A stretch of 64,000 nucleotides of DNA. It comes from a virus (taxonomy: Duplodnaviria > Heunggongvirae > Uroviricota > Caudoviricetes). The translations under genes and the position numbers were made by a program. The notes beneath the pieces were generated by a model. That model was not told where the DNA came from, searched no databases, and saw nothing but the letters and a program-made list of their open reading frames with translations. Location: IMG/VR virus record IMGVR_UViG_3300035703_000003. One strand, 5' to 3'. Below are positions 1-64,000 of the stretch, in pieces (within the stretch, counting starts at the first letter, position 1; the number at the start of each line of letters is the position of its first letter).

Positions 1-71
1 TGACGGTTGGTTACGATCCAACGCTACCGAGTCCACAGCTCAGTGTGCTACCATTATCACTACATCAGGAT

Positions 72-147
72 TGGCCCTTGGGGACGGAATCGAACCGCCG
101 ACACCATGCTCTTCAGGCATGTGTTCTACCAACTGAACTACCCAAGG
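72..147 (-). tRNA. tRNA-Phe (anticodon GAA), CCA encoded
   Basis: Hand-folded cloverleaf on the reverse complement: acceptor CCTTGGG/CCCAAGG, D-arm GTTCAGTTGGTAGAAC, anticodon loop CTGAAGA, T-loop TTCGATT, 3' CCA. Confidence 0.8.
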
Positions 148-154
148 ATAAACT

Positions 155-240
155 GGTGGGGATGGATGGATTCGAACCAACTCACCTCTACAGGAACGGA
201 TTTACAGTCCGCCGCGACTCTCCAACTTCGCCGCATCCCC
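155..240 (-). tRNA. tRNA-Tyr (anticodon GTA), long variable arm, CCA encoded
   Basis: Acceptor GGGGATG/CATCCCC, anticodon stem GCGGA/TCCGT with loop CTGTAAA, about 14-nt variable arm, T-loop TTCGAAT. Confidence 0.75.
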
Positions 241-254
241 AAATTTAAACAGTA

Positions 255-470
255 ACCTTTTGCACCTGCACGATGTTGAATCGAACTCATCGTTTAGGGA
301 CTCGAACCCTGCTTCATTTACTCTCTTGCACCAGCAAGATCCAACTTATAGTTGGTCTAAAATGCTACTCCTGGTGGGGAACGATCCCACACGGAAAGTC
401 TCGAACCTTTCCGTAACCTCTTGCAGGAGCGGGCCTTGGGACTTTCGAGATCCTTTAGGCTTTGTCTATT
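255..470 (-). ncRNA. Unresolved tRNA-like or structured RNA region (1-2 elements)
   Basis: Two T-loop-like motifs (GGGACTCGAACCC at 297-309; TCTCGAACC at 399-407) and an AACGATCCC hairpin (376-390), but I could not close canonical acceptor stems by hand. Confidence 0.3.
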
Positions 471-546
471 TGGTGCTTCTAGGAAGAATCGAACTTCCTT
501 CTAGACGCTTATCGGGCGCCTGCCTTTCCATTAGACAGTTAGAAGC
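471..546 (-). tRNA. tRNA, anticodon GAT (Ile) as folded; C at position 33 is atypical
   Basis: Acceptor GCTTCTA/TAGAAGC, T-arm GGAAG-TTCGATT-CTTCC, anticodon stem GGCGC/GCGTC with loop CCGATAA, CCA encoded. D-stem register is irregular. Confidence 0.5.
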
Positions 547-551
547 ATTAT

Positions 552-628
552 TGGTCCCGCATACGGGTTTCGAACCCGTTTCTCCGACTTGAAAGGCCAG
601 CGACCATCACCGAGTAGTCCTATGCGAG
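552..628 (-). tRNA. tRNA-Glu (anticodon TTC)
   Basis: Acceptor CTCGCAT/ATGCGGG (one G-U), T-arm ACGGG-TTCGAAA-CCCGT, anticodon stem CTGGC/GTCGG (two G-U) with loop CTTTCAA, CCA encoded. Confidence 0.6.
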
Positions 629-635
629 ATATATT

Positions 636-711
636 TGGTTGTCCAGGGTGGGATTGAACCACCGACCCCAGTCTTATCAGGACTGTGCTACTACCACTGA
701 GCTACTGGACA
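636..711 (-). tRNA. tRNA-Ile (anticodon GAT)
   Basis: Acceptor TGTCCAG/CTGGACA, D-arm GCTCAGTGGTAG, anticodon stem CAGTC/GACTG with loop CTGATAA, T-arm GGTGG-TTCAATC-CCACC, CCA encoded. Confidence 0.75.
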
Positions 712-1045
712 ATAAACTCTATTTTTACAAAAGGCAGCGAGGGGATATGCTCCGGGTCCCTAAACCTGCTCCTCTTTTCGTTACACTAGGGAATGTAACT
801 ACTTCTGCTTACTTGCTCTGCCTATTCTAGAAATAGAGTAATTGGTAGCGACATTTGGTAACGCTCCAAATCTTCAGCCTTATGAGAGCCGAGTCGGCAC
901 TTGCCGTGTCGCCAAAATATTATTAGCTTGCTGCTAGATTTTTACTCTGCCGTTATCGCCGGACATTTCATCTTCTAACACGCCCATTTGAGTTTGTTTA
1001 TAGTGGTTACTCGCAGTCTCGTTCCGCATTTCCACTTTAGCCTAA

Positions 1046-1079
1046 TAAAAAACCCTCCTAGTATCTCTACTGGAGGGTG
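1046..1079 (-). terminator. Rho-independent terminator (minus orientation)
   Basis: CCCTCC...GGAGGG hairpin followed by a T-run on the minus strand (A-run on plus), downstream of the 1290..2051 gene. Confidence 0.5.
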
Positions 1080-1289
1080 TCATTGCGTTTATGTGTATCT
1101 ACACTTATCCGCTATAACCCTCCGAGAACTCAAAGAGATACTCGTGGCGTTCAAAACGCTTAATGCTAATCATGTGTTTAGTATTGTGAGTCATCTCTTG
1201 ATTTCCTTTTGCTTATGTTAGTAATATAGTGCTTTTATTTATCATCGTCAACCGTTTTCTTTGACAATTTAGACGTATTACAAAAAAAA

Positions 1290-2051
1290 TTAGTCTTCTG
1301 TTTGAACAAAACTTGTTCTGCATATCCTAGGGTAATTTGTTAAATTTTCATAGGCTTCGTGTGGATCAGTAAGAAGTTTGCCGACAGTTATAGGTCCGTA
1401 GTTAGTGATACGTTTAGAATCTATATTATACCCTTTGTCTTCTATTGCTTCTCTATTATCAGTTACAAATTTTACAAATTCTTTGTCCCTGTTCCAATCA
1501 TGAGTAATCGCATTACCTCGCAGAGGAAATTGAACAAAAAACTTAGGTAAAACTTCGCCTCTTGTACTTGCGTTTGCTAATAGTGATATGTCTTTCTCGT
1601 CATATGCATTGGTTATATTAGATCCATAAGGGTTTGTCGATATTATGTTTTCATACATGTAGATACACAGATCTCCAAACTCGGCTTCTCCATTACAGTG
1701 TTCATAATCGTCGTCTGTGAACTTTTTTATTAAATCCTTACTTACAGGTAATAAATTAATATAAGAAACCGACAAACTATATTCTGTAAATTCCGGGTAT
1801 AACTTGTACGGTGTTTCGTTGATGCGAATCATACATAAATGCGGGACTCTAATAATTTTTTCCCACAATGGAATAATGTTTTGTATTGCATCCATACTAG
1901 TGTCAATTCGCCATTCAATAGTTGCTTTTTCAATGTCAGTAGTAGGACGTCTAATATTATAATTTACACTATCAGATACATCGCTAGGATTGTCATATAT
2001 AAAACCGTCGTAATCAACTATATCTGTTAATCCAACTACGAATTTTAACAT
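1290..2051 (-). CDS. Hypothetical protein, paralog of the adjacent 2055..2858 gene
   Basis: 253-aa ORF. Shares N-terminal K(F)V(V/I)GLTD and a central EKATIEW(R/Q)(I/L)D motif with the neighbouring ORF. Confidence 0.6.
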   Translation of the reverse strand: MLKFVVGLTDIVDYDGFIYDNPSDVSDSVNYNIRRPTTDIEKATIEWRIDTSMDAIQNIIPLWEKIIRVPHLCMIRINETPYKLYPEFTEYSLSVSYINLLPVSKDLIKKFTDDDYEHCNGEAEFGDLCIYMYENIISTNPYGSNITNAYDEKDISLLANASTRGEVLPKFFVQFPLRGNAITHDWNRDKEFVKFVTDNREAIEDKGYNIDSKRITNYGPITVGKLLTDPHEAYENLTNYPRICRTSFVQTED

Positions 2052-2054
2052 AAA

Positions 2055-2858
2055 TTAATCCTCTACTATATCAATTCGACAAACTTTATTATAAGTTTGT
2101 ATTTTTTCAAATGCGTCCTCATAATTACCAATTAAATCTCCTATAACAAGACCACCTGTTTTTGTTTTGTTATCTGATATATAGTATCCTTTAGATTCCA
2201 GAACGTCGTTGTTACTCAGCATCCAACTTTTCTGACTAATTGACATTGTCTTAGTTGGTGTTCTCGCAGAATTAGAAACAAAACTTATCGTAAATGCAGG
2301 GTATACTACACGTTCTGCAGGACTGTCTGATAACAAGTCTGTTGTGTTCATAGTTTGTGCATAGTCTAATGTGCTACGTATATTTATCCCATTACGTTCA
2401 TATGAACTTACACTATCGAGTTCTAAACTACCGTAGACTGGGATTCTATCTGTTGATATATTATCGTAGTCGGTATCTGTATATAATGGAAAATCAATGC
2501 CTGTAACAGGAATCAGCGTTGTTAGTTCTACAAAAATATCTGCATTTACTAATCTAGTTTCAGAAGAAATCCAGCTAGTATAAATCACTGACATCATATG
2601 CAACCTATTAGATTTAATGATTTTGTATACATTTATTAAGTTAGTAACAGCAGGTAATGTGTAGTCTAACTGCCATTCAATAGTTGCCTTTTCGATTGAT
2701 AATTCGATATTATTCATTAAATTATACGCATCTCGATCAGGATTTAGATCATCTAACTCAGGTCTAGCTGATTCATCTAGTAACCTATAATTAGGAATAA
2801 AACTTTCACTTTCTAAATCTGTCAGACCTATTACAAACTTCGCAGACATATTTTTCAC
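2055..2858 (-). CDS. Hypothetical protein, paralog of 1290..2051
   Basis: 267-aa ORF abutting 1290..2051 with the shared motifs listed above. Confidence 0.6.
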   Translation of the reverse strand: MKNMSAKFVIGLTDLESESFIPNYRLLDESARPELDDLNPDRDAYNLMNNIELSIEKATIEWQLDYTLPAVTNLINVYKIIKSNRLHMMSVIYTSWISSETRLVNADIFVELTTLIPVTGIDFPLYTDTDYDNISTDRIPVYGSLELDSVSSYERNGINIRSTLDYAQTMNTTDLLSDSPAERVVYPAFTISFVSNSARTPTKTMSISQKSWMLSNNDVLESKGYYISDNKTKTGGLVIGDLIGNYEDAFEKIQTYNKVCRIDIVED

Positions 2859-2886
2859 CTTTACTGTTTAGTAAATGTATTTAGTA

Positions 2887-2960
2887 TGGTGCCGGTAGAG
2901 AGAATCGAACTCCCGTCAGCTGATTACTAATCAGCTGCTAAACCACTCAGCTATACCGGC
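2887..2960 (-). tRNA. tRNA, anticodon loop TTAGTAA (anticodon AGT as read, Thr-type; A34 unusual)
   Basis: Acceptor GCCGGTA/TACCGGC, anticodon stem AGCTGA/TCAGCT, T-arm GGGAG-TTCGATT-CTCTC, CCA encoded. Confidence 0.5.
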
Positions 2961-2965
2961 ATTAT

Positions 2966-3040
<75 letters not shown>

Positions 3041-3124
3041 AATGCCTACGCCCGAAAGCGTAGGGTGCTGGTCCTCTGTGTTCTTATCTTGGGATCACAG
3101 CGGGGGTGTTAAACTTATACAAGT

Positions 3125-3637
3125 TTAATTCTCGTATAACGATTCGTAATCATCGTCTGATTCGTAATCGTCGTTGTCGACGTATTCTTGCTCTTCTGGA
3201 GCAGAACCATACGCTTTGTAATAGTCTTCATTTTCTTTTAGTATACGAAGATCAGTACCAGTTAATGCAAACTTAAGTTGAAAAAACTCATCGTAATTAT
3301 ACAACTCAGTGATAAACCAAAGTGTTCCACAACCTCCACCTGCTTTTTTAATAACACCTGTTTCGATTGATAGATCTTCAATGGCTCTTTTTAACTTAGC
3401 ACCATAGCTAGTAATGATACGTAAAAATTGTTTCTTACTTCCTAGCTTGTTCTTATCTTCTTCTGTTAATGGTGTGATGATTGCAGTGTTAGAATCATCA
3501 ATTACTACTAAGCAGTTTTTAACTTTGATACTGCCTTTAGTGTGGTTGCTATCTGGAGTTTCTTTGGTAGTCCAAGGAACGCTACAGTTTACGTGGTTTA
3601 CATAAAATGTTTCGCCACGGAACTTAAGAACCCACAT
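3125..3637 (-). CDS. Hypothetical protein with strongly acidic C-terminal tail
   Basis: 170-aa ORF. C-terminus is EEQEYVDNDDYESDDDYESLYEN. No recognisable catalytic motif. Confidence 0.55.
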   Translation of the reverse strand: MWVLKFRGETFYVNHVNCSVPWTTKETPDSNHTKGSIKVKNCLVVIDDSNTAIITPLTEEDKNKLGSKKQFLRIITSYGAKLKRAIEDLSIETGVIKKAGGGCGTLWFITELYNYDEFFQLKFALTGTDLRILKENEDYYKAYGSAPEEQEYVDNDDYESDDDYESLYEN

Positions 3638-3741
3638 AGGGATAGTATCATCTTCTAAGTGTTTTTTGTTAAAATGAAAAACTACATCTTTACAAGCATA
3701 TTCAATCTACGACATTTTATTCTCCTAATTGTTCGTATAGT

Positions 3742-3816
3742 TGGTGCGCTCTACGGGTAACGATCCCGTCTACTAAGGGTTAGAATCCTCTGACAATCCA
3801 TCTTGTCCAAGAGCGC
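3742..3816 (-). ncRNA. Atypical tRNA-like element (T-loop ATCGTTA; anticodon arm ambiguous, CUA or UCU)
   Basis: CCA encoded, acceptor GCGCTCT/AGAGCGC pairs perfectly, D-arm GACA-AGATGGAT-TGTC, T-stem ACGGG/CCCGT. The T-loop is non-canonical and the anticodon stem has two mismatches whichever register is used. Confidence 0.4.
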
Positions 3817-3822
3817 AAATAA

Positions 3823-3896
3823 TGGCGAGGGTGCAGAGAGTCGAACTCTGGCTTGCGGTTTTGGAGACCGCCGTGCTACCATAACACTTCACCGAC
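3823..3896 (-). tRNA. tRNA-Trp-like (anticodon CCA); acceptor stem has two mismatches
   Basis: T-arm CAGAG-TTCGACT-CTCTG, anticodon stem GCGGT/ACCGC with loop CTCCAAA, D-arm GTGT-TATGGTA-GCAC. Acceptor is GTCGGTG vs CACCCTC (T.T and C.C at pairs 2 and 3). Confidence 0.5.
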
Positions 3897-3902
3897 ATAA
3901 AT

Positions 3903-3978
3903 TTGGAGCGGGCGAAGGGGATCGAACCCTCGACAATCTGCTTGGAAGGCAGGAGCTCTACCGCTGAGCTACACCCGC
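3903..3978 (-). tRNA. tRNA-Gly (anticodon TCC)
   Basis: Acceptor GCGGGTG/CGCCCGC, D-arm GCTCAGCGGTAGAGC, anticodon loop CTTCCAA, T-arm GAGGG-TTCGATC-CCCTT, CCA encoded. Confidence 0.7.
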
Positions 3979-4272
3979 ATTGAATCTCTATATAAACCGG
4001 TTACTATCATCCGGAGTTACTATTTCGTTGCAACAGATTAGTTTTAGACGTTAAACGACACTCCATGTGGATTTTGTTTCGGTAACCACTCAACCATATC
4101 CCCAACTTCTCTGACCCCGGAATGCACGTCGCAGGCAGCTGGCCCTTTTCGCTAGGTCTAAACTAGTTTACTTCAGTAGTCTTGTTTGGCAGTTGCAACA
4201 AACGGTCCCGCTTACCGAAAGTAGTAGACCGCTTTAGCAGTCTTGTTGTCGTTGCTCAACACTACAATTTAT

Positions 4273-4349
4273 TGGTCCGAGTAGCAGGATTTGAACCCAC
4301 GACATCCTGGTCCCAAACCAGGCGCTCTACCAAACTGAGCTACACTCGG
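4273..4349 (-). tRNA. tRNA-Pro (anticodon TGG)
   Basis: Acceptor CCGAGTG/TACTCGG, D-arm GCTCAGTTTGGTAGAGC, anticodon stem CCTGG/CCAGG with loop TTTGGGA, T-loop TTCAAAT, CCA encoded. Confidence 0.75.
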
Positions 4350-4357
4350 ATACATTT

Positions 4358-4436
4358 TGGTCTGGGTGAAAGGATTTGAACCTTCGACCTCTCGCTTCCA
4401 AGGCGAGCACTCTAACACAGGCTGAGCTACACCCAG
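4358..4436 (-). tRNA. tRNA, anticodon TGG (second Pro-type copy)
   Basis: Acceptor CACCCAG/CTGGGTG, anticodon stem CTCGC/GCGAG with loop CTTGGAA, T-loop TTCAAAT, CCA encoded. Confidence 0.65.
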
Positions 4437-4443
4437 ATATTAT

Positions 4444-4519
4444 TGGCTGGGAAGGTAGGATTCGAACCTACAACCAACGGATTCAAAGTCCGCTACTCTA
4501 CCAATTGAGCTACTTCCCA
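4444..4519 (-). tRNA. tRNA-Gln (anticodon TTG)
   Basis: Acceptor TGGGAAG/CTTCCCA, D-arm GCTCAATTGGTAGAGT, anticodon stem GCGGA/TCCGT with loop CTTTGAA, T-arm GTAGG-TTCGAAT-CCTAC, CCA encoded. Confidence 0.75.
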
Positions 4520-4527
4520 TCAACCTT

Positions 4528-4604
4528 TGGTGCGGATGGAGGGACTCGAACCCCCAACATCTGCGTTCTAAGCGCAGCGACTCTACCAATTGGCCTACAT
4601 CCGC
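4528..4604 (-). tRNA. Class-I-shaped tRNA with anticodon TAG (Leu codon CUA), short variable arm
   Basis: Acceptor GCGGATG/CATCCGC, discriminator A, D-region GGCCAATTGGTAGAGT, anticodon stem CTGCG/CGCAG with loop CTTAGAA, 5-nt variable loop, CCA encoded. Confidence 0.6.
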
Positions 4605-4610
4605 ATAATT

Positions 4611-4694
4611 TGGAGGTCGGTGCGTGAATCGAACACGCTACTTTTCAGTGCTATGGATTTGCAATCCAACCCCTTACCATCCGGGCCACCGACC
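4611..4694 (-). tRNA. tRNA (84 nt, long variable region); anticodon loop probably TTGCAAA (GCA), assignment uncertain
   Basis: Acceptor GGTCGGT/ACCGACC pairs perfectly, T-arm GCGTG-TTCGATT-CACGC, CCA encoded. Internal arms could not be folded unambiguously. Confidence 0.45.
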
Positions 4695-4702
4695 GTTGTA
4701 TT

Positions 4703-4777
4703 TGGTGCTGGTAGAGAGAATCGAACTCCCAATCTACTCATTACAAGTGAGTTGCCTTACCATTGGGCCATACCAGC
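4703..4777 (-). tRNA. tRNA-Thr (anticodon TGT)
   Basis: Acceptor GCTGGTA/TACCAGC, anticodon stem ACTCA/TGAGT with loop CTTGTAA, T-arm GGGAG-TTCGATT-CTCTC, CCA encoded. Confidence 0.75.
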
Positions 4778-5011
4778 GATATATTCGTATACTTCTTCGT
4801 ATGTCTTAAACATACGTGTTCCGTGTTTGCTAACAACTCTTACAGAGGAGCCAAAGCACTGAACTAAACCAAAACCAGGAAACCTACCGTTGCCTGGTCG
4901 TCTGTTATTCCATCTATTACGTTTACGCACAGGTTGTGTATAAACGTGTTCTATTCCTAATAGTTCTCCACATCTTGTGTAAAACTGTTCTTTTTCTTCT
5001 GATGTTTTCAT
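4757..5011 (-). CDS. Small basic hypothetical protein inside the tRNA cluster (3' end overlaps tRNA-Thr)
   Basis: 84-aa ORF rich in R/K/N (RKRNRWNNRRPGNGRF). Its context is otherwise non-coding, so the call is tentative. Confidence 0.3.
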   Translation of the reverse strand: MKTSEEKEQFYTRCGELLGIEHVYTQPVRKRNRWNNRRPGNGRFPGFGLVQCFGSSVRVVSKHGTRMFKTYEEVYEYIAGMAQW

Positions 5012-5062
5012 ATTGTCCTCTCACATATCTTTACGGTTTTAATGGCTTAACCGAAAACCTAT

Positions 5063-5137
5063 TGGAGCGGGTAACGGGATTCGAACCCGTGACCTGGTGC
5101 TTGGCAAGCAGCCGCTCTACCCCTGAGCTACACCCGC
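5063..5137 (-). tRNA. tRNA-Gly (anticodon GCC)
   Basis: Acceptor GCGGGTG/TACCCGC, D-arm GCTCAGGGGTAGAGC, anticodon loop TTGCCAA (one C.C in the stem), T-arm ACGGG-TTCGAAT-CCCGT, CCA encoded. Confidence 0.65.
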
Positions 5138-5144
5138 ATTTATT

Positions 5145-5220
5145 TGGTGGACCCTAGCGGGATCGAACCGCTGACCTACGGCTTGCAAAACCGTCGCTCT
5201 CCCAACTGAGCTAAGAGCCC
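5145..5220 (-). tRNA. tRNA-Ala (anticodon TGC)
   Basis: Acceptor GGGCTCT/AGGGTCC (two G-U), D-arm GCTCAGTTGGGAGAGC, anticodon stem ACGGT/GCCGT with loop TTTGCAA, T-arm AGCGG-TTCGATC-CCGCT, CCA encoded. Confidence 0.7.
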
Positions 5221-5659
5221 GTATTCTATTTATAAACTACGTTTAGAAGATACACATAAACTTAGCATAACGCTCTCCGGACTAAGCCTCTGTTAGTATA
5301 TATGTGTATCGTCAAAACGTAATGTTTTGCCTAGCTTGAGATTACAGCGTAGGACGGGAGCCTTTGAGCATTACCGTTGGCCTTGCGAGCCACGTTCTCT
5401 CGTTATCCACAGAAGCCTGTTACGGTCATCCTGTATCTCCCAATGGTGCCTTTTTTGGAGAGTGGCGTTTCTCTCGTCGCACGTTGCTACTCGTCCTTCT
5501 ATCCTTCGTCTGCCTTGCGAGCAGTTCAGAGTCGCTAAACCCTTACGCTATCTTTCCGAACAACTACATCAGCCTTGCGAGCATCCGTAGACCACATTCT
5601 CTTTCGAGTGTGGCATTAACCACCTTTCACAACGTACCGGGACAGTCTTTCGCTTTTGT

Positions 5660-5730
5660 TTCAATAGTAGGAGTTGAACCTACAATCCATCGTTCTGAAT
5701 ACGATTGCATTACCGTTATGCAATATTGCG
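5660..5730 (-). ncRNA. tRNA-like element with anticodon loop ATTCAGA (anticodon UCA, would read UGA); acceptor weak, no CCA
   Basis: T-arm GTAGG-TTCAACT-CCTAC, 5-nt variable, anticodon stem ATCGT/ACGAT perfect, D-arm GCAT-AACGGTA-ATGC. Only 5 of 7 acceptor pairs form. Confidence 0.35.
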
Positions 5731-6181
5731 AACCTACTTCGATGTGCTGTCCCAGTTGCACCATATCTTGTTAGATACAGTATACAACACACCGACTGTC
5801 TTTTGCCTTGCGGGCTACTCAACGTCACTTCAAGTATCCGGGGCCTAACCCTTCCACTCTTGTAATGCTACTACGCCTTTCCTTGCGGGGTCAGACAGTG
5901 TAGCTACCTGTTAGTATTCTCCATTCGTTGCTTTGGCTGTATGCTGTTCGGGCGCCAACCCTCTTACTACTCACCGACCGGCTCTGTAGCTATCCTTTCG
6001 GACAACACACGCAACTTACTGGATACCGCCTTTCTACGGACGGGACTTGCTTTCGCATTGCGAGTCAAGTCTAACCCAGGCTTGTATAGCTGGACCATTG
6101 CTGGCGCAAGTTTATAGGAAACCTTGCTTTGGGTGCATTGCTGCACTTACCCTTAAGTTGGACGCTATACCGCCCATATAA

Positions 6182-6292
6182 ACTGTGTTTAAAACTATAC
6201 ATTGTGGAATCGAACCACCGAGCCGACCACAAGGTCGACCTGTTCCATAACATCGGCGTGGCCTACGCCTTATGTATAGTTTAAAACACAGT
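6182..6292 (-). ncRNA. Structured element: 22-bp perfect inverted repeat enclosing about 65 nt with a T-arm-like hairpin and two further hairpins
   Basis: ACTGTGTTTAAAACTATACAT (6182-6203) is the exact reverse complement of 6270-6291. The interior contains GTGG-AATCGAA-CCAC, CGACC-ACAA-GGTCG and GGCGT-GGCCT-ACGCC. Confidence 0.5.
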
Positions 6293-6346
6293 CATTACTA
6301 AATTTTCAAAGAGCGTATAAGCAACTTGTTTGCTGCTTATGTTCTT

Positions 6347-6375
6347 AATATAGTATGTGTTGCTGTCATTGTCAA
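6347..6375 (-). promoter_or_regulatory. Sigma70-type promoter TTGACA-N17-TATATT, minus strand, reading into the ncRNA locus
   Basis: Reverse complement reads TTGACAatgacagcaacacatacTATATT. It belongs to the repeated promoter-leader element 6301-6380. Confidence 0.6.
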
Positions 6376-6575
6376 CACCTTTTTTTATCTTTTTTTATTT
6401 AATTACTTGAGCCTGTTGCCACAACATCAACAGCATTATCTACAAATTTTCGGCCGTGTAGTTATGGACTTGCGTCCTTGGGGTAAGTCATTACAGTTAC
6501 TTGGAAGGATGCATTTCCTTTGTTACTACAGCCGCTAAACCGTAGCACCTTTCACTTACTGACACTCAAGTATTT

Positions 6576-6649
6576 TGGCGACCCTACGGGGACTCGAACC
6601 CCGTTCACCAGGTAGACAGCCTAGTGTAATACCCATATACCATAGGGCC
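6576..6649 (-). tRNA. tRNA-Asp (anticodon GTC)
   Basis: Acceptor GGCCCTA/TAGGGTC, anticodon stem CTAGG/CCTGG with loop CTGTCTA, T-arm CGGGG-TTCGAGT-CCCCG, CCA encoded. Confidence 0.65.
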
Positions 6650-6655
6650 AATTTA

Positions 6656-6746
6656 TGGCGGACACTCAGGGATTCGAACCCTGGGACGCCTTTCGACGCC
6701 GTCGGTTTTCAAGACCGGTGCAATAATCCATCTCTGCCAAGTGTCC
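6656..6746 (-). tRNA. tRNA-Ser (anticodon TGA), long variable arm
   Basis: Acceptor GGACACT/AGTGTCC, anticodon loop CTTGAAA, variable-arm hairpin GGCGTC-GAAA-GGCGTC, T-arm CAGGG-TTCGAAT-CCCTG, CCA encoded. Confidence 0.7.
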
Positions 6747-6749
6747 GTA

Positions 6750-6835
6750 TTGCTTTAGACTGGGCTGTTTGCAGCTTTAACCCGGCTGGTTACGGGTGCG
6801 TTCCTCACAAGGGCCGATTATATCACAGTCTAAAC
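6750..6835. ncRNA. Short inverted-repeat-bounded element (9-bp IR, TTTAGACTG/CAGTCTAAA), possible small RNA
   Basis: IR flanks about 63 nt lying between two tRNA genes. No tRNA fold was found. Confidence 0.25.
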
Positions 6836-6836
6836 T

Positions 6837-6912
6837 TGGTTGCGTTGGGTGGGACTCGAACCCACGATCTTTTGGTTATGAGCCAAACGAGATGCCGCTT
6901 CTCTACCCCGCA
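6837..6912 (-). tRNA. tRNA with anticodon CAT (Met, fMet or Ile2 type); acceptor has two G.A mismatches
   Basis: T-arm GTGGG-TTCGAGT-CCCAC, anticodon stem TTTGG/CCAAA with loop CTCATAA, D-arm GAGA-AGCGGCA-TCTC. Acceptor is TGCGGGG vs CAACGCA. Confidence 0.5.
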
Positions 6913-6927
6913 ATAGTCCTATTATAA

Positions 6928-7015
6928 TGGCGGAGCGACTGGGAGTCGAACCCAGTGAGGGATTGCTCCCTCTACAGATTAGCAATCTGCTGCATTACCA
7001 TCCTGCCCCCGCTCC
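6928..7015 (-). tRNA. tRNA-Ser (anticodon GCT), long variable arm
   Basis: Acceptor GGAGCGG/TCGCTCC, anticodon stem GCAGA/TCTGT with loop TTGCTAA, variable hairpin GAGGGA-GCAA-TCCCTC, T-arm CTGGG-TTCGACT-CCCAG, CCA encoded. Confidence 0.7.
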
Positions 7016-7022
7016 GTATATT

Positions 7023-7098
7023 TGGCTCCCTGACGTGGGCTCGAACCACGGACCCGATGATTAACAGTCATCTGCTCTACCAACTGAGCTATCAGGAA
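7023..7098 (-). tRNA. tRNA-Asn (anticodon GTT)
   Basis: Acceptor TTCCTGA/TCAGGGA, D-arm GCTCAGTTGGTAGAGC, anticodon stem GATGA/TCATC with loop CTGTTAA, T-arm CGTGG-TTCGAGC-CCACG, CCA encoded. Confidence 0.75.
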
Positions 7099-7329
7099 AC
7101 ACTATGCTTTTGGCTCTACTCAGCGTCATCCAGAGCGATTTAACTAGAGGGGTGCTTTTCTCCAGTACCGTTATTCTTGTGGCTTACGGAGTTATCCTCC
7201 TGCACTAGTTTATTCTATAAATACACGATGATAAAAAAGACTTGGTCTATTATATTACCGTGTATTATTGTTGTCAGCTTTTTTCTAGCTGTAAGCAATC
7301 TTTTTACCACATGGCATAATCATCAAATG

Positions 7330-7697
7330 CTGTTGGAAATACTTCACAGCACTGAATAATTCAATTGCTCGTTCTACTTACACATACACCCCAGCATTTC
7401 TGCGTAGTCCGCAAAGTGTTGGGTGGCCTACCCTCATTCACAGGATGTATGTGAAAATAGAATCGTTGTCTCTACTTACAAGTATGTTAGTCTGTCTTTG
7501 AAACAGCGAGCGCCCGTCGGCTTTTTACATAGGTCAACCCAACCACGCACGGAGTCGAACCGTGCTACTCCCATTTCTAACATACATGTAAGTAGAGATT
7601 TGATAATGTATGTTGGTTGCATACATCGTCTACTTACAATCCCTATCATCGCTTTCGCTAAGGAATGTGATAAGCTATAATAGCTTACCGTAATACG
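7330..7697 (-). ncRNA. Second structured non-coding locus downstream of the duplicated promoter-leader element (T-arm-like CACGG-TTCGACT-CCGTG, nested hairpins)
   Basis: No credible ORF. Inverted repeats are TGTAAGTAGAG/CTCTACTTACA and ATGTATG...CATACAT. It lies downstream of the 7698-7777 element, which is homologous to 6301-6380. Confidence 0.35.
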
Positions 7698-7777
7698 TCT
7701 AAATTGTCAAAGAGCGTGTAAACAACTTCTTGCTTACTGTGTTAACTTAGCGTCTTGTTTTTGCTTTGTCAACAACT
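7698..7777 (-). repeat. Promoter-leader repeat, copy 2 (homologous to 6301-6380)
   Basis: Shared blocks are CAAAGAGCGT(A/G)TAA(G/A)CAACTT...TTGCT...GTCAACA. Reverse complement gives TTGACA-N17-TAAGTT. Confidence 0.5.
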
Positions 7778-7836
7778 TTTTTCTTTTTTGTTTGAGTGCT
7801 TCAATCTTTGTTACAAGTTTCTGCGTCCCTTACTAG

Positions 7837-7868
7837 TTATATATAGTGTATGATGTCTTGCCTGTCAA
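7837..7868 (-). promoter_or_regulatory. Sigma70-type promoter TTGACA-N17/18-TATATA (minus strand)
   Basis: Reverse complement reads TTGACAggcaagacatcatacacTATATA and shares the ...ACACTATAT core with the other early promoters. Confidence 0.5.
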
Positions 7869-7875
7869 GTATTAT

Positions 7876-7935
7876 TTTGTCTTTTTTTTTGCCATTAAAA
7901 AAGCCCCGCAGCTTTCGCTTGGGGCCTTGGTGTTC
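7876..7935 (-). terminator. Terminator-like GC hairpin with flanking T/A runs
   Basis: GCCCCGCAGCTTTCGCTTGGGGC hairpin. On the minus strand it is followed by TTTTTTAATGGCAAAAAAAAA. Confidence 0.4.
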
Positions 7936-8294
7936 GAACTTTATAAGTTGTTCAGCTACCTCGGCCCGCCTGCACGGAATCGACACTAGGATTGCCCCCT
8001 AGTGACCATGTATTCTGTGCTGTGGTTCCGCATGTAATCATTGAACTGTTTATTCCTTATATAAGTTTATTTATCATCTGAGATAAAATTATCTTACACT
8101 TTTATTTATCATCTTGAAAATATTTAGTCTGCGTCCGGCAACTGCAAAGCCTGAGAAAGCGTTTATCGGTTTTACCAGCAGTGTTAGGACTTCTTACTTC
8201 GAATTATCTTATCGGTCCATTTTTACGCCTTAAGTAGAGAATCTCAATTATAAACTACAAGACGCAGACTAAAACTTTGGTGCCCTAAGGCGTG

Positions 8295-8735
8295 TTACAT
8301 TCCTAGTTTATACGAGCTGTTGCTCACAGTAAACGATTGCTTCCAAGACCATTCGTCTAGAACAAGTTGGTTAAACACATCGTCTTCAAGTTCGATTACG
8401 TCTTCAACACTTAGTTCAAGCATACGAGCTGCACGATTGTAATCACTTTCGTAACTACGTGGTGCAGAAGGGATACCTTTAATCTCTTTAATTTTTTCTA
8501 GATCACCTGTGTTTGCTAGTTTTGCATTTTCTTTTGTGATCTTAACAGTAAGTGTTTTGTAATCGTTAACTGCTTCATCGTATTCAGCAATGTGCTTAAT
8601 CTTGTTTTGACGAACAATCATTAGGAGCTCGTCTTTTTTCATCTTTACACTACGCATAGCGTTTCTCCCATTCATACGCATATTAAACTTCCTTAAAAGA
8701 ATATTTGGTGCCCCCGGTCGGACTCGAACCGACAC
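8295..8735 (-). CDS. Hypothetical protein
   Basis: 146-aa ORF in the minus-strand gene series, ending next to a tRNA. Confidence 0.55.
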   Translation of the reverse strand: MSVRVRPGAPNILLRKFNMRMNGRNAMRSVKMKKDELLMIVRQNKIKHIAEYDEAVNDYKTLTVKITKENAKLANTGDLEKIKEIKGIPSAPRSYESDYNRAARMLELSVEDVIELEDDVFNQLVLDEWSWKQSFTVSNSSYKLGM

Positions 8736-8782
8736 TATGCGGATTTTGAATCCGCCGACTCTACCAATTGGCCTACAGAGGC
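8706..8782 (-). tRNA. Class-I-shaped tRNA with anticodon CAA (Leu codon UUG)
   Basis: Same scaffold as 4528..4604 and 10426..10502: acceptor 3' strand CGGGGGC, discriminator A, D-region GGCCAATTGGTAGAGT, T-arm GTCGG-TTCGAGT-CCGAC. Anticodon stem GCGGA/TCCGC with loop TTCAAAA, 5-nt variable loop. Confidence 0.6.
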
Positions 8783-9069
8783 GATATTAAAACAGAGAGG
8801 AAAGAGTGAGTAATAAAGTTCTAGCAAAGTGCATGTAGCGTGGTATACAGACCTACTTTTGCAAAAAACAAATCGCAATCTACAATGCTTATATTTCCGA
8901 TTATCAACATGCAGTGTCAATTAAGACGAATATAATAAAATCGGAACACATAGCTGGAGACCATAAACGATCATGTTATGCAAGTAACGCTTGCCCGCCT
9001 CTATTCTCTTTTCTCTTTCCTACTCTGGGTAGTTTCGGGCAAGTTGCCTTGCCCTGGGTCTACCAAAAC

Positions 9070-9669
9070 TTATTCTACAATACCTGCACGAGCAAGGAAA
9101 TGCTCTGCTTCATCGTCAAGCACAATTGTAGTGCTTACGTTAAGCTCTAGCAACGAGTCTTGCAGTGCAGTCTTTACTCGCTTTAGACGAGCGAGTTCGG
9201 CTTTGAATTCTTCGATCTTCTCTTTATCGAAGATGTTAGTAGTGACAGTGTCGTCACCGAAACGACCGTAAACGTCTGCTTTGTCACGACCTTTAATCTT
9301 GCCTAGCTTACCGACAAGAACATCGTTAGCTACTGCAGGCTCTAGCTTGCTTAGACGCCCGTATAGCTGCATGTCTTTGTCTAGCATTGCTACATCAGCT
9401 AGCAAGCTATCAATACCGGAAGCGGCGTTAGCATGGGCTACTGCCTTGCGAATTTCGTAAAGAACGCCTAGCAGCTTGCCACGAGTAGCAAGATGTGTCT
9501 CAAAGCGGTTAGTAGCTTCGGACACCTTTTCGCTAGGCTTTTCGAATTCGTTAACCGAAACTTCTGTGCCTAGATCTAGTGTGCCTAGCATTTCATTAAT
9601 TGCGTGTTGTAGTGCGTTTGCTTTACGAAGTGAGATTTCCATTACTTTGTCCTTTGTGTTCGTTTTCAA
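9070..9669 (-). CDS. Hypothetical protein
   Basis: 199-aa ORF with overlapping genes upstream and downstream, consistent with operonic packing. Confidence 0.55.
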   Translation of the reverse strand: MKTNTKDKVMEISLRKANALQHAINEMLGTLDLGTEVSVNEFEKPSEKVSEATNRFETHLATRGKLLGVLYEIRKAVAHANAASGIDSLLADVAMLDKDMQLYGRLSKLEPAVANDVLVGKLGKIKGRDKADVYGRFGDDTVTTNIFDKEKIEEFKAELARLKRVKTALQDSLLELNVSTTIVLDDEAEHFLARAGIVE

Positions 9670-10246
9670 TTTTCTTTGCGATTACTTTGTGTAGACCTGG
9701 ATTAATAACTAGCATTTGTGTTACAACGTTTTCACGAATATAGTTTCTAATGTATGAAGTGTCAAGATTTGATTTGTCTTCAACCCAACTTACATTTTTT
9801 CGTTTACACCAATCAACAAACTCGTGCTTTCTGTTTAACCTAAACGGCCTAATAACGTTTTCATTTTGGTAAGGAATAATTTTACCCTCACCGTGCATAC
9901 TTGACCAAATCCACGTTTCTACACAATCATCCAAATGATGACAAGTGATAACAGGCTTTTGCCAGGCATTTAAAACTTTATAACGTTCGTTCCTCCAGTG
10001 TTCTTCTTGGCTTACGCCCTTAGGAACAACAGTGTTGATATACGAAGTGTATAGTTTTAGTTTAGTATCGTCTGCATACTGCAAAAGAAACTTGTGTGCT
10101 TGTTCACTTGTTTCTGTGCCGTGATGCACAAATTGTAGAGTAATACGATGATTTCTTTTTAGAAAATCAACAATAGCCATACTATCAACGCCGCCACTGC
10201 AAGCAATTACAACGTCTCTGGGTAGTTTGCTTTGGACTTTAATCAT
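9623..10246 (-). CDS. tilS: TilS-like tRNA(Ile)-lysidine synthetase catalytic domain (PP-loop ATPase)
   Basis: PP-loop SGGVDS near the N-terminus. Blocks FVHHGT, CHHLDDCVETW and WVEDKSNLDTSYIRNYIR resemble the TilS N-domain motifs (HVHHGL, QHLDDQCETF, WIEDESNQDDSYDRNFLR) as I recall them. It lies immediately downstream of two CAU tRNAs. Confidence 0.7.
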   Translation of the reverse strand: MIKVQSKLPRDVVIACSGGVDSMAIVDFLKRNHRITLQFVHHGTETSEQAHKFLLQYADDTKLKLYTSYINTVVPKGVSQEEHWRNERYKVLNAWQKPVITCHHLDDCVETWIWSSMHGEGKIIPYQNENVIRPFRLNRKHEFVDWCKRKNVSWVEDKSNLDTSYIRNYIRENVVTQMLVINPGLHKVIAKKIENEHKGQSNGNLTS

Positions 10247-10262
10247 CGCATTACTCTAGTTT

Positions 10263-10338
10263 GGTGGAAGGACTGGGACTCGAACCCAGATAGTTACGTT
10301 TATGAGACGTATGCATTCACCAATTATACTATCCTTCC
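10263..10338 (-). tRNA. tRNA with anticodon CAT (copy A; Met, fMet or Ile2)
   Basis: Acceptor GGAAGGA/TCCTTCC perfect, anticodon stem TACGT/ACGTA with loop CTCATAA, T-arm CTGGG-TTCGAGT-CCCAG, CCA encoded. Confidence 0.7.
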
Positions 10339-10342
10339 GATT

Positions 10343-10419
10343 TGGTAGGGGATACCGGACTTGAACCGATAACCTGCCGATTATGAGTCGGACGCTCTAA
10401 CCAATTGAGCTAATCCCCC
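10343..10419 (-). tRNA. tRNA with anticodon CAT (copy B; Met, fMet or Ile2)
   Basis: Acceptor GGGGGAT/ATCCCCT, D-arm GCTCAATTGGTTAGAGC, anticodon loop CTCATAA, T-arm ATCGG-TTCAAGT-CCGGT, CCA encoded. Confidence 0.7.
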
Positions 10420-10425
10420 TAACTT

Positions 10426-10502
10426 TGGTGCCCCCGGTCGGACTCGAACCGACACTACGCAGATTTTAAGTCTGCTGACTCTACCTATTGGCCTACAAGG
10501 GC
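10426..10502 (-). tRNA. Class-I-shaped tRNA with anticodon TAA (Leu codon UUA)
   Basis: Same scaffold as 8706..8782 (acceptor 3' strand CGGGGGC, D-region GGCCAATAGGTAGAGT, identical T-arm). Anticodon stem GCAGA/TCTGC with loop CTTAAAA, 5-nt variable loop. Confidence 0.6.
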
Positions 10503-10509
10503 GTAGTTC

Positions 10510-10592
10510 TGGTGCGGGCACCCGGACTCGAACCGGGACGCATTGAGCAAGAGATTTTAAGTCTCTCGTGGCTACCATTTCACCATGCCCGC
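10510..10592 (-). tRNA. tRNA-Leu (anticodon TAA), class II with long variable arm
   Basis: Acceptor GCGGGCA/TGCCCGC, anticodon stem AGAGA/TCTCT with loop CTTAAAA, about 11-nt variable region, T-arm CCCGG-TTCGAGT-CCGGG, CCA encoded. Confidence 0.65.
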
Positions 10593-10605
10593 ATAAGTTG
10601 TTTTT

Positions 10606-10682
<77 letters not shown>

Positions 10683-10697
10683 AGCAAAAAACAACTT

Positions 10698-10991
10698 TTA
10701 TATCTGAACAGGTAATCGACCAGTTACGCTATACATTTTCTTGATAATAGCATTAACGTCGGATTCTGTCAAGTATCCACGAACACCTTTGTTACCGGTA
10801 ATTCCAGGAAGCTCAACAAATCCAAATTCAACTCCATCATCGGAGCCGTAAGTCGCAATTTCAAAGAGATCTGAGTCTTTGCCCATACCGTCGTCAATGA
10901 CACTTAGTTGGTAGGATCCAAAACCAAGTAGAACTTGATTTCCGTTCCTCCATTTATCTTTTTGAATCATTGTAAAGTCTGACAGTTTCAT
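10698..10991 (-). CDS. Hypothetical protein
   Basis: 97-aa ORF. Confidence 0.45.
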   Translation of the reverse strand: MKLSDFTMIQKDKWRNGNQVLLGFGSYQLSVIDDGMGKDSDLFEIATYGSDDGVEFGFVELPGITGNKGVRGYLTESDVNAIIKKMYSVTGRLPVQI

Positions 10992-11385
10992 TTTGTATCT
11001 CTTGTTACAGTATTATTTATATCTTAATTTTCACGGTTTGTCAATATTATTCTTCTGTAACAGTAACTTTTTTATCTTTTGTTTCAGGATCGAACGTCAT
11101 ACTTTGTACAATTGCCTTTACATCATTTTTATCTGTTGCAACTACTACAACTTCATTATCAACACGAATGTAATATGCCATTAGTTTGACTCCTGACCGT
11201 AAGGGATGAACTCAACAGTCCACTTACCATCAGACCAAACGTTAAGGTACTTCATCCAGTATTTGTGCATACCGTATTTGTTTTTGTGAAGCCGAGTGAG
11301 GTAGCTTAGTGTGCCGCTGTGAATCATCTTGTTCATCCTCTGTTTTCTACTCTATATACATAGCACGTAGGTTGAGTGCTGTCAA

Positions 11386-11601
11386 TCAAAAAGGTTCTGG
11401 TTCTTCCACCTGGACGTATTCTTCTTCGGTCAGTCCTGCGATGTAGCTTTCGATGGTGTCCGAAAGGTGCATTTCGATGTCTTCCTGTAGGCTTTCCAGT
11501 GTGTCTTTGGGGAACTCAGGCAGTCCCGCTCTTAGTGTGTTCATAGCACTTTGGACCGCAAGGTCTACCAGAGTGTTGAGTCGTTGTTCAGAAACTACCA
11601 T
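11386..11601 (-). CDS. Small acidic hypothetical protein
   Basis: 71-aa ORF, acidic (EEEYVQVEEPEPF). Confidence 0.4.
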   Translation of the reverse strand: MVVSEQRLNTLVDLAVQSAMNTLRAGLPEFPKDTLESLQEDIEMHLSDTIESYIAGLTEEEYVQVEEPEPF

Positions 11602-11616
11602 TTTGGTTATCCTTTT

Positions 11617-11991
11617 CTACCATTTAATTCCAAGAGCCGCAAGTTCAGCTGGCGAAAGTTTGCTGATAGCGGTCAGCCGCAGATCAGCCTTACGCTTTTC
11701 GGCAGCTTCACGAGCAAGTCGCACAGCATCTTCTTTCTTATGACGTTTCCACCATGCTTCAACGTGTCCACGCTTTACACCAGCTTCTTTCCAGTCGATC
11801 CGTGCCAGCAGCCCATCAAGACCGCCAACAATCACACCTTCTTCGGCAGCAGTGAAGACGCCGCAAAGTGTAGCTTCGAAAGATTCGATATCCATCCCGT
11901 GGCGGGTTTCTTTACGAGGGGCATCCCAATCATCAGATCTGCAAGGCATTTTGTATCTCCTTATTTCGTATAGACGAAGTGCTTGTTCCAC
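11617..11991 (-). CDS. Hypothetical protein
   Basis: 124-aa ORF. Confidence 0.45.
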   Translation of the reverse strand: MEQALRLYEIRRYKMPCRSDDWDAPRKETRHGMDIESFEATLCGVFTAAEEGVIVGGLDGLLARIDWKEAGVKRGHVEAWWKRHKKEDAVRLAREAAEKRKADLRLTAISKLSPAELAALGIKW

Positions 11992-12374
11992 CGACCAACT
12001 TTGATGTCAGTGTAGAACGCAATGTGGAAGTAATCAGTCATGCTGTCGCTCTCGTCGAACCAGTCCGTGCCACGCATTGCAGCAAGAAGTTCGTTAAACA
12101 TCGAGCGGATCTTACCTTTGTAGTGGTCGTTGATCCAGTAAGTGTTAACACTGTAATGACCGTCGACAGGGTAAAAACGCTCATTGCGGCGTTCAGCAAC
12201 TTCGAGGTTAGACTTGTTAGCTTCACCAATAAGGTCAAGTTTGCCTTCAGTGATCGTCACAACAAGCGAGGAATGGTTATCAACACTGATCGAGCCTTTC
12301 ATGCCATACTTTTTCAGCACAGCTTTGATGGCCGGAGCCTTAGCACGTTTCATCTCTTGCGACACATAAGCCAT
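11961..12374 (-). CDS. Hypothetical basic protein
   Basis: 137-aa ORF located directly downstream of the promoter at 12409-12437. Confidence 0.55.
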   Translation of the reverse strand: MAYVSQEMKRAKAPAIKAVLKKYGMKGSISVDNHSSLVVTITEGKLDLIGEANKSNLEVAERRNERFYPVDGHYSVNTYWINDHYKGKIRSMFNELLAAMRGTDWFDESDSMTDYFHIAFYTDIKVGRWNKHFVYTK

Positions 12375-12408
12375 TTTTGAAGTCCTCTTCTTTACTGCCT
12401 ACATTTAT

Positions 12409-12437
12409 AATATAGTGTAAGACGTCTTGGTTGTCAA
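12409..12437 (-). promoter_or_regulatory. Sigma70-type early promoter TTGACA-N17-TATATT with AAGACGTCTT palindrome in the spacer
   Basis: Reverse complement reads TTGACAaccaagacgtcttacacTATATT. Confidence 0.65.
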
Positions 12438-12440
12438 CCT

Positions 12441-12662
12441 TTATTTAAACTGACGATTTAGTTTCGACAACGCTCGGCGCTCTGCATTGATACGCAAGCG
12501 AACTGCACCGCGAGCTTCGTTCAACAACCAGTCCCACTCACGTTGCTTGCCTTCTGGCGTATGGTTGGCCCAACGAATCCAAAACAAGCTATCTGAATCA
12601 GGACGACGACCGTATGCTGCTTCAACTAGGTCAGCTACTTTCGAATCATTGTAAGTAAACAT
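12441..12662 (-). CDS. Small hypothetical protein
   Basis: 73-aa ORF downstream of the promoter at 12689-12717. Confidence 0.5.
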   Translation of the reverse strand: MFTYNDSKVADLVEAAYGRRPDSDSLFWIRWANHTPEGKQREWDWLLNEARGAVRLRINAERRALSKLNRQFK

Positions 12663-12688
12663 TTTTGGTCTCCTTGTTGTTACATGTA

Positions 12689-12717
12689 TAATATAGTGTA
12701 AGAGCTCTTGAATGTCA
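12689..12717 (-). promoter_or_regulatory. Sigma70-type early promoter TTGACA-N17-TATATT with AAGAGCTCTT palindrome in the spacer
   Basis: Reverse complement reads TTGACAttcaagagctcttacacTATATT. The 16-bp stretch TTCAAGAGCTCTTGAA is a perfect palindrome. Confidence 0.65.
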
Positions 12718-12725
12718 ACCGCTTT

Positions 12726-13109
12726 TCAATAAGAAATTGCACTTTCTCGCATTTTATCTCCGTAAAATTTGACACCTTTTTCCTTCACAAGATCAACAAG
12801 AACTTGTGGAGTAATATCGGCAATTTCACGGAGCATATCCTCGGTGATATCATCGTCAACGTTAATCCCCCAAATTTGTGGGAATCGTTGAGGATTAAAC
12901 CGAGCTCGCATACATAGCATATTGTATGTCGAACCGATATTGTGTGGTTCAGGTTCCCCTGACAACTTAGCTACTAAGTTTTCGTTACGCCATTCGCCGA
13001 TAGGAACAATAGATTCGATTCCGTTTGTATCCCAAGAGATAAGGAATTCTGACATGTTAGCACCAATATACTGGTTCTTCGTATTCTTCGTCGTTATCTT
13101 TTTGCTCAA
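12726..13109 (-). CDS. Hypothetical protein
   Basis: 127-aa ORF. Confidence 0.5.
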   Translation of the reverse strand: MSKKITTKNTKNQYIGANMSEFLISWDTNGIESIVPIGEWRNENLVAKLSGEPEPHNIGSTYNMLCMRARFNPQRFPQIWGINVDDDITEDMLREIADITPQVLVDLVKEKGVKFYGDKMRESAISY

Positions 13110-13331
13110 GCAGATGCCGCTCGAACTCCAAGTATTCTTCGAGTGTCATGTCCATGTTATTCTCCATTGATTTTATCACACATGCCAGTGATCGCAGCCA
13201 TTCCAGCACCTTTACCGAGTGCAAACGCATACCAGCCGCATTTGGAAAAGGTGTAGGCTGTGGTGCTAATCCCTAACAACAATACAAAGCCAAACATTGC
13301 AAAAAAAGCAAAACGGTTCATGTTGTTCTCC

Positions 13332-13631
13332 TTACACCCGGATTACGTTGATATCACGATTTTCTGCTTCGTAATCAGCATCAACTGTGCCGCTCACAAA
13401 GTAACGCCGACGAGTGCCATCGGATTCAAACCCTATCTCGGTGGCATAATTTTCTTTGGGCAAGTAAGCAAACCCACGATAGTTACCGGTTTCAAACAGC
13501 ACTGCTTCGAGCAACGAAGCAACTGCTTCACGCTCGTCTGCGTTGGTATTTTTTGCAGCAAGGAAAGTATTTGCCATCTTGAGCATCTTACCAACTTCGA
13601 TCGTCTTACGAGCAGTTTTCGGCATCGGCAT
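13332..13631 (-). CDS. Hypothetical protein
   Basis: 99-aa ORF downstream of the promoter at 13655-13683. Confidence 0.5.
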   Translation of the reverse strand: MPMPKTARKTIEVGKMLKMANTFLAAKNTNADEREAVASLLEAVLFETGNYRGFAYLPKENYATEIGFESDGTRRRYFVSGTVDADYEAENRDINVIRV

Positions 13632-13654
13632 TCTCCTCTATCGCCTACATCTTA

Positions 13655-13683
13655 TATATAGTGTAAGAGCTCTTGAATGTCAA
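13655..13683 (-). promoter_or_regulatory. Sigma70-type early promoter TTGACA-N17-TATATA with AAGAGCTCTT palindrome
   Basis: Reverse complement reads TTGACAttcaagagctcttacacTATATA. Spacer is identical to that of the 12689-12717 promoter. Confidence 0.65.
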
Positions 13684-13690
13684 TCTTTTT

Positions 13691-14143
13691 TTAGAGTTTA
13701 TCTAATCTTTTTTGGTGACGACCACCTTCAAACTGTGCAGTAAAAAATGCATCTACAATAGCATATGCTTGCTCGGCAGTTGTTTGTCTACCACCTAGAC
13801 ACAATACGTTAGCGTTATTGTGCTGTCGAGTAAGTGCTGCAGTTTCTGCGTTATAGCAAAGACCTGCCCTAATGTGACTGTATCGGTTTGCTGCAATACT
13901 AATACCAATACCTGTGCCACAGATAAGGATGCCAAATTCATTACCACCTTCAGTAATAGTTTCACATACTGCTTTTGCATAATCTGGATAATCTACACTA
14001 GCAGTGTCATGACAGCCAAAATCTTTAACGACTACAGAATATTTGTCTGTAAAAGGATCTTTACTACGCAAATATGAAACAATCGCTTGTTTAAGTTCGT
14101 ATCCGCCATGGTCACAACCAATGGCAATTTTAAAGGCTGACAT
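13691..14143 (-). CDS. rpiB: RpiB/LacAB-family sugar-phosphate isomerase (ribose-5-phosphate isomerase B-like)
   Basis: 150 aa. The N-terminus KIAIGCDHGGYELK and overall length are typical of RpiB. Confidence 0.7.
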   Translation of the reverse strand: MSAFKIAIGCDHGGYELKQAIVSYLRSKDPFTDKYSVVVKDFGCHDTASVDYPDYAKAVCETITEGGNEFGILICGTGIGISIAANRYSHIRAGLCYNAETAALTRQHNNANVLCLGGRQTTAEQAYAIVDAFFTAQFEGGRHQKRLDKL

Positions 14144-14585
14144 CTTCTAATCCTGCTGCTCTAAGTTTTACAATGTTATTGATTTGGAATTGCTTTGCAT
14201 CAAGTGCTTTAATCAAGCCCATGAACTTGTTTCGTATAAGTGCAAATTCATTCACGATATGTTGTTGGTCCACAACCTCTTGAACGCCGTCTACATATTT
14301 TTCAGCATCACGACTAGTCAATGCACGATTGTAGTGTTCGAGAAATTTCTTGTAATGTTCTGTTCGTTTTTTGCGAAGTTCGATATTCAAGTATTCTAAT
14401 ATTGCTTCAATTTCCTGCAATTGGTTAAAACGATGTTCGACTATACCTGGCATGTCACGGCTGTGCTTTTCAACATTGCCTTTAAGGCCACACTCTATAC
14501 GAGCTTGTGCTAGCTGATTTTCGTAATAATCAATTGCAGGAATAATTTGAGATATGTCCTGACGGATTTCTCTAAACCAGTTCAT
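14130..14585 (-). CDS. Hypothetical protein
   Basis: 151-aa ORF. Translationally coupled to its neighbours. Confidence 0.5.
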   Translation of the reverse strand: MNWFREIRQDISQIIPAIDYYENQLAQARIECGLKGNVEKHSRDMPGIVEHRFNQLQEIEAILEYLNIELRKKRTEHYKKFLEHYNRALTSRDAEKYVDGVQEVVDQQHIVNEFALIRNKFMGLIKALDAKQFQINNIVKLRAAGLEDVSL

Positions 14586-14588
14586 TAC

Positions 14589-14879
14589 TTACCATTTATC
14601 TTCATCTTCAGAGTCATAATCTTCATAGCTGTCGCTATCAATATATACTTCTCTCAAGACTCTGTCAAGTGTGCTATCATATCCTACCCATTCGTCTGCA
14701 GTTTCAGATAAGTCGCAAACATTCTCATTAATAATGTCTAAAAACTTTTGACATGCAGTTTCTTTTTCTTTAGGGTTTAAATATGTTTTCATTGACATCC
14801 AAATGTCAACGTATGTTTGTATTTCAGATTCGTTTAGTTTCATAGTTAGTTTAGGCCTCCAAGATGTTTTGGGTATCAT
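14589..14879 (-). CDS. Small acidic hypothetical protein
   Basis: 96-aa ORF with an acidic C-terminus (DSDSYEDYDSEDEDKW). Confidence 0.45.
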   Translation of the reverse strand: MIPKTSWRPKLTMKLNESEIQTYVDIWMSMKTYLNPKEKETACQKFLDIINENVCDLSETADEWVGYDSTLDRVLREVYIDSDSYEDYDSEDEDKW

Positions 14880-15948
14880 CTTGGGTATTTAGTTCTTCCA
14901 CTACAGAATCTGTGTCGTGATCATTCCACTGTTGCATAATCAAATCCAATACTCCTTCTTCGTTAGATTCCCATGCTTTGCGGAATTTCAGAATCGCTTC
15001 ACCGGTTTCTTTGTTGATGTATTGTAGTCGGTTGCCGCTTTTAGTTAAAACAGATTTTGCTTCACAAAAGTCTACAAGCCCGCTATATGGGCTCATACCT
15101 GTTTCATACGGAATTTTTACTTGGACAGATTCAAACGGCTTCGCATAACGTGTTTTCATAATTTTACAAGAAGCACGAATACCACGCACTTCTGAAATCT
15201 TATTGCCATCTTCATCTTCTTTAAGTTTCAACTTACGCATAGCAACAACAATACTTGAAGCATAGATAAAGCCAGCGCCGCCTGAAATCTTATCGTCTGG
15301 ATCAAACATGTCTTGCGATGCATACGTATGGTTAGTTGCAACTAACCCGATATTATAATCGCCAAACATGTTAACACAATTTCGAACAAGTGCTGTAAGT
15401 GCTTTAGGCTTACGACCCATATCACCTTTAAGATCGCCTTTGCTAAATTGGTCAACATCTGTTGGAGTTAGCAACATACCAAGTGAGTCAATTACAAATA
15501 GTATTTTAGGTCTATCTGTATCTGCACTGTCTGAATATTCTTTTTTGTAATCTACCATGAGATCGTTGATAATTTTTGCAACATCATCAATCATAGCAAC
15601 GTTTAGCTTAAGAAGTTTTTCTGGCGATGTATCAACTTCCAACGCTTTGAGCCACTGCTCGTCAAGAGCGTTTTCTGTATCAACTAGAACAACAAAAATA
15701 CCTTGACGTTGTGCTTCACGAACCAAGTTGCCTGAACAAATAAATGATTTACCTGCGCCAGACTCGCCTGCAAACACTGTTACTTTACCAAGTGGAACAC
15801 CGCCGTCGAACCGACCACTGATAAGTTTATTTAATGTATAATTTCCTGTGCTAATCCAAGTATCAGGGTCTCTAAACCCGATGCTCATGCCAGGAACACT
15901 TTTAGTAATGCTCTTGCGGAATTTACTAATATCAAAAGGCTTAGCCAA
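14851..15948 (-). CDS. uvsX: RecA-family recombinase, UvsX-like
   Basis: Walker A GESGAGKSF. Blocks VFVIDSLG, ATNHTY and PYSGLVD match the RecA/UvsX core. It sits next to the gp32-like gene. Confidence 0.8.
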   Translation of the reverse strand: MAKPFDISKFRKSITKSVPGMSIGFRDPDTWISTGNYTLNKLISGRFDGGVPLGKVTVFAGESGAGKSFICSGNLVREAQRQGIFVVLVDTENALDEQWLKALEVDTSPEKLLKLNVAMIDDVAKIINDLMVDYKKEYSDSADTDRPKILFVIDSLGMLLTPTDVDQFSKGDLKGDMGRKPKALTALVRNCVNMFGDYNIGLVATNHTYASQDMFDPDDKISGGAGFIYASSIVVAMRKLKLKEDEDGNKISEVRGIRASCKIMKTRYAKPFESVQVKIPYETGMSPYSGLVDFCEAKSVLTKSGNRLQYINKETGEAILKFRKAWESNEEGVLDLIMQQWNDHDTDSVVEELNTQDDTQNILEA

Positions 15949-16013
15949 AATTTATCTCCTATAGAAAGACATATAGGGCAGCTGGTGCCGCCCTATATAT
16001 TTTCAGATTTTTA

Positions 16014-17039
16014 TTAGTTTGAGCCTCTAGCACGAATCGCTGCTAGAATGTCTTGTGCGCTGGGTTTAGCGTCACTAGTAGCCGGTTTTACAATCGGCGC
16101 ACTGGGCTTTGGAGCCGATTCCTCAAAAGGGATTTCGTCGTCTTCATCTGGCGTAGGTGCAGAGCGCACTGGTGGTTGTGCTACGCTCTTTGCCGCTGGC
16201 TTAGGCGCACTGTTATTTGCTGCACTATTGCTAGTGTCAATTTGAACACCCGACGGACGATAGAAGTTACCCCAACGTTCCGGATCATACAATTGTCCGT
16301 CTACACTAGCTTCAAACATTTCTTGAATAACACGAAGTTCTTCATCGTTTGGTTGCTTTGGTAGATAATCGTTAAGATTGAATAGACCGAACTTTTCAAT
16401 ACTTGCACGTTCTTCGCTATTTAGACTACGTTCACGACGAGCCCAAGTGCTAGTGCTATAGTCAGCATATTGACCTTTTTGTGACTTAGTCAACCGGAAG
16501 TCAGTGCCTGCTTCGTAATCTGTTGGGATATTTTCGAAGTCTGTATCCATAAGCGCACCTTTGATAATCTTAAAGATGCTAGGATTAATAATGAATCTGC
16601 GGATTGGATTCTCCGGAACAGATTCTTCTTGTAGGCTGTTTTCTGTTACAAAACCTTGGAACACGTAGCTCTTTTTCTTCCAGTATTTGCGACCAAGTTC
16701 TTCTAGGTTAGGATCTTTAAACCACCCACGAACTTCGCTAAGAACTGGGCAACTTCCTACAGGACCCCACATTTCATTACATGGAACGTTTACTGTAACC
16801 TTACGGCTATCAGGTTGACCTTTAACTCCGTTAAAGTCAATACGGATCATTTGACGTTCACGCCAAAAATAAGTGTTTGATGCGTCTCCATCTGGAAGGA
16901 AACGAATTACACTTGTTGTATTTTCTGGGATATTCCAAAATGGGAAGATAGCGTTATCGCTTGTTCCACCTGTAGATGCTCCTGATGAGCGAGCTTCTTG
17001 TTCTTTTAGTTTTGCACGAATTTCTGCCAATGTAGCCAT
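16014..17039 (-). CDS. ssDNA-binding protein, gp32-like
   Basis: The SVIRFLPDG block resembles T4 gp32 AVIRFLPSK. The acidic C-terminal tail (DEDDEIPFEES) is typical of gp32. Confidence 0.7.
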   Translation of the reverse strand: MATLAEIRAKLKEQEARSSGASTGGTSDNAIFPFWNIPENTTSVIRFLPDGDASNTYFWRERQMIRIDFNGVKGQPDSRKVTVNVPCNEMWGPVGSCPVLSEVRGWFKDPNLEELGRKYWKKKSYVFQGFVTENSLQEESVPENPIRRFIINPSIFKIIKGALMDTDFENIPTDYEAGTDFRLTKSQKGQYADYSTSTWARRERSLNSEERASIEKFGLFNLNDYLPKQPNDEELRVIQEMFEASVDGQLYDPERWGNFYRPSGVQIDTSNSAANNSAPKPAAKSVAQPPVRSAPTPDEDDEIPFEESAPKPSAPIVKPATSDAKPSAQDILAAIRARGSN

Positions 17040-17126
17040 AGTTGTTTCTCCTTATATGTGCCTATATTTTTTTGTGCCTAAGTATACCTCAGTGGCCAAA
17101 TACTTATTAACCACTAATGTAACGTA

Positions 17127-17140
17127 TTTTATTTATCATG
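17127..17140 (-). promoter_or_regulatory. Conserved GATGATAAATAAAA-type motif (late-promoter-like, compare T4 TATAAATA) upstream of the gp32-like gene
   Basis: This is one of four copies of TTTTATTTATCAT(C/G) on the plus strand (1233-1246, 8066-8078, 8100-8113, 17127-17140). Confidence 0.3.
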
Positions 17141-18505
17141 TCAATTGAAAAGATTATTTAAATTGTAACCGTTGAACACTTTTTTAATTTTACTTTCAAC
17201 AGTTGTAGTAATCGGATTTCTTTCAACAGATTCATTACCACCTTGCTGTAGCTTAGGCATCAGAGCTTTAATAGCATTTGCTGATTTCACTAGCATAGCA
17301 CGGTCTGTAATATTGTCAACCAAATCACCCATTCTTGCTAGGGTAACTGATAATTCGTCGTCGTCTTTGCCACCGGCAATAATACCGCTTAAGTATTCAA
17401 AGACAGCACCGAGTTGTTGTTGATATGGTGCTTTTGCTAAGGTAGCATTATTCATTGGATTTTCAGGATCTGATTTAATATCAACTCCTGCTTTTAAGTT
17501 TACTTTAGATATTCTATTAACTAAACCTGTTAAATTGTTCAATGTTTCTTGTGCAAAATCATCACGTTCACGAACTGCTTCCATTTCTTTAATAAGTGCG
17601 TTTACATATGGTAATGCACTATCAAGACCTTCGTCAAATGATCTAACGGTGAACTTATCTTTGATACTAGCAATATCATCTTCATTGATAGTTTGTTCCT
17701 CGGCGTTAAATTCTTCTGCCATACGAGCATAACCTTTGCTGCCTTTGCTTTTATTTAATTTCTCACGGACTGAATTTATACGAGATGACACTGCTTCAAT
17801 GATATCAAACGTATCTTCGCTTACTAAATTATTACGCAGGCTGTAACGCTTAAATTCTTTTAGTTGCTTTAATTCATCGCACATTTCAATAATGTGTTGT
17901 CCAAGTTCATCATATGGATTACCACCTTCTTTAACATGGCGCAGCATTGCACGGCCGCCAGCTAGATTGTTACTTGGAAACTTATAACGTTCGCCATCCG
18001 CATTTTCAATATAGATAGCACTAATGTTACGACTACGGCTTCCACGCTGTTCTTCATTAACTGCCTTTTTATGCTTGATAATGAGTTTTGCATTTTCTAA
18101 TTTTTGGTAGCTGCTTTTTGTGCTGCCATATGCTGCACCGATGGATTCTTGAACGTTCATATCTCTAACTTTCTGTGCTTGGTAATCAAAGTCTTTTGGA
18201 GTAATTTCTTTTGTAAATGTTTTTAAAGTATATTCAATAATACTTTGATTTGCTAAGGTTTTAAGTTGCTTGATAAGATCCCTGACTTCTTCCATCTGAG
18301 TGCCAGCACTTAAGCTAACTTTAATCTCACGCTTACTATCTGTTTCATCTAAGTTTACCATAGTGAAAGTATTAGGTATATAGAAACGACGAGCATCTTC
18401 TGGATCTACTGTGTTCTTTCCTTCGTCGGTAAACAGCTCTACATTAAAGCCATTACCTTTAATGATTTTAAAAATCTTTTCTGCAACTGATTCTGAACTT
18501 AGCAT
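17141..18505 (-). CDS. Hypothetical 454-aa protein
   Basis: Long ORF between the terminase and gp32-like genes. No motif recognised. Confidence 0.6.
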   Translation of the reverse strand: MLSSESVAEKIFKIIKGNGFNVELFTDEGKNTVDPEDARRFYIPNTFTMVNLDETDSKREIKVSLSAGTQMEEVRDLIKQLKTLANQSIIEYTLKTFTKEITPKDFDYQAQKVRDMNVQESIGAAYGSTKSSYQKLENAKLIIKHKKAVNEEQRGSRSRNISAIYIENADGERYKFPSNNLAGGRAMLRHVKEGGNPYDELGQHIIEMCDELKQLKEFKRYSLRNNLVSEDTFDIIEAVSSRINSVREKLNKSKGSKGYARMAEEFNAEEQTINEDDIASIKDKFTVRSFDEGLDSALPYVNALIKEMEAVRERDDFAQETLNNLTGLVNRISKVNLKAGVDIKSDPENPMNNATLAKAPYQQQLGAVFEYLSGIIAGGKDDDELSVTLARMGDLVDNITDRAMLVKSANAIKALMPKLQQGGNESVERNPITTTVESKIKKVFNGYNLNNLFN

Positions 18506-18527
18506 TTACATTATTCCTTTGTTATAT

Positions 18528-20093
18528 TTATGTTAAAAACACAAAAGGCATAGGAGCAAGATCTTCGTCTTCGTCAAATGTATCTTTTAGTTCGTTGTAT
18601 GTTGTTTCATCATACTGTGCAACATGTTGGGCAATACGAACTACTAGTAATAATGCCATTACTAAGTCATCTGTTTCACCATCCTTTGCAGAAAAACTAC
18701 TAGCACGGGCAACGAATGTTTTTAATTCTCTAAGTAATGCGCTACTTGATATCTCTATCTTGTTGCCTTCGACCCAAGTTTTTAATTTACTACATGCACT
18801 AAGTTTTGATTTATTAGTTGTAGTAAATCCTTTCCTATGAACACGCCCTGCAGTTTTTGGCTGACTTATAAAAGTCCCTGGAATATTATCTTCTCCGACT
18901 TCGTTAATAACAACTAACGCCGCTTCACCTAATGTATTATTCTCTACGCTCCAGTAAATTTCTGCATCTGGTGCTTCTTCTTGTACAGTCTGTAGTATAC
19001 TTTTTAATATACGTATTTGTTCAGTAATTGCTGTTTTGTTATGTTTCCACTCTGCAACTTGCTTCATACCTGGCAATTCATATACTTGTATTGCAGCATT
19101 ATCGCCGCCTGTTCCGAGACTTGGATCTAGCCCTGCTATATATGTTTTGCCTTTTTGTATGTTTTTATACCATCTAACTTGCCCGGTGCGCTTATATGGA
19201 TCTCTACCTTCCATTACACTTAACTTAAGACTACTAATAAGTGTTTCGTCTGCAGTGATGAATTCACAACCGTGTTCACGTCTAAAACGTTCTTCGCCAA
19301 TCTTACCTTGTTCTTCTGCTGCCCACTTTTCATCACGATCTGGGTGTTCACGCCAATCGACAAGTATACTCTTAAATCCGTTAACACCTACCGGAGTTTC
19401 GTTACCGTATTCGTCTTGTGTCTTGTTTGCTTGCTTCCAAATCTGAGCAAACTGGTCGTTGTCTTGGTTGGGAGTAGATGTAATAAAACACTTACCACCT
19501 GTGCTTAATGTTGGCGACAGCGAAGTCCAAAACTCGCTAGCAATACGTGGAGGGACGAACGCAAATTCGTCTAAGTAAACAAGTGTAAGAGACAAACCAC
19601 GACCGGTGTTTTCAGTTGTTGCTTGTGCAATAATTCTGCTACCGTTATCAAACTCAAGCGAGCCTTTATTGTATGCTGTAGAACCTGCACGTATGTGGTT
19701 AGGACAACATTCATACATAAAACGTATACGTTGCATAATTTCTTGAGCACCGCTCATTTTGTGTGCTGCAATTAAAATTGTGCTATCTGGTTTAAACATT
19801 GCGTACCATAGCAAGTATGCTGCGGCACAAGTTGACTTACCGGTTTGTCTAGGCAACATTGCTATACTGTAGCGATAGTTATGATAAACATCTACTAGAC
19901 GTTCTTGATATCCGAACAATTCGAATTTCATCCTACCTTTAGTAGGATGCTGAATATAACAAAATTCTTTGATAAAATATTGAGGATCTACAGCCGACAT
20001 TGCTAATTCTTGCAACTGTTGCGCTGTGAACTTTTCTTTACTATAGGGTTTTTTAACTAAATTTGTATCAACTGACATACAACTACTTATCAA
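18528..20093 (-). CDS. terL: Terminase large subunit
   Basis: 521 aa. Contains an ATPase core (ILIAAHKMSGAQE, LVYLDEFAFV Walker-B-like) and a C-terminal nuclease-like region. Confidence 0.8.
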   Translation of the reverse strand: MISSCMSVDTNLVKKPYSKEKFTAQQLQELAMSAVDPQYFIKEFCYIQHPTKGRMKFELFGYQERLVDVYHNYRYSIAMLPRQTGKSTCAAAYLLWYAMFKPDSTILIAAHKMSGAQEIMQRIRFMYECCPNHIRAGSTAYNKGSLEFDNGSRIIAQATTENTGRGLSLTLVYLDEFAFVPPRIASEFWTSLSPTLSTGGKCFITSTPNQDNDQFAQIWKQANKTQDEYGNETPVGVNGFKSILVDWREHPDRDEKWAAEEQGKIGEERFRREHGCEFITADETLISSLKLSVMEGRDPYKRTGQVRWYKNIQKGKTYIAGLDPSLGTGGDNAAIQVYELPGMKQVAEWKHNKTAITEQIRILKSILQTVQEEAPDAEIYWSVENNTLGEAALVVINEVGEDNIPGTFISQPKTAGRVHRKGFTTTNKSKLSACSKLKTWVEGNKIEISSSALLRELKTFVARASSFSAKDGETDDLVMALLLVVRIAQHVAQYDETTYNELKDTFDEDEDLAPMPFVFLT

Positions 20094-20138
20094 GATAAGA
20101 GGCAGTGTTAATACACTGCCTCTACCTGTAAACTAACC

Positions 20139-20681
20139 TTAAATGCCTGCGAGTTTTTTAAGGTAATCTAATCCTTCATTTGTTGCGCCTAGGTTATCCA
20201 TTACTTGTTTAACCATTATGCTAATATCACTTGAGCCGAGTTCTTCTGCATCATCGTGAAATGATGCAACATCGTCTATTGCTGCTTCTACACGATCTAA
20301 GCCATATTGTGTTAGAAGATCTGCCATATTGTATTTTACACTTAGCCTCTGCATGATTGCATCTTTAACTGGGTTGTCTTCTTCGGGGTATGGTGTTCCG
20401 ACAGCGCCCATAAACATACCGCCTTCACCTTCTGATGTATTTTCAACTGATTCTTCTTGTGAGTCTAGGTGCGCTCTTGCACCCATATCTGCTTCGTCGA
20501 TTGCGCTGTATACTGCGTCTAATGCTGTTTTAATATCGTTTAGCCAGGCTGGGTCGCCACCAAGTTCGTCAATCGATCTCCACAGTGCGCCGTTTTCTCT
20601 AACAACGCTGGAATACTGATCAATTGTCTCTCTCATTTTATCAAAAGTGTTTGCAATTTTCTGTTCCGACATATTATGCAA
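20139..20681 (-). CDS. Hypothetical protein with C-terminal LDYLKKLAGI motif (putative head-internal protein)
   Basis: 180 aa. Its C-terminal motif is shared with the 20674..21606 product and with the scaffold protein. Confidence 0.55.
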   Translation of the reverse strand: MHNMSEQKIANTFDKMRETIDQYSSVVRENGALWRSIDELGGDPAWLNDIKTALDAVYSAIDEADMGARAHLDSQEESVENTSEGEGGMFMGAVGTPYPEEDNPVKDAIMQRLSVKYNMADLLTQYGLDRVEAAIDDVASFHDDAEELGSSDISIMVKQVMDNLGATNEGLDYLKKLAGI

Positions 20682-21606
20682 CTCCTGCTAATTTTTTAAG
20701 ATAATTCAATGATTCGTTTGCCTTTGTTTCTTCTTTATCTTTAGCCGCTTTTTTCATCGGCTCCTTCTTATCCCCATCGCCATCAATGTCAATATAATCT
20801 GGTTTTGCTGCTTCGCCAACCTGTTTTTTATCTTTTGCTGCCTTTTTCATTGGCTCTTTTTTGTTGCCATCTTTGTCTATATCAAGGAAGTCTGGTTTTG
20901 CGCTTGCTTCATTAGTTTTTTTGTCAGCGTAATAGCCGATACCACGCTTTCTCATTAGATTTTTTTCTATCCATCTATATGCGTCGTAGTAATAGCTATT
21001 ATCACCACGCTCGCCCTGTGACTGGGCTAAAGCGTCTAGATGGTCATACAAGAAATCAATGAAATCATCTGAATATCTATTCCAGTCAATCTTGTCAATA
21101 TTACTCCAGTTGTTATCAATGCCCTCCGGTGGATCTTTCTCCATTAGATCGGATAATATATCATAATGATCTAATTCATTGATACCTTCTTCGTTAACTG
21201 CTTTTGCAATATCATGTGCTTTTTTAATTGTTGATTTCTTAAGTGGTGGTTCATCACCTGTTGATTTCATTGCCTGTGCCATGCCAACTGCATATGGATT
21301 TTTTGCCTTTTCTGCAAATGCTTTGTATGATTCTGCTACATCCTCAACTGCATAATCTGGATAAATGTCCTCGTCTACAGTTACATGATCGCCTCTTGCT
21401 TTTAAATAACGGCGTAAGCTAGTATCACTAACACTGCCTAGTGTGCTAATGCCGTCTGGAAATTCTGCTGGGTTTGGTTCTGTTGTAGCTTCATCAAAGC
21501 CTGCGCCCTCTGATTCTCCCATCCCGTCACCGCACGATGGTTCACTGCTTACTTGTTGTGATTGAACAGCGATGCCTGCTAATTTTAATAGATCCATTAA
21601 GTCCAT
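20674..21606 (-). CDS. Hypothetical protein with tandem KPD(F/Y)(L/I)DIDxDGxKKEPMKKAAKDK repeats and C-terminal LNYLKKLAGVA motif
   Basis: 310 aa. Two near-identical 25-aa repeats (DxDxDG-like) near the C-terminus. Confidence 0.55.
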   Translation of the reverse strand: MDLMDLLKLAGIAVQSQQVSSEPSCGDGMGESEGAGFDEATTEPNPAEFPDGISTLGSVSDTSLRRYLKARGDHVTVDEDIYPDYAVEDVAESYKAFAEKAKNPYAVGMAQAMKSTGDEPPLKKSTIKKAHDIAKAVNEEGINELDHYDILSDLMEKDPPEGIDNNWSNIDKIDWNRYSDDFIDFLYDHLDALAQSQGERGDNSYYYDAYRWIEKNLMRKRGIGYYADKKTNEASAKPDFLDIDKDGNKKEPMKKAAKDKKQVGEAAKPDYIDIDGDGDKKEPMKKAAKDKEETKANESLNYLKKLAGVA

Positions 21607-21607
21607 T

Positions 21608-22105
21608 TTATTTTACCTTATACTCTTTTGACAACTCAGTTTTTGGTAAGTTTTTTAAAAACTTGTTAACAAATCCATTGCCATAATAATCATCATGCTT
21701 TACTTTTGCAGAATCACTATAGTCTGCATCCGCTAACACGCTTTTTGAATCTGCAGGCTCTTCTTGAACTGCACTAATATTTTCATCTTCTAGTTTGTTA
21801 CGAACTAGAATTGCTTGCATTGGCAAGCCGGTTGCTTTTGAAATCTCTTCATGAAGAACATTACTTGTTACCGGTAACTTTGCTGTAATATCAAATATAT
21901 AAACTTCTGCAGGGCCCCATTCCGCAAAACCATACGGAGCCTTTTGCATAATAGTTTTTTTCGGAGCGCCTACGCTCTCAACGTTATACTTTAACAAATG
22001 TTGTTCTAACTTGTCAAGTTGTTCACTTGACATTTCGACTACTGTGCGAATTCTAAATTCGTAGCTTTTTTCATTTTCTGCCAAATAATGTTTTAGACTC
22101 TTCAT
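21608..22105 (-). CDS. Hypothetical protein
   Basis: 165-aa ORF, translationally coupled. Confidence 0.5.
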   Translation of the reverse strand: MKSLKHYLAENEKSYEFRIRTVVEMSSEQLDKLEQHLLKYNVESVGAPKKTIMQKAPYGFAEWGPAEVYIFDITAKLPVTSNVLHEEISKATGLPMQAILVRNKLEDENISAVQEEPADSKSVLADADYSDSAKVKHDDYYGNGFVNKFLKNLPKTELSKEYKVK

Positions 22106-22132
22106 GATAATCCTACCTGTTGTAATTATTTA

Positions 22133-22654
22133 TCACGCTTTGCCTGTTTTCATACGTTCGATAACAGCATTGATTAAACTATTTCTATCTTCAAATTCTT
22201 CTGCTTGACCGTCAATAGGATCATCTTCTTTTTCTTTAAGTGCATCATTTACTTTGCGTGTGTCGAGATCAAGTTTTGCTTTACGCATTTGTAACTCGAT
22301 CATTTTTAATTTTTTATCTAACTTTGTTTGTTTAGCAGTAATAGCATTGCTCATCATTTTTCCTGCAACATCAAAAATTGCAGCGGCATTTCTGTCATCG
22401 ACGTTTTGACCTAAGTCCATCAAGTCTTTAAATGCCTTCATTGCTTCGTCTGCATACTTGTCCATATCTTTGTCTAATGTTTCTAAGTCACGAACAACAG
22501 GCAGTGCCTGATCTATCTTATCAGCCACATCTAATGTATGCTGTAGTGTCGATAAGTCGAACCCGGTTTCTTCTTCAGCAATTAGTTGATCCACTTCGTC
22601 GTCTACTTCATCATTTGGTGGTAAATTAAAAACTTCTTCTATTTTTCTTGACAT
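22133..22654 (-). CDS. Hypothetical acidic coiled-coil protein
   Basis: 173-aa ORF. Confidence 0.5.
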   Translation of the reverse strand: MSRKIEEVFNLPPNDEVDDEVDQLIAEEETGFDLSTLQHTLDVADKIDQALPVVRDLETLDKDMDKYADEAMKAFKDLMDLGQNVDDRNAAAIFDVAGKMMSNAITAKQTKLDKKLKMIELQMRKAKLDLDTRKVNDALKEKEDDPIDGQAEEFEDRNSLINAVIERMKTGKA

Positions 22655-23085
22655 TATCTTTTTCCTGGATTGTTAAAGAGTTCATTCTCAGTTAAAACTC
22701 TAAAACCTACTCCTTGTTTTTCTGCAAATGTTTTTGCAGCTTTCCATTTTGCTTCATTCACAATCGCTTGTGCCTTTTGCTGCTGGCTCTTTGCTTTACC
22801 TAAAACTTGACCAGCTGGTTTGATTTCGATAAACTCTGCATGACGTTGTCCTGTTTTATCTTGATAAATCATAAAAAAATCAGGAACATAAACAGTTTGT
22901 CTGTTAGTGAGAGGATTAAAATAAGGAATACGATGACTTTCGCTTGCCCACGCTAAAACATAAGGATGTGCATCTAAAACTCTCATAAATTTCAACTCCC
23001 AACTTGACCGATATCTCGGTGTGTGTTTACCTATATACTTAGTTGGATTCTTTGGTTGAAATATGCCTTGTTGAAACTTGGACAT
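22654..23085 (-). CDS. Hypothetical protein
   Basis: 143-aa ORF. Start overlaps the upstream stop. Confidence 0.5.
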   Translation of the reverse strand: MSKFQQGIFQPKNPTKYIGKHTPRYRSSWELKFMRVLDAHPYVLAWASESHRIPYFNPLTNRQTVYVPDFFMIYQDKTGQRHAEFIEIKPAGQVLGKAKSQQQKAQAIVNEAKWKAAKTFAEKQGVGFRVLTENELFNNPGKR

Positions 23086-23783
23086 TATTGCCCTATAGCA
23101 TTTGAAGTCGGAGAAGTCGATGACACTCCGTTGCTATTGATAACAACAGCAACAACGTTAACTTGTTCTGGCTGGAATTGAACTTGCCATGTTACCGGAT
23201 TGCTATCGCTATAATTTACCATGTCATGGTTAACACTTGATATTGTGCAGTTAAAGCAAGTAATTTCTCTGCCCGCAGTTGCTGTATCTCTTGTTCGTAT
23301 TCGTATAAAATCAAAGAAATAACGAGTAGCATTGGTCAATACTTTAGTGCCGTATACATTGACACTTTGGTCCGACAATGCATCATAGTTAAACACATTA
23401 TTAGGTTGTAAATTAGCACCATGAAAATAGTGATGATTATATGATTCTAATATAGTTTGAAACATGTTGTCTCTTGTATCATAGAACACAACATTAAACG
23501 GTGTAGGTGTCATTCTTGTCGGAACATAACGTATCCTGTTATACTGATTAACAGGAACTACGTTATGTTGATAATCCGGCAATGAAACTGATTGAACTCG
23601 ATGAAATACAAAGTTTTCGGCTTTTAAATCATCTAAACCTGGAATACTAATAGATGGGTTAATACCCAATTGAAGTTGGAACTGAAAACGCTGCCTTGGC
23701 ATGAATATTTGCGGATCTGAATCTGCACCATATACTGCGGCGGCGGCGTTAAAAGGGCCAGTATTAAAAATTGCTCCAACCAT
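23085..23783 (-). CDS. Hypothetical protein, probably tail-associated (by position, distal to the tube gene)
   Basis: 232-aa ORF. Confidence 0.45.
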   Translation of the reverse strand: MVGAIFNTGPFNAAAAVYGADSDPQIFMPRQRFQFQLQLGINPSISIPGLDDLKAENFVFHRVQSVSLPDYQHNVVPVNQYNRIRYVPTRMTPTPFNVVFYDTRDNMFQTILESYNHHYFHGANLQPNNVFNYDALSDQSVNVYGTKVLTNATRYFFDFIRIRTRDTATAGREITCFNCTISSVNHDMVNYSDSNPVTWQVQFQPEQVNVVAVVINSNGVSSTSPTSNAIGQ

Positions 23784-23799
23784 TGTTTAAATCTATCTA

Positions 23800-24390
23800 T
23801 TAACCTGTCGCCAATCCTGCAGTTTGATCTATTGTTGCACCAGTTAGTGTTGGTAGACCTGCTGCATCATAGATTTCTGCGTTGTCGTAACGAATACTAA
23901 TTTGTATCGCAACCTGGTCACTTGATGCATAGTTCATGTCACCGTATGAAATACTGCTAATATAGCATCCTGATAATTCATATCTGTTAAGTACACCTGG
24001 GGTTGGACTTGCACCGTCTAAGTTTTCAACAACAGTTGTGAACTTATATGCAGATCCTGCTCTTGGGCTCGACTGATTCGCATGGTCAATTTGACGATTC
24101 ATTTGAGCATTTAATTCTTTTACAATAATTCCGTCGATATCATCTCTTAACATGATACCTACTTCTTGCCATGTGTGCTTACCTGCTAGATATATTCTGC
24201 TGTTATAAGCATCTAATTGAACTGGATCGTGTTGCAGTGATGGACGTCCTGCGCTAATAACGCTACGAGTAGGTGTTGCGGTAAATGCACCGCCGATGAA
24301 TGTTACACGGAAGCGGTATGCTAGTTTTGGCATAAGTGTTGTAGTGTTACCTGTGTTATCAGGAACGCCTAGTGTTGTTAAAACTGCCAT
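23800..24390 (-). CDS. Tail tube protein (gp19-like)
   Basis: 196 aa, immediately downstream of the sheath gene as in T4 genes 18-19. Assignment is by position and size. Confidence 0.55.
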   Translation of the reverse strand: MAVLTTLGVPDNTGNTTTLMPKLAYRFRVTFIGGAFTATPTRSVISAGRPSLQHDPVQLDAYNSRIYLAGKHTWQEVGIMLRDDIDGIIVKELNAQMNRQIDHANQSSPRAGSAYKFTTVVENLDGASPTPGVLNRYELSGCYISSISYGDMNYASSDQVAIQISIRYDNAEIYDAAGLPTLTGATIDQTAGLATG

Positions 24391-24437
24391 TTTAATCTCC
24401 TTTTAATACTGGCTGTATGTATTTATTAAAATTTAGT

Positions 24438-24472
24438 GAAAAAAAAATGGGCGACCTAATCGCCCATTTTAT
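24438..24472. terminator. Bidirectional rho-independent terminator between the sheath and tube genes
   Basis: GGGCGA-CCTAA-TCGCCC hairpin flanked by an A9 run and a TTTTAT run. Confidence 0.65.
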
Positions 24473-24491
24473 ACTATGTTAATTTTATATA

Positions 24492-26987
24492 TTATACTGT
24501 AGTTGCAAGTGTTCCAGTATTGACGATACGAATTGGAATGTAGATAAATTCAACTGCTTTTGCTGGTTCAATTGCTACGTCGATCCACAGTTCGTTACGA
24601 TCAATTCTAGCAGGTGTATTGTTTGATTCATCACAAACAACCACATAGTCATACACACCACGCTTTGCTAAGATATCGGCTAAGAACTTTTCAAATACTA
24701 GTTTTGCTCTTTCTCTTGTTTGTGCATCATTAAGTTCAAACAAGAATGGACGAGCTAGTGCATCAAAACGCTCTCTTAGATATGCAACAAGTCTAGCAAC
24801 GTTTACACGATCGAGCGCACTAGTTGAAGTATGTAGTGTCTTTTGTCCGTATATTACTGTTCCATTGCCAACGAATGTTGCAATAGGATTTAGCTTGTTT
24901 TGATACATCGCATCACGTTGACCTTGTGTTAGAGAAATTGCTTTGAACTCATTCTCTGTGGTTAAATAACCAACTGCACTTGCGTTTTGTACTACGCCAC
25001 GTGTTGTTCCTGCTGGTGGGAACCATACGTAGCTAATGTTATCGTTATATGCATATGTGTATAGTGCAACATGGCTAGGAGGAACAACAACTGTGTTACC
25101 ATTTAATGGTTCTGTAGTTGTTGCTGCAGGATAGTAAACTGCACTGTATGTGTTGTTAGTTACTAAGCCGTCTTCGCCGTTCTCGGTTGCAACGTTTGCG
25201 TTTTGAGCCCATTGAACAACTTGTGTTGGATTTTTACGCATTGGCGCATCGATAATAATAAACGCAGTTTCACCACGATCACTGTTTAGTGTTACTAGCT
25301 CGTCTGTCAGTTCAGGATAACCTGGTGCTGCAATTAAGCTAAAAGTATATTGTGGATCTCTGAGATCTTCGCCAGATGCAACAGCTTGCATTGCATTTAC
25401 TACGTATTGGCGTTGTGCAAATCGACCAAATCGACCACTGCCATCTGCGTGATTGCTTACTGCATTTCTCCATGCACTTGCAGTAGAATTATATGCACGA
25501 ACTGTATTTTTACTTTGTGCCATGTTAATAACAATCATACCGTTCGGATAAATGTCTGGATCTGGTGCACCTGTAATTAGTGTTGTTGCATCACCTAATG
25601 TATCTGTAATGTCAGCGAATAAAACACCACGATCAGTTGATTGATCTGTATTGTCGTATGTGATCCAACCTAGCGCACCTTTGTATACTTTTACAACTGG
25701 ATATGCACGTTCATTCGCTTGACCAAAACCTGCATTTGTTGTGTCGATCCAAACGTCATCAGTTGACGGACTAGCAGGTGCAGTTGTTCCATACGTTGGA
25801 GTTACTGCATCATAAGCGCCACTGTTAACAACATATACATCAAGTTCGTCTATTGTATTATCGAACCAAAGCTGTCCGTTTGATGCAACTGCAGATGGTT
25901 GAGATATTTGTGCATACTTCGCAACAGTAGTTCCTAATGCTTCGGGCGCTTTTGCTGTGCTTACTTTTTGTATTAAAATTAAACCTTTAGTATTAACATC
26001 AAGGTCTAATAGTATATCTCCTGTAGTAGCAGTTGAACTTGTTAGTGCAGAAACAGAACTACCGTCCTGTGGATAGAAATCTCCGATGCTAGTGCTTGCG
26101 CCTGCAGTCAATGCAGTTGTTACACCCTGAACACCGATTCTAACAAAATCGGCAAGAGATGATGAATATCTATGTGCAACTAAATCAAGTCCATTACCAG
26201 CTGATGTAGTTTTGATCCAAACATCGCCGTCGCCTGGACTTGCAGGAACGCTAAAGTGTCTTGCCCACGTAACTGTATCGCCGCTGCTCAATGTAGAATC
26301 ACTGTCTAGTTCTTCCCATGACCCGCCGATACCCTTAAAGTATTGTATAGAAACACCACCTGTTTGATTTAAGTGGAACACAACTAGATAAGTCCCGTTA
26401 ACAACAGTAGTTGAAGGTACAAATAAAGCGTCACCTGCGCTGTTTAAACCGTTTACTTCGTTTGCAACAGCATTATCGTTTACTTCAATTACAGGGGTCT
26501 TTACAACCCATGTACCTGTTGTAGTGCTATATTCATGAATACCGTATGAAGTTTCGTCTGTGTCGAACCACCAAGTGTTCGCTGTGCTAATTGCAGATGT
26601 TGGTTCAGTTGTTGTAGCTATTAGCTGAGACAAATCAACGTTTGCACGAACAATAAATGCTTGACTACCTTGACCTAAATAGCTGTATGCTGCCATCAAT
26701 CCGTATTCACTTGTTTCAGAACCTTGAATTACGCTTGAACCACTAGTAGTGAATTGTGGATTACCGAAATACTGTGTTAGTTCACGCTGTGATGTAACTC
26801 TAACTACTTCACCTGCACGAACTGACTTTGTATACAATGCAATGCCGTCAGTTTCACTACCAGTAGGATCTACTTTGTCTTGTTCGGTAGCAATTACTAG
26901 TAGTGGAATTGTGCCTGCACCTGGTGCGCCGTATGCACTTTCATCAACTACTGTAACCGATACGCCTGGGGATACTAAAGTTACCAT
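24492..26987 (-). CDS. Tail sheath protein (gp18-like)
   Basis: 831 aa. N-terminus MVTLVSPGVSVTVVDES resembles T4 gp18 MTLLSPGIELKETTVQ. C-terminal YDYVVVCDESNNTPARIDRNELWIDVAIEP matches T4 YEYRVVCDTTNNTPSVIDRNEFVATFYIQP. Confidence 0.9.
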   Translation of the reverse strand: MVTLVSPGVSVTVVDESAYGAPGAGTIPLLVIATEQDKVDPTGSETDGIALYTKSVRAGEVVRVTSQRELTQYFGNPQFTTSGSSVIQGSETSEYGLMAAYSYLGQGSQAFIVRANVDLSQLIATTTEPTSAISTANTWWFDTDETSYGIHEYSTTTGTWVVKTPVIEVNDNAVANEVNGLNSAGDALFVPSTTVVNGTYLVVFHLNQTGGVSIQYFKGIGGSWEELDSDSTLSSGDTVTWARHFSVPASPGDGDVWIKTTSAGNGLDLVAHRYSSSLADFVRIGVQGVTTALTAGASTSIGDFYPQDGSSVSALTSSTATTGDILLDLDVNTKGLILIQKVSTAKAPEALGTTVAKYAQISQPSAVASNGQLWFDNTIDELDVYVVNSGAYDAVTPTYGTTAPASPSTDDVWIDTTNAGFGQANERAYPVVKVYKGALGWITYDNTDQSTDRGVLFADITDTLGDATTLITGAPDPDIYPNGMIVINMAQSKNTVRAYNSTASAWRNAVSNHADGSGRFGRFAQRQYVVNAMQAVASGEDLRDPQYTFSLIAAPGYPELTDELVTLNSDRGETAFIIIDAPMRKNPTQVVQWAQNANVATENGEDGLVTNNTYSAVYYPAATTTEPLNGNTVVVPPSHVALYTYAYNDNISYVWFPPAGTTRGVVQNASAVGYLTTENEFKAISLTQGQRDAMYQNKLNPIATFVGNGTVIYGQKTLHTSTSALDRVNVARLVAYLRERFDALARPFLFELNDAQTRERAKLVFEKFLADILAKRGVYDYVVVCDESNNTPARIDRNELWIDVAIEPAKAVEFIYIPIRIVNTGTLATTV

Positions 26988-27079
26988 ATATTTTTACTCC
27001 TCTGGGTTTAACTATCTAAATATATTTATTAAAACCACTATATATTTCGGCGATTACGGACATTAACTACGTATATAAT

Positions 27080-27108
27080 AAAAAAAGACACCGGTAAGGT
27101 GTCTTTTA
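27080..27108. terminator. Bidirectional rho-independent terminator
   Basis: GACACC-GGTAAG-GTGTC hairpin flanked by A7 and TTTTATT runs. Confidence 0.6.
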
Positions 27109-27130
27109 TTATAAAGGTTTTATCTTAATT

Positions 27131-27661
27131 TTAGTTTAACGTTCGTCTAGGACTATCCAGATTTAACATGTTTGTCATTAACTGACTTGTGTTAAATTCA
27201 AGTTCTGCTAACGTTCCGTTATTATCGATAGTAAAATCTGCCATCCAATGTTCAAGACTCATGCTGTCTTTAGATTCTAAAGGAAGATGATCGCTTCGAT
27301 CTACCCAGACTGCAACATCAAACACACCCGTGTTCTTCATAGCAAAAAATTCACGTTTATTACGGAGACCGCAGTATATGTCGTGTGCTTTGAAAATTTC
27401 TCTGCCTAGCCTAGCTGCATCAGGAACATTATAATCGCAGATAGCATCATACCATTCTGCTCTGTGATTATGCCGGTCAGCATAACATTCTTCTTCATTA
27501 GCATAACCATATTTGTCCTTAAGATCATTAAAAATGAATAACTTACTACAAAATTTGCTACTGCTTTCAAAACTAAATCCGTAGTTGTCTCTTAAAATTT
27601 CGCAGACAGTATCTTTGCCATGGCGACCATGACCAATTATTAACAATTTAGGTAATTTCAT
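27131..27661 (-). CDS. P-loop (deoxy)nucleoside monophosphate kinase-like protein
   Basis: N-terminus MKLPKLLIIGHGRHGKDT resembles T4 gp1 dNMP kinase MKLIFLSGVKRSGKDT. Confidence 0.5.
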   Translation of the reverse strand: MKLPKLLIIGHGRHGKDTVCEILRDNYGFSFESSSKFCSKLFIFNDLKDKYGYANEEECYADRHNHRAEWYDAICDYNVPDAARLGREIFKAHDIYCGLRNKREFFAMKNTGVFDVAVWVDRSDHLPLESKDSMSLEHWMADFTIDNNGTLAELEFNTSQLMTNMLNLDSPRRTLN

Positions 27662-27712
27662 TTAGAACTCTTTTATATATTAGTTAGTTTGTAACATATT
27701 AGGCTATTATTG

Positions 27713-28456
27713 TCAACCTATTATAATTCCTAATCCTATACTACCATCAACATAAGTCTTAAGTTCGTCGTCGAGTTTATCAATTGATGCTTGTGCATCC
27801 GATCTTAGCGCATCGGCATTCAATGAAGTACCACCTTGTGGACCTGCAATAGTATTAAACTTACCTCTTGCTTCTGCTAACATTAATTTTGCATATGCAA
27901 GTGAAAGTTCTTTAATCCACGGTGCGCTATAAACATCCATTAATAATTCTTCATCTGTTCTATATTTGAAAACATGCAAAAAAACAGTGTCACTTGCTTT
28001 AACACGGCGGTGTAACAATAATTTCTTAGACACATTGTTCCAAGAAAACATAAACTTTTCACCAAATATCCGCCCCAATGCTTCTCTATTTTGTGCAAGG
28101 AAGTCATATGTAGCCATGCCGCCCGGACGACCTTGATATAATAAAAAGTTGTTTAAGTATGCAGTCTCAAAGGGTTCAATGTCGCCACCACTACTACTAT
28201 TGAGTGTTCCGCTTGTTCTGCGGTATAAGTCTTTTACATCGATAACTTCGTCTGGTAAAGTGTATTCAACTTGATCTTCTACGATGTCTAACGGTATGAA
28301 TCCTTCTTCAACTGAGTTTTCTGCTCGTTGACGATATTTCTCTACTGCTTTTTGTATAGACAACTCGTAATGTTCGGGGTCAAGTTCGACATCGACCATT
28401 TGACCGCCTAACCGGAGCTCTATTTCTTTGATGAGTGATTGCTTTTTGTTTGCCAT
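27713..28456 (-). CDS. Hypothetical protein
   Basis: 247-aa ORF. Confidence 0.5.
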   Translation of the reverse strand: MANKKQSLIKEIELRLGGQMVDVELDPEHYELSIQKAVEKYRQRAENSVEEGFIPLDIVEDQVEYTLPDEVIDVKDLYRRTSGTLNSSSGGDIEPFETAYLNNFLLYQGRPGGMATYDFLAQNREALGRIFGEKFMFSWNNVSKKLLLHRRVKASDTVFLHVFKYRTDEELLMDVYSAPWIKELSLAYAKLMLAEARGKFNTIAGPQGGTSLNADALRSDAQASIDKLDDELKTYVDGSIGLGIIIG

Positions 28457-28464
28457 GCTAATAT

Positions 28465-29160
28465 TTATACCTTAAAATAGTCAGCAACATACTTGAGTAG
28501 TTGCTTTATTTGTTTCGAGTTTGCTGGAAATATCTGACGGAATCTGTCATACGATGGCAACTCATCTCGATATCGTTCTGGATTACGCAATGCTGCTTCT
28601 GGATTGTCGGTGTCTTTCATTTCATCTGCGATGTCACGCCCATATGCCATAAGCTCATGTGGATCACGCAAATAACTACGCATCAGATCTCTATCAGTGC
28701 CGCCTGCTGCTTTTTTTTCGACGCCCTTCATATATCCGCTTTTATGCTTAGATAATACTGCAGGATCAATCTTGTCGTATTGATTCCAATGCACTGTTTC
28801 ATGTGCTAACATTCGCATTATTGTTTTTTTGAATGTTTCTGGACCCCATACACGTTCTAAATTCTTAGCGTGAAGGAAAACACGAATGCTTTTACCTTCC
28901 TTAGGGTCCCAATCTGCTGCGGCACTAACCCACTCGTTCGGATCTTTACGTGGGCTGTAGTCTGCTATGAAATCGATTGGTAGTTCATCAACGTTATTAG
29001 AGTTTAGTATTTCCTCTAACTCGTTGATGTCATCTTCGTCATCGTTGTCTTGCAAGTATTCTTGATACTCTGCAATAGAATCATCGACGATCTCCTCTAC
29101 TTGAGAAAGGAAATCGTCGTCTGGTTCTATCTTTGCTTCTAACAGTTCATGTAATCTCAT
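28465..29160 (-). CDS. Putative zinc metallopeptidase (HExxH) with acidic N-terminal region
   Basis: HETVHW motif within LAHETVHWNQ. N-terminus is extremely acidic (DNDDEDDINELEE). Confidence 0.4.
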   Translation of the reverse strand: MRLHELLEAKIEPDDDFLSQVEEIVDDSIAEYQEYLQDNDDEDDINELEEILNSNNVDELPIDFIADYSPRKDPNEWVSAAADWDPKEGKSIRVFLHAKNLERVWGPETFKKTIMRMLAHETVHWNQYDKIDPAVLSKHKSGYMKGVEKKAAGGTDRDLMRSYLRDPHELMAYGRDIADEMKDTDNPEAALRNPERYRDELPSYDRFRQIFPANSKQIKQLLKYVADYFKV

Positions 29161-29168
29161 GCATATAT

Positions 29169-30329
29169 TTATTGAAATACTTTGAGAATCACAATGTCTT
29201 CGTTGAAGCGGCCGTTCATCTTAGTATCAGTTGTCTTAAGGTAACCAAACTGTGTATCGACTTTGTGTTTAGTTACTTTCTTCCAGTGAGGTAGGATCTC
29301 TTCCGGCTTTCGAATCGTTTTTTGAACACTCTTGGTTTCATCGAAGAACTTCAACGAAGTCCCACTTACTTGGAATGTGCAATTAGCTTCAGCATAGTAT
29401 ACACCTAGCTTTCGATTTTTAGCGTTAAACACTACGGCAACAGTTGCACCAATCAAGTCTGCAGGGTTTACACTGGCAATACCATACTGTGGTTCGCTAG
29501 CTTTGAACTTGAGTTTCTTAACAAGCTCTGCAGCACTCTTTTGTTTTACTTTACGTGGTGCTTTGACTTGCTTCTTCTCTGCACGAAGAATTTCTACGGC
29601 TTGCATAACACGGGTGTAAAACTCGTAGAGTTCTTTTTGTTGCAGTTTAGTAAACCGATTATACCCTTCAGCGAGTTGTTTTTGCATCTCGTCTTGCTTT
29701 GCAGGAGTAGGAAGGTTAACTAGTTCTTCCATTTCTTCAAACGAACCTTTATACCACTCGTTAATGAAGCGGGCGTGACCAAGGTTAATCTCTTTTGCTT
29801 TGAAGTATGTTAGCGGATGCTTGTCCTTTAGCGGGTTGGCTTTAGGATCACGTAGGAAATCATCAATCCACTGCTCGAGCTCTTCGAGTTTTTCTTCAGT
29901 TGCTTCTCGCAAACGCTCTTGAATGGTAGGAACATACACTTCTTTTTTAGAAGTAGGCTTTTCACTTTGAATAACTTGTTTGCCTTCTTCTACAAGTTGG
30001 GCAAGATATTTTTTAAAGCCGTTAGCATACACTTCTGGCACAGGGTGATCGAACAAATACATCTGTGCTGTAGTAGCCCAATGACTTCCGAAGCTAAGTT
30101 TGCTTTCAGGTAGTTTGTTAATTGCAACTTGATCTTGCTTGGACATGAATTTCTTCACGTAAGCCTTAACAGCCGCACCCCATTCACGACTTTCAACTTC
30201 GTAATGGACATAAAACTTTGCTTTTTGAAAATCACCAGTAGGCATTGCTGCCATACCAGTGACTCGCCGTGATGCACGGACTGTTTTCTTTTTTCGGGGC
30301 GTTAGTGTTTTTGCAACCGCTTTAGCCAT
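29169..30329 (-). CDS. Hypothetical basic protein
   Basis: 386-aa ORF with a K/R-rich N-terminus. Confidence 0.5.
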   Translation of the reverse strand: MAKAVAKTLTPRKKKTVRASRRVTGMAAMPTGDFQKAKFYVHYEVESREWGAAVKAYVKKFMSKQDQVAINKLPESKLSFGSHWATTAQMYLFDHPVPEVYANGFKKYLAQLVEEGKQVIQSEKPTSKKEVYVPTIQERLREATEEKLEELEQWIDDFLRDPKANPLKDKHPLTYFKAKEINLGHARFINEWYKGSFEEMEELVNLPTPAKQDEMQKQLAEGYNRFTKLQQKELYEFYTRVMQAVEILRAEKKQVKAPRKVKQKSAAELVKKLKFKASEPQYGIASVNPADLIGATVAVVFNAKNRKLGVYYAEANCTFQVSGTSLKFFDETKSVQKTIRKPEEILPHWKKVTKHKVDTQFGYLKTTDTKMNGRFNEDIVILKVFQ

Positions 30330-30554
30330 TTAGCATTCCTCAAATTCAACACCGCCGTATTGGCCGATGTAATAAAGACCACGTTCGAACAGAGAAGCAG
30401 CATTTTTTGCAACTGTTTCTGTTTTGTAATAGTGACGGTCAACTAGATCTTCGTCGCCGTCTACAAAGAACGCAACTTCCCAAGACCACCCTTCGGTCTT
30501 GCTACTTCCAAAACCAACTTCGCCCCATTCTTTCGTAACAATAGCTTCACGCAT
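30330..30554 (-). CDS. Small hypothetical protein
   Basis: 74-aa ORF abutting the upstream gene. Confidence 0.45.
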   Translation of the reverse strand: MREAIVTKEWGEVGFGSSKTEGWSWEVAFFVDGDEDLVDRHYYKTETVAKNAASLFERGLYYIGQYGGVEFEEC

Positions 30555-30556
30555 CT

Positions 30557-30673
30557 ATTTACTCCTCAAAGTAAACTGAATGTTGGAACCCTGCGTTTTT
30601 ACCGTATGCGTAGGCATGGTCGACAGTATCAAAGTGATACTTTGTCCCGATGTTGTAGAAGTGACATACCCAC
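30557..30673 (-). CDS. Small ORF (about 38 aa, MWVCHFYNIGTKYHFDTVDHAYAYGKNAGFQHSVYFEE) not in the track
   Basis: Hand translation of the minus strand. Lies in an operonic position. Confidence 0.25.
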
Positions 30674-30685
30674 ATTAGAGCGTCT

Positions 30686-30832
30686 CCAGCAATTTTTCAA
30701 AATCAGCCTTCATACCTTGTGCGGCCTTCAGCGCACGTTCACGCTCAACTGTATCCTCGATGAGCATATAATTGGCAATATTAGTATCACACGCTTTGAT
30801 GTAGTTTTCAATCATCTCACGCATCTGTCTCT
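30686..30832 (-). CDS. Small ORF (about 48 aa, MREMIENYIKACDTNIANYMLIEDTVERERALKAAQGMKADFEKLLETL) not in the track
   Basis: Hand translation. It lies 20-25 bp downstream of a consensus promoter. Confidence 0.35.
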
Positions 30833-30852
30833 CCGTCGCTGCCTACATTATT

Positions 30853-30881
30853 AATATAAGCAAAGTGTCTTGGTTTGTCAA
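30853..30881 (-). promoter_or_regulatory. Sigma70-type early promoter TTGACA-N17-TATATT
   Basis: Reverse complement reads TTGACAaaccaagacactttgctTATATT. Confidence 0.6.
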
Positions 30882-31240
30882 TAACTATTTTCAAGTTTTT
30901 CGATAATCTTTTTTTCTCTGATGTATTCTGCATAACGAGTTCGACGACCGTCTTTGTCAGAACACCAGTCTTTAACACGCTGATAGCTACCGATCGAACT
31001 CTCGGGCATGTTTACAACAACAGTATGAGCAATATCTGCCAAATTCTCTCGGTTCCATGTATCTGCACGGCCCGCAGCAAGATACAAGTCATTTGCCAAA
31101 ACGCTTGTCAAAAAGCCGCCAGGTTCGAACCCATGAATAAGATAGTTTTCCACAGCTTCATCAACATAGTTATTACCAAGCGTAAAATCTATATATTTCA
31201 TTTGCGGTCTCCTTGACGTTACAATAAGACAGTAATACAT
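30878..31240 (-). CDS. Hypothetical protein (true start probably the internal Met, MKYIDF...)
   Basis: 120-aa ORF. Its 5' end overlaps the promoter, which suggests a shorter real protein. Confidence 0.4.
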   Translation of the reverse strand: MYYCLIVTSRRPQMKYIDFTLGNNYVDEAVENYLIHGFEPGGFLTSVLANDLYLAAGRADTWNRENLADIAHTVVVNMPESSIGSYQRVKDWCSDKDGRRTRYAEYIREKKIIEKLENSY

Positions 31241-31294
31241 ATTGGTTTTGAAGTCAAGAGAAAAGGGCCCGTAGGCCCTAATCCTTTTTAATTA

Positions 31295-32704
31295 TTACTT
31301 TGCTGGTGTAGCAGCAATAGTCGGGTCAACTTGCAGATCCTTTGCAGTCTTAACCATCAGCATCTGCATGAAAGTATCAACAGTGCCAAGTGCATTTCCA
31401 GCTGAACCGTTTTCTCCGCCGATTACAGTAGCAGGAACATTGATTCTAGCAGCCGCATCTGCCCAAACTTTCTGTGCTTCTGTCCATGCAGCTAGTTTTT
31501 GTGCTAGAGCACCATCAGCAAGTAGAATTGCTTCTTTTGCGTAGGCTTCAGCATCAGCAGCAACAGTTACAGCTTCAGCATCAATTCGGGCTCGGTCTAG
31601 ATTGATTGCAGCCGTTTGCTTGGCAATTTCTGCTTCTTCACGAACACGCTCTGCTTCGATTAGTGCCAACTTCTTGGTAGTTTCAGCATTAGTAGTCTTT
31701 TCAATCTGCTCAACCTTTGCTTCTGCTTGACGCTTGGCAATGTCAGTTTCACCTTGTTGGATCGCAAGCAAACGCTGTTCTTCTTGTTCTAGACGCTGTT
31801 CACGTGCCACAACTCGGCGGCTTGCAGCTTTTTTACGTTCGCCAATTTGACGTTCGTATTCGTCGTCAGGATCGATGTTTTCAAGAATAGCACTTGCTAC
31901 AGTAACGCCAATTTCAGTAAAGTCATGCGGTGTACGAACATCATTGCCGTTTGCGTCAGTAATTTTCTCCATCAATACTTTGCGAACTTCAGTGTCACCA
32001 ACTTCGCTAGTATCTTGTGCAGCATCACTATCACTAGCAGCAACACGATTTCGAATTACACCGCCAGCTTGGTTAAGACTGATCTGTCGAACCTGGGCAC
32101 GACCTTTTTCAATAGCATCTTTGAATTCGCTTTTGAACTGGTCACGCTTACCACCCGAGTAGTATTCTTCCATGGTGAACATGTTAGATACTGAGTCAAG
32201 CGATGCAGTAACAGCAGGCTTTAGAGTAGTATTGATTAGACGCTCTGGAGTTCGGAAAGTGCGAGCCATTTCTAGGAATTGCGATTGTTCCTGCGGAATG
32301 CCAAACCGTGTAGTTTGTGTTACATCACCGGTCCAGTTGTCTGCAAGTCGAACACGATATGGTTCAGCAATCGAACCTTGAAAGGCTGTGCCAGAATTTT
32401 CACCTGTAGCATCGAGTGTGTGTGCTACAGTAATATAATGTGGCCATGCAGTGCTATTACCCCAACCTGCAAAATACCAACCAGTTTCACAAGTCGAAGT
32501 TTCGTTGCCAAAAATAGTACGAACATGTTGACAGAAGCCAGCATCGTTATAATTAAAAGTACCCCAAAGTGCAGCAACAACGCCAAGCACACCAGTTGCA
32601 GTGCTGACAAGAGTGCGAACAGGACGTAGTTCTTCCGCTGTAAGAACAGCACGAATGACAAAAGCACTGATTACAAGAATAAGACCAAGAATAAGACCAA
32701 ACAT
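31295..32704 (-). CDS. Membrane-anchored SPFH/band-7-like protein with long C-terminal coiled coil
   Basis: 469 aa. N-terminal TM helix (ILGLILVISAFVIRAVL) and an E/A/K/Q-rich coiled coil reminiscent of HflK/C or flotillin. Domain call is by composition and architecture only. Confidence 0.35.
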   Translation of the reverse strand: MFGLILGLILVISAFVIRAVLTAEELRPVRTLVSTATGVLGVVAALWGTFNYNDAGFCQHVRTIFGNETSTCETGWYFAGWGNSTAWPHYITVAHTLDATGENSGTAFQGSIAEPYRVRLADNWTGDVTQTTRFGIPQEQSQFLEMARTFRTPERLINTTLKPAVTASLDSVSNMFTMEEYYSGGKRDQFKSEFKDAIEKGRAQVRQISLNQAGGVIRNRVAASDSDAAQDTSEVGDTEVRKVLMEKITDANGNDVRTPHDFTEIGVTVASAILENIDPDDEYERQIGERKKAASRRVVAREQRLEQEEQRLLAIQQGETDIAKRQAEAKVEQIEKTTNAETTKKLALIEAERVREEAEIAKQTAAINLDRARIDAEAVTVAADAEAYAKEAILLADGALAQKLAAWTEAQKVWADAAARINVPATVIGGENGSAGNALGTVDTFMQMLMVKTAKDLQVDPTIAATPAK

Positions 32705-32778
32705 TTATTTCTCCTTTTGTTAGGCCGAAGTAGTTATAAGTAAACAAAACATAGCACCGTTAAGTGCTATGTCAACTC

Positions 32779-33438
32779 TTAGTTTTCGATTGCTTCAGTT
32801 ACAATCTTAACACCATCGAAATACTTGGTAGCCTTTTCGCTCTTAGTGTCAACTGCAGTAACCTTAGCAACTGTGATACCTTTGCTATCAGTTTTTAGCA
32901 ACAGGTCGCCAATCTTAACGCTGCCTTCCTTGCCTAGATAGCTGTATTCAGTGCCGGTCCCGTTGAACTGGACACTAAAAGTGAACGGCATAACAAGTTC
33001 AACATCTTTCTTGTGATAAGCAACAAGATCGCCAGTTCCCTTCATTTCGAGAACATACTCGCCTTTGCTGTTAACCGCAAGACCAACGCCAAAAGCACCG
33101 TCTTTAGTTTGAAATAGTTTACCCTTCATTTTTCCATATCCTTGTTCAGTTTCTGTTTTGTGTTCGTCCAATAGAACAACATGCCTTACATCTAGTCGTC
33201 CTGTGCTTGCACCACTATGAACATAACGTCCATAGACAGTGCTTCCATATTCTTCTGTAACTTCGATGACTTTTGTTCCATACTTTTTACGAACTAAGTC
33301 ACCCTTTTGTAATTTCTGTGTCATTGTTTTACTCTTCGTAGGTTGTTGTTTTTGTATCCTAGATCTATTGCCCCAATATCCGTCTATCAAATGGTTTACA
33401 TAATCGTCAACCCAACTGCTATCGGTCCATTGGATCAT
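32779..33438 (-). CDS. Hypothetical protein
   Basis: 219-aa ORF. Confidence 0.5.
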   Translation of the reverse strand: MIQWTDSSWVDDYVNHLIDGYWGNRSRIQKQQPTKSKTMTQKLQKGDLVRKKYGTKVIEVTEEYGSTVYGRYVHSGASTGRLDVRHVVLLDEHKTETEQGYGKMKGKLFQTKDGAFGVGLAVNSKGEYVLEMKGTGDLVAYHKKDVELVMPFTFSVQFNGTGTEYSYLGKEGSVKIGDLLLKTDSKGITVAKVTAVDTKSEKATKYFDGVKIVTEAIEN

Positions 33439-33749
33439 TCAACAGTCACCGTTGCACCATCATACGGAACAAAAGTCATTACTTCTGGGGTAGACATCCG
33501 ACCAAGCCCAAACAGACCTGCCACGTTAGTCCATGAACCAACATATGCAGTGTAACTACCAGATGCGTCCTTGCACAGAACGTCGATCTGGTTAACAGCA
33601 CTGTCGCCATTGCCTGTAGACACTTCTACAGACAAGATTTCTGCACACTTGTCTTTGGGGTAGTATACAGTTTCGGCACTCACACCGCTATACATGAGAA
33701 TCAGTGCAAGCGTTGCAGCAACACGGTGAATTTTAGTTTTCAGTTTCAT
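33435..33749 (-). CDS. Small secreted or periplasmic protein (signal peptide)
   Basis: 104 aa. N-terminus MKLKTKIHRVAATLALILMYSGVSA is signal-peptide-like. Two Cys residues. Confidence 0.5.
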   Translation of the reverse strand: MKLKTKIHRVAATLALILMYSGVSAETVYYPKDKCAEILSVEVSTGNGDSAVNQIDVLCKDASGSYTAYVGSWTNVAGLFGLGRMSTPEVMTFVPYDGATVTVE

Positions 33750-33789
33750 GTCGTGTAATCCTTTATCGACGTTCCTACCTTACTAACAT

Positions 33790-33850
33790 AGTGAGTCGAC
33801 GCACTGTTGTCAAGAACATTTTGTCAATTTTATAGATAAATATATACATC
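33790..33850 (+). promoter_or_regulatory. Candidate plus-strand promoter region for the 33851..36785 gene block (TTGTCA, TTGTCA and GATAAATATATA elements)
   Basis: Divergent intergenic region. ATAAATAT resembles the T4 late-promoter core. Confidence 0.3.
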
Positions 33851-34942
33851 ATGCCAAGACTCAGATCATATTCACCATTCAAAACAAACGACTACAACTT
33901 TTTAGACCGTAACATCGGTGAGCAATTTAACATCGGCGGCGTTGGTGTTATTGTCCATAAGTATGTCGGACCTGCAGCGCAAGTAGACAAGGGAGACAAA
34001 AGCCAACCCAACTATATCGATGGCAGAGAGGTAGACCCACTTAGCGGAGAATTTATTAATCTCGAAGGTATTATCAACGAAACAAAAATACAAGATTTGT
34101 TGTTCTTAGAGAACCGAGATCGCAAATATGATCCTGATGTATACGAACTACGTGGTGTATATAACGTAAGCGACAACGACTTTGATTTAACACAATTTGG
34201 TTTATTCTTAAGTAACGATCAATTTTATATAACATTTCATATAAACACAATGGTAGAGATACTTGGCAGAAAACTTTTAGCTGGCGATGTTTTAGAATTA
34301 CCTACATTGCGTGAAGAATTTCCATTAGATGCCGACAAGCAACCTATTAGTAAATTTTATGTTGTGAATGATGCATCTAAAGGTGCAGAAGGTTTCAGTC
34401 AAACATGGTATCCACATATATGGCGTGTTAAGCTAAGTCCAATCAATGATAGCCAAGAATATTATGACATACTCGGTAATGCTCAGGACACAGGAAGTCT
34501 CAAAAATAACATTAGCACATATAAAGAAGAATTTAAAATCAGTGACGCTATTGTTGGTGCTGCAGCCGACTTGGATCCAGATGGCACTATGAACTTAGAT
34601 CACTTATTTGGTTATAGCTATGCTACATCAGGAGGGACTGTAAATGACAATAGTTCTTACGATCATGGAGAAACTGTAGATAGTGGGCCTACTTTCCCAA
34701 CAACCCCTTCCGAAGGACAATACTTTATCAGAACAGACTTTAATCCTGACAGAATGTTTGTTCGCAGAGGTAATAAATGGGCAAGAGTAACCGAGTATGG
34801 TGCAACAAAAACATGGTCTGACAGAACATATAATGCAAGCACATACATTAATAATGAAGACAACGTTACTGTTGTGAACAACCAAGAGTTAAGCGAAAAA
34901 CAAGCACTAAGCGAAGTGATTTTACCTAAGGCTGATGTATAA
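33851..34942 (+). CDS. Hypothetical structural protein (baseplate or tail region?)
   Basis: 363-aa ORF. First gene of a plus-strand block. Confidence 0.5.
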   Translation: MPRLRSYSPFKTNDYNFLDRNIGEQFNIGGVGVIVHKYVGPAAQVDKGDKSQPNYIDGREVDPLSGEFINLEGIINETKIQDLLFLENRDRKYDPDVYELRGVYNVSDNDFDLTQFGLFLSNDQFYITFHINTMVEILGRKLLAGDVLELPTLREEFPLDADKQPISKFYVVNDASKGAEGFSQTWYPHIWRVKLSPINDSQEYYDILGNAQDTGSLKNNISTYKEEFKISDAIVGAAADLDPDGTMNLDHLFGYSYATSGGTVNDNSSYDHGETVDSGPTFPTTPSEGQYFIRTDFNPDRMFVRRGNKWARVTEYGATKTWSDRTYNASTYINNEDNVTVVNNQELSEKQALSEVILPKADV

Positions 34943-36327
34943 TGTCAAATATAACTGCAGTTCCATATTTTTACGATAAACAACTACGCAAATACATTCA
35001 GCAATTTATAAGACTATTTGCAGGATTTCAGTTTGTTATTAGTCAAACCGATTCAGGTGAACCTATATATCAAACAGTCCCTGTTCGTTACGGAGACATG
35101 AACAGAGTAGCTGCACACATTTTAAAACAAAATAGTGAAAATGTTGTCAATACGGTTCCTTTCATTAGCTGCTATGTTATGAGTTTACAAATAGATCCTA
35201 ATAAACGTTCGTATAGTCAATTTGAAGACAGTGTTTCAGTAATCGAAAAAAAGTTCGACACTGACACAAACACTTATAGCAACGAAGCTGGTGACACATA
35301 TACACTACAACGTTATCAACCTGTGCCTTATAAATTAATGATGAATTGTGATATTTGGACTAGCAACACCGAAACTAAGATGCAGTTGCTAGAACAAATT
35401 TTAGTTTTATTCAATCCAAGTGTAAACGTTCATACAAACAACAATGCACTAGACTGGAGCAACTTGGGCATAGTGGAATTAACAAATGTGCAATGGTCAA
35501 ACCGAACAATACCACAAGGTGTCGACGACATAATTGACATTTCTACTCTTACATTTGAAATACCGATATTCATCAACCCGGCAGCAAAAGTTAAACGCAA
35601 CACTGTAATACACACAATCATTGCGAACATACACGATGTTGCAACTGGTTCTGCTGCTTTTATAGAAACAGTAGATGACATTGTTCCTAGATTTACATCA
35701 TATAAAGTTATCACTCTTGAAAATTATAAAATGAGATTTACTGTTAACAGTTCTGGTGTAGCATCTGCTGTATTGCTAAACAGCACAGGCGGAACAACTG
35801 ATAGTAGCGGTAACCCGCTACTATGGTTTGACGTATTGCAAACTTATGGCGAATTTAGAGACGGCGTAACACAATTACGATTAAAACAAACGTCCGATCC
35901 AATGGACACAACCGATGATATTATTGGAACATGTGCTATGCCGGATCCGGATGTTAACGAATTAATTGTTACATTAGATGTTGACACATTACCAGCAAAT
36001 ACACAATCTCCTGTTAACAGTATAATTAATCCAGAATATAGTTATCCCGGAGACGGCACATTGCCTGCTGCTACTAACGGCCAACGCTACTTGATACTTA
36101 ACACTATACCGGTCGGGGGAGCTTGGGGTAGTGTTGTTGCAGATAAAAATGATATTATTCAATACAATGGCACTGTTTGGGCCAGAACATTTGATGCAAG
36201 TGCAACAACAGGAACACATTACACAACTAACTTAACAACACTAGACAAGTTAAAATGGACTGGATCTCAATGGATCAGTGCGTTCGAAGGAACATACAAT
36301 CCCGGGTTTTGGAGAATATACTTGTAA
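34942..36327 (+). CDS. Hypothetical structural protein
   Basis: 461-aa ORF. Start overlaps the upstream stop (ATGTAATG). Confidence 0.5.
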   Translation: MSNITAVPYFYDKQLRKYIQQFIRLFAGFQFVISQTDSGEPIYQTVPVRYGDMNRVAAHILKQNSENVVNTVPFISCYVMSLQIDPNKRSYSQFEDSVSVIEKKFDTDTNTYSNEAGDTYTLQRYQPVPYKLMMNCDIWTSNTETKMQLLEQILVLFNPSVNVHTNNNALDWSNLGIVELTNVQWSNRTIPQGVDDIIDISTLTFEIPIFINPAAKVKRNTVIHTIIANIHDVATGSAAFIETVDDIVPRFTSYKVITLENYKMRFTVNSSGVASAVLLNSTGGTTDSSGNPLLWFDVLQTYGEFRDGVTQLRLKQTSDPMDTTDDIIGTCAMPDPDVNELIVTLDVDTLPANTQSPVNSIINPEYSYPGDGTLPAATNGQRYLILNTIPVGGAWGSVVADKNDIIQYNGTVWARTFDASATTGTHYTTNLTTLDKLKWTGSQWISAFEGTYNPGFWRIYL

Positions 36328-36785
36328 TGATTACAGCAAGTGGTTGCTGCTTCCTCGCATTAGATACCGGACGAATAATGCTACAACAACGGAGTACTGA
36401 AGTAACTCATCCACTTACATGGAGTTTTTGGGGCGGCAAGAGTGAAAATACCGAACGTCCTATCGAAACACTGTTACGAGAATGTAAGGAAGAAACGGGT
36501 CCTCTGCCTGACATAGAAAAAGTTTATCCTATACATACGTTTATAAGCGACGATAACAACTTCACATATCATACTTTTTGTGTAACAGTATTCGAAGAGT
36601 TTATACCGTTATGTAATAAAGAAAGCGCCGGCTATGCGTGGATTAAACTTGGCGCTTGGCCAAAACCCTTGCATAGAGGCGCTAAACTTGTTTTAGATAA
36701 ACCAGAGATGGTCGATAAAATAAAAACTATATATGATAGACAAAAAGGAAAACTCGATCTACCGAATTGGTTAGATAGTTTTTAG
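36326..36785 (+). CDS. Nudix hydrolase
   Basis: Nudix box GGKSENTERPIETLLRECKEETG (GX5EX7REUXEEXGU). ATG overlaps the upstream stop codon (TAATGA). The track ORF 36255..36785 uses an earlier alternative start. Confidence 0.75.
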
Positions 36786-37883
36786 TTCGCTAGCTACTCT
36801 TTTATATTCTTCCGAGTCTGTTCCGTAAATTTTAGCAATTTTATCTATCTTATTTTTTAGTATAATTTCTTTTCTTGTGTCTTCTAAATCAAAATTGATA
36901 CTATTGTATTCATCAAATCTTTTATCCAATGCAATAAAATCACTAAAGTCTATATTTACGTTATTTTCTATATCAATTAATGCAAATGTTGAGCCATCAA
37001 TAGCATATTTAGATGACAGTAAGTCAGATGAGAGAGACATATAAGAAGATAGTATTTTATTTTTTTGAGATTTAGTCGAAAGCAACATTTTGTCTTTATA
37101 GAGCATACTCGATGTTGCATACGATCTAACCCATGCAAATTTTGGATCTGTTAAATCGTTCAAAACGCCAATTGGTTCGGTGCTAAGTATCGATTTCTTA
37201 ATAAGATGTGAAATTTTATCTTTTGTTTTAGCTTGTATGTGCCTAATATAATCTGTAGGTATTAACATTGCACTGTAGTCAGAGTAGATTAAACCGGTAG
37301 ATTTATGCTTAACCGGAATATAATAAATTGTATCATTGTTGTCGGGTTTGATGTTAAAATTATATCGTAAATCAATATCTACATCTAAATCTATTAACCA
37401 TATATGAGAAACATTTAGTCTGTGCAAATCTATAGAAAAAATAATCTCATCTAAATTTTGTTTAGGTCTTATTAATTTATATCTTAATTCTTTTGGTTTT
37501 TCTAATAATTTTTTTGTAATATTTCGATCAAGCATAGAATAAAAGTATACATCAGCATATGTATAGCTAGCAATTGATTTACTCCTGACTGTATTTGATA
37601 TTACATTTGTTGGGACTAGTTTTATCACGTTCCAATCTATTGGCTTTTTAGATTCAAAAAAGCATCTAGCAAACAGATATTCTGTTTCCTTTTCTTCCGG
37701 ATAAAAGTTATAGTCGAAATCGTCGATTATTTGATCTTTGTATCTTTTATTCAAAATCCAAACAAACGGTGTGTCTGTATAACGTGCTGCTATGCTATTA
37801 TCGTGAAATTCTGATTCTTCTACTTCAATAATAGGCCAACGTTTAAAATTGCGCTTAGTTAAACTAAATGCTGTTCGTAACAT
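36771..37883 (-). CDS. Hypothetical protein, AT-rich, co-operonic with the glycosyltransferase
   Basis: 370 aa, rich in N/K/I/Y. Markedly lower GC than the flanking genes. Confidence 0.5.
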   Translation of the reverse strand: MLRTAFSLTKRNFKRWPIIEVEESEFHDNSIAARYTDTPFVWILNKRYKDQIIDDFDYNFYPEEKETEYLFARCFFESKKPIDWNVIKLVPTNVISNTVRSKSIASYTYADVYFYSMLDRNITKKLLEKPKELRYKLIRPKQNLDEIIFSIDLHRLNVSHIWLIDLDVDIDLRYNFNIKPDNNDTIYYIPVKHKSTGLIYSDYSAMLIPTDYIRHIQAKTKDKISHLIKKSILSTEPIGVLNDLTDPKFAWVRSYATSSMLYKDKMLLSTKSQKNKILSSYMSLSSDLLSSKYAIDGSTFALIDIENNVNIDFSDFIALDKRFDEYNSINFDLEDTRKEIILKNKIDKIAKIYGTDSEEYKRVASELKTI

Positions 37884-38473
37884 TATATAGTTCCCAATTC
37901 AACTGTTCCTAAATGGTAACATTTTTTACTAGTATCGACATCAACGTAAAGATTATATCCACTATCAACTAATCGTCGACAAAAATATATATCTTCACCT
38001 AAATACGAACTTGTTTGAACATCGTAATCAAACATAAACCACGGTTTAGTTATAGATCTATAAACATCTATGTTTGTTAACATAAGTCCCATGCCCACGC
38101 TAGATACGTTATGAACGCCAACAGATGCAGTTAATCTGTCATTAAAATCGTGCGTTAGGAAGGCCACGTTTCTGTATGGTTTTGTTCTAGTAGAATATGT
38201 GCAAGCTACAATATCGTAATTGTGCGACGACAATCTCTGATATAAATTTTTAGGAAAAACCATATCACTATCAAGCCAAAGTATGTAATCACATTTTGCA
38301 TTTAATGCACTACTTACTAAGGCAGTTCTTTGCTCAGGTAACACACTACCGTTTTGAAAAAACAAATTATAATCTACATTTGACCTAACTAAATGAGACG
38401 TTAATTCGTTTAAGCAATACGCAAATGCAGAATGAACTGTGTCCCGAACTGGAACACAAATTGCCAATTTCAT
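37883..38473 (-). CDS. GT-A fold glycosyltransferase (family-2-like)
   Basis: N-terminal ICVPVRD, DxD-type motif ILWLDSDMVFP and GEDIYFCRRLVDSGY block are typical of GT2-like enzymes. Confidence 0.6.
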   Translation of the reverse strand: MKLAICVPVRDTVHSAFAYCLNELTSHLVRSNVDYNLFFQNGSVLPEQRTALVSSALNAKCDYILWLDSDMVFPKNLYQRLSSHNYDIVACTYSTRTKPYRNVAFLTHDFNDRLTASVGVHNVSSVGMGLMLTNIDVYRSITKPWFMFDYDVQTSSYLGEDIYFCRRLVDSGYNLYVDVDTSKKCYHLGTVELGTI

Positions 38474-38910
38474 GTCATCAAATCGTCAGGAATAATATCT
38501 TCAGATGTAACTGATCGTTCTGCTTCTTTTGAAACATGATTTAAATAAGAAGCTATTTTTGTTACTTCTGAAACACATTCTTCGAAGTGTCTTCTAGGCA
38601 ATGATGAAATTCTCCCCATAGTCAATGATGTGACTTTTCCTTGTGAGACAAGTTCAACTGCACCTTCTTTAGCTAATCGCTTAATCCAATATTCAATTTC
38701 TTTAGCTTCAGTCATGACCAATTCTTCTTTAGGATACGATGACTCGTACTCTGACTTTAGATCTCCAAGTAATTGAATTAGAGATTTATTTTTATTAAAG
38801 AAGGAACGACTATTTTCTAACGTTAAATCTTCGCATATTTTTTTATATTTGCTTGCTACAGTAGGGTAGTTAGCTAAAGTAAATGTAGTGTATTCGAATT
38901 TTGTTGTCAT
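38470..38910 (-). CDS. Hypothetical protein
   Basis: 146-aa ORF, AT-rich, 4-bp overlap with the glycosyltransferase gene. Confidence 0.5.
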   Translation of the reverse strand: MTTKFEYTTFTLANYPTVASKYKKICEDLTLENSRSFFNKNKSLIQLLGDLKSEYESSYPKEELVMTEAKEIEYWIKRLAKEGAVELVSQGKVTSLTMGRISSLPRRHFEECVSEVTKIASYLNHVSKEAERSVTSEDIIPDDLMT

Positions 38911-38930
38911 TGATTTCTCCTATGAGTTTT

Positions 38931-39092
38931 CTTTTATCGACCGCCGAAACTTGAACTTAAGCAAACAGGGTTACCTACTGTAATACCGATGATCGTGCCA
39001 AGCGCACTTAAGCACCTGGCACTACCAGACGCAAAACCGTAATATACTTGAACAGTATTGATTGTTATAAAAGTGCCTGTTGCGGGTAACGC
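38931..39092 (-). CDS. Small hydrophobic ORF (about 53 aa, MALPATGTFITINTVQVYYGFASGSARCLSALGTIIGITVGNPVCLSSSFGGR) not in the track
   Basis: Hand translation. Lies between the giant fibre gene and the glycosyltransferase cassette. Confidence 0.25.
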
Positions 39093-39142
39093 CATTTAAT
39101 AAATCCTAGATTCTTTTTATACTAACATATTTATTAGCGACG

Positions 39143-42100
39143 TCAACCGTTTAATTTACTTTCTAACTGTGCTACTCTTTCTGCTAATTCCTTGTTTTGA
39201 ACTGTCAGCTCTTTAACAGCTTCAATTAGTAAACCAACCATGTTACCATATGCAACAGTTTTTATACCGTCTTCGTTTGTGATTACTACTTCTGGAATTA
39301 CTTCTTCGACTTCTTGTGCAATAACACCCATATGGGTTTTATTATCGTCTAAGTCTTTTCTAGTAAATGTAACACCACGAAGTTTTAATACTTTTGTTAA
39401 CGGATCTGATATTATTTCAATATTATCTTTTAATGTAACATCTGAGTAAGCACACACGTCACCTGTAGCAGTAAATGTTCCGGTATAAGAACCTGTCATT
39501 GCTACAGTAGGAGACCAACCTTCGCCTGCTGTTCCTGTTACCGAGATGCCGTTACCAGCAGTAAGTCCTGCTACATAGTTACCGGTTGTATCTGTTCCAA
39601 GAGCAACACTATTTGCAGCAATAGTAGCAGTGATTGTGATATCTGCACTTCCGTTAAACGAAGCAGATCCGGTTACATCTCCACCGAGTGAAATTGTTCT
39701 TGCTGTTGTAAGAGTCGCAGCAGAACCTGTAATATTGATGCCCCAGTTGCCAGAAGCGCCAGAACCAGTTAGTGTTGGGGCAAAGGATGTGTAATTAGTT
39801 CCGTCTAATATTGTGCGCCAAGCTGTTAAAGTACCGTTATTTCTACCCCTTACTGCTAATTGACCAGTCCTATAATCGCCAAATATTTGATGAACCCAAC
39901 TAGAACTATAAGCCTGTGAATATAAAGCACCGTCTGTTTGCCCCAGAAGAGAAACCCCAGTAATATAGCCTATGCCGTTATCATTGATAGTATCTGGACC
40001 AGCTCCATTTGTAGAATTTCCGTTCCTGAATTCAATGCCATCGATTTGGCCGGCAGTGGTTGCGCTAGAAGCATTACCACTCAAGGTAGCAGTAATAGTT
40101 CCTGCACTAAAGTTTCCACTTGCATCACGTGCAACAATGGCGTTAGCAGTATTTGCATTTGTTGCAGTAGTAGCGGAGTTTGATACCTTACCTGCAGTTG
40201 AAATTGTTGCTAATTTTGTGTCAACTATACCTGCGGCGGAATTAATATCTGCGTTAACAATCGAATCTGCAGTGATAGCCGCTGATATTGCAATGTTAGC
40301 ACTTCCATTGAACGAAGTAGCAGTTCCTGTCACATCGCCGCTTATCGCAATAGTCCTAGAAGTTTGAAGTGTGGTTGCTGTAGTTGCGTTTCCGCTCAAT
40401 GCCGCAGTAATTGTTCCTGCAGAGAAGTTACCGCTACTATCACGGAATACAATTGTGCTGCCAGTGTTAGCATTAGTTGCGTTCGATGCTACTGTAAAAG
40501 TAGAACCGCTAGATTGGTTAGCAGTAAATGTTGCACTGCCGCTTAACCCGTTTCCAGAAACAGCCAATGTTAAAGTTCCGTCGTTAGGAACACTGTATTC
40601 TGCACTTGTTGGTATATTAAAGTATGTCGAACCATCGTTTGTAAACTGCCAACGATCTGTTGTTTCATTCCATATTAATGCAGTGTTAGTGCTAGTTCCA
40701 CGTTCAATTTCGATGCCTGCGTTTTGACTAGGAGTTCCGGTTTCATCGGCATTTAAGGTGATAATATTATCACCTACGTTTAATGTAGTTGTATTAACAT
40801 AAGTTGTAGTCCCTGTTACAGTTAAGTTACCATATATGTTTACTGTATTAGTTGCACCCGAAGTGCTTGACCCGATGTTAATTGCAGTTGTTGATCCACT
40901 TGCACCGCCGGTTCCGAGGTTAATGGTCTTTGTTACACCACTAGCATTTGTTCCGGTTGCAATATTAAGTGTGTGAGCAACAGTCGATCTGTCAAGAGTG
41001 ATAGTTCCGGTTTGTGAAGTGCCACCTATTGTTAATGCACCCGATGTTTGTGCAGTTGCAAAGTCGACTGCAGCGGTTGTATTGCCACCTAGTAATGTAG
41101 TTGCAACGTTGCCTGCAGTAATAGTTCCGCCTGATACAGTTAAGTTGCCGGTAACAGTTCCTGCGCCGGCAACGTTAATTAAACCGCCAACAAATAAGTT
41201 ACCGTTCATACCAACGCCGCCGTCAACAGTTAACGCACCAGTGTCAACAGTTGTTGATGCTGTAGTATTTGTGATTGCAATAGCAGTTGCAGTTGTAGCA
41301 CCACGACCTGTTACAGATGAAAGAGTATCTGCTTCTGTTCCTGTTATAGTAATTGTGTTAGCATCAGTTCTTGTTACAGATACAATACCGCTACCAACAA
41401 AAGCAACGTTATCTGTAGATGCATCGCTACCTGTTAATCTTAATACAGTATTAGTCGCAGTTTCTGCGCTTATAGTGTATGTTGTATTTGAACCAGCAGC
41501 GGTCCAAGCTAGCTGACCCGAGCCGTTTGTTTGTAGTAAGTAACCGTTAGAACCATCGGATGTTGGCCATCTTAACCCGTCGAGTTGGATGTATCCGGAT
41601 CCGTCTGGTGTGATTAAAATGTTACCGTTACTTCCTACTGCACTAACAATGCTTTGACCGTTAACATCTAAGTTACCACCAAGTTGCGGAGTTGTATCTT
41701 CTACAATATTTCCAGTTAAACCGCCCGATGTAATAAGTGCTGCACTGAAGAAAGTCCCGCTACCATCCACTGTTCCTTTTTGTAAAACTTGGCTTGTGGT
41801 GTTTGAAGTAAATACCGTAAAATCAAGATAATCTGTTGTGCCATTTAGATATATCGTTCTATTAAGATTTGGTGATTGACCGGTAGAAGTGTTAATTATT
41901 TCTTGACTTAAAGCATATGAATTTCCGTTTTTCCTAATTTGCAAATTAGTTTGATTGTTGGAAATTACACCAGCTACCCACCATGCAGATAAAGTAACAT
42001 CATAATATCCAGCAATAGTCGGAGTAAACCGTTTAGTTGTTGGGTTCCACCAACTTTGTGCATCATCATAATCCACAAAATTAATTAATGTGTCTGCACC

Positions 42101-45100
42101 AGATGTCACTGTTTGATCTGTAGATAGTATACCTATAGCTATATAAGAACTAGCGACAATCCCGCCGCCAGCAACGTTTTGGAAATTCAACTGTCCGGCA
42201 CCGTTAGTTACAAGAGCCTGACCAATGGATCCGTCTGTTGTAGGCCATTTAATTGAGTTAATATCAACACCGCCGGTACCCGAACGAATTGCTACAGATG
42301 AAGTGCTGTTAGTGCTACCAATAGTAACAGCGGTCACACCACTAGTGGTCGAGCCGGTTGCAATGTTAACGGTTTTGGTTCCTGATGTATTTGCACCAGT
42401 CGCAATGTTAAGTGTATGAGCACTAGTGCTAGGATCTATTGTCATAGTTCCTGTTTGACTAGTACCGCCGACAGTTAGTGTTCCGCTAGTTAATGCGTTT
42501 GCAAAGCTGATGTTAGTAGTTGTGTTACCACCTAGTAATGTGGTTGCAACGTTACCTGCGCTAATGTCGCCGCCACCTACAAATAAGTCGCCTCCTATAC
42601 CAATACCACCTGTTACTATTAATGCACCAGAACTAGTGCTTGTAGAGTTAGTTGCGTTTGTTATAGAGATCGCAGTTGCAGTAGTTGCACCACGACCAGT
42701 GACAGACGATAATGTGTCGCTTTCTGCAAAAGTATTTGTAATTCTGATAGCATCACTGGCTGCATCAACGTCAATATTGATACCTGAACCACTTACAAGT
42801 GTTAGTGTGTCACCTGTCGCATCTGCTACTGCGCTACCTGTTCCTGCCCAGGTGTAACCGCTATCAGTATCTGTTACAGTAATAGTTCCAAAGTCTGAAC
42901 TTTGGCTTGTTAAGTATGTTGCTGTAGTAACCGCAGTTACGTGACCCATTTCATCAACAGATATACTTGCTATACCTGCAGATCCTTGGCTACCGCTTAA
43001 TGTCGATGTGTCTGCGTGAGCGAATGTAATTGTATCGCCCGATTCTGCAATTGTTAAGCCATAAGTTGTTCCAGTTGCACCTACTGCTAGAATTATGTCA
43101 TCTGTTCCGCTACCACTGCCGCCCGCTGTTAAACGAATAATCTCACTGTATATGTCGCCCCCTGCTTCGGTGCTTACACTGTAAGTTGTGTTAGTGTTAG
43201 TGACTGTTTCTGATCCAGTTGTATACGCTGTAACGTGTCCAAACGTATCAAATGTTAGACCTGTAACATATGTTCTAGAAGTTGCGGTTAAGTTTGCTGC
43301 AGAACTAGTATCTGCGTGAGCAATAGTTGCAGCGGTTCCTTCGCCTGCCGATGCGCTTATTGTAAGACCGCTTGTTCCTGTTTGAACTCCCGGAGTTCCG
43401 TCTGCAAGAGTTGCAACATAGTTACCAGTTGTATCTGTTCCAAGAGCAACACTATTTGCAGCAATAGTAGCAGTGATTGTTATATCAGCACTTCCGTTAA
43501 ACGAAGCAGATCCACTTAAATCACCGCCGAGTGAAATTGTTCTTGATGTTGCAAGTGTTGTTGCTGTAGTTGCGTTTCCACTAAGTGCCGCAGTGATAGT
43601 TCCTGCTGCAAAGTTACCACTACTATCACGAGCAACAACTTTTGATGCTGTATTTGTAGTAGTTGCGTCGACTGCTAGCGTTAGCCCGGCGCCTTCACTT
43701 CCGCCATTACCGCCAGTGATATATGAGCCGTTTGTAATACTTGCTACGTAGTTACCGGTTGTATCTGTTCCTAGCGCAACGCTATCTGCTGCAATAGTTG
43801 CTGTTAATGTTACGTTAGCACTTCCGTCTATACTTACGTTACCAGATAAATCGCCGGCTAATGTGATAGTTCTAGCTGTTGTCCAACTTGCTGCAGAACC
43901 TGTTATGCTTGCAACATCAAGTATTCCTGTTGTTCCGCTAAACACTTCACTTGTATTAGTTGCATCTGGAATAAAAGTAAATCGACCTGTGCTATCATCA
44001 AATCCAAAGAAACCTACCTTTGCTGCACTTCCATTGTGCCAACGGAATTCGATACCACGATCTTTATTATCATCGGTACTAGGTGCAGTGTCGCCACCTA
44101 ATGTAAGTATCGGATCATCTAGTGTTACGGTTGTGCTATTAACTGTAGTTGTAGTTCCATTTACAGTCAAATTACCAGTTACTGCTAAATTGTTATTAAC
44201 TGTGACTGTGCCACCAGATGCACTACCCAAGTTTATGTTAGTTGTTGAGCCAGATGCACCGCCTGTTCCTATGTTAACAGTTTTAGTAGTTGCGTTTGCA
44301 ACTGCGCCAGTTGATATATTAGTTGTACTTGCTGCAGTGCTGTCGTAACCTAAGTTAAGTGTTGTAGTTGCACCAAATGCGTTAACTGTTGTAGCAGTTG
44401 TATCAAATAATCCCATTGTTGCACTTGCTGCAACTATACTTGTAGTAAACGACGGACTAGTGCCAAATACTAATGCACCACTGCCAGTTTCATCACTAAT
44501 TACACCGGCTAATTCAGAGGATGAAGTTGCAGCAAAAACTGAAAGTTTATTTGCAGTGACAGCTAACGTGCCGCTTGCAGGAACAGTTACCGATGACCCG
44601 CCAGCATCTGCCGTTAATGTAATATTTCCTGTGTTCAGAGTTATAGTTCTGCTACCGTTGTTAACACCGGTTCCACCATATGTTGGGCTAATAATGCTGC
44701 CATTCCATGTTCCACTAGTAACAGTTCCAACAGTTGTAGCAGCGGCGGAATTAACAGCCGCAGTTGTAACAATTTCAGTTCTTACGTTTGCAAGTGTTTT
44801 TGGTCTAATTGCACCATCACTGGCTATTTCCACATAGTAATGTGTTGCAGCGGTTGTAGTATCTGAAGCCGATGACGTGATAGTTCCTGCACTAAAGTTA
44901 CCACTTGAGTCTCTTGCAACTATCGCACTATTTGTGTTTGAACTTGTAGCAGTGGTTGCAGAATTTGATACTTTACCTGCAGTCGAAATAGTTGCTAGTT
45001 TAGTATCGGCTATTGCTGCACTTGCGTTAATATCTGCGTTTACAATCGAATCAGCAGTGATGGCTGCTGATATTGCAATATTAGCACTACCATCGAATGA

Positions 45101-47161
45101 AGTGGCAGTTCCAGTTACATCTCCGCTTATTGCAATAGTTCTTGCTGTTGCAAGTGTTGTTGCTGTAGTTGCGTTTCCACTAAGTGCCGCAGTGATAGTT
45201 CCTGCTGCAAAGTTACCGCTGCTATCACGAGCAACAACCTTTGATGCTGTATTTGTAGTAGTTGCGTCTACAGCTAGTGTTAACGTTGCACCTTCACTGC
45301 CGCCATTACCACCTGTTATGAATGAGCCGTTTGTAATACTTGCTACATAGTTACCGGTTGTATCTGTTCCAAGAGCAACACTATTTGCACCGATTGTTGC
45401 AGTTAATGTCACGTCAGCAGTTCCGTTTATACTAACATTTCCTGATAAATCACCACCAAGTGTTATTGTTCTACTATTTGCCCATGAACTAGCTGTAGTT
45501 GCATTTCCGCTTAGTGCCGCAGTTAATGTTCCAACAACTGTTAAGTCACCTCGCACATTTGCATCATTTGCAACTTCTAAAGAATTGTGTATCCTTGCAT
45601 TATTATAAACTATTAAATTATTTTTAACGTGTAAATCTTCGTCAACTATTAATCTATTTCCGGTAACTCTAGCCGATTCTGAAGTTGTATCATATTCGAA
45701 TATTTTATCATTGTCTGAACATACCACAAATACTTTGTTAGCAGTCGAGCTTAAATCAAACCCAGACGGATTGGTGGCATTAACTGTTGAAGTAATTGTG
45801 CTGATATCAACTTCATCTGCATATGCTGCAGATGTGATGTTCCAAGAAGAGCTTAAATTAAATTTAGATATAGAATCATGAACACTGTCTAATACATATA
45901 ATGTATTACCATCTGAAGTCATTTTTATTGACGTAGGCTTAGGAACATTTGCAGAAATGCTAAGTTGTTGAGAATAAGTTGCAGTAGTTATGTCCCATGC
46001 AGTTCCTAAGTTATATTCATATATCCTTGTATTTTGTTGGCCCAGTATATACATTTTTGTACCGTCTGGTTTAAAAAATAATCCATGAGGCTGTGTATCT
46101 TGTGAAGATATATCTATGCTATCAACAAATGATGCAGTAGATAAGTTCCAACCGGTAGATAAATCATATTGATGGACACTAGTGCTATCGGTACCTACTA
46201 CATAAATTTTTGTTCCGTCTGCTTTGACAAATAACGATGTTGGTGTAGTTTCCTCTGCACTTACATCAAGTGATTCAAGATAACTTAATGTATCTACTTT
46301 ATAAGGAGTGTTAAATAAATACTGGTAAACAGTAGCTAAACTTCCAGTCGATAGCAGATAAAATCCGTTTGTATTATCGATAAAAATTTCTGTTACATTG
46401 GTATCTTCAGAAGTAGTGCTAAACAAGTTTCCGTTGTATTTCCAAGAATCTGTGCCGGTAGTAGATCCAACAGATACTTCGCCAAAATCGATTGCAGTTG
46501 CAGCAATGTTTCCGTTAACATCAAGTTTAAAGCTAACACCTGGTGTTGTAGTATCGCTTTCGCCATACCCTAATCTCATACTATGAGCAACTGTAAGTTT
46601 ACCATCAGTTGTAAGTGCCATTGCACCTTGTGCAACAGTATGTGTCGAATCGCCCCACCAGAATCCTTGACTATTATTATTATCCATTTGGAAAGTCATG
46701 GCTTTTTCTGTATCAACACCACCATAAGTTACACTGTCTACTAAACCTATTGTATATGTGCTATTATTCCATAGTCTATACTTGTCTCTACCACTTGCGG
46801 CTGATAGAGTAACATTACCGCCAGATACTATTAAATTCCCCGCAACATCCAATTCACCTGTGCTTTTGATTCTGAGCTTTTCTGCGGCTGTGGCGCCAGC
46901 TGCCATTGTTTTAAATACAAAGTCAAAATCTTCACTACCTGATGTTACATCAGTTGTTACAACTTCAATCAAACCACCGATTTCATTATTAGTGTTGCTA
47001 GTTTCTGTAATAAATCGAAGTCCGGTACCTATGCCATTGGCAGGTGTCCCTGTGGTAGTATGCGTTAGCGTAATTGGATAAACTACGCTATCATTAAAAG
47101 CATCATTTTCTGTATATGTGCTAAACGCTGTATTTAAAAATTCGCTTAGATATTGCGCCAT
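39143..47161 (-). CDS. Giant tail fibre protein (2672 aa) with repetitive beta-rich core and C-terminal intramolecular-chaperone (peptidase S74-like) domain
   Basis: About 100-aa tandem repeats (ARDSSGNF(A/S)AGTITAALSGNATTATTLAT(A/S)RTI...). Conserved fibre block LDDPILTLGGDTAPSTDDNKDRGIEFRWHNGSAAKVGFFGFDDSTGRFTFIPDA. C-terminus ...CAYSDVTLKDNIEII...LRGVTFTRK...HMGVIAQEVEEVIPEVV matches the autoproteolytic chaperone domain of endosialidases and L-shaped fibres. Confidence 0.75.
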   Translation of the reverse strand: MAQYLSEFLNTAFSTYTENDAFNDSVVYPITLTHTTTGTPANGIGTGLRFITETSNTNNEIGGLIEVVTTDVTSGSEDFDFVFKTMAAGATAAEKLRIKSTGELDVAGNLIVSGGNVTLSAASGRDKYRLWNNSTYTIGLVDSVTYGGVDTEKAMTFQMDNNNSQGFWWGDSTHTVAQGAMALTTDGKLTVAHSMRLGYGESDTTTPGVSFKLDVNGNIAATAIDFGEVSVGSTTGTDSWKYNGNLFSTTSEDTNVTEIFIDNTNGFYLLSTGSLATVYQYLFNTPYKVDTLSYLESLDVSAEETTPTSLFVKADGTKIYVVGTDSTSVHQYDLSTGWNLSTASFVDSIDISSQDTQPHGLFFKPDGTKMYILGQQNTRIYEYNLGTAWDITTATYSQQLSISANVPKPTSIKMTSDGNTLYVLDSVHDSISKFNLSSSWNITSAAYADEVDISTITSTVNATNPSGFDLSSTANKVFVVCSDNDKIFEYDTTSESARVTGNRLIVDEDLHVKNNLIVYNNARIHNSLEVANDANVRGDLTVVGTLTAALSGNATTASSWANSRTITLGGDLSGNVSINGTADVTLTATIGANSVALGTDTTGNYVASITNGSFITGGNGGSEGATLTLAVDATTTNTASKVVARDSSGNFAAGTITAALSGNATTATTLATARTIAISGDVTGTATSFDGSANIAISAAITADSIVNADINASAAIADTKLATISTAGKVSNSATTATSSNTNSAIVARDSSGNFSAGTITSSASDTTTAATHYYVEIASDGAIRPKTLANVRTEIVTTAAVNSAAATTVGTVTSGTWNGSIISPTYGGTGVNNGSRTITLNTGNITLTADAGGSSVTVPASGTLAVTANKLSVFAATSSSELAGVISDETGSGALVFGTSPSFTTSIVAASATMGLFDTTATTVNAFGATTTLNLGYDSTAASTTNISTGAVANATTKTVNIGTGGASGSTTNINLGSASGGTVTVNNNLAVTGNLTVNGTTTTVNSTTVTLDDPILTLGGDTAPSTDDNKDRGIEFRWHNGSAAKVGFFGFDDSTGRFTFIPDATNTSEVFSGTTGILDVASITGSAASWTTARTITLAGDLSGNVSIDGSANVTLTATIAADSVALGTDTTGNYVASITNGSYITGGNGGSEGAGLTLAVDATTTNTASKVVARDSSGNFAAGTITAALSGNATTATTLATSRTISLGGDLSGSASFNGSADITITATIAANSVALGTDTTGNYVATLADGTPGVQTGTSGLTISASAGEGTAATIAHADTSSAANLTATSRTYVTGLTFDTFGHVTAYTTGSETVTNTNTTYSVSTEAGGDIYSEIIRLTAGGSGSGTDDIILAVGATGTTYGLTIAESGDTITFAHADTSTLSGSQGSAGIASISVDEMGHVTAVTTATYLTSQSSDFGTITVTDTDSGYTWAGTGSAVADATGDTLTLVSGSGINIDVDAASDAIRITNTFAESDTLSSVTGRGATTATAISITNATNSTSTSSGALIVTGGIGIGGDLFVGGGDISAGNVATTLLGGNTTTNISFANALTSGTLTVGGTSQTGTMTIDPSTSAHTLNIATGANTSGTKTVNIATGSTTSGVTAVTIGSTNSTSSVAIRSGTGGVDINSIKWPTTDGSIGQALVTNGAGQLNFQNVAGGGIVASSYIAIGILSTDQTVTSGADTLINFVDYDDAQSWWNPTTKRFTPTIAGYYDVTLSAWWVAGVISNNQTNLQIRKNGNSYALSQEIINTSTGQSPNLNRTIYLNGTTDYLDFTVFTSNTTSQVLQKGTVDGSGTFFSAALITSGGLTGNIVEDTTPQLGGNLDVNGQSIVSAVGSNGNILITPDGSGYIQLDGLRWPTSDGSNGYLLQTNGSGQLAWTAAGSNTTYTISAETATNTVLRLTGSDASTDNVAFVGSGIVSVTRTDANTITITGTEADTLSSVTGRGATTATAIAITNTTASTTVDTGALTVDGGVGMNGNLFVGGLINVAGAGTVTGNLTVSGGTITAGNVATTLLGGNTTAAVDFATAQTSGALTIGGTSQTGTITLDRSTVAHTLNIATGTNASGVTKTINLGTGGASGSTTAINIGSSTSGATNTVNIYGNLTVTGTTTYVNTTTLNVGDNIITLNADETGTPSQNAGIEIERGTSTNTALIWNETTDRWQFTNDGSTYFNIPTSAEYSVPNDGTLTLAVSGNGLSGSATFTANQSSGSTFTVASNATNANTGSTIVFRDSSGNFSAGTITAALSGNATTATTLQTSRTIAISGDVTGTATSFNGSANIAISAAITADSIVNADINSAAGIVDTKLATISTAGKVSNSATTATNANTANAIVARDASGNFSAGTITATLSGNASSATTAGQIDGIEFRNGNSTNGAGPDTINDNGIGYITGVSLLGQTDGALYSQAYSSSWVHQIFGDYRTGQLAVRGRNNGTLTAWRTILDGTNYTSFAPTLTGSGASGNWGINITGSAATLTTARTISLGGDVTGSASFNGSADITITATIAANSVALGTDTTGNYVAGLTAGNGISVTGTAGEGWSPTVAMTGSYTGTFTATGDVCAYSDVTLKDNIEIISDPLTKVLKLRGVTFTRKDLDDNKTHMGVIAQEVEEVIPEVVITNEDGIKTVAYGNMVGLLIEAVKELTVQNKELAERVAQLESKLNG
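39950..45360 (-). repeat. Multiple near-identical ~0.3-kb nucleotide repeats inside the giant fibre gene, also shared with gene 51217..57033
   Basis: Antisense track ORFs 43473..43751, 44877..45350 (and 39972..40367) translate to nearly identical peptides (...ASVVAVVAFPLSAAVIVPAAKLPLLSRATTFDAVFVVVASTASV...), as do 53795..54073 and 54083..54718 in the second gene. The underlying DNA is therefore roughly 90 percent or more identical. Confidence 0.7.
45660..46295 (-). repeat. Four tandem copies of an approximately 50-aa repeat in the N-terminal part of the giant fibre
   Basis: Repeats read ...FVKADGTKIYVVGTDSTSVHQYDLSTGWNLSTASF..., ...FFKPDGTKMYILGQQNTRIYEYNLGTAWDITTATY..., ...KMTSDGNTLYVLDSVHDSISKFNLSSSWNITSAAY... 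and a fourth variant. Confidence 0.5.
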
Positions 47162-47171
47162 TTATTCTTCC

Positions 47172-50087
47172 TTATGCTTGTGCTTCTGACCATCTTAGCA
47201 ACACACTTGCTCGTGCTGTACCTGTTGTTGTTCTTACGTTTATAGCTAGAATATCAGGACCGTCTGGATATTTGTAATCACCCCCTAACGGCGCTCCTGT
47301 TAATTCTTTCAATCTAGACAAGTCGATTAATCCGTCTGTTGCACCGTCTGTTGTCGACGGTGCTGTAAACGCAAAAACTTGTTCTCCGGGCAATGCTGCG
47401 CTACCAGTACTCCAAGTTACACTTGTTGCAATCTGTGCAAAGCTAGGCTGGCCACCGACTGATTCTGTGTTAAGTGCAGACCATGTTGCGTTACTAAAAT
47501 TCTTAGGATTTAATATACCTTCGATAACAGTTGCTCCCGAAGATGTACCAGAGCTAACTGCAGTACTAAGTGCTTGTAATAACAACTGACTTCTATTTAA
47601 TAAATCTTTTGCACCTAGTTGTCCTACTGCGCTGTTTGCCACGCTAGGTGCAAGTCTTATTAAGAAGAATGTTTGTGTTGTTGTGCTTATGTTAACATGA
47701 GTGCGCTGATAGTTAAAGAAGTATCCACGGTCTTCATCATATCCGCCATCTGCAATTAATGCACTACCCCAGTGTGTGAGAGTTGGACTACAAGTGTTAC
47801 TAATAATAATAGCACCTGTATTTGCAGTGTGTGTTGTTGCACTTCCCGCTGTCAAGTTGTTTATATTACCTTGTTGATATTGCACTAACGTAGCTGCTCT
47901 AGTACATCCGGTGAAATTTCCTGGGCCTGTGGTTGTACTTCTGCCAGTATATGAAACGATTTCGTTATCTATATACAATGTGCCAACATCAGGGAATAGC
48001 GTTAAATCTGCTGCCGGGACCGTAGTTTGAGATCCATTCATACTAGCTGTTAAGTATGTGCTAGGACTATCATTCTCGATACTATAACGAATAGGCAAGT
48101 TACCACTTCTCATATATGCTTCGTCATTAATATTGTTATTTTTAAATCTGTGAGCCATTACCCAATGACCATCACTTCCTCTAGCCATGAAGTCAATATA
48201 ACCTGCACCATACCAGCTATATTGAATACCCATCATTTGCATTTTATTTAAATCGATGGTGTAACCACTTGGACCTGTACCGTCCATATTATCTATATTG
48301 AAATCACCTTGTTTAACTCTAAGTTCTTCTACAAGAGATACACGAACCCCGCTAGCTGCAATACCCCTATAGTCCGGTGTTACAAATATGTTAGTATCGT
48401 CGTACACTTGAGTCACGAAGTGAATCATACCCCTAATAACAATACGGTCACCCACTCGTAATTGTTGTGTAAATCGTGTGCCGTCGCCGACTACTAAGTT
48501 GTCGTTAGGGTTAACAGTAACCGTTCCTGCAGTTTGAAATGTACTACTGCGTCTTACACAATACAAATCGATTCCGTTGAATTCCCAGAATATACCGTTT
48601 TGATCGTCAAAAACTCCAGCACGAACTGCAGCACCTTGCCAATTTTTGACATATATTTTTGTTTTACGATCTAACGCCGGTGTAGCACTACCAAGACTTG
48701 TTGTTGCAGTAACAGTAAATGTATAGTCGTCGACAATACTAGCAACTGTATAAGTTCCGTTATACCCACCTGTAGTGACACCTTGCAATTCAATTGTCGA
48801 TCCTGCCTGTAATCCATGATCTATAGCATCTGTTTCAATAGTTATAGTAGATCCAGAACTTGTGCCGCTTGCTGAAACTGATATAATACTATAATTTGGT
48901 TTAAATAAGGTACCTGTTGACCATACATATCCTTTCCCCGACTGATATCTGAAATACTTTTTAGTTTGTCGAACAACTGCAGCGCCGTATGTTGGTGTTT
49001 TAGTAGATAAAATAACACCGCCATCCATTGGTCTGTGCAAAATTGTTGCGTTTGACTGTACGTGTAATGTCACACTAGACGGACTGCTTACTGCACCGCC
49101 TGCTCTTGCGAGATATGTTAATGATGTTAAACTAGGTGTTGATAACACAACAAACGGGCCAGATGCTAATGCAGCATTAGTTCCCGAACCGACAGTAACG
49201 TGTATTAATGTTCCAGGTATTAATCCATGGGGTCCTAAGAAGTTTAATGTAATAGTACTAGGGTTGCTACCGTTGCTAGATGCACCGTTATTAGGAACGC
49301 TTGCACCGTTATAAAATTCTCCACGTTTTACTAACGTTTCGTCTGTTTTTAAACTTTGGCCGTTTGACGTTCCTACTAAGCCTCTAGCAAAATATGTTAC
49401 ACTAGTACTAGAAGGAACGCTAAACACTACAAAGTTACCGTCGGCACGACTAAATCCGGATATACCTGAATTTAGTCCGCTTACGTTCACTACTGCGCCA
49501 ACTGCCATGCCGTGTGTAGTGGTAAATGTAACAGTAATCAAACTATTAGAACTACTAGTAGTTGTATAATTTGTAGTGATGGTTGATACTTCTAAGTCAA
49601 TACCTGGCAATTCATACGCACCTGGATAACCTCTTACTGTTCCATACCCTGCCCACTTGGTTGGCTGAAGACCATATTCAAAGTCAGCGTCAATTAGTGA
49701 TTGCGGGTTAGATACTCTCATACGGTCAATTGCGTCTGTACCAAATCCCCAGGGTTTGATCGACATTGCTTCGTGATCTTTGCTTTCTAGATAGATAGAC
49801 AACCTGTCAGTTGAGCTCATTGTGCTAGTATCTGCTGCAAGAGTTAGTGTAGTGTATCCGTCTGTCTTGTATGATATACTAGGAAATACTGTTCCGTAAT
49901 TGCCTGATGTAAATGCAGTTGTTGTTCCGGCAAAATCACTATCTGCAAAATTGTAAATTATAACGTTATCAGTTGTGTTAGTTATAACTAAAAAGTCTTC
50001 TAATACATATCTTCCCGGTATTATAATTGTGCCGGAGCCAGCGGCTGCGGGAGAAAATACATATTCACTTATTCGTTTCTTTGCCAT
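47172..50087 (-). CDS. Large structural protein (971 aa), tail fibre or baseplate-associated
   Basis: Long beta-rich S/T/G/N-rich ORF within the fibre operon. Confidence 0.6.
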   Translation of the reverse strand: MAKKRISEYVFSPAAAGSGTIIIPGRYVLEDFLVITNTTDNVIIYNFADSDFAGTTTAFTSGNYGTVFPSISYKTDGYTTLTLAADTSTMSSTDRLSIYLESKDHEAMSIKPWGFGTDAIDRMRVSNPQSLIDADFEYGLQPTKWAGYGTVRGYPGAYELPGIDLEVSTITTNYTTTSSSNSLITVTFTTTHGMAVGAVVNVSGLNSGISGFSRADGNFVVFSVPSSTSVTYFARGLVGTSNGQSLKTDETLVKRGEFYNGASVPNNGASSNGSNPSTITLNFLGPHGLIPGTLIHVTVGSGTNAALASGPFVVLSTPSLTSLTYLARAGGAVSSPSSVTLHVQSNATILHRPMDGGVILSTKTPTYGAAVVRQTKKYFRYQSGKGYVWSTGTLFKPNYSIISVSASGTSSGSTITIETDAIDHGLQAGSTIELQGVTTGGYNGTYTVASIVDDYTFTVTATTSLGSATPALDRKTKIYVKNWQGAAVRAGVFDDQNGIFWEFNGIDLYCVRRSSTFQTAGTVTVNPNDNLVVGDGTRFTQQLRVGDRIVIRGMIHFVTQVYDDTNIFVTPDYRGIAASGVRVSLVEELRVKQGDFNIDNMDGTGPSGYTIDLNKMQMMGIQYSWYGAGYIDFMARGSDGHWVMAHRFKNNNINDEAYMRSGNLPIRYSIENDSPSTYLTASMNGSQTTVPAADLTLFPDVGTLYIDNEIVSYTGRSTTTGPGNFTGCTRAATLVQYQQGNINNLTAGSATTHTANTGAIIISNTCSPTLTHWGSALIADGGYDEDRGYFFNYQRTHVNISTTTQTFFLIRLAPSVANSAVGQLGAKDLLNRSQLLLQALSTAVSSGTSSGATVIEGILNPKNFSNATWSALNTESVGGQPSFAQIATSVTWSTGSAALPGEQVFAFTAPSTTDGATDGLIDLSRLKELTGAPLGGDYKYPDGPDILAINVRTTTGTARASVLLRWSEAQA

Positions 50088-50098
50088 TTTTTTTCCTA

Positions 50099-51184
50099 TT
50101 ATCCTAGTGCAATCGCTATTGCCACTGTTGTTGATATTGGTGTATCTAACCCAGAAGGTCCTGCATCACCTTCTGGTCCTGCTGCACCAACGGCAGCATA
50201 AACTTGCCAAGTTGTGCCGCTATAAACAAAATCTATTTTAATTTGACCTAAGTCTAATATAAAGTTGTCTGCAACACCTTCTATTGTGCTTCCGTTTCTT
50301 GCTATTGTTAAATTGTTTGCTTCCCAGTTATCTATATCAAACACTACCACAGTGTCGCCCGCACTGGGAGATGCAGGTAGTGTTATTGTAAAACTGCCGC
50401 CCGATGTATTTGTTAAAATCCTATCACCTGCAGATGCAGTATAGTTTGCTGTTTTTGTTAAATAGTTACCGGCTACTGCACTTTGCACAAATTGTGTTGT
50501 TGCGAGTTGTGTTGTATTTGTGCCAGATGACGCTGTAGGTGCAGTAGGTGTTCCAGTAAGTGCAGGACTTATTGAAAATACTAAATTACCTGTTCCTGTT
50601 TCATCAGAAATAACACTTGCAAGTTGTGAACTTGTAGTAGCGGCAAAAGAACCTAAATGATCTTGTAATCTAGCAAACGTTCCGTTTGCAGTAGGTAACG
50701 TTAATGTAGGTGTGCCTGCTGCAGCCGGTGCAGTTATAGTTGCAGTTCCTGAACTAGAACCTGATATTAATAAAGTTTTACCTGCCGCAAGTGCTATATG
50801 TTCACTACTAGTCCATGCATCTGTAGCATTAACCCAGTTTAATGTTTTATCTGTAGCACCTTTGAGAGTTATGCCGCCGCCGTCTGCGGTTGTGTCTGAC
50901 GGTGAAGATACCGAGCCCAATTCAATATTTTTGTCGTCAACTGAAATTGTTGTGCTGTTAACAGTAGTTGTTGTTCCGTTTACAGTTAAATTTCCTGTTA
51001 CAACTAAGTTATTGTTAACTGTTGTGTTTCCAGTGCCTGCGCCCAAAGCAATTGTGGTTGCAGCACCAAATGCGTTAACTGTTGTAGCAGTTGTGTTAAT
51101 CAAACTTAAAGTTGTAACACCAGTTGTGATATCTCCGCCCACAACCAAGCCGTTTTTGACTACAAAATTTTTATCATTGGCCAC
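50099..51184 (-). CDS. Tail fibre protein (361 aa) sharing the NNNL(A/V)VTGNLTVNGTTTTVNSTT(V/I) block with the giant fibres
   Basis: Motif shared with 39143..47161 and 51217..57033. C-terminal triple GAAGPEGDAGPSG (collagen-like G-x-x) segment. Confidence 0.65.
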   Translation of the reverse strand: MANDKNFVVKNGLVVGGDITTGVTTLSLINTTATTVNAFGAATTIALGAGTGNTTVNNNLVVTGNLTVNGTTTTVNSTTISVDDKNIELGSVSSPSDTTADGGGITLKGATDKTLNWVNATDAWTSSEHIALAAGKTLLISGSSSGTATITAPAAAGTPTLTLPTANGTFARLQDHLGSFAATTSSQLASVISDETGTGNLVFSISPALTGTPTAPTASSGTNTTQLATTQFVQSAVAGNYLTKTANYTASAGDRILTNTSGGSFTITLPASPSAGDTVVVFDIDNWEANNLTIARNGSTIEGVADNFILDLGQIKIDFVYSGTTWQVYAAVGAAGPEGDAGPSGLDTPISTTVAIAIALG

Positions 51185-51216
51185 GGTTCACTCTCCCCAA
51201 TTGGCATATATTGTAT

Positions 51217-54200
51217 TTATGCAAGGAGAAGAGTCTGAACTATTTTATATTGTGTGCTATTGGTACTTACTTGTGTTGCTAATATTCTAACATTTCCACT
51301 ACTAATGTCAACATCATATGCTGCTAAATCACTAGCGCCTGTGTTAACCATAGCATATTGTGTTGCACTAGCTGTAGTTCCGTTGTGAACAATTAACATT
51401 TCTGTTATGCTTCTTGCACCGGATACTGTATCTCTAGCTTGTATAACAACTTTGCCGCCGCCAAACGTAGTAGCACTGAATGATGCAATTGATGTTTGTG
51501 TAACGGTTGCTAATGTAGCAGTTGCACTATCTAAATTATATGTGCTATCAATTCTGATTGCACCGTCAACATGTAACTTTTCTGCTGGTGTTGAAGTATT
51601 AATACCAACATTGCCGTTTAATAATGTGTAACCTGTTCCAGTTGGAGTTAATGTTATATTTTGGTCAGAACCACCGGCTGTAATAGTAATTGCGCTCGAA
51701 CCGGTTATATTACCTACACCAGTTAAATTACCCGAAACATTTGCACTACCATCGAAGTTTTGACCCCACAGAGTTCTTGTAGTTTGTAGTGTAGTTGCAG
51801 TTGTTGCGTTTCCGCTTAACGCTGCAGTAATAGTTCCGGCAGTAAAGTTACCGCTTGAATCCCTGGCAACTATAGCACTGTTTGTATTTGAACTAGTCGC
51901 TGTTGTTGCAGAGTTGGATACTTTACCCGCAGTTGATATTGTTGCTAGTTTTGTATCAGCAATTGCTGCAGCGGAATTTATGTCTGCGTTTACAATTGAA
52001 TCAGCAGTGATAGCCGCTGATATTGTGATATCGGCGCTTCCATTAAACGAAGTAGCAGTTCCTGTGACATCTCCACTTATCGCAATGTTTCTTGCTGTAG
52101 TTAGTGTGTCTGCATTACCTGCTGTTGCAACGTTTAGATTTGAAACTCGAGTCGTTGATGTAATTACAAATGGCGCTGTGCCAGTTGCAATGGTGTTTGT
52201 TAATTGGTTGTTCATGTTAAGTGTAGTTACACTAGTAAGAGAACCTGTAACGTTAGCAGAACCATTGAAGTTTTGACCCCAAAGTGTTCTAGTAGTTGTT
52301 AGTGTTGCTGCACTACCTGTTGTGTTCTGGTTACCAGTAGTATTAACACCTGGCAAATCAATATTAGCCGATCCATCAAAACTTACACCGCCAATATTTC
52401 TTGCAGTTTGTAATGTTGTTGCTGTAGTTGCATTTCCACTTAATGCAGCGGTAATTGTTCCTGCAGTAAAGTTACCACTTGCGTCTCTAGCAACAATAGC
52501 GTTAGCTGTGTTTGCGTTTGTTGCTGTTGTTGCCGTGTTGGATACTTTACCTGCAGTTGAAATCGTTGCTAGCTTTGTATCAGCAATTGCTGCAGCGGAA
52601 TTTATATCTGCGTTAACAATTGAATCAGCAGTGATAGCTGCTGATATTGTAATATCAGCGCTTCCATTAAACGAAGTAGCAGTTCCTGTGACATCTCCAC
52701 TTATCGCAATGTTTCTTGCAGTTTGTAGTGTAGTTGCAGTAGTTGCGTTTCCACTTAATGCAGCGGTAACTGTTCCTGCGCTGAAGTTGCCGCTCGAATC
52801 TCTAGCAACTATAGCACTATTTGTATTTGAACTAGTAGCAGTAGTAGCGGAGTTTGATACTTTACCAGCTGTTGATATTGTTGCTAGCTTTGTGTCAACT
52901 ATACCTGCTGCGGAATTTATATCTGCGTTAACAATTGAATCAGCAGTGATAGCTGCCGATATAGTGATATCGGCGCTTCCATTGAACGACGTTGCAGTTC
53001 CTGTCACATCTCCGCTTATTGCAATATTTCTTGCTGTTGCTAATGTTGTTGCAGTAGATGCATTACCTACTAGAGCACCCCTAAAGTTTGCTGCTTGAAT
53101 ATCAGCAAGAGCAAAAGAGGCATGACTAGTATCAATAAATGGACTTACATCTGGCTCTGGGGTATATCCTTTAAATACTTTAAAATATCCATCACTTGCA
53201 TCCCTAAAGAAGCCGCCGTGTTGATAAGAAGTATCATAATATCCAAATGCAAAACCTAAATCCGGATTTGCATTTGTTCTTGCTCGTGCTGTTCCGCCCG
53301 AAACATATGAACCAGTTGCAGTATTTGCTATAGTAAACGAATTCGTTGCAACTGCAGTTATAGTTTGATTTGATAAGTTATACGCAGATGGATCTACACC
53401 GATAATACTTACAGACATACCCGGTGTATAATTATGAACTTCGTTGGTGGTATAAACAACGTTTGTGCCATCTCCTACTACATTGGTTATGGTTGTTAAT
53501 ATCGCCTGATTCATGTAGATCATATTATCAGTTACTGATAAATTAGCAGCGGTAGTGGTGGTAGTTGTACCACCTACAGACAAGTTACCGTCTATAGTGA
53601 CATTACCATCGAACAATCCATTATTAAATGTCACGTTTGCAGTAGTCGAAACGTCTTGTCCGATTGCAATTGTTGGAGTTGCACCTTCACCTGTGTTGTT
53701 TGATAATGTTACACCCGTGCCTGCTACAAGACTTGCTACGTAGTTACCAGTTGTATCAGTTCCAAGAGCAACACTATCTGCAGCAATTGTTGCAGTGATA
53801 GTAATATCAGCCGACCCATTGAACGAAGCAGACCCGCTCAGATCTCCTCCAAGGGAAATAGTTCTTGATGTCGCAAGTGTAGTTGCTGTAGTTGCGTTTC
53901 CACTTAGTGCCGCAGTGATAGTTCCTGCTGCAAAATTACCACTACTATCTCGAGCAACAACCTTTGATGCTGTATTTGTGCTAGTTGCGTCGACAGCCAG
54001 TGTTAGTCCAGCGCCTTCGCTTCCGCCATTGCCACCAGTGATGTATGATCCGTTTGTAATACTTGCTACGTAGTTACCAGTTGTGTCGGTGCCAAGAGCA
54101 ACACTATCTGCTACAATAGTTGCAGTTAATGTTACGTTAGCACTTCCATCAATACTCACATTACCTGATAAGTCACCACCGAGTGTTATTGTTCTACTAT

Positions 54201-57033
54201 TTGCCCATGAACTAGCCGTCGACGCATTACCGCTTAGTGCCGCTGTAATTGTTCCTGCAGTAAAGTTACCGCTTGAATCCCTGGCAACTATCGCACTATT
54301 TGTGTTTGAACTTGTAGCAGTAGTTGCAGAATTTGATACTTTACCTGCAGTTGATATTGTTGCTAGTTTTGTGTCAGCTATTGCTGCACTCGAATTTATG
54401 TCTGCGTTTACAATCGAATCCGCAGTAATACCTGCTGATATTGTAATGTCAGCACTTCCGTTAAACGAAGTAGCAGTTCCTGTGACATCTCCGCTTATTG
54501 CAATAGTTCTTGCTGTTGCAAGTGTTGTTGCTGTAGATGCATTTCCGCTTAGTGCTGCAGTGATAGTTCCTGCTGCAAAGTTACCGCTGCTATCACGAGC
54601 AACAACCTTTGACGATGTATTTGTGCTAGTTGCGTCAACTGCTAGCGTTAGTCCAGCGCCTTCACTGCCGCCGTCACCGCCGGTAATATATGAGCCATTG
54701 GTGATACTTGCTACGTAGTTACCGGTTGTATCTGTTCCAAGAGCAACACTATTTGCTGTTATTGTTGCGGTTAATGTTCCGTTTGCTAAATCAGTTAGAG
54801 TTACGCTTCCAGACAAGTCTCCTGCAAGTGTAATAGTAGGATCTGGTTTATTTAAAATATCAGACCAATCTACATTTGCATCTATTGTTCCTTTTGTTCC
54901 ACTAAACACTTCGCTCGTGTTAGTTGCATCTGGAATAAAAGTAAACTTACCTGTGCTATCGTCGAAACCGAAGAATCCTATTTTAGCACTAGTTCCGTTA
55001 TGCCAACGGAATTCTATACCTCTGTCTTTGTTATCGTCTGAGGATGGAGAAGTATCTCCACCTAATGTAATAACAGGATCGTCTATTGTGGTTACAGTTG
55101 AATTAACTGTGGTTGTAGTTCCGTTAACTGTTAAGTTTCCTGTAACAATCAAGTTGTTACCAATTGTTACGTCGTTGGGCAATCCAACAGTTATAGTTTG
55201 GCCACTAGCAACTGCTTCTATTTCATTTGTTGTTCCGGCAATAGTTAAAGTTTGTGTGCTTAAATTAACAGTCCCAGTTCCGGAAGTTCCTGCAATGCTT
55301 AATGTTTGTCCAGAAGATGCAGAGTCAACGTATGCTTTAATGCTTTGTTGAGTAGCAAGAGCAGTTGCACTATTGCTTGCCATGTTATCTTCATCTAAGA
55401 TACTATTAATAAGTGTAGTAGAATTGATTGTTAAACTAGAAGATACAGTCAATGCACCAGTTAATGCAAGTGTAGATCCGTTAAATGTTAGATTAGCACT
55501 GTCTTGTAGTTCACCACTACTACCAGCATAAACTACACGGTTTGCTGTTAGATCAGTTACGCTAGCACTTGCTAATGTAGTTTGACCAGTAACGCCTAAT
55601 GTTCCTGTAATCGCAGTATCACCAGATGCAACAGCTACAGTAAACTTATTTGTAGCAATTGCAAAAGTAGTATTGTCAAAAGTTAAATTTGCATTATCTT
55701 GTAATCTGCCTGCAGTTCCGACATATACTAATCTATTCGAAACAAGGTCTGATACTTTTAAATTTGCAACAGTTGTAGCACCATTGACATCTAGTGTGCC
55801 AGCAACTAATGTGTTACCGGTTGTAGCGTTTACTGTAAACTTGTTTGTAGCAACATCGAAGTTTCCGTCTACACCTGTTGCGCCAGTGACATCTAATGTG
55901 CCGGCAACTGCAGTATTACCAGTTGTAGCGTTAACTGTAAACTTGTTTGTAGCAACATCGAAGTTTCCATCTATGCCGGCTGCACCAGTGACATCTAATA
56001 TTCCAGCAATTGCTGTATTACCCGATGTAGCATTTACTGTAAACTTGTTTGTAGCAATGTCAAAGTTTCCATCAATACCTACTGCGCTAGTAACATCTAG
56101 TGTTCCAGCAATTGCTGTATTGCCTGAAGCGGCATTTACTGTAAACTTATTTGTAGCAACATCAAAACTTCCGTCTACACCTAATGATCCGGTTACATCC
56201 AATGCACCTGCAATTGCAGTATTACCTGATGAAACGTTTACTGTAAATTTGTTTGTAGCAATTGCAAATGTAGTTGCATCAAATGTTAAATTAGCATCGT
56301 CATCTAACTCGCCATCAACGGTTGCTATAATAATTCTATTACTAGTTAAGTTACTAACTTTAAGTTTACTTGCAATTACATCTCCGGTTCCGTTTGGAGT
56401 TATATTGATATTACCGTTTGTATTTGTGCTAGTGATAGCATTACCGTCAATTCTAATATTATCAATATTAAACTGTCCAGTAACATTAGCTGTTCCTGCT
56501 AATGCTAAAGTTGAACCGTTAAATGTTAAATTTGCGCTGTCTTGTAATTCTCCACTAGTTCCTGCATATGTAATACGATTATTTGTTAAATCGCTTATGT
56601 TAGCACTTGCTAATGTAGTTTGACCGGTAACGCCTAGTGTTCCTGCAATTGCAGTATTACCGTTAGAATTAGTTATTACAAACTTGTTTAGTAATGCACC
56701 GTATCTGAAATCACCGTTTTCGTCTATTTGTAATCTATGACTTCCATTTGTGTAAAAGTCTAAATCATTGTTATTAGCACCTGGAGCAGTTTCAGCAATA
56801 ATATACGTGTTGCCATCAACGTCTTTAACACCGCCAAGACTTGTCCAGTTTGTGTTGACATATCCTTCAAACGATTGTAGAGTAGAGTTAAATCTTATTT
56901 CACCTGAGTTAGGAGTATTTGGACGTTCAAACGTTGTTCCTGACGGAATTCTAATACTACCAGTATTATTAATAGTTATAGTCTCGGTATTAGAGCTAAT
57001 TCTATTTCGTTGGTGGTCAAAATTTAATGCCAT
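51217..57033 (-). CDS. Giant tail fibre protein 2 (1938 aa), repeat-rich
   Basis: Six approximately 34-aa N-terminal repeats (TNKFTVNA(T/S)SGNTAIAG(T/I)LDVTG...GNFD(I/V)A). Shares the conserved IDDPVITLGGDTSPSSDDNKDRGIEFRWHNGTSAKIGFFGFDDSTGKFTFIPDA block and the ~100-aa tandem repeats with 39143..47161. Confidence 0.75.
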   Translation of the reverse strand: MALNFDHQRNRISSNTETITINNTGSIRIPSGTTFERPNTPNSGEIRFNSTLQSFEGYVNTNWTSLGGVKDVDGNTYIIAETAPGANNNDLDFYTNGSHRLQIDENGDFRYGALLNKFVITNSNGNTAIAGTLGVTGQTTLASANISDLTNNRITYAGTSGELQDSANLTFNGSTLALAGTANVTGQFNIDNIRIDGNAITSTNTNGNINITPNGTGDVIASKLKVSNLTSNRIIIATVDGELDDDANLTFDATTFAIATNKFTVNVSSGNTAIAGALDVTGSLGVDGSFDVATNKFTVNAASGNTAIAGTLDVTSAVGIDGNFDIATNKFTVNATSGNTAIAGILDVTGAAGIDGNFDVATNKFTVNATTGNTAVAGTLDVTGATGVDGNFDVATNKFTVNATTGNTLVAGTLDVNGATTVANLKVSDLVSNRLVYVGTAGRLQDNANLTFDNTTFAIATNKFTVAVASGDTAITGTLGVTGQTTLASASVTDLTANRVVYAGSSGELQDSANLTFNGSTLALTGALTVSSSLTINSTTLINSILDEDNMASNSATALATQQSIKAYVDSASSGQTLSIAGTSGTGTVNLSTQTLTIAGTTNEIEAVASGQTITVGLPNDVTIGNNLIVTGNLTVNGTTTTVNSTVTTIDDPVITLGGDTSPSSDDNKDRGIEFRWHNGTSAKIGFFGFDDSTGKFTFIPDATNTSEVFSGTKGTIDANVDWSDILNKPDPTITLAGDLSGSVTLTDLANGTLTATITANSVALGTDTTGNYVASITNGSYITGGDGGSEGAGLTLAVDATSTNTSSKVVARDSSGNFAAGTITAALSGNASTATTLATARTIAISGDVTGTATSFNGSADITISAGITADSIVNADINSSAAIADTKLATISTAGKVSNSATTATSSNTNSAIVARDSSGNFTAGTITAALSGNASTASSWANSRTITLGGDLSGNVSIDGSANVTLTATIVADSVALGTDTTGNYVASITNGSYITGGNGGSEGAGLTLAVDATSTNTASKVVARDSSGNFAAGTITAALSGNATTATTLATSRTISLGGDLSGSASFNGSADITITATIAADSVALGTDTTGNYVASLVAGTGVTLSNNTGEGATPTIAIGQDVSTTANVTFNNGLFDGNVTIDGNLSVGGTTTTTTAANLSVTDNMIYMNQAILTTITNVVGDGTNVVYTTNEVHNYTPGMSVSIIGVDPSAYNLSNQTITAVATNSFTIANTATGSYVSGGTARARTNANPDLGFAFGYYDTSYQHGGFFRDASDGYFKVFKGYTPEPDVSPFIDTSHASFALADIQAANFRGALVGNASTATTLATARNIAISGDVTGTATSFNGSADITISAAITADSIVNADINSAAGIVDTKLATISTAGKVSNSATTATSSNTNSAIVARDSSGNFSAGTVTAALSGNATTATTLQTARNIAISGDVTGTATSFNGSADITISAAITADSIVNADINSAAAIADTKLATISTAGKVSNTATTATNANTANAIVARDASGNFTAGTITAALSGNATTATTLQTARNIGGVSFDGSANIDLPGVNTTGNQNTTGSAATLTTTRTLWGQNFNGSANVTGSLTSVTTLNMNNQLTNTIATGTAPFVITSTTRVSNLNVATAGNADTLTTARNIAISGDVTGTATSFNGSADITISAAITADSIVNADINSAAAIADTKLATISTAGKVSNSATTATSSNTNSAIVARDSSGNFTAGTITAALSGNATTATTLQTTRTLWGQNFDGSANVSGNLTGVGNITGSSAITITAGGSDQNITLTPTGTGYTLLNGNVGINTSTPAEKLHVDGAIRIDSTYNLDSATATLATVTQTSIASFSATTFGGGKVVIQARDTVSGARSITEMLIVHNGTTASATQYAMVNTGASDLAAYDVDISSGNVRILATQVSTNSTQYKIVQTLLLA
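51800..54730 (-). repeat. Repeat copies in fibre gene 2 homologous to those in 39950..45360
   Basis: Antisense ORFs 51914..52276, 52322..53098, 53795..54073 and 54083..54718 encode peptides near-identical to antisense ORFs in the first fibre gene. Confidence 0.7.
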
Positions 57034-57079
57034 TCTACTCTCACTTGTTTATAATATTTATCGCATTGAATACGTTCTA

Positions 57080-57808
57080 TTACGGCACTAATAACAACTT
57101 AGTATATCCACTACCAATGGCTGCAGTATTAGAACCACCATATGGATTAGCGGTTGCTTCTGCTGTTAATGCCGATGTAGGTACAATAAAGTTGCCTGTA
57201 TAAACAGCAAGTCCTTTTACTAGACGGAAGTTAGTGATAGCACCAACAAATGCTGCATTAGTTGCATAAGTGTTAGTATTTCCTACTACAAATGGAGTTA
57301 TAGTATCATTGATATTGTCGGTGTTAGAAATTGTTAATCCTAAGAGCGTTCCGTTACGATATACACTAAGAGTTGTTCCTGATCTTACTACTGCAAAGTG
57401 ATACCAAGTGTCGATAGTAGTAGCACCGGCACTATTGTAATCTGTATCAGCATCGCCGCCACTCCAGAAGTAGAACGTTCCAGTTTCAATACTGACACCA
57501 AAGTCTATAGCAGGATAATCACCAACAGTAAACACACGTTGAAATTGCGATAAAGTAGTCTGGCGACTAAACCATTCTACAGTAAAATCTCCGGTGCCCA
57601 TAGCCCAATCGACACTAGCTGGTGTTTCTATATAACTATTCACACTTGAACTAAAGATATAACTGTTACCGCCACCTGAGAATGGACTGATAGCAGATGT
57701 TGTAACTGCTGATCCTATAGTAAGTGTAGGATTAGAAAATGAAGGAGGTGCAGGTGTTATAACTTTCCTACGACCGAAACTAAAAGAACCTGAGAAACTA
57801 CTGAGCAT
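57080..57808 (-). CDS. Putative fibre-tip or receptor-binding protein with concanavalin/LamG-like jelly-roll signature
   Basis: 242 aa. Segment ...WFSRQTTLSQFQRVFTVGDYPAIDFGVSIETGTFYFWSGG...YRNGTLLG resembles lectin/LamG-type folds. Call is compositional only. Confidence 0.35.
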   Translation of the reverse strand: MLSSFSGSFSFGRRKVITPAPPSFSNPTLTIGSAVTTSAISPFSGGGNSYIFSSSVNSYIETPASVDWAMGTGDFTVEWFSRQTTLSQFQRVFTVGDYPAIDFGVSIETGTFYFWSGGDADTDYNSAGATTIDTWYHFAVVRSGTTLSVYRNGTLLGLTISNTDNINDTITPFVVGNTNTYATNAAFVGAITNFRLVKGLAVYTGNFIVPTSALTAEATANPYGGSNTAAIGSGYTKLLLVP

Positions 57809-57809
57809 C

Positions 57810-58928
57810 TTAGAATCCTGTCATCTGTCCAAAGACAGTGTATCCGCCTGAAAATGCTAAAATACTAAATGTCACTACATCGTGTCTATTGCTACTAGGT
57901 GTGGGCGTTGCATTTCCCTGCCAGTTTATGGTCTGAGCACTTCCGCCAATCTGCAGGGCATTTGGATAATAACCTGTGCCGCTTTGATCGATGATGATAG
58001 TTACCGTAGTAGCATAACCCACGCTCAAGTTCAGATTAGTTAGATTCACAGTCCAGTTAGCGTCTGGGCTTGCGTGATAGAATATGTTTCCAGCGGAACA
58101 ATCGTGTGTGACTGTGCCTGTGGCATCTGCTAGTTCCTGATACTTTTCATGTATAGCATCATCAATTTTTAATATAACTGACACTGTAGAAGTTAAGTAA
58201 GAGCTTAAATCTGGCGGAGTATATGTAAACACACCTGTTGTGTTGTTATAAGCAATACTTCCATCACCTGAAGCTGTTCCTTCTGCTCCAACACTGAAAC
58301 TAGAAAGTGTCGTTGCACCAATACCTGCTGGAGTCGGCGGAGTATATGTAAACACACCTGTTGTGTTGTTATAAGCAATACTTCCATCACCTGAAGCTGT
58401 TCCTTCTGCGCCTACGCTTAAAGAAGATAACAATGCAACTGTTCCACTTGCATTAGGCAATGTTATTGTGTTATCTGCTGTTGGATCTGTAACTGTTAAT
58501 GTTGTTTCATTTGCATCAGCAGATGATCCTTCAAACACAATACTGCTACCGTTAATGTTTAAACCTAAAAATGTCGGAGAATCTGAAACAGCCAATCCAT
58601 AAACAGATCCGGTTGCGCTTATATTACCAGCTGCGCTTAGTGTAAAATCTAAATTCAACTGACCTTGTGTAGTGGTAGTTGTATCACTTACACTAACTGC
58701 AACAGTGCCGTTTGCGTCCGGAAGAATAATGTCTCTGTCTGCTGTCACTGTTGTTGCTTGTAACTTTACTTCCCAATCGTCTGGCGTAGTACCTTCAAAT
58801 ATTAACTTAGTTCCTTGACTGATCCAGATATTTCCTTGCGGATATAATGCAATATCAGCATCGCTCTGTATATCTAAATCGTCGTTCTTTTTACCACTAA
58901 TACCTGTAGGAAATCTCGTTTCTGTCAT
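57810..58928 (-). CDS. Structural protein (372 aa) with internal tandem duplication
   Basis: SVGAEGTASGDGSIAYNNTTGVFTYTPP occurs twice, matching a ~110-bp direct DNA repeat near 58200-58420. Confidence 0.55.
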   Translation of the reverse strand: MTETRFPTGISGKKNDDLDIQSDADIALYPQGNIWISQGTKLIFEGTTPDDWEVKLQATTVTADRDIILPDANGTVAVSVSDTTTTTQGQLNLDFTLSAAGNISATGSVYGLAVSDSPTFLGLNINGSSIVFEGSSADANETTLTVTDPTADNTITLPNASGTVALLSSLSVGAEGTASGDGSIAYNNTTGVFTYTPPTPAGIGATTLSSFSVGAEGTASGDGSIAYNNTTGVFTYTPPDLSSYLTSTVSVILKIDDAIHEKYQELADATGTVTHDCSAGNIFYHASPDANWTVNLTNLNLSVGYATTVTIIIDQSGTGYYPNALQIGGSAQTINWQGNATPTPSSNRHDVVTFSILAFSGGYTVFGQMTGF

Positions 58929-58968
58929 TTCAGCTTCTCCTTGTTATACATATTTATTTAAAAATCCA

Positions 58969-59002
58969 TAAAAAAACAGGGTCCGAAGACCCTGTTCTTA
59001 TT
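58969..59002. terminator. Strong bidirectional rho-independent terminator downstream of the major capsid gene
   Basis: CAGGGTC-CGAA-GACCCTG hairpin flanked by A7 and T-rich runs. Confidence 0.7.
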
Positions 59003-59018
59003 TGTAGTTTACAAACTA

Positions 59019-60176
59019 TTAGCTGAAGCTTAGGTTTGCAGTTGTAACAGCAATCTTGCTTAGGTAGTCTGCAGCGTTACCAAGAGATGAAGCTTGGTTG
59101 CTTAGTTCTACATAACCATAACGTGTCATGAAGCTAACTACTGGCTCGAATGTGCTTGGATCTAGAACAGTTCCTGAGCTCATTAGAGGAATGTATGGGC
59201 AATAGAATGCCGCTGCGTCAGTTTCGGTTGAACCCTTATAACCAACTAGGACGTCATCGTTTGCTGCATACTGGTTTACATAAACCTTCATAGTGCCATT
59301 TAGAGTACCGACAAACTTGGTGTTAGTTGGTGCTTCGAATGGGCCTTCAGTTGTTCTTGCGAAAGCTGAAGTAGTTGCTGACTGTAGTACAGTTAGAACA
59401 GTTGGGCTAACAACTACCCAGTTACCTGCACCACGACGTGTGCGGGCTGCGATAGTGTTTGCATTCTTGTTGATTAGAACTGCTAGTGCAGCATGTTCGT
59501 CACCAACGAAAGTTGCAGTGCCGCTTACGCCAGCTTGGTTGTAAGTATCAGCTGCAGTGCCTGCTAGTGAACTTAGGCTTGCAATGATTTCCTGATCGAT
59601 TTCAGCAGTGATTTCTTGTGCAAGTGCTTGCATGATTTCTGCTTCAACGTCTAGGCCGTGCATTGCGTTAGCATCTTGAGCAGCTTCAAAAGTCCAACGT
59701 GCTGATAGCTTACGTGTTTTAGCTTCAACAGTTTGCTTTAGAACTTGGATGCTTAGTTTCTTACCAGCAACACCTTCTAGTGCGCTTGTAGAATCCGCAC
59801 GGTTAGTGCTTGCGTTACCTGAGTAACCAGTTGCAATTGCGAATGGGCTTAGAGCTTCATCGCCTGCAGTTGCTGAGTCAAATGTTTCAGCGTAACGAAC
59901 ACGTAGAGTGTGGATTTGGCCTACTGGGCCAGTCATTGGCTGCACACCAACGATCTCGTTGGCGATAACAGTTGGCATTACACGACGGATAACTGGAAGG
60001 ATAACTTTGTTAAGTGTAGCAATGTTACCAGCTTGTGTTGCACCTGAGGATGCAGATTCTGCAAGGTATCTCTTGGTATTCTCAAGAGTTGTTTCCATTA
60101 CTTTTTTCTTTGTTCCAGTAAGACCATCGGTAAGGGCTTCTTTGGTAGCTGACCAATTTTCAAATAGGTTGCTCAT
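59019..60176 (-). CDS. Major capsid protein (gp23-like)
   Basis: IANEIVGVQPMTGPVGQIHTLRVRY matches T4 gp23 IAFDICGVQPMNSPTGQVFALRAVY. C-terminal VYVNQYA...VGYKG...FYCPYIP...FEPVVSFMTRYGY matches T4 VYIDQYA...VGYKG...YYAPYVA...FQPVMGFKTRYGI. Confidence 0.9.
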   Translation of the reverse strand: MSNLFENWSATKEALTDGLTGTKKKVMETTLENTKRYLAESASSGATQAGNIATLNKVILPVIRRVMPTVIANEIVGVQPMTGPVGQIHTLRVRYAETFDSATAGDEALSPFAIATGYSGNASTNRADSTSALEGVAGKKLSIQVLKQTVEAKTRKLSARWTFEAAQDANAMHGLDVEAEIMQALAQEITAEIDQEIIASLSSLAGTAADTYNQAGVSGTATFVGDEHAALAVLINKNANTIAARTRRGAGNWVVVSPTVLTVLQSATTSAFARTTEGPFEAPTNTKFVGTLNGTMKVYVNQYAANDDVLVGYKGSTETDAAAFYCPYIPLMSSGTVLDPSTFEPVVSFMTRYGYVELSNQASSLGNAADYLSKIAVTTANLSFS

Positions 60177-60188
60177 TTTTCGGTCTCC

Positions 60189-61283
60189 TTAGTTTAGTCC
60201 GGCTAGTTTGCGAAGGTTTACAATATTGGCATCGACTGCAGCTTCTGCTACACTTTGCTTATTACCTGTGACTTCTTTTGCAGATTCGCTCAGGACCTTC
60301 TTAGTTTCTACTTTTTTAGTATCTTCCCTCAATACAGATGGTAGATACTTGTTGAATGCACTTTGCAGTTCTTTTGTTTGAACGCTTTCAAGTAATGCAC
60401 CCATTATTTCTTTATGCTGCTTTGAAAGTGGAGACATCATTTCATTCATGATGGCTTTTCTTTCTGATTTGTCTGCTACAATACGAGCATTACGTGCTGA
60501 TTCTTGTAGTTGAACATCTTTTGCAGCGATAGTTTTTGAAGCTTCATTTAGTTTGCTGCTTAGTTCGTTGACTTTTTTGTTTAGTTTTGCAGTTTCAGTG
60601 CCTTCGTTAAGCATACTGCTCATAAACTCAGCTGCAAATGTTTCAAATATCTTACGGCCGAAAGTGTTTTGCTTTGCGACATGGATATCTTCACGTAGTA
60701 CAGTAAGTTCTTTCTTGATAGTTGATTCAAGAATAGAATTTACTTTCTTTGCAGCGTTTTCAACAAACTCACGCTTTGCAGACTCGATTACAGCCTTGCC
60801 TTCTTTTATCATTTTGACTTTAGCTTCAACTAGTGAGCGTTTGTCTTCATGAAACTCGTTTAGCTCTTTGGTAAGTTGCTCAAGAACAAAACCCTCTAAT
60901 GTGGTCATATTTGCTTTTTGAGCGTTACGATCTTCGCGAAGTTCGGAAACTTCTTTACGAAGTGCTTCCATTACAAACCCATCAAGAACCTTTGCGTGTT
61001 CCATCATATGCTTGCGGTAAGCTACACGATCTTCAGCTAACTTGGATTTGTCTGCTTTGAACTCGTTAAGTTCTGCAGCAATGACATCACCTAGCATCGA
61101 ATCCATTGCTTCTACAATTTGCGACTTGTCATTTTCATAACGTTGTGCAAATTCTTCTCTAAGTTCTGCTGTGATTTGTTCACGTGCTTCACTTAGTTGT
61201 GCTTGCCATGCTTCGTTGATTGAAGATCTTACCTCTTCGGAGAGCGTCTTTGAGCTTAATAGTTCATCTATTGCGTGAGCCAT
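60189..61283 (-). CDS. Prohead scaffolding protein (gp22-like), coiled-coil, C-terminal LRKLAGLN
   Basis: 364 aa with all-helical, charged heptad-like composition, positioned between the protease and MCP genes as in T4. Confidence 0.6.
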   Translation of the reverse strand: MAHAIDELLSSKTLSEEVRSSINEAWQAQLSEAREQITAELREEFAQRYENDKSQIVEAMDSMLGDVIAAELNEFKADKSKLAEDRVAYRKHMMEHAKVLDGFVMEALRKEVSELREDRNAQKANMTTLEGFVLEQLTKELNEFHEDKRSLVEAKVKMIKEGKAVIESAKREFVENAAKKVNSILESTIKKELTVLREDIHVAKQNTFGRKIFETFAAEFMSSMLNEGTETAKLNKKVNELSSKLNEASKTIAAKDVQLQESARNARIVADKSERKAIMNEMMSPLSKQHKEIMGALLESVQTKELQSAFNKYLPSVLREDTKKVETKKVLSESAKEVTGNKQSVAEAAVDANIVNLRKLAGLN

Positions 61284-61284
61284 A

Positions 61285-61923
61285 TTAATCTCTCCTATAC
61301 TTTAAGTTGGTTATAAGTTTTGTTACCTCTTCTTGAAGGTAACGTTGTGCTTTTGCATCATGCTTAACAGCACTAGCAACATCCATTAATACATTTCCAC
61401 GTCTATGATTCATAATTCTTTCATAGATTGGATCAGGATATGCATCTGGGGCGCTCGGATTAGCAACTATGTCGACAGTGATTATTTCGAAGTCTTTGAC
61501 ATGTCCATTTTCACTTACGTTGCCGCTTCCCCGACTGGAAACGCCCAGTTTTACTCCACTTTCCAATAAGGTTTTACAAATATTTCCCATTGGAGTTGGC
61601 AGAATTTTTAGTTTACCTACACCATTAGCACCGTCGATATCCATCTCGGTGATAATGTGACTTACACGATCAAGGTTGATGTTTAAATCATCAGGGTGAT
61701 CAGCCTCACCTAAAACGCTATATCCTTTTTTGATTTTTTCATTAATAACTTTTACAGCTTTATGAATTTCATCTTTTGGATAAATGCGATTGTTTTGATT
61801 ACGCACATCACCTTCGATAAAAATACCTTTCATATACAAGCTCTTACCGCTAGCTTCGTCTATAGCTTCGGTAATAATATTTGCTTGATTAAATGTTAGG
61901 TGCTCGGTGAGTGGCTTAAACAT
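61285..61923 (-). CDS. Prohead core protease (gp21-like)
   Basis: 212 aa, the same length as T4 gp21. Blocks GEADHPDD, RVSHIITEM, LGVSSRGSG and DIVANPS match the gp21/U9-family pattern. Confidence 0.8.
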   Translation of the reverse strand: MFKPLTEHLTFNQANIITEAIDEASGKSLYMKGIFIEGDVRNQNNRIYPKDEIHKAVKVINEKIKKGYSVLGEADHPDDLNINLDRVSHIITEMDIDGANGVGKLKILPTPMGNICKTLLESGVKLGVSSRGSGNVSENGHVKDFEIITVDIVANPSAPDAYPDPIYERIMNHRRGNVLMDVASAVKHDAKAQRYLQEEVTKLITNLKYRRD

Positions 61924-61924
61924 A

Positions 61925-62668
61925 TTACTTCATCTCTCTTTTTGGTGCTGGTGCTGAACTTAGCTTTGCTCCGCCTTCTGGGCCTTTAACGCTCATTTGC
62001 TTTGCTGCTGGTGCTTTACCACCGGTTTCGACTTTAGTGTCAGTTGGGTGTGGCTTTGCATCAGTTGGACCTTTGCCGCCTTTACCTACTGGTGACTTTG
62101 CACTGTTGTCGCTACCGTCTGCCATGTTTGCTTTTACTGACTTAAGAGCAACTGATTCGCCGAATGCTTTCATGCTTTCGTCTTCATCACCTTCTTCTGC
62201 TTCTTCGTCGCCTTCTTCTGCATCACCCATTAGGTCTGCAAATGCTGCACGAAGTTCTGCAATAGCATCTTCAACATTTGCTAATGCTGCTTCTGCGTCA
62301 GAGTCGTCGCCTTCCATGTCGTCTTCTGCGCCCATGTCGTCATCAGCACCCATATCGAATGATAGTTCGTCTGATGCTTCATCGTCGTCCATTTCTTCTG
62401 CATCGAAAATTTCTTCGTTATCGATTTCTTCTTCTGCAGTTTCGATGTCGCTAAGGAAATCGTCTTCCTCATCGCTTACATCGATTGTTTCGTCTAGATC
62501 TTCGTCTTGAATTTCTTCTTCGACTTCTTCATCACTTTCAGTAATAGCTGACCAGTGATTCTTTGCTTTTTCAACAAAGATAGTGTGTAGAAGGTCAGAT
62601 GCCTTCTCACGCTCGTCGTTAACAAGATATTCAAGGACTTTAACTAGTGAATCCTTGTGATTGCTCAT
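61925..62668 (-). CDS. Highly acidic prohead core or internal protein
   Basis: 247 aa. Contains long D/E runs (DDDMGAEDDMEGDD) and a basic G/K-rich C-terminus. Position corresponds to T4 gp68/gp67. Confidence 0.55.
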   Translation of the reverse strand: MSNHKDSLVKVLEYLVNDEREKASDLLHTIFVEKAKNHWSAITESDEEVEEEIQDEDLDETIDVSDEEDDFLSDIETAEEEIDNEEIFDAEEMDDDEASDELSFDMGADDDMGAEDDMEGDDSDAEAALANVEDAIAELRAAFADLMGDAEEGDEEAEEGDEDESMKAFGESVALKSVKANMADGSDNSAKSPVGKGGKGPTDAKPHPTDTKVETGGKAPAAKQMSVKGPEGGAKLSSAPAPKREMK

Positions 62669-62830
62669 TTGTTAATCTCCTTAAAAAAATTTACAGGCTT
62701 ACCAAGATGGTTTACAGTTTTATTTAGCAACCAAGACAGTTTACCTGCTCAAATGGTAGTAAAAACAGCACTTTTTGATTAAACTACTTTGTATAAGTAG
62801 TTTTTGTGCTGTTTTACAATTTTTAAAATG

Positions 62831-63037
62831 TTATTCGGCTGCTGGTTTAGAATAGATGTCTTTAATACTTTCTATTCTAGATGCATATTCCGTAGCATGA
62901 ACTTCACGTTGTTTACGCAATCTGTTAAGATGCTTTAACGTTAATCTACTACGGCGAGTATCGTCTATTTTACGATTACTGTAATCGTTGTCTTCTGCAT
63001 CATAATACTCAATTAAAAACTCGTTACTACGCATCAT
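62831..63037 (-). CDS. Small prohead-associated protein (gp67-like by position)
   Basis: 68-aa ORF between the portal and core-protein genes. Confidence 0.4.
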   Translation of the reverse strand: MMRSNEFLIEYYDAEDNDYSNRKIDDTRRSRLTLKHLNRLRKQREVHATEYASRIESIKDIYSKPAAE

Positions 63038-64000
63038 TATAATCCTTCTTGGCCTGCTGGCGGTGTGGGAGCATTTTCAGTGCCACTGATCGGACTACCT
63101 TCTTCTGCCGGAGTTTCGTCAGGAGTCATATCTCCCATGTCAGGTGCTGTATCAAAACCTCTAACACCTACACTACCTAATCCTGGTGTGCTTTCTGAAT
63201 CAGGTGTGGTTCCTGGTTTATTTTCTTCTTCCCACATACGTTCATTTTCTATTATCTCGTCTTCTGTTAAACCGAGATACTTGCTTAATACAAAACGTCT
63301 GCTTAAGTATGGAACAGGTTCCAAGTTAGCAAATACGTTAGCACGGGCAGCATGAACTTCGATTTCTTTATATTCACTGAACGATTGTGGTTCTGTGAAC
63401 TTAAGTTCAAAAATACCACTGTCGATATTAATGCCACGATTTTTCATAAAGAGTTTGAATTCTTTGTCAAATACAGGACTAATAATATTTTGTAATCTTC
63501 TACAATACTGATTGAATCTGTATTCTTGAATAAATGCAGTTCCTACTTTGCCATCAACATATGTTGCTGTTCCGTCATCTGGACCTGTCGGTAAGTAACT
63601 TGAAGGAACACGTAACGCTCTTAACATTTTATTTGTAAAATATCTTAAATCGTCGATCTCACCTAAGTTAGTCCCACCTGGTAATACTTCTACTTTACTA
63701 CCACGTCCTTCTGCAGTTTGAGCAAAGAAATAATCTTCCATAATGCTTAAAGGATTATATGCTGCATCCATAATAGTTGTGCCGCCGCCTGTTCTACTAG
63801 GAATACGCTTTTGGTGTATTTCATTTTTAACACGCTCAACAAAACCCATCGCTTTGTTTGCAGGCATGTTACCTACGTCAACATAAAACACACGGCGTTC
63901 AGGTGCTCTTTGAACACGGTAGATAATAATACTATCTTCAAGTAATTCTTTTTGCTTGTAAGTTTTAAAGATAGGGTCTAGTATACTACTACCAAACGGA
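63037..64000 (-). CDS. Portal protein (gp20-like), C-terminal part; the gene runs off the window end
   Basis: The frame of the track ORF 63037..63891 stays open upstream to position 64000 with no in-frame stop. Position matches the T4 order 20-67-68-21-22-23. Confidence 0.55.
   Translation of the reverse strand, partial: PFGSSILDPIFKTYKQKELLEDSIIIYRVQRAPERRVFYVDVGNMPANKAMGFVERVKNEIHQKRIPSRTGGGTTIMDAAYNPLSIMEDYFFAQTAEGRGSKVEVLPGGTNLGEIDDLRYFTNKMLRALRVPSSYLPTGPDDGTATYVDGKVGTAFIQEYRFNQYCRRLQNIISPVFDKEFKLFMKNRGINIDSGIFELKFTEPQSFSEYKEIEVHAARANVFANLEPVPYLSRRFVLSKYLGLTEDEIIENERMWEEENKPGTTPDSESTPGLGSVGVRGFDTAPDMGDMTPDETPAEEGSPISGTENAPTPPAGQEGL

Follow-up and report, generated by a model that had tools for sequence, protein, structure and literature searches.

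The stretch of viral DNA analysed here (64,000 nucleotides, referred to as the window) carries a gene, rpiB, that likely serves an uncultured jumbo phage in making nucleotide precursors. Judged on enzymatic identity alone, its product is very probably a type-B ribose-5-phosphate isomerase (RpiB, EC 5.3.1.6). We further consider it likely that the active enzyme drives ribulose-5-phosphate (Ru5P) to ribose-5-phosphate (R5P) and on to PRPP for nucleotide synthesis, and that it is probably co-expressed with recombination and replication genes of the phage. A reading made from the sequence alone (the sequence-only reading) had already suggested that the gene may boost R5P supply. This suggestion is supported by an intact active site and by the purA, dNMP kinase and DHFR genes that neighbour rpiB in related viruses.

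Family assignment and active site of the RpiB protein

The gene and the two protein features discussed in this section are located as follows.

13691–14143, minus strand: rpiB coding sequence, ATG start at 14143, 150 aa, stop included
13919–13921, minus strand: codon for Cys75, which aligns with E. coli Cys66 and is the predicted catalytic base, with Thr77 two codons downstream
14039–14059, minus strand: 7-residue insertion D29–Y35 (DPFTDKY) in the loop that joins helix 1 to strand 2

The protein starts with MSAFKIAIGCDHGGYELK… and ends with GGRHQKRLDKL. Its residues 5–18 are KIAIGCDHGGYELK, identical to the peptide quoted in the sequence-only reading, which had recognized an RpiB/LacAB-fold protein at this place. 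Coordinates and peptide proved exact, and the fold was borne out by profile and structure matches. The protein fits the LacAB_rpiB profile PF02502 from end to end (1–138 of 138) with E=6.4e-57 and 191.8 bits (Pfam cut-off 24.7), which is far above chance. It also exceeds the cut-offs of two NCBIfam models, namely the rpiB equivalog TIGR01120 (176.0 bits, curated cut-off 138.65) and NF004051 (184.2, cut-off 135). The solved structures that match best by sequence are all RpiB, led by that of T. maritima (1O1X, 2e-40), followed by C. thermocellum (3HE8/3PH3) and then E. coli (1NN4/2VVR). A search of PHROGs with the protein returned no family.

Several other specificities were considered and rejected. 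The models for galactose-6-phosphate isomerase stayed well below their cut-offs (LacB best 110.3 against 234, LacA best 78.6 against 164), and rpiB is a single gene with no adjacent paralogue. D-erythrulose-4-phosphate isomerase (DerI/EryI type) was rejected on a score of 90.2 for NF051858, whose cut-off is 240. In RpiBs of the actinobacterial type, Glu replaces Cys as catalytic base; the corresponding model TIGR02133 scored 120.4 (cut-off 168.2), and the base in the window RpiB is of the Cys type.

The sequence-only reading had proposed an alignment of the catalytic residues as a check. We used the E. coli, T. maritima and C. thermocellum RpiBs as references, the E. coli sequence being 100% identical to 1NN4/2VVR, and found the Cys base, the Asp and the His all kept. 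In fact, the whole catalytic and phosphate-binding set is complete, with D11, H12, C75, T77, H108, N109, R142, H143 and R146 corresponding in this order to D9, H10, C66, T68, H99, N100, R133, H134 and R137 of E. coli. The Cys base is invariant in an alignment of 14 sequences from the phage clade of the window (clade A), 23 other viral and 78 cellular sequences. The other active-site residues are likewise invariant or nearly so across all three groups. Among the viral sequences, the exceptions are a single Ser in place of Thr at the position of E. coli Thr68 and a C-terminal tail that diverges in one or two of the clade-A fragments.

An active enzyme would interconvert Ru5P and R5P via an enediol(ate) intermediate. 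By homology, we take His108, Asn109, Arg142, His143 and Arg146 to be partner-subunit residues that would act across the dimer interface in ring opening and phosphate binding, while Cys75 is presumably the base and Thr77 the proton shuttle, in an active site that also contains Asp11 and His12 (by homology with E. coli RpiB). That the partner-subunit residues are kept is consistent with a homodimer or tetramer with shared active sites.

An AlphaFold2 model of the monomer, built from a 50-sequence alignment, reached a pLDDT of 93.5 and a pTM of 0.89. Compared by Foldseek, it gave TM scores of 0.85–0.90 with 3HE8, 1O1X, 1NN4 and 2VVR and an rmsd of 0.9 Å with the E. coli enzyme (1NN4/2VVR), and all of the top 18 structural matches in the PDB were RpiB.

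The sole structural peculiarity of the window RpiB is the DPFTDKY insertion, which sits between H12-26 and E35-41 in the model. In the alignment it is present in the window RpiB and in the clade-A members P0004–P0007 and P0009 (71–100% identical to the window RpiB), whereas the marine viral relatives, which are more distant, and the reference RpiBs lack it. The insertion would therefore be specific to the window's own phage clade. Going by fold topology, its loop is probably on the far side of the protein from the catalytic cleft.

The uvsY-rpiB pair and its carrier phage

The gene directly upstream of rpiB and the putative expression signals around the pair are listed here.

14130–14585, minus strand: UvsY-like recombination mediator gene (phrog_231, E=2.5e-15), the last 14 nt of which overlap the rpiB start
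14151–14154, minus strand: AGGA motif resembling a Shine-Dalgarno sequence, ahead of the rpiB ATG and within the 3' end of uvsY
14640–14668, minus strand: σ70-type promoter-like site (TTGACA-N17-TATATT) that agrees with the consensus at 11 of 12 positions and lies 55 nt before the uvsY start
13655–13683, minus strand: σ70-type promoter-like site that begins 8 nt past the rpiB stop

The rpiB start codon falls within the last 14 nt of uvsY and behind the AGGA motif (start context …GCAGCAGGATTAGAAGATG), so rpiB is probably translated in a manner coupled to uvsY. Among the related viral loci described below, the AGGA junction is kept in L001, L007, L008, L009 and L010, and an overlap of 4 nt (ATGA type) is found in L016, L018, L026, L028, L030, L037 and L038. 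The sequence-only reading had described rpiB as coupled to unknown genes. The overlap on the upstream side stands, but the partner is not unknown, since it is UvsY-like. On the downstream side the coupling did not hold up, as the next gene begins after a gap of 59 nt and has a promoter-like site of its own.

No terminator-like hairpin was seen between uvsY and rpiB. The simplest reading is that the two genes form a bicistronic unit transcribed from a host-σ70-type promoter, with rpiB as the second, promoter-distal cistron. The site upstream of uvsY would then be the probable start of the uvsY-rpiB transcript, and the site after the rpiB stop is most simply read as the point where this unit ends and another early one begins. 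A TTGAC(A/T) -35 element directly after the rpiB stop is also found in L007, L008, L009, L013, L014, L029, L031 and L037. Sites of the form TTGACA-N17-TATAWW occur nine times in the window where 0.08 are expected; all nine are on the minus strand, and eight of them fall between 6347 and 14668. After the example of T4, the σ70-type promoter of the pair may be regarded as an early promoter. The T4 late-promoter motif TATAAATA is not enriched in the window (4 matches, 5.3 expected) and so does not mark out the late genes. The earlier placement of rpiB in an early region thus gains indirect support from the excess of promoter-like sites, eight of them within 6.3–14.7 kb, and from the site just ahead of uvsY.

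The window is phage DNA, and three of the genes upstream of the pair are located as follows.

14851–15948: UvsX-like recombinase gene
16014–17039: gp32-type SSB gene
18528–20093: large terminase gene

Counted from rpiB, nearest first, the upstream genes encode UvsY, a 96-aa ORF, UvsX, gp32, a 454-aa ORF and the terminase. Tail sheath and gp15-like genes follow farther along the window, and 30 tRNA genes are spread over positions 72–10682. A megablast query with 10 kb around rpiB against 50,697 phage records resulted in a tRNA-Arg match only, so the carrier has no close cultured relative at the DNA level. Its terminase is 58% identical to that of the Pseudomonas phage PA5oct (Arenbergviridae), 50–54% to those of Atu_ph07 and Phosso, and 45–48% to those of Vibrio phage 2.275.O and the GAP32/CBB group. 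Its UvsY shares 45–50% identity with UvsY-like genes of Atu_ph07, Vibrio phage 2.275.O, CBB and PA5oct (tblastn). A metagenomic relative with the same gene order is a contig of 296,543 bp.

By these sequence relationships, the carrier is an uncultured jumbo myophage, distantly akin to the PA5oct/Atu_ph07/Rak2-like assemblage, with a genome of about 300 kb in a relative. The kinship of terminase and UvsY means that it is not a T4-like cyanophage, and the cyanophage setting that the sequence-only reading had brought up was not confirmed. A search for RpiB homologues (E<=1e-5) found none in PA5oct, Atu_ph07, Phosso, Vibrio phage 2.275.O or the CBB/Rak2 group; in PA5oct, the gene after uvsY encodes a 483-aa hypothetical protein and is not rpiB.

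Conservation, gene neighbours and origin of rpiB in related viruses

Relatives were collected by metagenome and IMG/VR searches and arranged in two tiers. Tier A comprises the proteins P0001–P0009 and the loci L001–L012, and tier B about 22 IMG/VR loci (L013–L032, L037 and L038). The RpiBs of tier A are 71–100% identical to the window RpiB and, in the members aligned, carry the 7-residue insertion; their loci keep the full gene order, which was seen in L001–L012 on independent assemblies from ENA, JGI, Logan and IMG/VR. In tier B, identity to the window is 53–58% for RpiB, and for the flanking proteins it is 65–81% (UvsY), 73–78% (UvsX), 58–74% (gp32) and 67–81% (terminase). The order terminase, 454-aa gene, gp32, UvsX, small gene, UvsY, RpiB recurs in the 296,543-bp contig and in about 28 IMG/VR loci. 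Altogether, rpiB follows uvsY in about 28 related viral loci, Tara Oceans ones among them, and in many of these loci the two genes overlap by 14 or 4 nt. For the majority of tier B, rpiB is located downstream of uvsY, either directly or with inserted genes spanning 0.2–5 kb between the two. The loci L013, L021, L024 and L027 differ in that rpiB has moved beside the tail-sheath module. Tier B is at least partly marine, since a protein labelled as coming from Tara Oceans shows 100% identity to the RpiB of L022.

Purifying selection acts on rpiB, with dN/dS values of 0.035–0.21 in 13 pairwise comparisons within and between the tiers (a 14th pair was saturated). Its downstream flank, too, consists of conserved phage ORFs. 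With phage genes on both sides and maintenance by selection, rpiB has the marks of a viral auxiliary metabolic gene (AMG). One could still suppose that it is a passenger without a phage role, captured recently from a host or derived from cellular DNA that was mis-assembled into a viral contig. Its absence from the cultured relatives would fit such an origin, many RpiB matches in INPHARED look cellular (for example the unannotated multi-contig 'Listeria phage LM' and an S. aureus record with two RpiB/LacAB-family matches), and contamination of viromes is a documented concern (PMC3877843). However, the uvsY overlap and the phage genes on both sides are found on assemblies from all four sources named above, and RpiB has been kept at 53–100% identity over a deep phage clade with dN/dS of 0.04–0.2. 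Among cellular genomes, even the closest match reaches no more than about 56% identity, and clade A has its own 7-residue insertion. Because of the synteny and the purifying selection, we regard the passenger or contamination explanation as effectively refuted and its probability as minute.

If the protein acts as the preferred reading has it, it would pull the pentose-phosphate flux of the infected cell to R5P, then to PRPP and finally to purine and pyrimidine nucleotides. Such a supply could back the replication and transcription of a very large phage genome. A net flux from Ru5P to R5P is an assumption here, the RpiB reaction being reversible.

The gene neighbours of rpiB in the relatives bear on this role. 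In L022 and L027, rpiB overlaps by 4 nt with purA, which encodes a full adenylosuccinate synthetase (Pfam E=2e-158; the copies are 73% identical). In L018 the sequence after rpiB opens the same purA reading frame, and an rpiB-purA overlap is probable there as well. The pair occupies two different genome positions in L022 and L027, and we consider the persistence of the overlap at different positions to be good evidence of a shared role in nucleotide synthesis. A dNMP kinase gene lies 0.7–1.3 kb upstream of rpiB in L013, L024 and L027. Two further loci are outside the jumbo clade: L035, which has a DHFR gene near rpiB and no other gene in common with the window, and L033, an ordinary T4-like phage (Pfam gp32) in which rpiB is 1–2 kb from genes for SbmA/BacA and a PnrA-type nucleoside-binding protein. 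Within the 64-kb window, Pfam and NCBIfam searches of about 40 ORFs detected no pentose-phosphate pathway (PPP), PRPP or purine gene besides rpiB, and tblastn with purA, dNMP kinase and radical-SAM queries gave no match. A NUDIX hydrolase is the only nucleotide-related gene that Pfam identified among 30 other ORFs. As these searches detected no other gene of the pathway in the window, the link to nucleotide synthesis rests on the relatives.

It is conceivable that the phage uses the reaction in the catabolic direction. R5P from host RNA, nucleosides or ADP-ribose would then be converted to Ru5P and enter the non-oxidative PPP and glycolysis, yielding energy and carbon. The reaction is freely reversible (PMC4022391), the NUDIX hydrolase (36255–36785) would have a place in this scheme, and the PnrA-type protein near rpiB in L033 is compatible with nucleoside scavenging. 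The NUDIX gene, however, is 22 kb off, on the opposite strand to rpiB and among tail genes, and no phosphopentomutase, nucleoside phosphorylase, transketolase or epimerase was found in the window or in the flanks examined. The purA overlap and the proximity of dNMP kinase and DHFR point to nucleotide building, and we consider the catabolic direction unlikely.

A similarly low probability is given to the idea that the enzyme acts mainly on another sugar phosphate, such as allose-6-phosphate or a rare aldose or ketose phosphate, and feeds a glycan, virion or DNA sugar modification. The sequence-only reading had mentioned another substrate as an option. The RpiB/LacAB fold serves several sugar-phosphate isomerisations, as the range of NCBIfam matches illustrates, and E. 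coli RpiB also takes allose-6-phosphate (PMC4022391), so that sequence does not fix the substrate range. Nevertheless, the window RpiB scores above the cut-off of the rpiB equivalog, and every model for a different specificity stays below its own. Cyanophage Bellamy has an RpiB domain as part of a 385-aa 'phosphatase' encoded amid glycosyltransferase, phosphatase and aldolase genes, but this domain is only 31% identical to the window RpiB. The window does contain a weakly matching glycosyltransferase-like gene (Anp1, E=1e-7, 37883–38473); it is 24 kb off, and no sugar-nucleotide genes lie beside rpiB. Faint homologues of this gene (19–24% identity) are found between uvsY and rpiB in L019 and L031, although the one in L031 has no Pfam match. 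The tightest conserved partners of rpiB in the relatives are nucleotide genes, not glycan genes, which again favours R5P supply.

The phylogeny that the sequence-only reading had proposed for finding the donor lineage did not name one. In a neighbour-joining (NJ) tree of 169 sequences and 141 columns with 200 bootstraps, clade A was supported at 94%. Together with the other viral RpiBs it fell into a group of 49 leaves that holds no sequence from a reference genome, at a support of only 19–30%. No clear cellular sister group stood out in this tree, in which Alphaproteobacteria/Rickettsiales MAGs were mixed with Petrotoga and Thermotoga at that place. The best matches in cellular genomes, at most 56% identical, were scattered over Clostridia, Verrucomicrobiota and Bacteroidota, and the best metagenome proteins from outside the clade reached 58–61% identity, nearest to RpiBs of Clostridia MAGs.

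That the relatives share the place of rpiB behind uvsY points either to one ancient acquisition in the jumbo lineage or to a later replacement in situ. A replacement is hinted at by the comparison of the window with L001, in which rpiB has diverged more than any other gene of the stretch (dN 0.22, dS 2.6, as against dN 0.03–0.15 and dS 0.5–1.2 for its neighbours). A broader picture may be drawn only tentatively, and we would not yet call it probable. In it, rpiB, with an rpiB-purA overlap in several members, is a vertically inherited nucleotide-precursor module behind uvsY that marks a cosmopolitan family of uncultured aquatic jumbo phages with kinship to PA5oct and Atu_ph07. These phages, and not the cyanophages, would stand behind much of the rpiB enrichment in marine viromes, and the sub-clade of the window, with its private surface insertion, would have a diverged rpiB that hints at allelic replacement at a fixed locus.

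Comparison with known viral and bacterial systems

The idea of a viral rpiB is not new. The gene has been reported in marine viromes since 2013–2014 (PMC3877843, PMC4022391), where it was among the high-confidence virome KOs (Roux et al. 2013, PMC3877843) and was found to be statistically enriched in marine viral metagenomes, on scaffolds attributed to cyanophages (Enav et al. 2014, PMC4022391). The rationale of a route from Ru5P through R5P and PRPP to nucleotides was also proposed there (PMC4022391). Since then, rpiB has appeared in AMG reviews and surveys (PMC6359870, PMC10653327), and viral rpiB is listed as 'not validated' (PMC12713726). What we add is modest: the jumbo carrier lineage, the fixed uvsY-rpiB arrangement, the rpiB-purA pair and the clade-specific insertion. 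The present case does not overturn current ideas, as the role proposed for RpiB is already in the literature. It does provide a well-anchored and apparently functional PPP AMG outside the cyanophages, from a large uncultured jumbo-phage lineage, and its 150-aa product is a concrete candidate with which a viral RpiB could be validated biochemically for the first time. Judging by the conserved linkages uvsY-rpiB and rpiB-purA, these phages may co-express precursor supply with DNA recombination and replication functions, and the jumbo relatives point to viruses that may carry the virome rpiB signal.

Compared with the bacterial enzymes (E. coli RpiB/AlsB, 1NN4 and 2VVR; T. maritima TM1080, 1O1X; C. 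thermocellum, 3HE8), the window RpiB has the same length and fold, with 47–49% identity, TM scores of 0.87–0.90 and an rmsd of 0.9–2.1 Å in structural alignments. The Cys-type catalytic set (D, H, C, T, H, N, R, H, R) is identical. E. coli Arg40 is replaced by Ser, as in most RpiBs other than that of E. coli. Unlike the bacterial proteins, it is encoded by a phage, its gene overlaps uvsY and it carries the DPFTDKY insertion.

Among isolated phages, RpiB is as uncommon as the sequence-only reading had assumed, given the lack of a PHROG family and the few credible records in INPHARED. In 50,697 INPHARED records, credible matches were limited to four Synechococcus phages (29–32% identity) and a 635-kb uncultured phage (45%); the remaining matches were unannotated, cellular-looking fragments. 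The Synechococcus phages Bellamy (gp206), SynMITS9220M01, Ssp-JY38 and Yong-L2-223 show that RpiB/LacAB-family domains do occur in isolated phages. The Bellamy domain makes up the C-terminal portion of the 385-aa fusion, and in Yong-L2-223, a 66-kb phage, a stand-alone RpiB-family gene lies near an aminotransferase gene; neither shows linkage to uvsY. The closest cultured kin of the carrier, PA5oct and the Atu_ph07/Rak2-like jumbo phages, have the same type of large myophage genome and gave no RpiB match at E<=1e-5.

The virome rpiB (PMC4022391, PMC3877843) represents the same gene family on viral DNA of aquatic metagenomes, with the same proposed role. Its scaffolds were attributed to cyanophages, whereas the carriers described here share their gene order with PA5oct/Atu_ph07-like jumbo phages. 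The PPP AMGs of cyanophages (talC, zwf, gnd and CP12) direct host carbon into the PPP and provide R5P and NADPH for dNTPs (PMC6359870); none of the four was found among the ORFs scanned in the window. The window rpiB follows the same logic with another enzyme, at another pathway step and in another phage lineage, its step, unlike those of talC, zwf, gnd and CP12, being the isomerase reaction that directly yields R5P.

Divergence and surroundings of rpiB in relatives

L001, a locus on a 296-kb metagenomic contig, shares its gene order with the window, and along this collinear stretch rpiB (window 13691..14143; L001 8001..8450) is the most divergent gene of all. Its dN of 0.22 and dS of 2.6 compare with 0.03–0.15 and 0.5–1.2 for ten of its neighbours, and UvsY is 98.7% identical between the two. 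Such an excess of divergence in rpiB beside conserved neighbours suggests that the stretch is mosaic or that one rpiB allele has replaced another while the locus itself stayed fixed.

The loci L005 and L006, from the window's own clade, encode an RpiB that is 100% identical to that of the window. Between the small 84-aa gene and uvsY, both have an additional gene at 969..1589 that is absent from the window; its 206-aa product belongs to Vut_1 (PF02592), a queuosine-precursor transporter family. In marine relatives, rpiB overlaps purA through a 4-nt ATGA junction, and this arrangement occurs at two different genome positions. The overlapping pairs are as follows:

L022 2726..4344, rpiB-purA
L027 3249..4861, rpiB-purA
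L018 3199..end, probable rpiB-purA

A 518-aa radical-SAM protein is encoded between uvsY and rpiB in L022. The same interval in L019 and L031, two more distant relatives, holds faint homologues of a window protein that itself is a weak match to Anp1-like (glycosyltransferase-like) proteins (37883..38473, minus strand).

The tRNA block and putative early promoters

The following features were found in the first part of the window, with one outlying promoter motif:

72..10682, minus strand, block of 30 tRNA genes (ARAGORN)
5658..5730, within the minus-strand block, tRNA with anticodon UCA (labelled 'SeC' by ARAGORN)
9623..10246, minus strand, protein like the N-terminal domain of TilS, the tRNA lysidine synthetase (TIGR02432, Pfam PP-loop)
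10262..10419, minus strand, two tRNA(CAU) genes
6347..14668 and 30853..30881, minus strand, TTGACA-N17-TATAWW sites (motif count)

The tRNA with the UCA anticodon could be of the opal-suppressor type. Among 50 large ORFs of the window, 40 end in TAA, 8 in TGA and 2 in TAG; with 8/50 using TGA, suppression would lead to read-through of some genes. The TilS-like protein scores 107.5 against TIGR02432 (cut-off 93.6) and matches the Pfam PP-loop family with E=2e-29. Its gene directly adjoins the pair of tRNA(CAU) genes, whose products are possible tRNA-Ile2 substrates of this protein.

The motif TTGACA-N17-TATAWW occurs nine times in the window against 0.08 expected, each time on the minus strand, and several sites have in common a near-identical extended spacer (…CAAGA(G/C)…CTTACACTATAT…). 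These nine sites probably constitute the early promoter set of the phage. The T4 late motif TATAAATA showed no enrichment in the window (4 observed, 5.3 expected).

Genes of the structural region

Further genes of the window are listed here:

22654..23085, minus strand, TnsA-like endonuclease N-terminal domain protein (PF08722, E=1.6e-19)
36255..36785, plus strand, stand-alone MutT-like NUDIX hydrolase, under every equivalog cut-off
39143..47161, minus strand, giant ORF of 2672 aa in the structural region
51217..57033, minus strand, giant ORF of 1938 aa in the structural region
57080..57808, Laminin_G_3 lectin-like protein

The TnsA-like protein, whose gene is surrounded by structural genes, is a candidate homing or mobile endonuclease. 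The two giant ORFs, which are adjoined by a 971-aa ORF and the lectin-like gene, presumably encode fibre or host-recognition proteins. The NUDIX hydrolase gene lies amid tail genes on the opposite strand.

RpiB homologues in other phage records

Several INPHARED entries that match RpiB/LacAB (OR846xxx/OR848xxx, 'Listeria phage LM 4-11-1 / 4-14-1'; OR844994 and OR849914, 'Staphylococcus phage SA … Kay') comprise many unannotated contigs per phage name, bearing several different homologues; for S. aureus, each record has two matches. All these entries resemble cellular DNA filed as phage, and they raise the apparent number of phage rpiB genes.

The cultured cyanophage Bellamy of Synechococcus (L120) encodes the following protein:

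3266..4423, 385-aa protein with an RpiB-like domain, annotated 'phosphatase'

The domain forms the C-terminal portion of this protein and is 31% identical to the window RpiB. The Bellamy gene belongs to a cluster that also encodes an aldolase, a second phosphatase and a pair of glycosyltransferases; the RpiB fold is put to a different use in this phage.

Follow-up and report, generated by a model that had tools for sequence, protein, structure and literature searches.

A conserved scaffold-tail peptide that probably also serves to address proteins to an assembling phage head

In herpesviruses (UL26/UL26.5) and in phage lambda (C/Nu3), the C-terminal tail with which the scaffold binds the major capsid protein (MCP) is also found on another head-assembly protein, so that both enter the procapsid. 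Those proteins are products of nested in-frame genes and have their whole C-terminal sequence in common, whereas the proteins described here come from separate, non-homologous genes and the protease lacks the tail. Encapsulin cargo-loading peptides are short, usually C-terminal sequences with a small-residue/Gly and hydrophobic core that follow a flexible linker and dock cargo inside an HK97-fold shell. Their consensus differs from the one reported here, encapsulins have no scaffold, protease or DNA packaging, and no homology is implied. The jumbo phages phiKZ and SPN3US, which are of different lineages from the group treated here, resemble it in containing much internal protein and in processing by a gp21-like protease; for phiKZ-type phages we are not aware of any tag common to the scaffold tail and other proteins. 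The T4 capsid targeting sequence (CTS) has about 10 residues, lies strictly at the N-terminus and finishes with a gp21 site; gp22 does not share it, ends in ...AKVASRF and lacks an LAG-Phi module (Phi, hydrophobic). The CTS loads diverse proteins (IPI-III, Alt) into the scaffolding core (PMC3012670). In 80alpha, the scaffold gp46 and the SaPI1 protein CpmB have a common C-terminal helix-and-hook (RIIK motif) that has been shown experimentally to bind the capsid protein, both at one site, the N-arm and cleft, of the HK97-fold (PMC5644958).

The window analysed here is a 64,000-nucleotide stretch of DNA from a virus of the Caudoviricetes (IMG/VR record IMGVR_UViG_3300035703_000003). Its T4-type head genes and their neighbours include the following:

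59019..60176, minus strand: gp23-like MCP (Pfam Gp23, E 4e-103)
60189..61283, minus strand: scaffolding protein of coiled-coil type, 364 aa (phrog_10922, PHROG E 7.7e-91)
60195..60224, minus strand: tail module of the scaffold, IVNLRKLAGL (aa 354-363), with only N between it and the stop codon
61285..61923, minus strand: gp21-like prohead serine protease, Peptidase_S77 (PHROG and Pfam matches)
61925..62668, minus strand: very acidic protein of 247 aa (32% D+E), encoded between the portal and protease genes

The scaffold gene lies between those of the protease and the MCP, a position that matches the scaffolds of PA5oct, 121Q, Atu_ph07, K64-1, SCTP-2 and XacN1. In an alignment of seven family MCP N-termini, the propeptide ends in a conserved L-A-E|S, a T4-like L-x-E site; among relatives of the MCP, solved structures exist only for those of T4 gp23, and for the scaffold no relative has one. 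Neither the protease nor the 247-aa protein contains the module. The latter is homologous to the PA5oct virion protein gp151 (E 3.6e-20), which carries a mass spectrometry (MS) flag, and is probably a prohead-core protein. A second group of genes surrounds the terminase:

18528..20078, minus strand: T4-type large terminase, TerL (PHROG and Pfam matches)
20139..20669, minus strand: acidic protein of 176 aa, net charge -22, whose gene lies immediately upstream of that of TerL
20142..20171, minus strand: its C-terminal module LDYLKKLAGI, aa 167-176, ending at the stop
20674..21606, minus strand: 310-aa acidic protein (net charge -20) with a module at both ends
20680..20709, minus strand: its C-terminal module LNYLKKLAGV, aa 300-309
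21571..21600, minus strand: its N-terminal module LMDLLKLAGI, aa 3-12 (MDLMDLLKLAGIAV)
21608..22105, minus strand: 165-aa 'virion structural protein', phrog_14802

The likely TerL start is the ATG at 20078 (the open reading frame list has a TTG at 20093).

An earlier note, made from the sequence alone, had pointed to a C-terminal motif on three proteins as a possible head-targeting signal. The three C-termini read as it gave them: the scaffold ends in ...NIVNLRKLAGLN, the 310-aa protein in ...ESLNYLKKLAGVA and the third in ...GLDYLKKLAGI, each followed by a stop. PHROG and Pfam matches agree with its naming of a scaffold and a gp21-like protease, the latter of the S77 type, and with a gp23-like MCP and a T4-type TerL. 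The tail of its '180-aa' protein beside the terminase is as described, but the protein itself is probably 176 aa long, with the ATG at 20669 as its likely start. When all six reading frames of the window are searched for [LIVM]xxLAG[VILM], four matches are found, each at most 13 residues from a protein terminus: the three C-termini and residues 3-12 of the 310-aa protein, a copy that the earlier note had missed. Chance would give 0.48 matches in a proteome of about 19,500 aa, and within-protein shuffles yielded any 4-mer common to at least three C-terminal tails in 0.12% of trials (p ~0.001). The recurrence is thus far beyond chance, and the observation is stronger than first reported.

The module has the consensus Phi-x-x-Phi-(R/K)-(R/K)-L-(A/S)-G-Phi, with 0-3 residues after it. 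Outside the module the scaffold, 310-aa and 176-aa proteins have no similarity to one another; the match between the latter two spans only 13 residues (77% identity). The Leu, Ala and Gly codons vary from copy to copy, so selection acts at the peptide level; together with a Shine-Dalgarno sequence of the MCP gene's own, this variation shows that the module is no DNA element. Among metagenomic homologues the middle region differs in length in each of the three proteins, but the tail changes little or not at all. The scaffold tail is near-invariant in 120 close homologues, and the module occurs in 113 of the 134 full-length scaffold representatives at 30-55% identity. In 121 of 150 diverse representatives, (A/S)-G-hydrophobic falls within the last 9 residues; the G is invariant, relative entropy reaches 2-5 bits at positions -8, -5, -2, -1, 0 and +1, position -9 is E or D in 88 of the 121, and many tails end in Lys-Lys. 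Judged from these alignments, no other part of the scaffolds in this family is as well conserved as the tail, a finding that supports its being a conserved functional element. It is also present in PA5oct, Atu_ph07, XacN1, 121Q, K64-1, SCTP-2 and Vibrio 2.275.O.

Homologues of the 310-aa protein keep both termini around a middle that ranges from 183 to 522 aa; L6, L9, A10 and G11 of the N-terminal module are invariant in their alignment, and a conserved Glu-Ser directly precedes the C-terminal one. The tail of the 176-aa protein is invariant in 24 of 27 homologues (two have variant tails and one has none), and in this family, too, Glu-Ser comes before it. In low-confidence AF2 models (pLDDT 45-52) the motif forms part of a short helix ending at Ala-Gly; the 310-aa protein is mostly disordered in these models, with higher local pLDDT at the motifs than in the flanks, and the 176-aa protein is helical or disordered. 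A literature search found no paper that mentions the motif.

In PA5oct, RaK2/K64-1, 121Q/phAPEC6, Vibrio 2.275.O and Atu_ph07 the module is found on acidic, probably disordered proteins, at the N-terminus, internally or at the C-terminus, and often in two or three copies. Across genera, the motif-protein locus is marked by a conserved neighbour on its left, the phrog_14802 protein: a motif protein adjoins this neighbour and/or TerL in six lineages, among them Atu_ph07 (gp908, MDIERLKILAGL...) and the P0221 lineage. A basic residue at -4/-3 is usual in both scaffold and partner protein in the window, PA5oct and Atu_ph07, and the basic pair is missing from both in 121Q and K64-1, a correlation that represents one evolutionary split only. 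The A/S position does not strictly co-vary (121Q scaffold LSGI; gp560 LAGI and LAGQ).

Several of these proteins are virion components, by MS in PA5oct and phAPEC6 and by annotation only in RaK2 (ORF050, virion structural protein) and 121Q (gp560, structural). PA5oct gp203 and gp235 have ESI-MS/MS virion flags; the PA5oct scaffold has none, as expected because the scaffold is transient. Six annotated non-scaffold proteins of PA5oct match the 10-residue pattern (gp203, gp235, gp300, gp314, gp335 and the S21 homologue), and five of them are flagged, compared with a background of 93/461 (binomial p = 0.0017), an enrichment that is confounded by protein length; the matches in gp300 and gp335 may be chance hits within folded domains. 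The phAPEC6 protein gp267c, which corresponds to 121Q gp560 and has two module copies, was found in virions by MS (one peptide, 4.9% coverage). Outside the motif, neither the 310-aa nor the 176-aa protein showed homology to the MS-verified proteins, gp203 included, so that we only infer their presence in virions.

We consider that the scaffold-tail peptide is probably reused as an address tag that loads proteins into the assembling head. The module would form a short amphipathic helix that finishes in a glycine and a hydrophobic 'hook', and at the extreme C-terminus of the scaffold it would anchor the coiled coil at a fixed position within the head under assembly. The candidate receptor is the gp23-like MCP, most likely at its inner face or N-terminal propeptide, with the scaffold core as an alternative; the portal or the protease might also be the partner. 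A few proteins that are very acidic, probably disordered and unrelated apart from the module carry one to three copies at the N-terminus, at the C-terminus or between acidic linkers (in the window, the 310-aa and 176-aa proteins beside TerL); they would occupy the scaffold's site and in this way be built into the prohead as internal proteins. The gp21-like protease would then degrade the scaffold and may remove the tags; its trimming of the motif proteins is plausible. Taken as a whole, this explanation, a helix-and-hook procapsid-contact peptide of this jumbo-phage scaffold family reused as a targeting tag, seems to us somewhat better than an even bet. The head-targeting reading of the earlier note agrees with the module's presence on virion components in relatives and on a conserved scaffold tail, but its position rule needs correction, as the signal is not strictly C-terminal. 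A point against a tag is that the protease must also enter the head, yet lacks the motif.

As in 80alpha and CpmB (about 16 residues), an amphipathic helix and short hook stand at the extreme end of the scaffold, basic residues come just before the hook, and a second, otherwise different protein carries the module. The sequences are unrelated, however (RIIK versus (R/K)(R/K)LAG-Phi); the second carriers here are phage-encoded rather than satellite-encoded, are acidic and probably disordered, and appear to stay in virions; the module is also N-terminal or internal, in up to three copies; and binding to the capsid protein is presumed. With the T4 CTS the module shares being a short conserved peptide that is the sole feature common to diverse proteins in a prohead of the gp20/21/22/23 type, and the window has a T4-type head module with the L-x-E site kept in its MCP. 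Unlike the CTS, the tag here equals the scaffold's own tail and may take any position, and its carriers are acidic, in contrast to the basic internal proteins of T4.

The peptide might instead serve docking to, or recognition by, the gp21-like protease rather than the capsid shell, marking substrates or recruiting the enzyme into the core, in which case the carriers would share it since all are processed. No targeting motif is present on the protease itself, every clear carrier is an expected substrate (the scaffold and acidic head proteins), the clade's MCP retains the T4-like L-x-E site, and Glu is conserved just upstream (scaffold -9; Glu-Ser before the 310-aa and 176-aa tails), with V-x-E after several internal copies (PA5oct gp203 and gp235; a K64-1 ORF). 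We nevertheless find this unlikely: the main substrate, the MCP, lacks the motif, at most of the Glu residues beside the motif the hydrophobic P3 residue seen in the conserved site of the MCP is missing, and chance yields such sites in Glu-rich sequence. That hundreds of scaffolds have the peptide strictly at the C-terminus, with 0-3 residues behind it, also fits an anchoring tail better than a protease exosite. About equally doubtful is a role of the motif proteins as accessory or secondary scaffolds that share or compete for the site, help to set the very large T number or to build a transient core, and are then degraded instead of being delivered to the host. Multi-copy tags on long acidic disordered linkers (three in Vibrio gp389, two in 121Q gp560 and in the 310-aa protein) do resemble multivalent cross-linkers, the 4.9% coverage of phAPEC6 gp267c is very low and equals that of the scaffold remnant, and the second tail carrier in 80alpha/SaPI1 is a size-determining scaffold. 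Yet PA5oct gp203 and gp235 and RaK2 ORF050 are recorded in the virion while the PA5oct scaffold is not, and nothing in the architecture of the motif proteins resembles a coiled-coil scaffold.

Two further readings appear very improbable. The copies might have no common partner, being a generic helix C-capping sequence (L-x-x-L-A-G-Phi matches a common C-cap pattern) or a C-terminal degron or chaperone (DnaK/Clp) tag; isolated PA5oct matches fall in an ATPase and in ClpA, and PA5oct encodes ClpX, ClpP, ClpA and ClpS homologues. But the pattern is 4-6 times over expectation, with clear copies only at termini and linkers of head-associated proteins, and capping alone requires less than an invariant Gly and conservation over 150 divergent scaffolds; N-terminal and internal copies exclude a C-terminal degron, and the Lys-Lys ends of many scaffold tails are unlike ssrA-type tags. 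The other possibility is that the 176-aa protein is the small terminase (TerS) and that the motif serves terminase/portal interactions in packaging rather than head targeting. Its gene is placed as in T4 gp16-gp17, the gene immediately upstream of TerL encodes a motif protein in the window, PA5oct, Atu_ph07 and the P0221 lineage, and no TerS is annotated nearby. However, the protein has no family match, searches of Pfam, PHROGs, NCBIfam and PDB, relaxed thresholds included, gave it no TerS similarity, and a net charge of -22 is poorly suited to DNA binding. In PA5oct this slot is taken by gp203, which MS places in the virion, and in RaK2, 121Q and Vibrio 2.275.O TerL is not a neighbour of the motif protein; the scaffold tail, too, would be left unexplained.

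Bubblegrams have revealed an inner body in 121Q and phAPEC6, and the phAPEC6 proteins have no sequence similarity to phiKZ inner-body proteins (PMC7247149). If the scaffold-tail peptide does act as an address tag, its carriers, co-assembled as internal proteins, would be candidates for the inner body of 121Q-type phages.

The earlier note had proposed that the gp22-like scaffold and two proteins encoded beside the terminase gene, w310 (310 aa) and w176 (176 aa, there called 180-aa), share a C-terminal head-targeting signal. All three C-termini were reread exactly as reported. The suggested motif search, run as a complete six-frame translation of the window, yields four matches to [LIVM]xxLAG[VILM]: the three C-termini and one further, previously unnoted copy at residues 3-12 of w310 (MDLMDLLKLAGIAV). 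The sharing thus stands, while the restriction to C-termini does not, given this N-terminal copy and the N-terminal and internal copies in relatives (discussed below). Only 0.48 matches are expected from proteome composition, and in within-protein shuffles three or more C-terminal tails share any 4-mer in 0.12% of trials. A looser pattern, Phi-x-x-Phi-x-x-[LIVM]-[AS]-G-Phi (where Phi is a hydrophobic residue), gives five matches against 0.81 expected, four of which are the terminal copies.

Descent of the three proteins from a common ancestor was considered and rejected: in an all-against-all blastp comparison, scaffold, w310 and w176 are similar in the tail only, and the alignment of w176 with w310 is limited to the last 13 residues (77% identity). 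A DNA-level element, such as a Shine-Dalgarno sequence or a promoter lying over the gene ends, was rejected as well. The Leu, Ala and Gly codons are not the same from copy to copy and the major capsid protein (MCP) gene has its own TAAGGAG downstream of the scaffold stop, which argues for selection on the peptide. In the sole case of this kind, GCAGGAG in the w310 tail may double as the w176 Shine-Dalgarno sequence. That the motif is genuine and under selection we regard as virtually certain.

With 40% GC, the window belongs to a marine jumbo phage whose head and packaging core are of the T4 type. Its distant relatives are Pseudomonas phage PA5oct, Klebsiella phages RaK2 and K64-1, coliphages 121Q and phAPEC6, Agrobacterium phage Atu_ph07 and Vibrio phage 2.275.O; the protease and MCP region matches relatives at 68-71% (blastn), and the scaffold matches 94 phage records, 90 of them at 80% coverage or more (tblastn). 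The head module is arranged as follows.

Head module of the window phage
63037-63891, minus strand: gp20-like portal (gene cut by the window end)
61925-62668, minus strand: very acidic 247-aa protein, between portal and protease
61285-61923, minus strand: S77 gp21-like protease
60189-61283, minus strand: scaffold, phrog_10922
59019-60176, minus strand: gp23-like MCP

The 247-aa protein is 32% Asp+Glu, is a homologue of PA5oct virion protein gp151 (E 3.6e-20) and has a location reminiscent of the T4 prohead-core proteins gp67/gp68. The LAG module is absent from it, so the tag is not used by all acidic head proteins. The scaffold stop and the MCP start share a reading frame, four codons apart (60177-60191, TAA GGA GAC CGA AAA ATG), and read-through of the stop codon would yield a scaffold-MCP fusion; the shared frame, a one-in-three chance, is probably a coincidence.

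The gene order 40 kb downstream of the head module begins with a tail sheath, two tube proteins, a gp4-like head closure protein and phrog_16202, followed by a phrog_14802 virion protein (21608-22105), w310 (20674-21606), w176 (20139-20669), a strong hairpin and TerL (18528-20078), after which come a virion protein, gp32, UvsX and UvsY. Three giant ORFs on the minus strand lie between the two gene modules (39143-47161, 2672 aa; 47172-50087, 971 aa; 51217-57033, 1938 aa) and probably encode baseplate or fibre proteins, comparable to the giant PA5oct gp128 and SCTP-2 genes 140/141. The hairpin, between the w176 stop (20139) and the TerL ATG (20078), is a perfect stem-loop at 20098-20123 on the minus strand, AGAGGCAGTG-TATTAA-CACTGCCTCT (-22 kcal/mol, z = -5.1 against shuffles), followed by only a weak U tract and overlooked by a simple terminator scan. 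It may be a terminator, an attenuator or an RNA-stability element by which TerL is expressed apart from the structural genes that precede it. The mechanical TerL ORF begins at TTG 20093 (18528-20093); the likelier start is ATG 20078, past the hairpin. The PA5oct TerL orthologue gp204 (EST35_0204; MK797984.1 128846-130441) is annotated just as a hypothetical protein.

The scaffold is a member of phrog_10922, the gp22-position scaffolds of RaK2/121Q/PA5oct-type jumbo phages (PHROG E 7.7e-91 over residues 4-345), and the gene order agrees, with the S77 protease on one side and the gp23-like MCP on the other. It ends in IVNLRKLAGLN. Among 120 close metagenomic homologues (70-94% identity), all with one exception end in (I/L)(V/I)x(L)(R/Q)KLAG(I/L) plus 0-1 residue. 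HMMER, run exhaustively against 1.84 billion cluster representatives, retrieved 771 scaffold relatives; within the best 150 of these (approximately 30-55% identical), 121 have (A/S)-G-hydrophobic in their last nine residues (113/134 when only full-length proteins are counted) and 97 match the strict ten-residue pattern. With positions counted from the Gly, which is invariant, the scaffold profile reads E/D at -9, I/L/V at -8, L/I at -5, R/K at -4 and -3, L at -2 and A at -1, with I/L and then 0-3 residues after the Gly. The tail is far more conserved than the protein body, and it is present in the scaffolds of all seven cultured relatives examined.

Scaffold tails of cultured relatives
PA5oct: ...VEELRRLAGIK
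Atu_ph07: ...INDLKRLAGIKK
XacN1: ...NMMKLAGIKG
Vibrio 2.275.O: ...LDRLTKIAGIRK
121Q: ...LKELDVLSGINKK
K64-1: ...LEELSILSGIIKK
SCTP-2: ...TQMLINAGIKKN (ends ...INAGIKKN; the most divergent)

The two partner proteins show the same pattern of conservation. The w310 family keeps both its N-terminus, MDLxDL(L/V)KLAG(I/L/V), and its C-terminus, E-S-(L/I)-x-x-L-K-x-LAG(I/L/V), around a variable middle (183 to 522 aa), and 24/27 members of the w176 family keep the tail NE(G/S)L(D/G)YLKKLAGI, again with a variable middle. For neither protein did searches reveal a known family, a TerS similarity or a relative in the PDB. A split gene or frameshift, in which w310 and w176 together correspond to PA5oct gp203, is unsupported: the two are separate ORFs, each with a conserved tail, across many metagenomic contigs.

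Internally, w310 is a mosaic: its segments at aa 86-147 and 230-295 are modules that recur in many marine phage proteins. One, NPYAVGMAQAMKSTGDEPPLKKSTIKKAHDIAKA, has 58% identity with cyanophage S-RIM8 gp114, whose gene lies between TerS and TerL; the other consists of two tandem EF-hand-like repeats, KPD(F/Y)(L/I)DID(K/G)DG(N/D)KKEPMKKAAKDK, with a DxDxDG calcium-loop pattern. A cyanophage link for the motif was rejected, as S-RIM8 gp114 shares with w310 only PYA(V/I)GMAQAMK...KKAH(D/K)IAKA and lacks the LAG motif.

The whole PA5oct and K64-1 genomes were scanned in six frames for the module, and the phrog_14802 protein served as an anchor for locating the motif-protein locus in other phages. 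The clear copies in PA5oct are in scaffold gp153, gp203 and gp235: gp203 (498 aa), encoded between the phrog_14802 homologue gp202 and TerL gp204, has an N-terminal copy (MFNINDILRLAGVQAVKESE) and an internal one (...FESTLDEISKLAGISNVEES), and gp235 (208 aa) has ...KEIDRIKKLAGISNDSAVDES. An acidic 304-aa ORF of K64-1 (31125-32039) carries ...LARMMELAGQAEQ and ...EELKRMTHLSGIVTEDED, 121Q gp560 carries ...LSRMLALAGQAER and ...FSRMLSLAGINEEE, Vibrio 2.275.O gp389 has three copies, and Atu_ph07 gp908, immediately upstream of TerL, begins MDIERLKILAGLENS. In a second metagenomic lineage, the protein in the slot before TerL has an internal ...MMMQILKLAGVQPV. A terminal peptide is therefore common to the scaffold and a non-homologous protein in the window phage, PA5oct, K64-1, 121Q, Vibrio 2.275.O and Atu_ph07. 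Since N-terminal, internal and C-terminal copies all occur across relatives, the module is independent of position in the protein; it is often multi-copy and is typically set in very acidic linkers.

Two other gene groups were noted. A very large metagenomic family (L026 7574-8470, JGI Ga0222718_10000343; proteins P0157-P0240), whose genes immediately precede TerL in a lineage of T4-core phages with a 1134-aa tail sheath, has the N-terminus MEMIDILSRLKQIQE, an amphipathic leader ending I-Q-E that recalls T4-type capsid targeting sequences (CTS) and their gp21 site; these proteins also have an internal ...EEASMMMQLLKLAGVQPV module. In 121Q (gene 563), RaK2 (ORF053, annotated N4 gp24-like) and Vibrio 2.275.O (gp392), the motif-protein cluster is closely followed by an ATPase gene. 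In phAPEC6 this ATPase, gp265c, is found in virions (6 peptides). A PA5oct ATPase, gp335 (EST35_0335; MK797984.1 234078-235193), encoded elsewhere in the genome than the cluster, is MS-flagged and has an internal ...VSDILQLAGINKD match.

Virion association of several carriers in relatives is supported by mass spectrometry (PA5oct gp203 and gp235, phAPEC6 gp267c) and by annotation (RaK2 ORF050). The PA5oct GenBank record carries ESI-MS/MS flags on proteins of purified virions; of the 461 coding regions, 93 are reported to yield virion-associated proteins (PMC7318152). Such a flag is present on gp203 and gp235 and absent from scaffold gp153. Six annotated non-scaffold PA5oct proteins match the ten-residue pattern (gp203, gp235, gp300, gp314, gp335 and the S21 homologue gp256), and five of them are flagged (binomial p = 0.0017, inflated by protein length); the gp300 and gp335 matches may be due to chance. 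In phAPEC6 virions, gp267c was detected by one peptide (4.9% coverage) and a scaffold remnant by two (4.9%) (PMC7247149). gp267c is a near-identical homologue of 121Q gp560, which is annotated as structural. The same annotation is given to RaK2 ORF050, to which the K64-1 ORF is homologous. By extension, w310 and w176 would be present in the window phage's own virions. Both phAPEC6 and 121Q contain a radiation-sensitive inner body of 91 x 18 nm, whose components are unassigned because nothing resembles the phiKZ inner-body proteins (PMC7247149).

With hydrophobic residues at -8, -5, -2 and +1 and basic residues at -4 and -3, the scaffold tail pattern describes a putative amphipathic helix, and helices are commonly C-capped by a Gly with a hydrophobic residue after it. 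w176 and w310 were modelled with AlphaFold2 from homologue alignments, at low confidence (mean pLDDT 51.5 and 45.2, respectively), and the models consist mostly of helix and disorder; in them the motif helix stops at Ala-Gly (w310 helices 3-9 and 296-306, w176 helix 147-173), and the w310 motifs have a local pLDDT above that of the disordered flanks. We infer a targeting function: the scaffold would touch the head under assembly through its tail peptide, and the remaining carriers would be incorporated via the same contact. The candidate receptor of first choice would be the MCP inner face or propeptide, with the scaffold core second, and the tag might later be removed. A PDB search found no solved relative of the scaffold and only T4 gp23 for the MCP. 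On balance, we lean towards the motif being a shared head-incorporation signal.

The best experimental parallel is the scaffold of Staphylococcus phage 80alpha and SaPI1 CpmB, where, similarly, a scaffold and a non-homologous protein share a terminal peptide. The 80alpha scaffold ends in 16 residues, 11 in an amphipathic helix and 5 in a hook (RIIK), which bind the capsid protein N-arm and a cleft, and CpmB has an almost identical module that competes for the same capsid site (PMC5644958). Within T4-type heads the functional parallel is the T4 CTS, described as all that is conserved among diverse internal proteins and as the element that loads them into the scaffolding core (PMC3012670). Unlike the CTS, an N-terminal leader of approximately 10 residues ending L/I-x-E, the module sits at a C-terminus in three of its four window copies, and the N-terminal w310 copy is followed by ...VQSQQVSSE-P, with no clear L/I-x-E site.

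In an alignment of seven family MCPs, all have a conserved L-x-E|(S/N/T)-A immediately before the conserved mature N-terminus. This agrees with the T4 gp23 site, suggesting that the prohead protease of the clade has probably retained T4-like specificity. A Glu often precedes the module closely (position -9 in scaffolds; a Glu-Ser pair in both partner families), and several internal copies are followed by V-x-E. A hydrophobic P3 is, however, mostly missing from the upstream sites and the carriers are Glu-rich, so cleavage next to the tag is no more than possible. Strict A/S co-variation between scaffold and partner was also considered: K64-1 has LSGI in the scaffold and in one partner copy, and the idea fails in 121Q, where the scaffold has LSGI and gp560 has LAGI and LAGQ. 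A basic residue at -4/-3 is usual in scaffold and partner copies of the window phage, PA5oct and Atu_ph07, and the basic pair is lacking in both for 121Q and K64-1; this weaker correlation reflects a single phylogenetic split. In SCTP-2, a 50-kb region (100-150 kb) holds baseplate and fibre genes and no motif.

Other roles for the module can be weighed against this evidence. If it were a protease-docking element, the tag-less protease and the carriers being substrates would be accounted for; the MCP without a tag and the strict C-terminal anchoring in scaffolds would be left unexplained. If the motif proteins were instead accessory scaffolds, their multivalent acidic architecture and low MS coverage would fit, and the virion flags would fit less well. 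Against a generic helix cap, degron or chaperone tag stand the enrichment, the location at termini and in linkers, the copies at N-termini and the tails that end in Lys-Lys; these tails, together with the N-terminal and internal copies, led to the rejection of a C-terminal degron or Clp tag in particular. Gene position is the sole point in favour of w176 being TerS, a reading that finds no support: searches of PHROGs, Pfam (E up to 5), NCBIfam and the PDB gave no TerS similarity, and the protein has a net charge of -22.

A text search for the peptide strings found no paper in the library covered, and the PA5oct and phAPEC6 papers mention neither a scaffold tail nor a targeting signal. Scaffold-type capsid-binding tails on other proteins and capsid targeting peptides are already known in principle; new here are the module sequence, its spread over hundreds of scaffold clusters or more, its use on acidic proteins in several copies and at any position, and the connection with the unassigned inner body. 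We tentatively suggest, as a possibility that we hold with some doubt, that the (R/K)(R/K)-L-A-G-Phi helix-and-hook serves as a portable, any-position head-addressing tag throughout a clade of T4-core jumbo phages that is large (at least 771 scaffold clusters) and for the most part uncultivated, and that its carriers are inner-body or internal proteins of 121Q/RaK2/PA5oct-type phages. This claim is directly testable in the cultured phages PA5oct, 121Q and RaK2. If true, a regular-expression scan would give the packaged proteome of any clade member, and a 12-residue tag would allow foreign proteins to be loaded into jumbo-phage capsids, comparable to the use of the T4 CTS. It would also nominate a set of anonymous acidic proteins (PA5oct gp203 and gp235, 121Q gp560, RaK2 ORF050, w310 and w176) as internal or inner-body parts, and would provide the first sequence handle on the scaffold-head contact in RaK2/121Q/PA5oct-type jumbo phages.

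Follow-up and report, generated by a model that had tools for sequence, protein, structure and literature searches.

What does a glycosyltransferase gene do directly behind the gene for a giant phage fibre? The question is raised by the genome of an uncultured large phage, a T4-like myovirus, of which we analysed a 64-kb stretch (the window) that carries only tRNA genes plus structural or unassigned genes. The nearest cultured relatives of its lineage are PA5oct, Atu_ph07 and Phosso. The fibre gene (39143-47161, minus strand) is an open reading frame of 2672 aa, and directly downstream of it lie four further minus-strand genes: o53 (38934-39095; 53 aa, conserved), o146 (38470-38910; 146 aa), GT196 (37883-38473; 196 aa), with Pfam Anp1 and phrog_1574 matches, and the ORF X370 (36771-37883; 370 aa). 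A convergent gene on the plus strand encodes a NUDIX hydrolase (36327-36785; Pfam NUDIX, E 5.4e-13) and shares 15 bp with the end of X370. The major capsid and fibre genes are upstream on the same strand as the unit, with the gene for the tail sheath-stabiliser gp15 beyond.

A preliminary description of this DNA had proposed a three-gene cassette and placed a small hydrophobic ORF at 38931-39092. The ORF exists, but its coordinates are 38934-39095 and its hydrophobicity is no more than borderline (best 19-residue Kyte-Doolittle mean 1.66). As it encodes a conserved protein, o53, it belongs to the unit, which really has four genes. The 4-bp overlaps reported earlier are correct for o146 and GT196 (ATGA) but not for GT196 and X370, which overlap by 1 bp (TAATG). 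GT196 is translationally coupled to both o146 and X370.

The unit is also AT-rich, as had been noticed. Across 36771-38910 GC falls to 0.309, whereas the window averages about 0.40 (0.401-0.402; sd 0.029 among equally long windows), and this is the lowest-GC 2.14-kb stretch of the window (0.08th percentile). From this shift the preliminary description had drawn horizontal acquisition, and the strongest form of that idea is a phage-specific cassette recently captured from an unrelated AT-rich donor. Consistent with it, neither X370 nor o146 found a match in cultured phages by tblastn, and at the DNA level 36000-39500 gave no megablast match to cultured phages and a blastn match to the C-terminus of the fibre only. 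The codon usage of the unit, however, is native: the GC3 z-scores (-0.7 to -1.3) lie within the range of other genes, the cassette genes rank 21, 12 and 6 of 38 in RSCU distance, and the GC deficit falls mainly at first codon positions (GC1), and therefore reflects amino-acid composition. Gene by gene, GC is 0.287 for X370 (the lowest of all genes in the window), 0.338 for GT196 and 0.324 for o146. The richness in Asn, Lys, Ile and Tyr that had been ascribed to all three applies to X370, where the share of these residues plus Phe is 0.386 (the window maximum), but not to GT196 (0.25) or o146 (0.27), which are ordinary. Low GC is moreover a trait of the whole X family, X being the lowest-GC gene of its own neighbourhood in nearly all relatives.

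Conservation of the locus tells equally against recent capture. GT196 has relatives at no fewer than 579 IMG/VR loci (at least 579), and we read the gene order in 95 related loci. About 70 of these show the order fibre, o53, o146, GT, X, followed by the convergent NUDIX gene and gp15, and this order reaches down to about 40% GT identity and about 30% gp15 identity. The cassette contains no mobility genes. A recent foreign island is thus most improbable, and the low GC needs no foreign donor as its explanation, whichever functional reading holds.

What kind of protein is GT196? We predict a soluble glycosyltransferase of the GT-A type, minimal in size. Neither a membrane segment nor an N-terminal anchor is present (best 19-residue hydropathy 1.20), and the only Pfam family that it matches above cut-off is Anp1 (PF03452, CAZy family GT62; E 1.1e-7, 32.1 bits against a cut-off of 28.8), although what is aligned is just a third of the profile, centred on the DxD (positions 122-187 of 263). 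Many GT196 homologues show the same precomputed Anp1 match. Mannosyltransferase activity cannot be assumed. GT196 had been called GT2-like, a label that is not borne out, as the GT2 profile Glycos_transf_2 (PF00535) scored 18.9 bits, below its cut-off of 23.3, and only over residues 53-95. GT196 also matches phrog_1574 (E 1e-19), and a profile of the GT family found, in the PDB, yeast Mnn9 (3zf8, E 1.5e-6) and STIV A197 (2c0n, E 5.6e-6, over 147 residues, 17-163).

The motifs expected of such an enzyme are where they had been read, LDSDM at residues 67-71 and GEDIYFC at residues 159-165. Across 26 GT sequences of 36-85% identity, small-phage ones included, W66-L-D68-S69-D70 is invariant, as are G159, E160, D161, F164, C165 and the C-terminal H187. 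We infer that the GED motif provides the candidate catalytic base and that H187 is a metal-binding or acceptor-side His. Invariance of the DxD, GED and His down to 36% identity argues for retained catalysis. As far as sequence can tell, then, a catalytically plausible GT-A glycosyltransferase does sit behind the fibre gene. The family was found only on phage contigs and metagenome-assembled genome (MAG) contigs, and all 59 matches among 185,579 species genomes were MAG contigs.

The partners of GT196 are less readily classified. o146 is predicted to be all-helical, and a fold search with its model against BFVD matched uncharacterised phage proteins only. o53 has orthologues at 71 loci, one per locus and always just upstream of o146, with the consensus MALPaTGs.I.m.qirnyfg...LGtyigis.g..i..S.tFGG. 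In some relatives it forms the N-terminal domain of proteins of 341-716 aa (fusions at loci L014, L025 and L068). Searches with o53 found no Pfam, PHROG or NCBIfam match, and Pfam and PHROG searches with the 716-aa fusion protein gave nothing usable. We considered a sortase-like reading of its LPATG and rejected it, since the motif is N-terminal and forms part of a G..I.MS...FG segment that is duplicated within the protein. The NUDIX gene is the downstream boundary and stands outside the unit: its nucleotide identity tracks the flanks, not the cassette, and the NUDIX-gp15 pair also occurs in PA5oct, although PA5oct is without the cassette.

X370 belongs to a family of tandem-repeat proteins (2-17 units, each of some 95 aa) with a tentatively GT2-like last unit, and it is a short, degenerate two-unit member of that family. 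Orthologues at 68 loci range from 352 to 2008 aa and consist largely of units without a DxD. The DxD is present in the last unit of other X subfamilies, whereas its position is unconserved in the subfamily of X370. An exhaustive search yielded 35 representatives only. X370 has no membrane segment and no Pfam, PHROG or NCBIfam match; Pfam and PHROG searches with the long forms gave nothing usable, and the AF2 model of X370, built from a five-sequence alignment, was unusable (pLDDT 39). The C-terminal domain of X gave a below-threshold Pfam GT2 match in 9 of 16 and 5 of 15 members, and its profile found DPMS (5mlz) in the PDB at E 1.1, while a more diverse profile found no match there and hhalign detected no relationship to the GT196 family. 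These matches are only suggestive that the domain is a glycosyltransferase. A stand-alone homologue of this domain is encoded by the Ralstonia phage RsoM2USA; its gene neighbours, of which just one is annotated (for a radical SAM protein), give no clue to its role.

Could the unit act in assembly, with no sugar transferred at all? All four proteins might be structural or assembly factors of the fibre apparatus, such as adaptors or chaperones, or else sugar-binding proteins that descend from GT folds. That the unit comes after the fibre genes would fit, as would the occurrence of o53 as a domain of larger proteins, the great length range of X with its mostly DxD-less units, and the fast evolution of X (36% protein identity between phages whose flanks are 95-97% identical). 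But the invariant DxD, GED and His of GT196 speak against a non-enzymatic protein, and PA5oct-type relatives make their fibres without the unit. The fibre also carries its own intramolecular chaperone domain, a Peptidase_S74 domain in its last 399 aa (Pfam PF13884, E 4.4e-15) that is shared by the orthologues of relatives (2766-2768 aa), so the fibre has no need of o146 for that task. We regard a non-enzymatic or assembly role as improbable.

That the unit closes the capsid and fibre block suggests late expression, together with the fibre genes. The promoter scans add little: the T4 late-promoter motif TATAAATA was not enriched in the window (4 found against 5.3 expected), and scans for sigma-70 promoters and terminators stayed at background level. 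Homologues of GT196 also lie among virion genes in other phages. In MW202711 (complete, 39.7 kb) and at two loci (L076 and L081) the order is portal, scaffold, major capsid, a 100-aa ORF, GT, tail tubular protein A; three further loci (L088, L090 and L096) have the GT and a methyltransferase adjoining portal, scaffold and major capsid genes; siphovirus-like L139 has portal, GT, head-tail connectors, major tail protein and tape measure; and in P-SSM2 the homologue adjoins the baseplate genes gp25, gp6 and gp7. The ORFs upstream of the GT in the small phages, which are unrelated to the present lineage, are not o146 homologues. The family occurs within virion modules of four phage architectures, podovirus-like and siphovirus-like ones among them.

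For this reason glycosylation of the fibre or virion, one of the two functions offered by the preliminary description, fits the context best. Our preferred reading, which we hold with about even confidence, is that the unit is a four-gene accessory part of the fibre operon that glycosylates virion proteins, probably fibres, late in infection. In this scheme o53, o146, GT196 and X370 would be expressed late alongside the fibre genes, and GT196 would bind a nucleotide-sugar through its DxD and a divalent metal and move the sugar, in the cytoplasm and before or during assembly, onto Ser/Thr-rich virion proteins. The likeliest acceptors in this phage would be the giant fibres; Ser and Thr make up 28.7% of the one encoded here. 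o146 would serve as an acceptor-recognition or stabilising partner of GT196, and X370 would be a decayed GT2-like second transferase that is perhaps now non-catalytic. Position in the structural operon is circumstantial support for this scheme.

The other function offered earlier was modification of the host surface, in the form of O-antigen conversion and superinfection exclusion. Here the GT, perhaps with X, would glycosylate LPS, O-antigen, capsule or S-layer and mask the receptor, so that superinfecting phages would be kept out or progeny would no longer be lost by re-adsorption to debris. LPS cores are known to be assembled by soluble GT-A enzymes, and diversifying allele exchange (below) would also suit an arms race at the cell surface. 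The distant homologue P-SSM2 gp109 (251 aa) has been classed, without experiments, with 'cell wall synthesis and modification' genes (PMC12801897). The locus itself points elsewhere: GT196, o146 and X370 are all without a membrane segment, there is no GtrA/GtrB/GtrC-like or flippase partner, the neighbourhood is free of lysogeny genes, and a PADLOC search for defence systems gave no family match. Late expression, to which the gene order points, would come when receptor masking helps least. In addition, the small-phage homologue sits between major capsid and tail genes, and a search of 185,579 species genomes found no isolate-genome homologue in polysaccharide loci. Host-surface change is thus unlikely, and O-antigen conversion and superinfection exclusion find no support here.

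Glycosylation of hydroxymethylated phage bases as a protection against restriction, as in T-even phages, would give the GT a different substrate, the phage DNA, and the allele variation would stem from an arms race against modification-dependent nucleases. DNA glucosylation has its textbook example in T4-like phages, and close T-even phages differ in their glucosyltransferase genes. The cassette here varies between near-identical phages. Viruses encode a diversity of glycosyltransferases for DNA hypermodification, according to PMC12619734, which cites Pyle et al. 2024. However, searches of Pfam, PHROG and the PDB linked GT196 to neither the alpha- nor the beta-glucosyltransferase family of T4, and in four phage types the gene is in virion modules rather than among nucleotide-metabolism genes. 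MW202711 has a full-length GT homologue and no annotated thymidylate-synthase-like hydroxymethylase, and the adjacent NUDIX gene also occurs in PA5oct, a phage without the cassette. DNA hypermodification is therefore a very unlikely function for the unit.

Comparisons among close relatives show how the unit varies. The o146-GT pair is 99.5-100% identical between phages whose flanking genes are only 84-90% identical, and conversely about 75% identical between phages with flanks that are about 91% identical in DNA. Between phages with flanks of about 91% DNA identity and 95-97% identity, X shares only 36% protein identity. This strong incongruence between cassette and flanks shows that o146-GT and X are exchanged as alleles, the locus being a recombination hot spot among related phages in which o146 and GT196 are inherited as one recombination unit. 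A GT allele can be 99.5-100% identical while the C-terminal DNA of the fibre is only about 91% identical, so this stretch of the fibre and the GT are not closely linked in inheritance.

If virion glycosylation is the function, swapping an o146-GT allele would alter the glycan type on the virion surface. We put forward, as a doubtful extension, that o146-GT is a swappable 'glycotype' cassette that sets the sugar on the giant fibres of widespread uncultured large aquatic phages and, jointly with this and equally tentatively, that X represents an undescribed architecture, a row of 2-17 GT-derived units (some 95 aa each) with the DxD kept in the final one alone. X might then bind glycans multivalently, serve as a scaffold or be a processive partner.

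Why would this matter? The roles known for phage glycosyltransferases are DNA modification, serotype conversion and, more recently, mycobacteriophage virion glycosylation. If our preferred reading is true, virion glycosylation extends to a lineage of large uncultured T4-like aquatic phages; if the glycotype idea holds, virion surface glycans would be a variable arms-race trait in aquatic phages, much like the O-antigen serotypes of bacteria. The locus defines a GT family whose genes are always embedded among those for the virion. It also offers a concrete case in which alleles are swapped at a putative glycosylation locus between near-identical phages, and it exposes the X repeat family and the conserved partner o146 as experimental targets. 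If one of the rival readings holds, the unit is an ordinary accessory glycosyltransferase locus.

Several known systems resemble parts of the unit. The seroconverting Gtr O-antigen cassettes of temperate phages are three-gene cassettes with a GT-A enzyme. They consist of the membrane flippase GtrA, the membrane-anchored bactoprenol glucosyltransferase GtrB and the polytopic GtrC; these proteins are membrane-bound, use a bactoprenol-linked sugar, are expressed from prophages and adjoin integrase or att. The unit, in contrast, shows none of these features: it gave no Gtr matches in Pfam or NCBIfam, has no transmembrane segments in GT196, o146 or X370, and neighbours a fibre gene, NUDIX and gp15.

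In fold, a close parallel is STIV A197 (PDB 2C0N), which is also virus-encoded and a single GT-A domain of similar size (203 aa against 196 for GT196). Its D-E-D aligns with D68-S-D70 and its GEDVYF with the GEDIYF of GT196. STIV is an archaeal virus of Sulfolobus with a different virion architecture, the similarity is remote, and A197 is without o146-, o53- or X-like partners; the comparison gives fold and not function. Mnn9, Anp1 and Van1 (PF03452, GT62, PDB 3ZF8) share the GT-A fold as well, and as subunits of yeast mannan polymerases they act on glycoproteins; these GT62 enzymes, however, exceed 300 aa and reside in the Golgi as type II membrane proteins, whereas GT196 is unanchored and has 196 aa.

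Nearer in phage type are the putative cyanomyovirus glycosyltransferases of PSSM2_106/phrog_1574, which belong to the same PHROG as GT196, come from T4-like phages and are encoded just upstream of baseplate genes. By tblastn, GT196 is 27-29% identical to them over residues 60-178. They differ in length (251 aa) and in being flanked by 2OG-Fe(II) oxygenases rather than by o146 and X, and their annotation reads either hypothetical or, with no experiment behind it, 'cell wall modification'. A parallel in function comes from mycobacteriophages, whose capsid and tail-tube proteins are glycosylated by phage-encoded glycosyltransferases (Freeman et al. 2023, as summarised in PMC12619734). Hosts and phage type differ, and the likeness drawn here is one of proposed function, with glycans demonstrated there and genes alone here; it nevertheless provides a functional model for the unit.

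The window contains a real, conserved and allele-swapping accessory module around a predicted minimal GT-A glycosyltransferase family, adjoined by what is best described as a putative glycosyltransferase-derived repeat protein. The source phage is a large T4-like myovirus: besides an array of 30 tRNA genes, the window encodes a major head protein, several giant fibres and gp15, the tail-sheath stabiliser (Pfam T4-gp15_tss). No cultured phage matched it at the DNA level, and the nearest cultured relatives by gp15 (35-39% identity) are Pseudomonas phage PA5oct, Agrobacterium phage Atu_ph07 and Sinorhizobium phage Phosso. In order along the minus strand come the major capsid gene, three fibre/virion genes, the gene for a 2672-aa fibre (39143-47161) and then four module genes named by protein length, o53 (38934-39095), o146 (38470-38910), GT196 (37883-38473) and X370 (36771-37883), the last running 15 bp into a convergent NUDIX gene. 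The tight coupling reported in the preliminary description is present, but a 4-bp overlap occurs only between o146 and GT196 (ATGA), GT196 and X370 sharing one base (TAATG). The small ORF it noted also exists, as o53, with its coordinates corrected to 38934-39095.

The tRNA genes (72-10682, minus strand) account for an ORF-poor, higher-GC stretch at 3.6-8.3 kb. One of them, called tRNA-SeC (anticodon TCA, 5658-5730), could be an opal (UGA) suppressor. Between tRNA blocks lie minus-strand ORFs of 253 and 264 aa (1290-2051 and 2055-2849), with a GC content (0.33) nearly as low as that of the cassette; a PHROG search gave no match for either. A DNA module of ~350 nt is repeated at 70-87% identity in several places within and between the genes for the 2672-aa and 1938-aa fibres (39143-47161 and 51217-57033; repeats at 39500-55200). 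In blastn, relatives matched the window at ~40.1-40.5, 43.5-43.7, 44.9-45.2, 51.8-53.1 and 54.2-54.6 kb; close relatives have mosaic fibres.

GT196 contains both motifs first noticed in it, LDSDM and GEDIYFC, and its placing as a GT-A enzyme stood. Its likeness to GT2 did not hold in that form: the Pfam GT2 match was below cut-off, while that to Anp1 (GT62) was above it and confined to the surroundings of the acidic DxD motif. We set GT62 membership aside, as the match is partial and GT196 has neither the membrane anchor nor the larger size of that family. GT196 also matched phrog_1574 (E 1e-19). A profile built from 26 of 105 homologous metagenomic clusters matched the solved GT-A structure of yeast Mnn9 (E 1.5e-6) and A197, the 203-aa glycosyltransferase of archaeal virus STIV (E 5.6e-6), whose DED and GEDVYF align with D68-S-D70 and GEDIYF. 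Across sequences as little as 36% identical, 19 positions do not vary, among them R10, R49, W66, D68, S69, D70, G159, E160, D161 and H187. No hydrophobic segment was found in GT196. Given the structural matches, the invariant positions and this lack of a hydrophobic segment, we conclude that GT196 is a soluble GT-A enzyme, metal-dependent and probably active. A search of 185,579 species genomes gave 59 matches, every one on a contig of a metagenome-assembled genome (MAG). The family is an uncharacterised, minimal GT-A family, known so far from phage and MAG contigs only.

The cassette had been described as AT-rich and N/K/I/Y-rich, and this shift read as a sign of horizontal acquisition. Its GC content (0.309 for 36771-38910) is the lowest of any stretch of its size in the window (mean 0.401, sd 0.029 for same-size windows). 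The amino-acid bias is marked in X370, which has the lowest GC (0.287) and highest N/K/I/Y/F content (0.386) of any gene, and less extreme in GT196 and o146. Deviant as the GC content is, synonymous codon usage of o146, GT196 and X370 was ordinary (GC3 z -0.7 to -1.3; RSCU distance ranks 21, 12 and 6 of 38), and their GC deficit falls mostly on the first codon position (z -1.6 to -2.4). In nearly all relatives, X is likewise the lowest-GC gene of its neighbourhood (mean 0.318 versus 0.376). The AT-richness is therefore a matter of amino-acid composition and a trait shared by the family; the composition gives no indication of a foreign donor.

An IMG/VR scan turned up GT relatives at no fewer than 579 loci. 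We analysed 95 GT-bearing loci, 15 from exact-protein look-ups and the best 80 of those at least 579. The order o53, o146, GT, X, then reverse NUDIX, gp15 and s363 (the gene of a 363-aa structural protein adjoining gp15), occurred in ~70 of the 95, down to ~40% GT and ~30% gp15 identity. The module is old and has kept its position. PA5oct carries s363, gp15, NUDIX and, convergent with them, a fibre gene; the cassette is absent. A recent foreign island, suggested by the compositional shift, is hardly credible: it is contradicted by these syntenic relatives, the family-wide low GC of X and the ordinary codon usage.

The cassette is clearly mosaic. In related loci L002, L003, L004 and L006, DNA identity to the window was 99.8-100% for o146 and 99.5-99.8% for GT, versus 88% for X, 84-86% for o53, 87% for NUDIX and 90-91% for gp15. 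In L007 and L010, o146 (75-76%) and GT (74%) were divergent, versus ~91% for NUDIX and gp15; X gave no blastn match (62% by forced global alignment), and X proteins of the window and L007-L010 were 36% identical. By this contrast, o146-GT acts as a recombination unit of its own, with X as a second variable unit, and both are exchanged within the lineage. One of the 59 MAG-contig matches is CBFHJJ010000001.1 (248,233 bp; L102), a contig of jumbo-phage size with genes for fibre, o53, o146 and GT. Its binning with a Flavobacteriaceae MAG hints weakly at the group to which the hosts of the lineage belong.

X370 had no match in Pfam, PHROG or NCBIfam, and no more than 35 relatives emerged when 1.84 billion representatives were searched exhaustively. 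In related loci its orthologues are between 352 and 2008 aa long. Long forms, which matched no Pfam or PHROG family, comprise an N-terminal unit, 3-16 tandem internal units of ~95 aa (consensus SKPKKYDKFEINTYEDYLEALEKSKTEMFWLVPSDVEVSEDFKFDLYFSHDNEYDRKINHVFLNGEKYDGIVLLSKKAKVTEKEIEHRFLVNKKE) and a conserved, DxD-bearing C-terminal domain, with up to 17 tandem units (L068:8600-14626, 2008 aa; L014:10582-14130; L029, L055 and L064). The repeat profile recognises the C-terminal domain as well (i-E 2e-9), whose invariant V-D-x-D-A aligns with P-x-D-V of the repeats. In its beta-alpha-beta pattern this domain resembles GT2 enzymes, but the likeness is statistically weak (Pfam GT2 below threshold in 9/16 and 5/15 members; E 1.1 to dolichol-phosphate mannose synthase). 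Some short forms keep an intact DxD domain (e.g. L065); in others, including X370, the DxD position varies. Because of the repeat structure, the GT2-like domain and this variability, X370 is best described as a putative decayed form, two units long, of a repeat protein family derived from glycosyltransferases. The sole cultured-phage homologue of the C-terminal domain (46% identity) is gene 348 of Ralstonia phage RsoM2USA (L101:8998-9699), a stand-alone 233-aa protein adjoining a radical SAM protein.

The o146 model is all-helical and confident (pLDDT 90), and fold searches with it gave no informative match. o53 is a conserved mini-protein with a family consensus, stand-alone in the window and the N-terminal domain of 341-716-aa proteins in some relatives (L014:7418-9568, L025, L068). 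Within it a segment is duplicated (G..I.MS...FG), and its N-terminal M-A-L-P-x-T-G is strictly conserved.

The strongest clue to GT function is genomic context. In four unrelated backgrounds its members lie among virion genes: at the fibre-operon end in the window; between the major capsid and tail tubular protein A genes in MW202711, a complete genome of 39.7 kb, and similar contigs; beside methyltransferase, portal, scaffold and capsid genes in another small-phage group; and, on a siphovirus-like MAG contig, between portal and head-tail connector plus major tail genes. A distant homologue in P-SSM2 lies just upstream of baseplate genes, flanked by two 2OG-Fe(II) oxygenases. In one group of podovirus-like small phages, a ~185-aa protein with class I SAM methyltransferase-like motifs, recognised by eye only, follows the GT homologue (L088:8801-9355, L090:8839-9402, L096:8844-9401), with portal, scaffold and capsid genes next. 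In L011, Methyltransf_24 and 2OG-Fe(II) oxygenase genes lie upstream of the module.

Modification of the host surface by GT196 is unlikely, as the module has no membrane or Gtr-type partners and such a role fits poorly with a position among virion structural genes. DNA glycosylation is very improbable: the GT has no homology to known DNA glucosyltransferases, and MW202711, complete and with a GT homologue, has no annotated hydroxymethylase. A non-catalytic assembly role for the module, distinctly doubtful, may apply to X370 but is hard to reconcile with the invariant catalytic motifs of the GT. With middling confidence, we favour late cytoplasmic glycosylation of virion proteins, because of the virion-gene context, the MAG-only matches, the Ser/Thr-rich fibres (28-29% Ser+Thr), the S74 chaperone domain carried by the 2672-aa fibre itself, and the mycobacteriophage precedent. 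Late in infection, GT196 would transfer a sugar onto virion proteins in the cytoplasm, probably the fibres; the parts that o146, o53 and X play are inferred, as are donor and acceptor. Phage glycosylation as such is already known: in mycobacteriophages, glycosylation of capsid and tail proteins by phage-encoded enzymes is established (PMC12619734). The present module would be a further phage glycosylation system.
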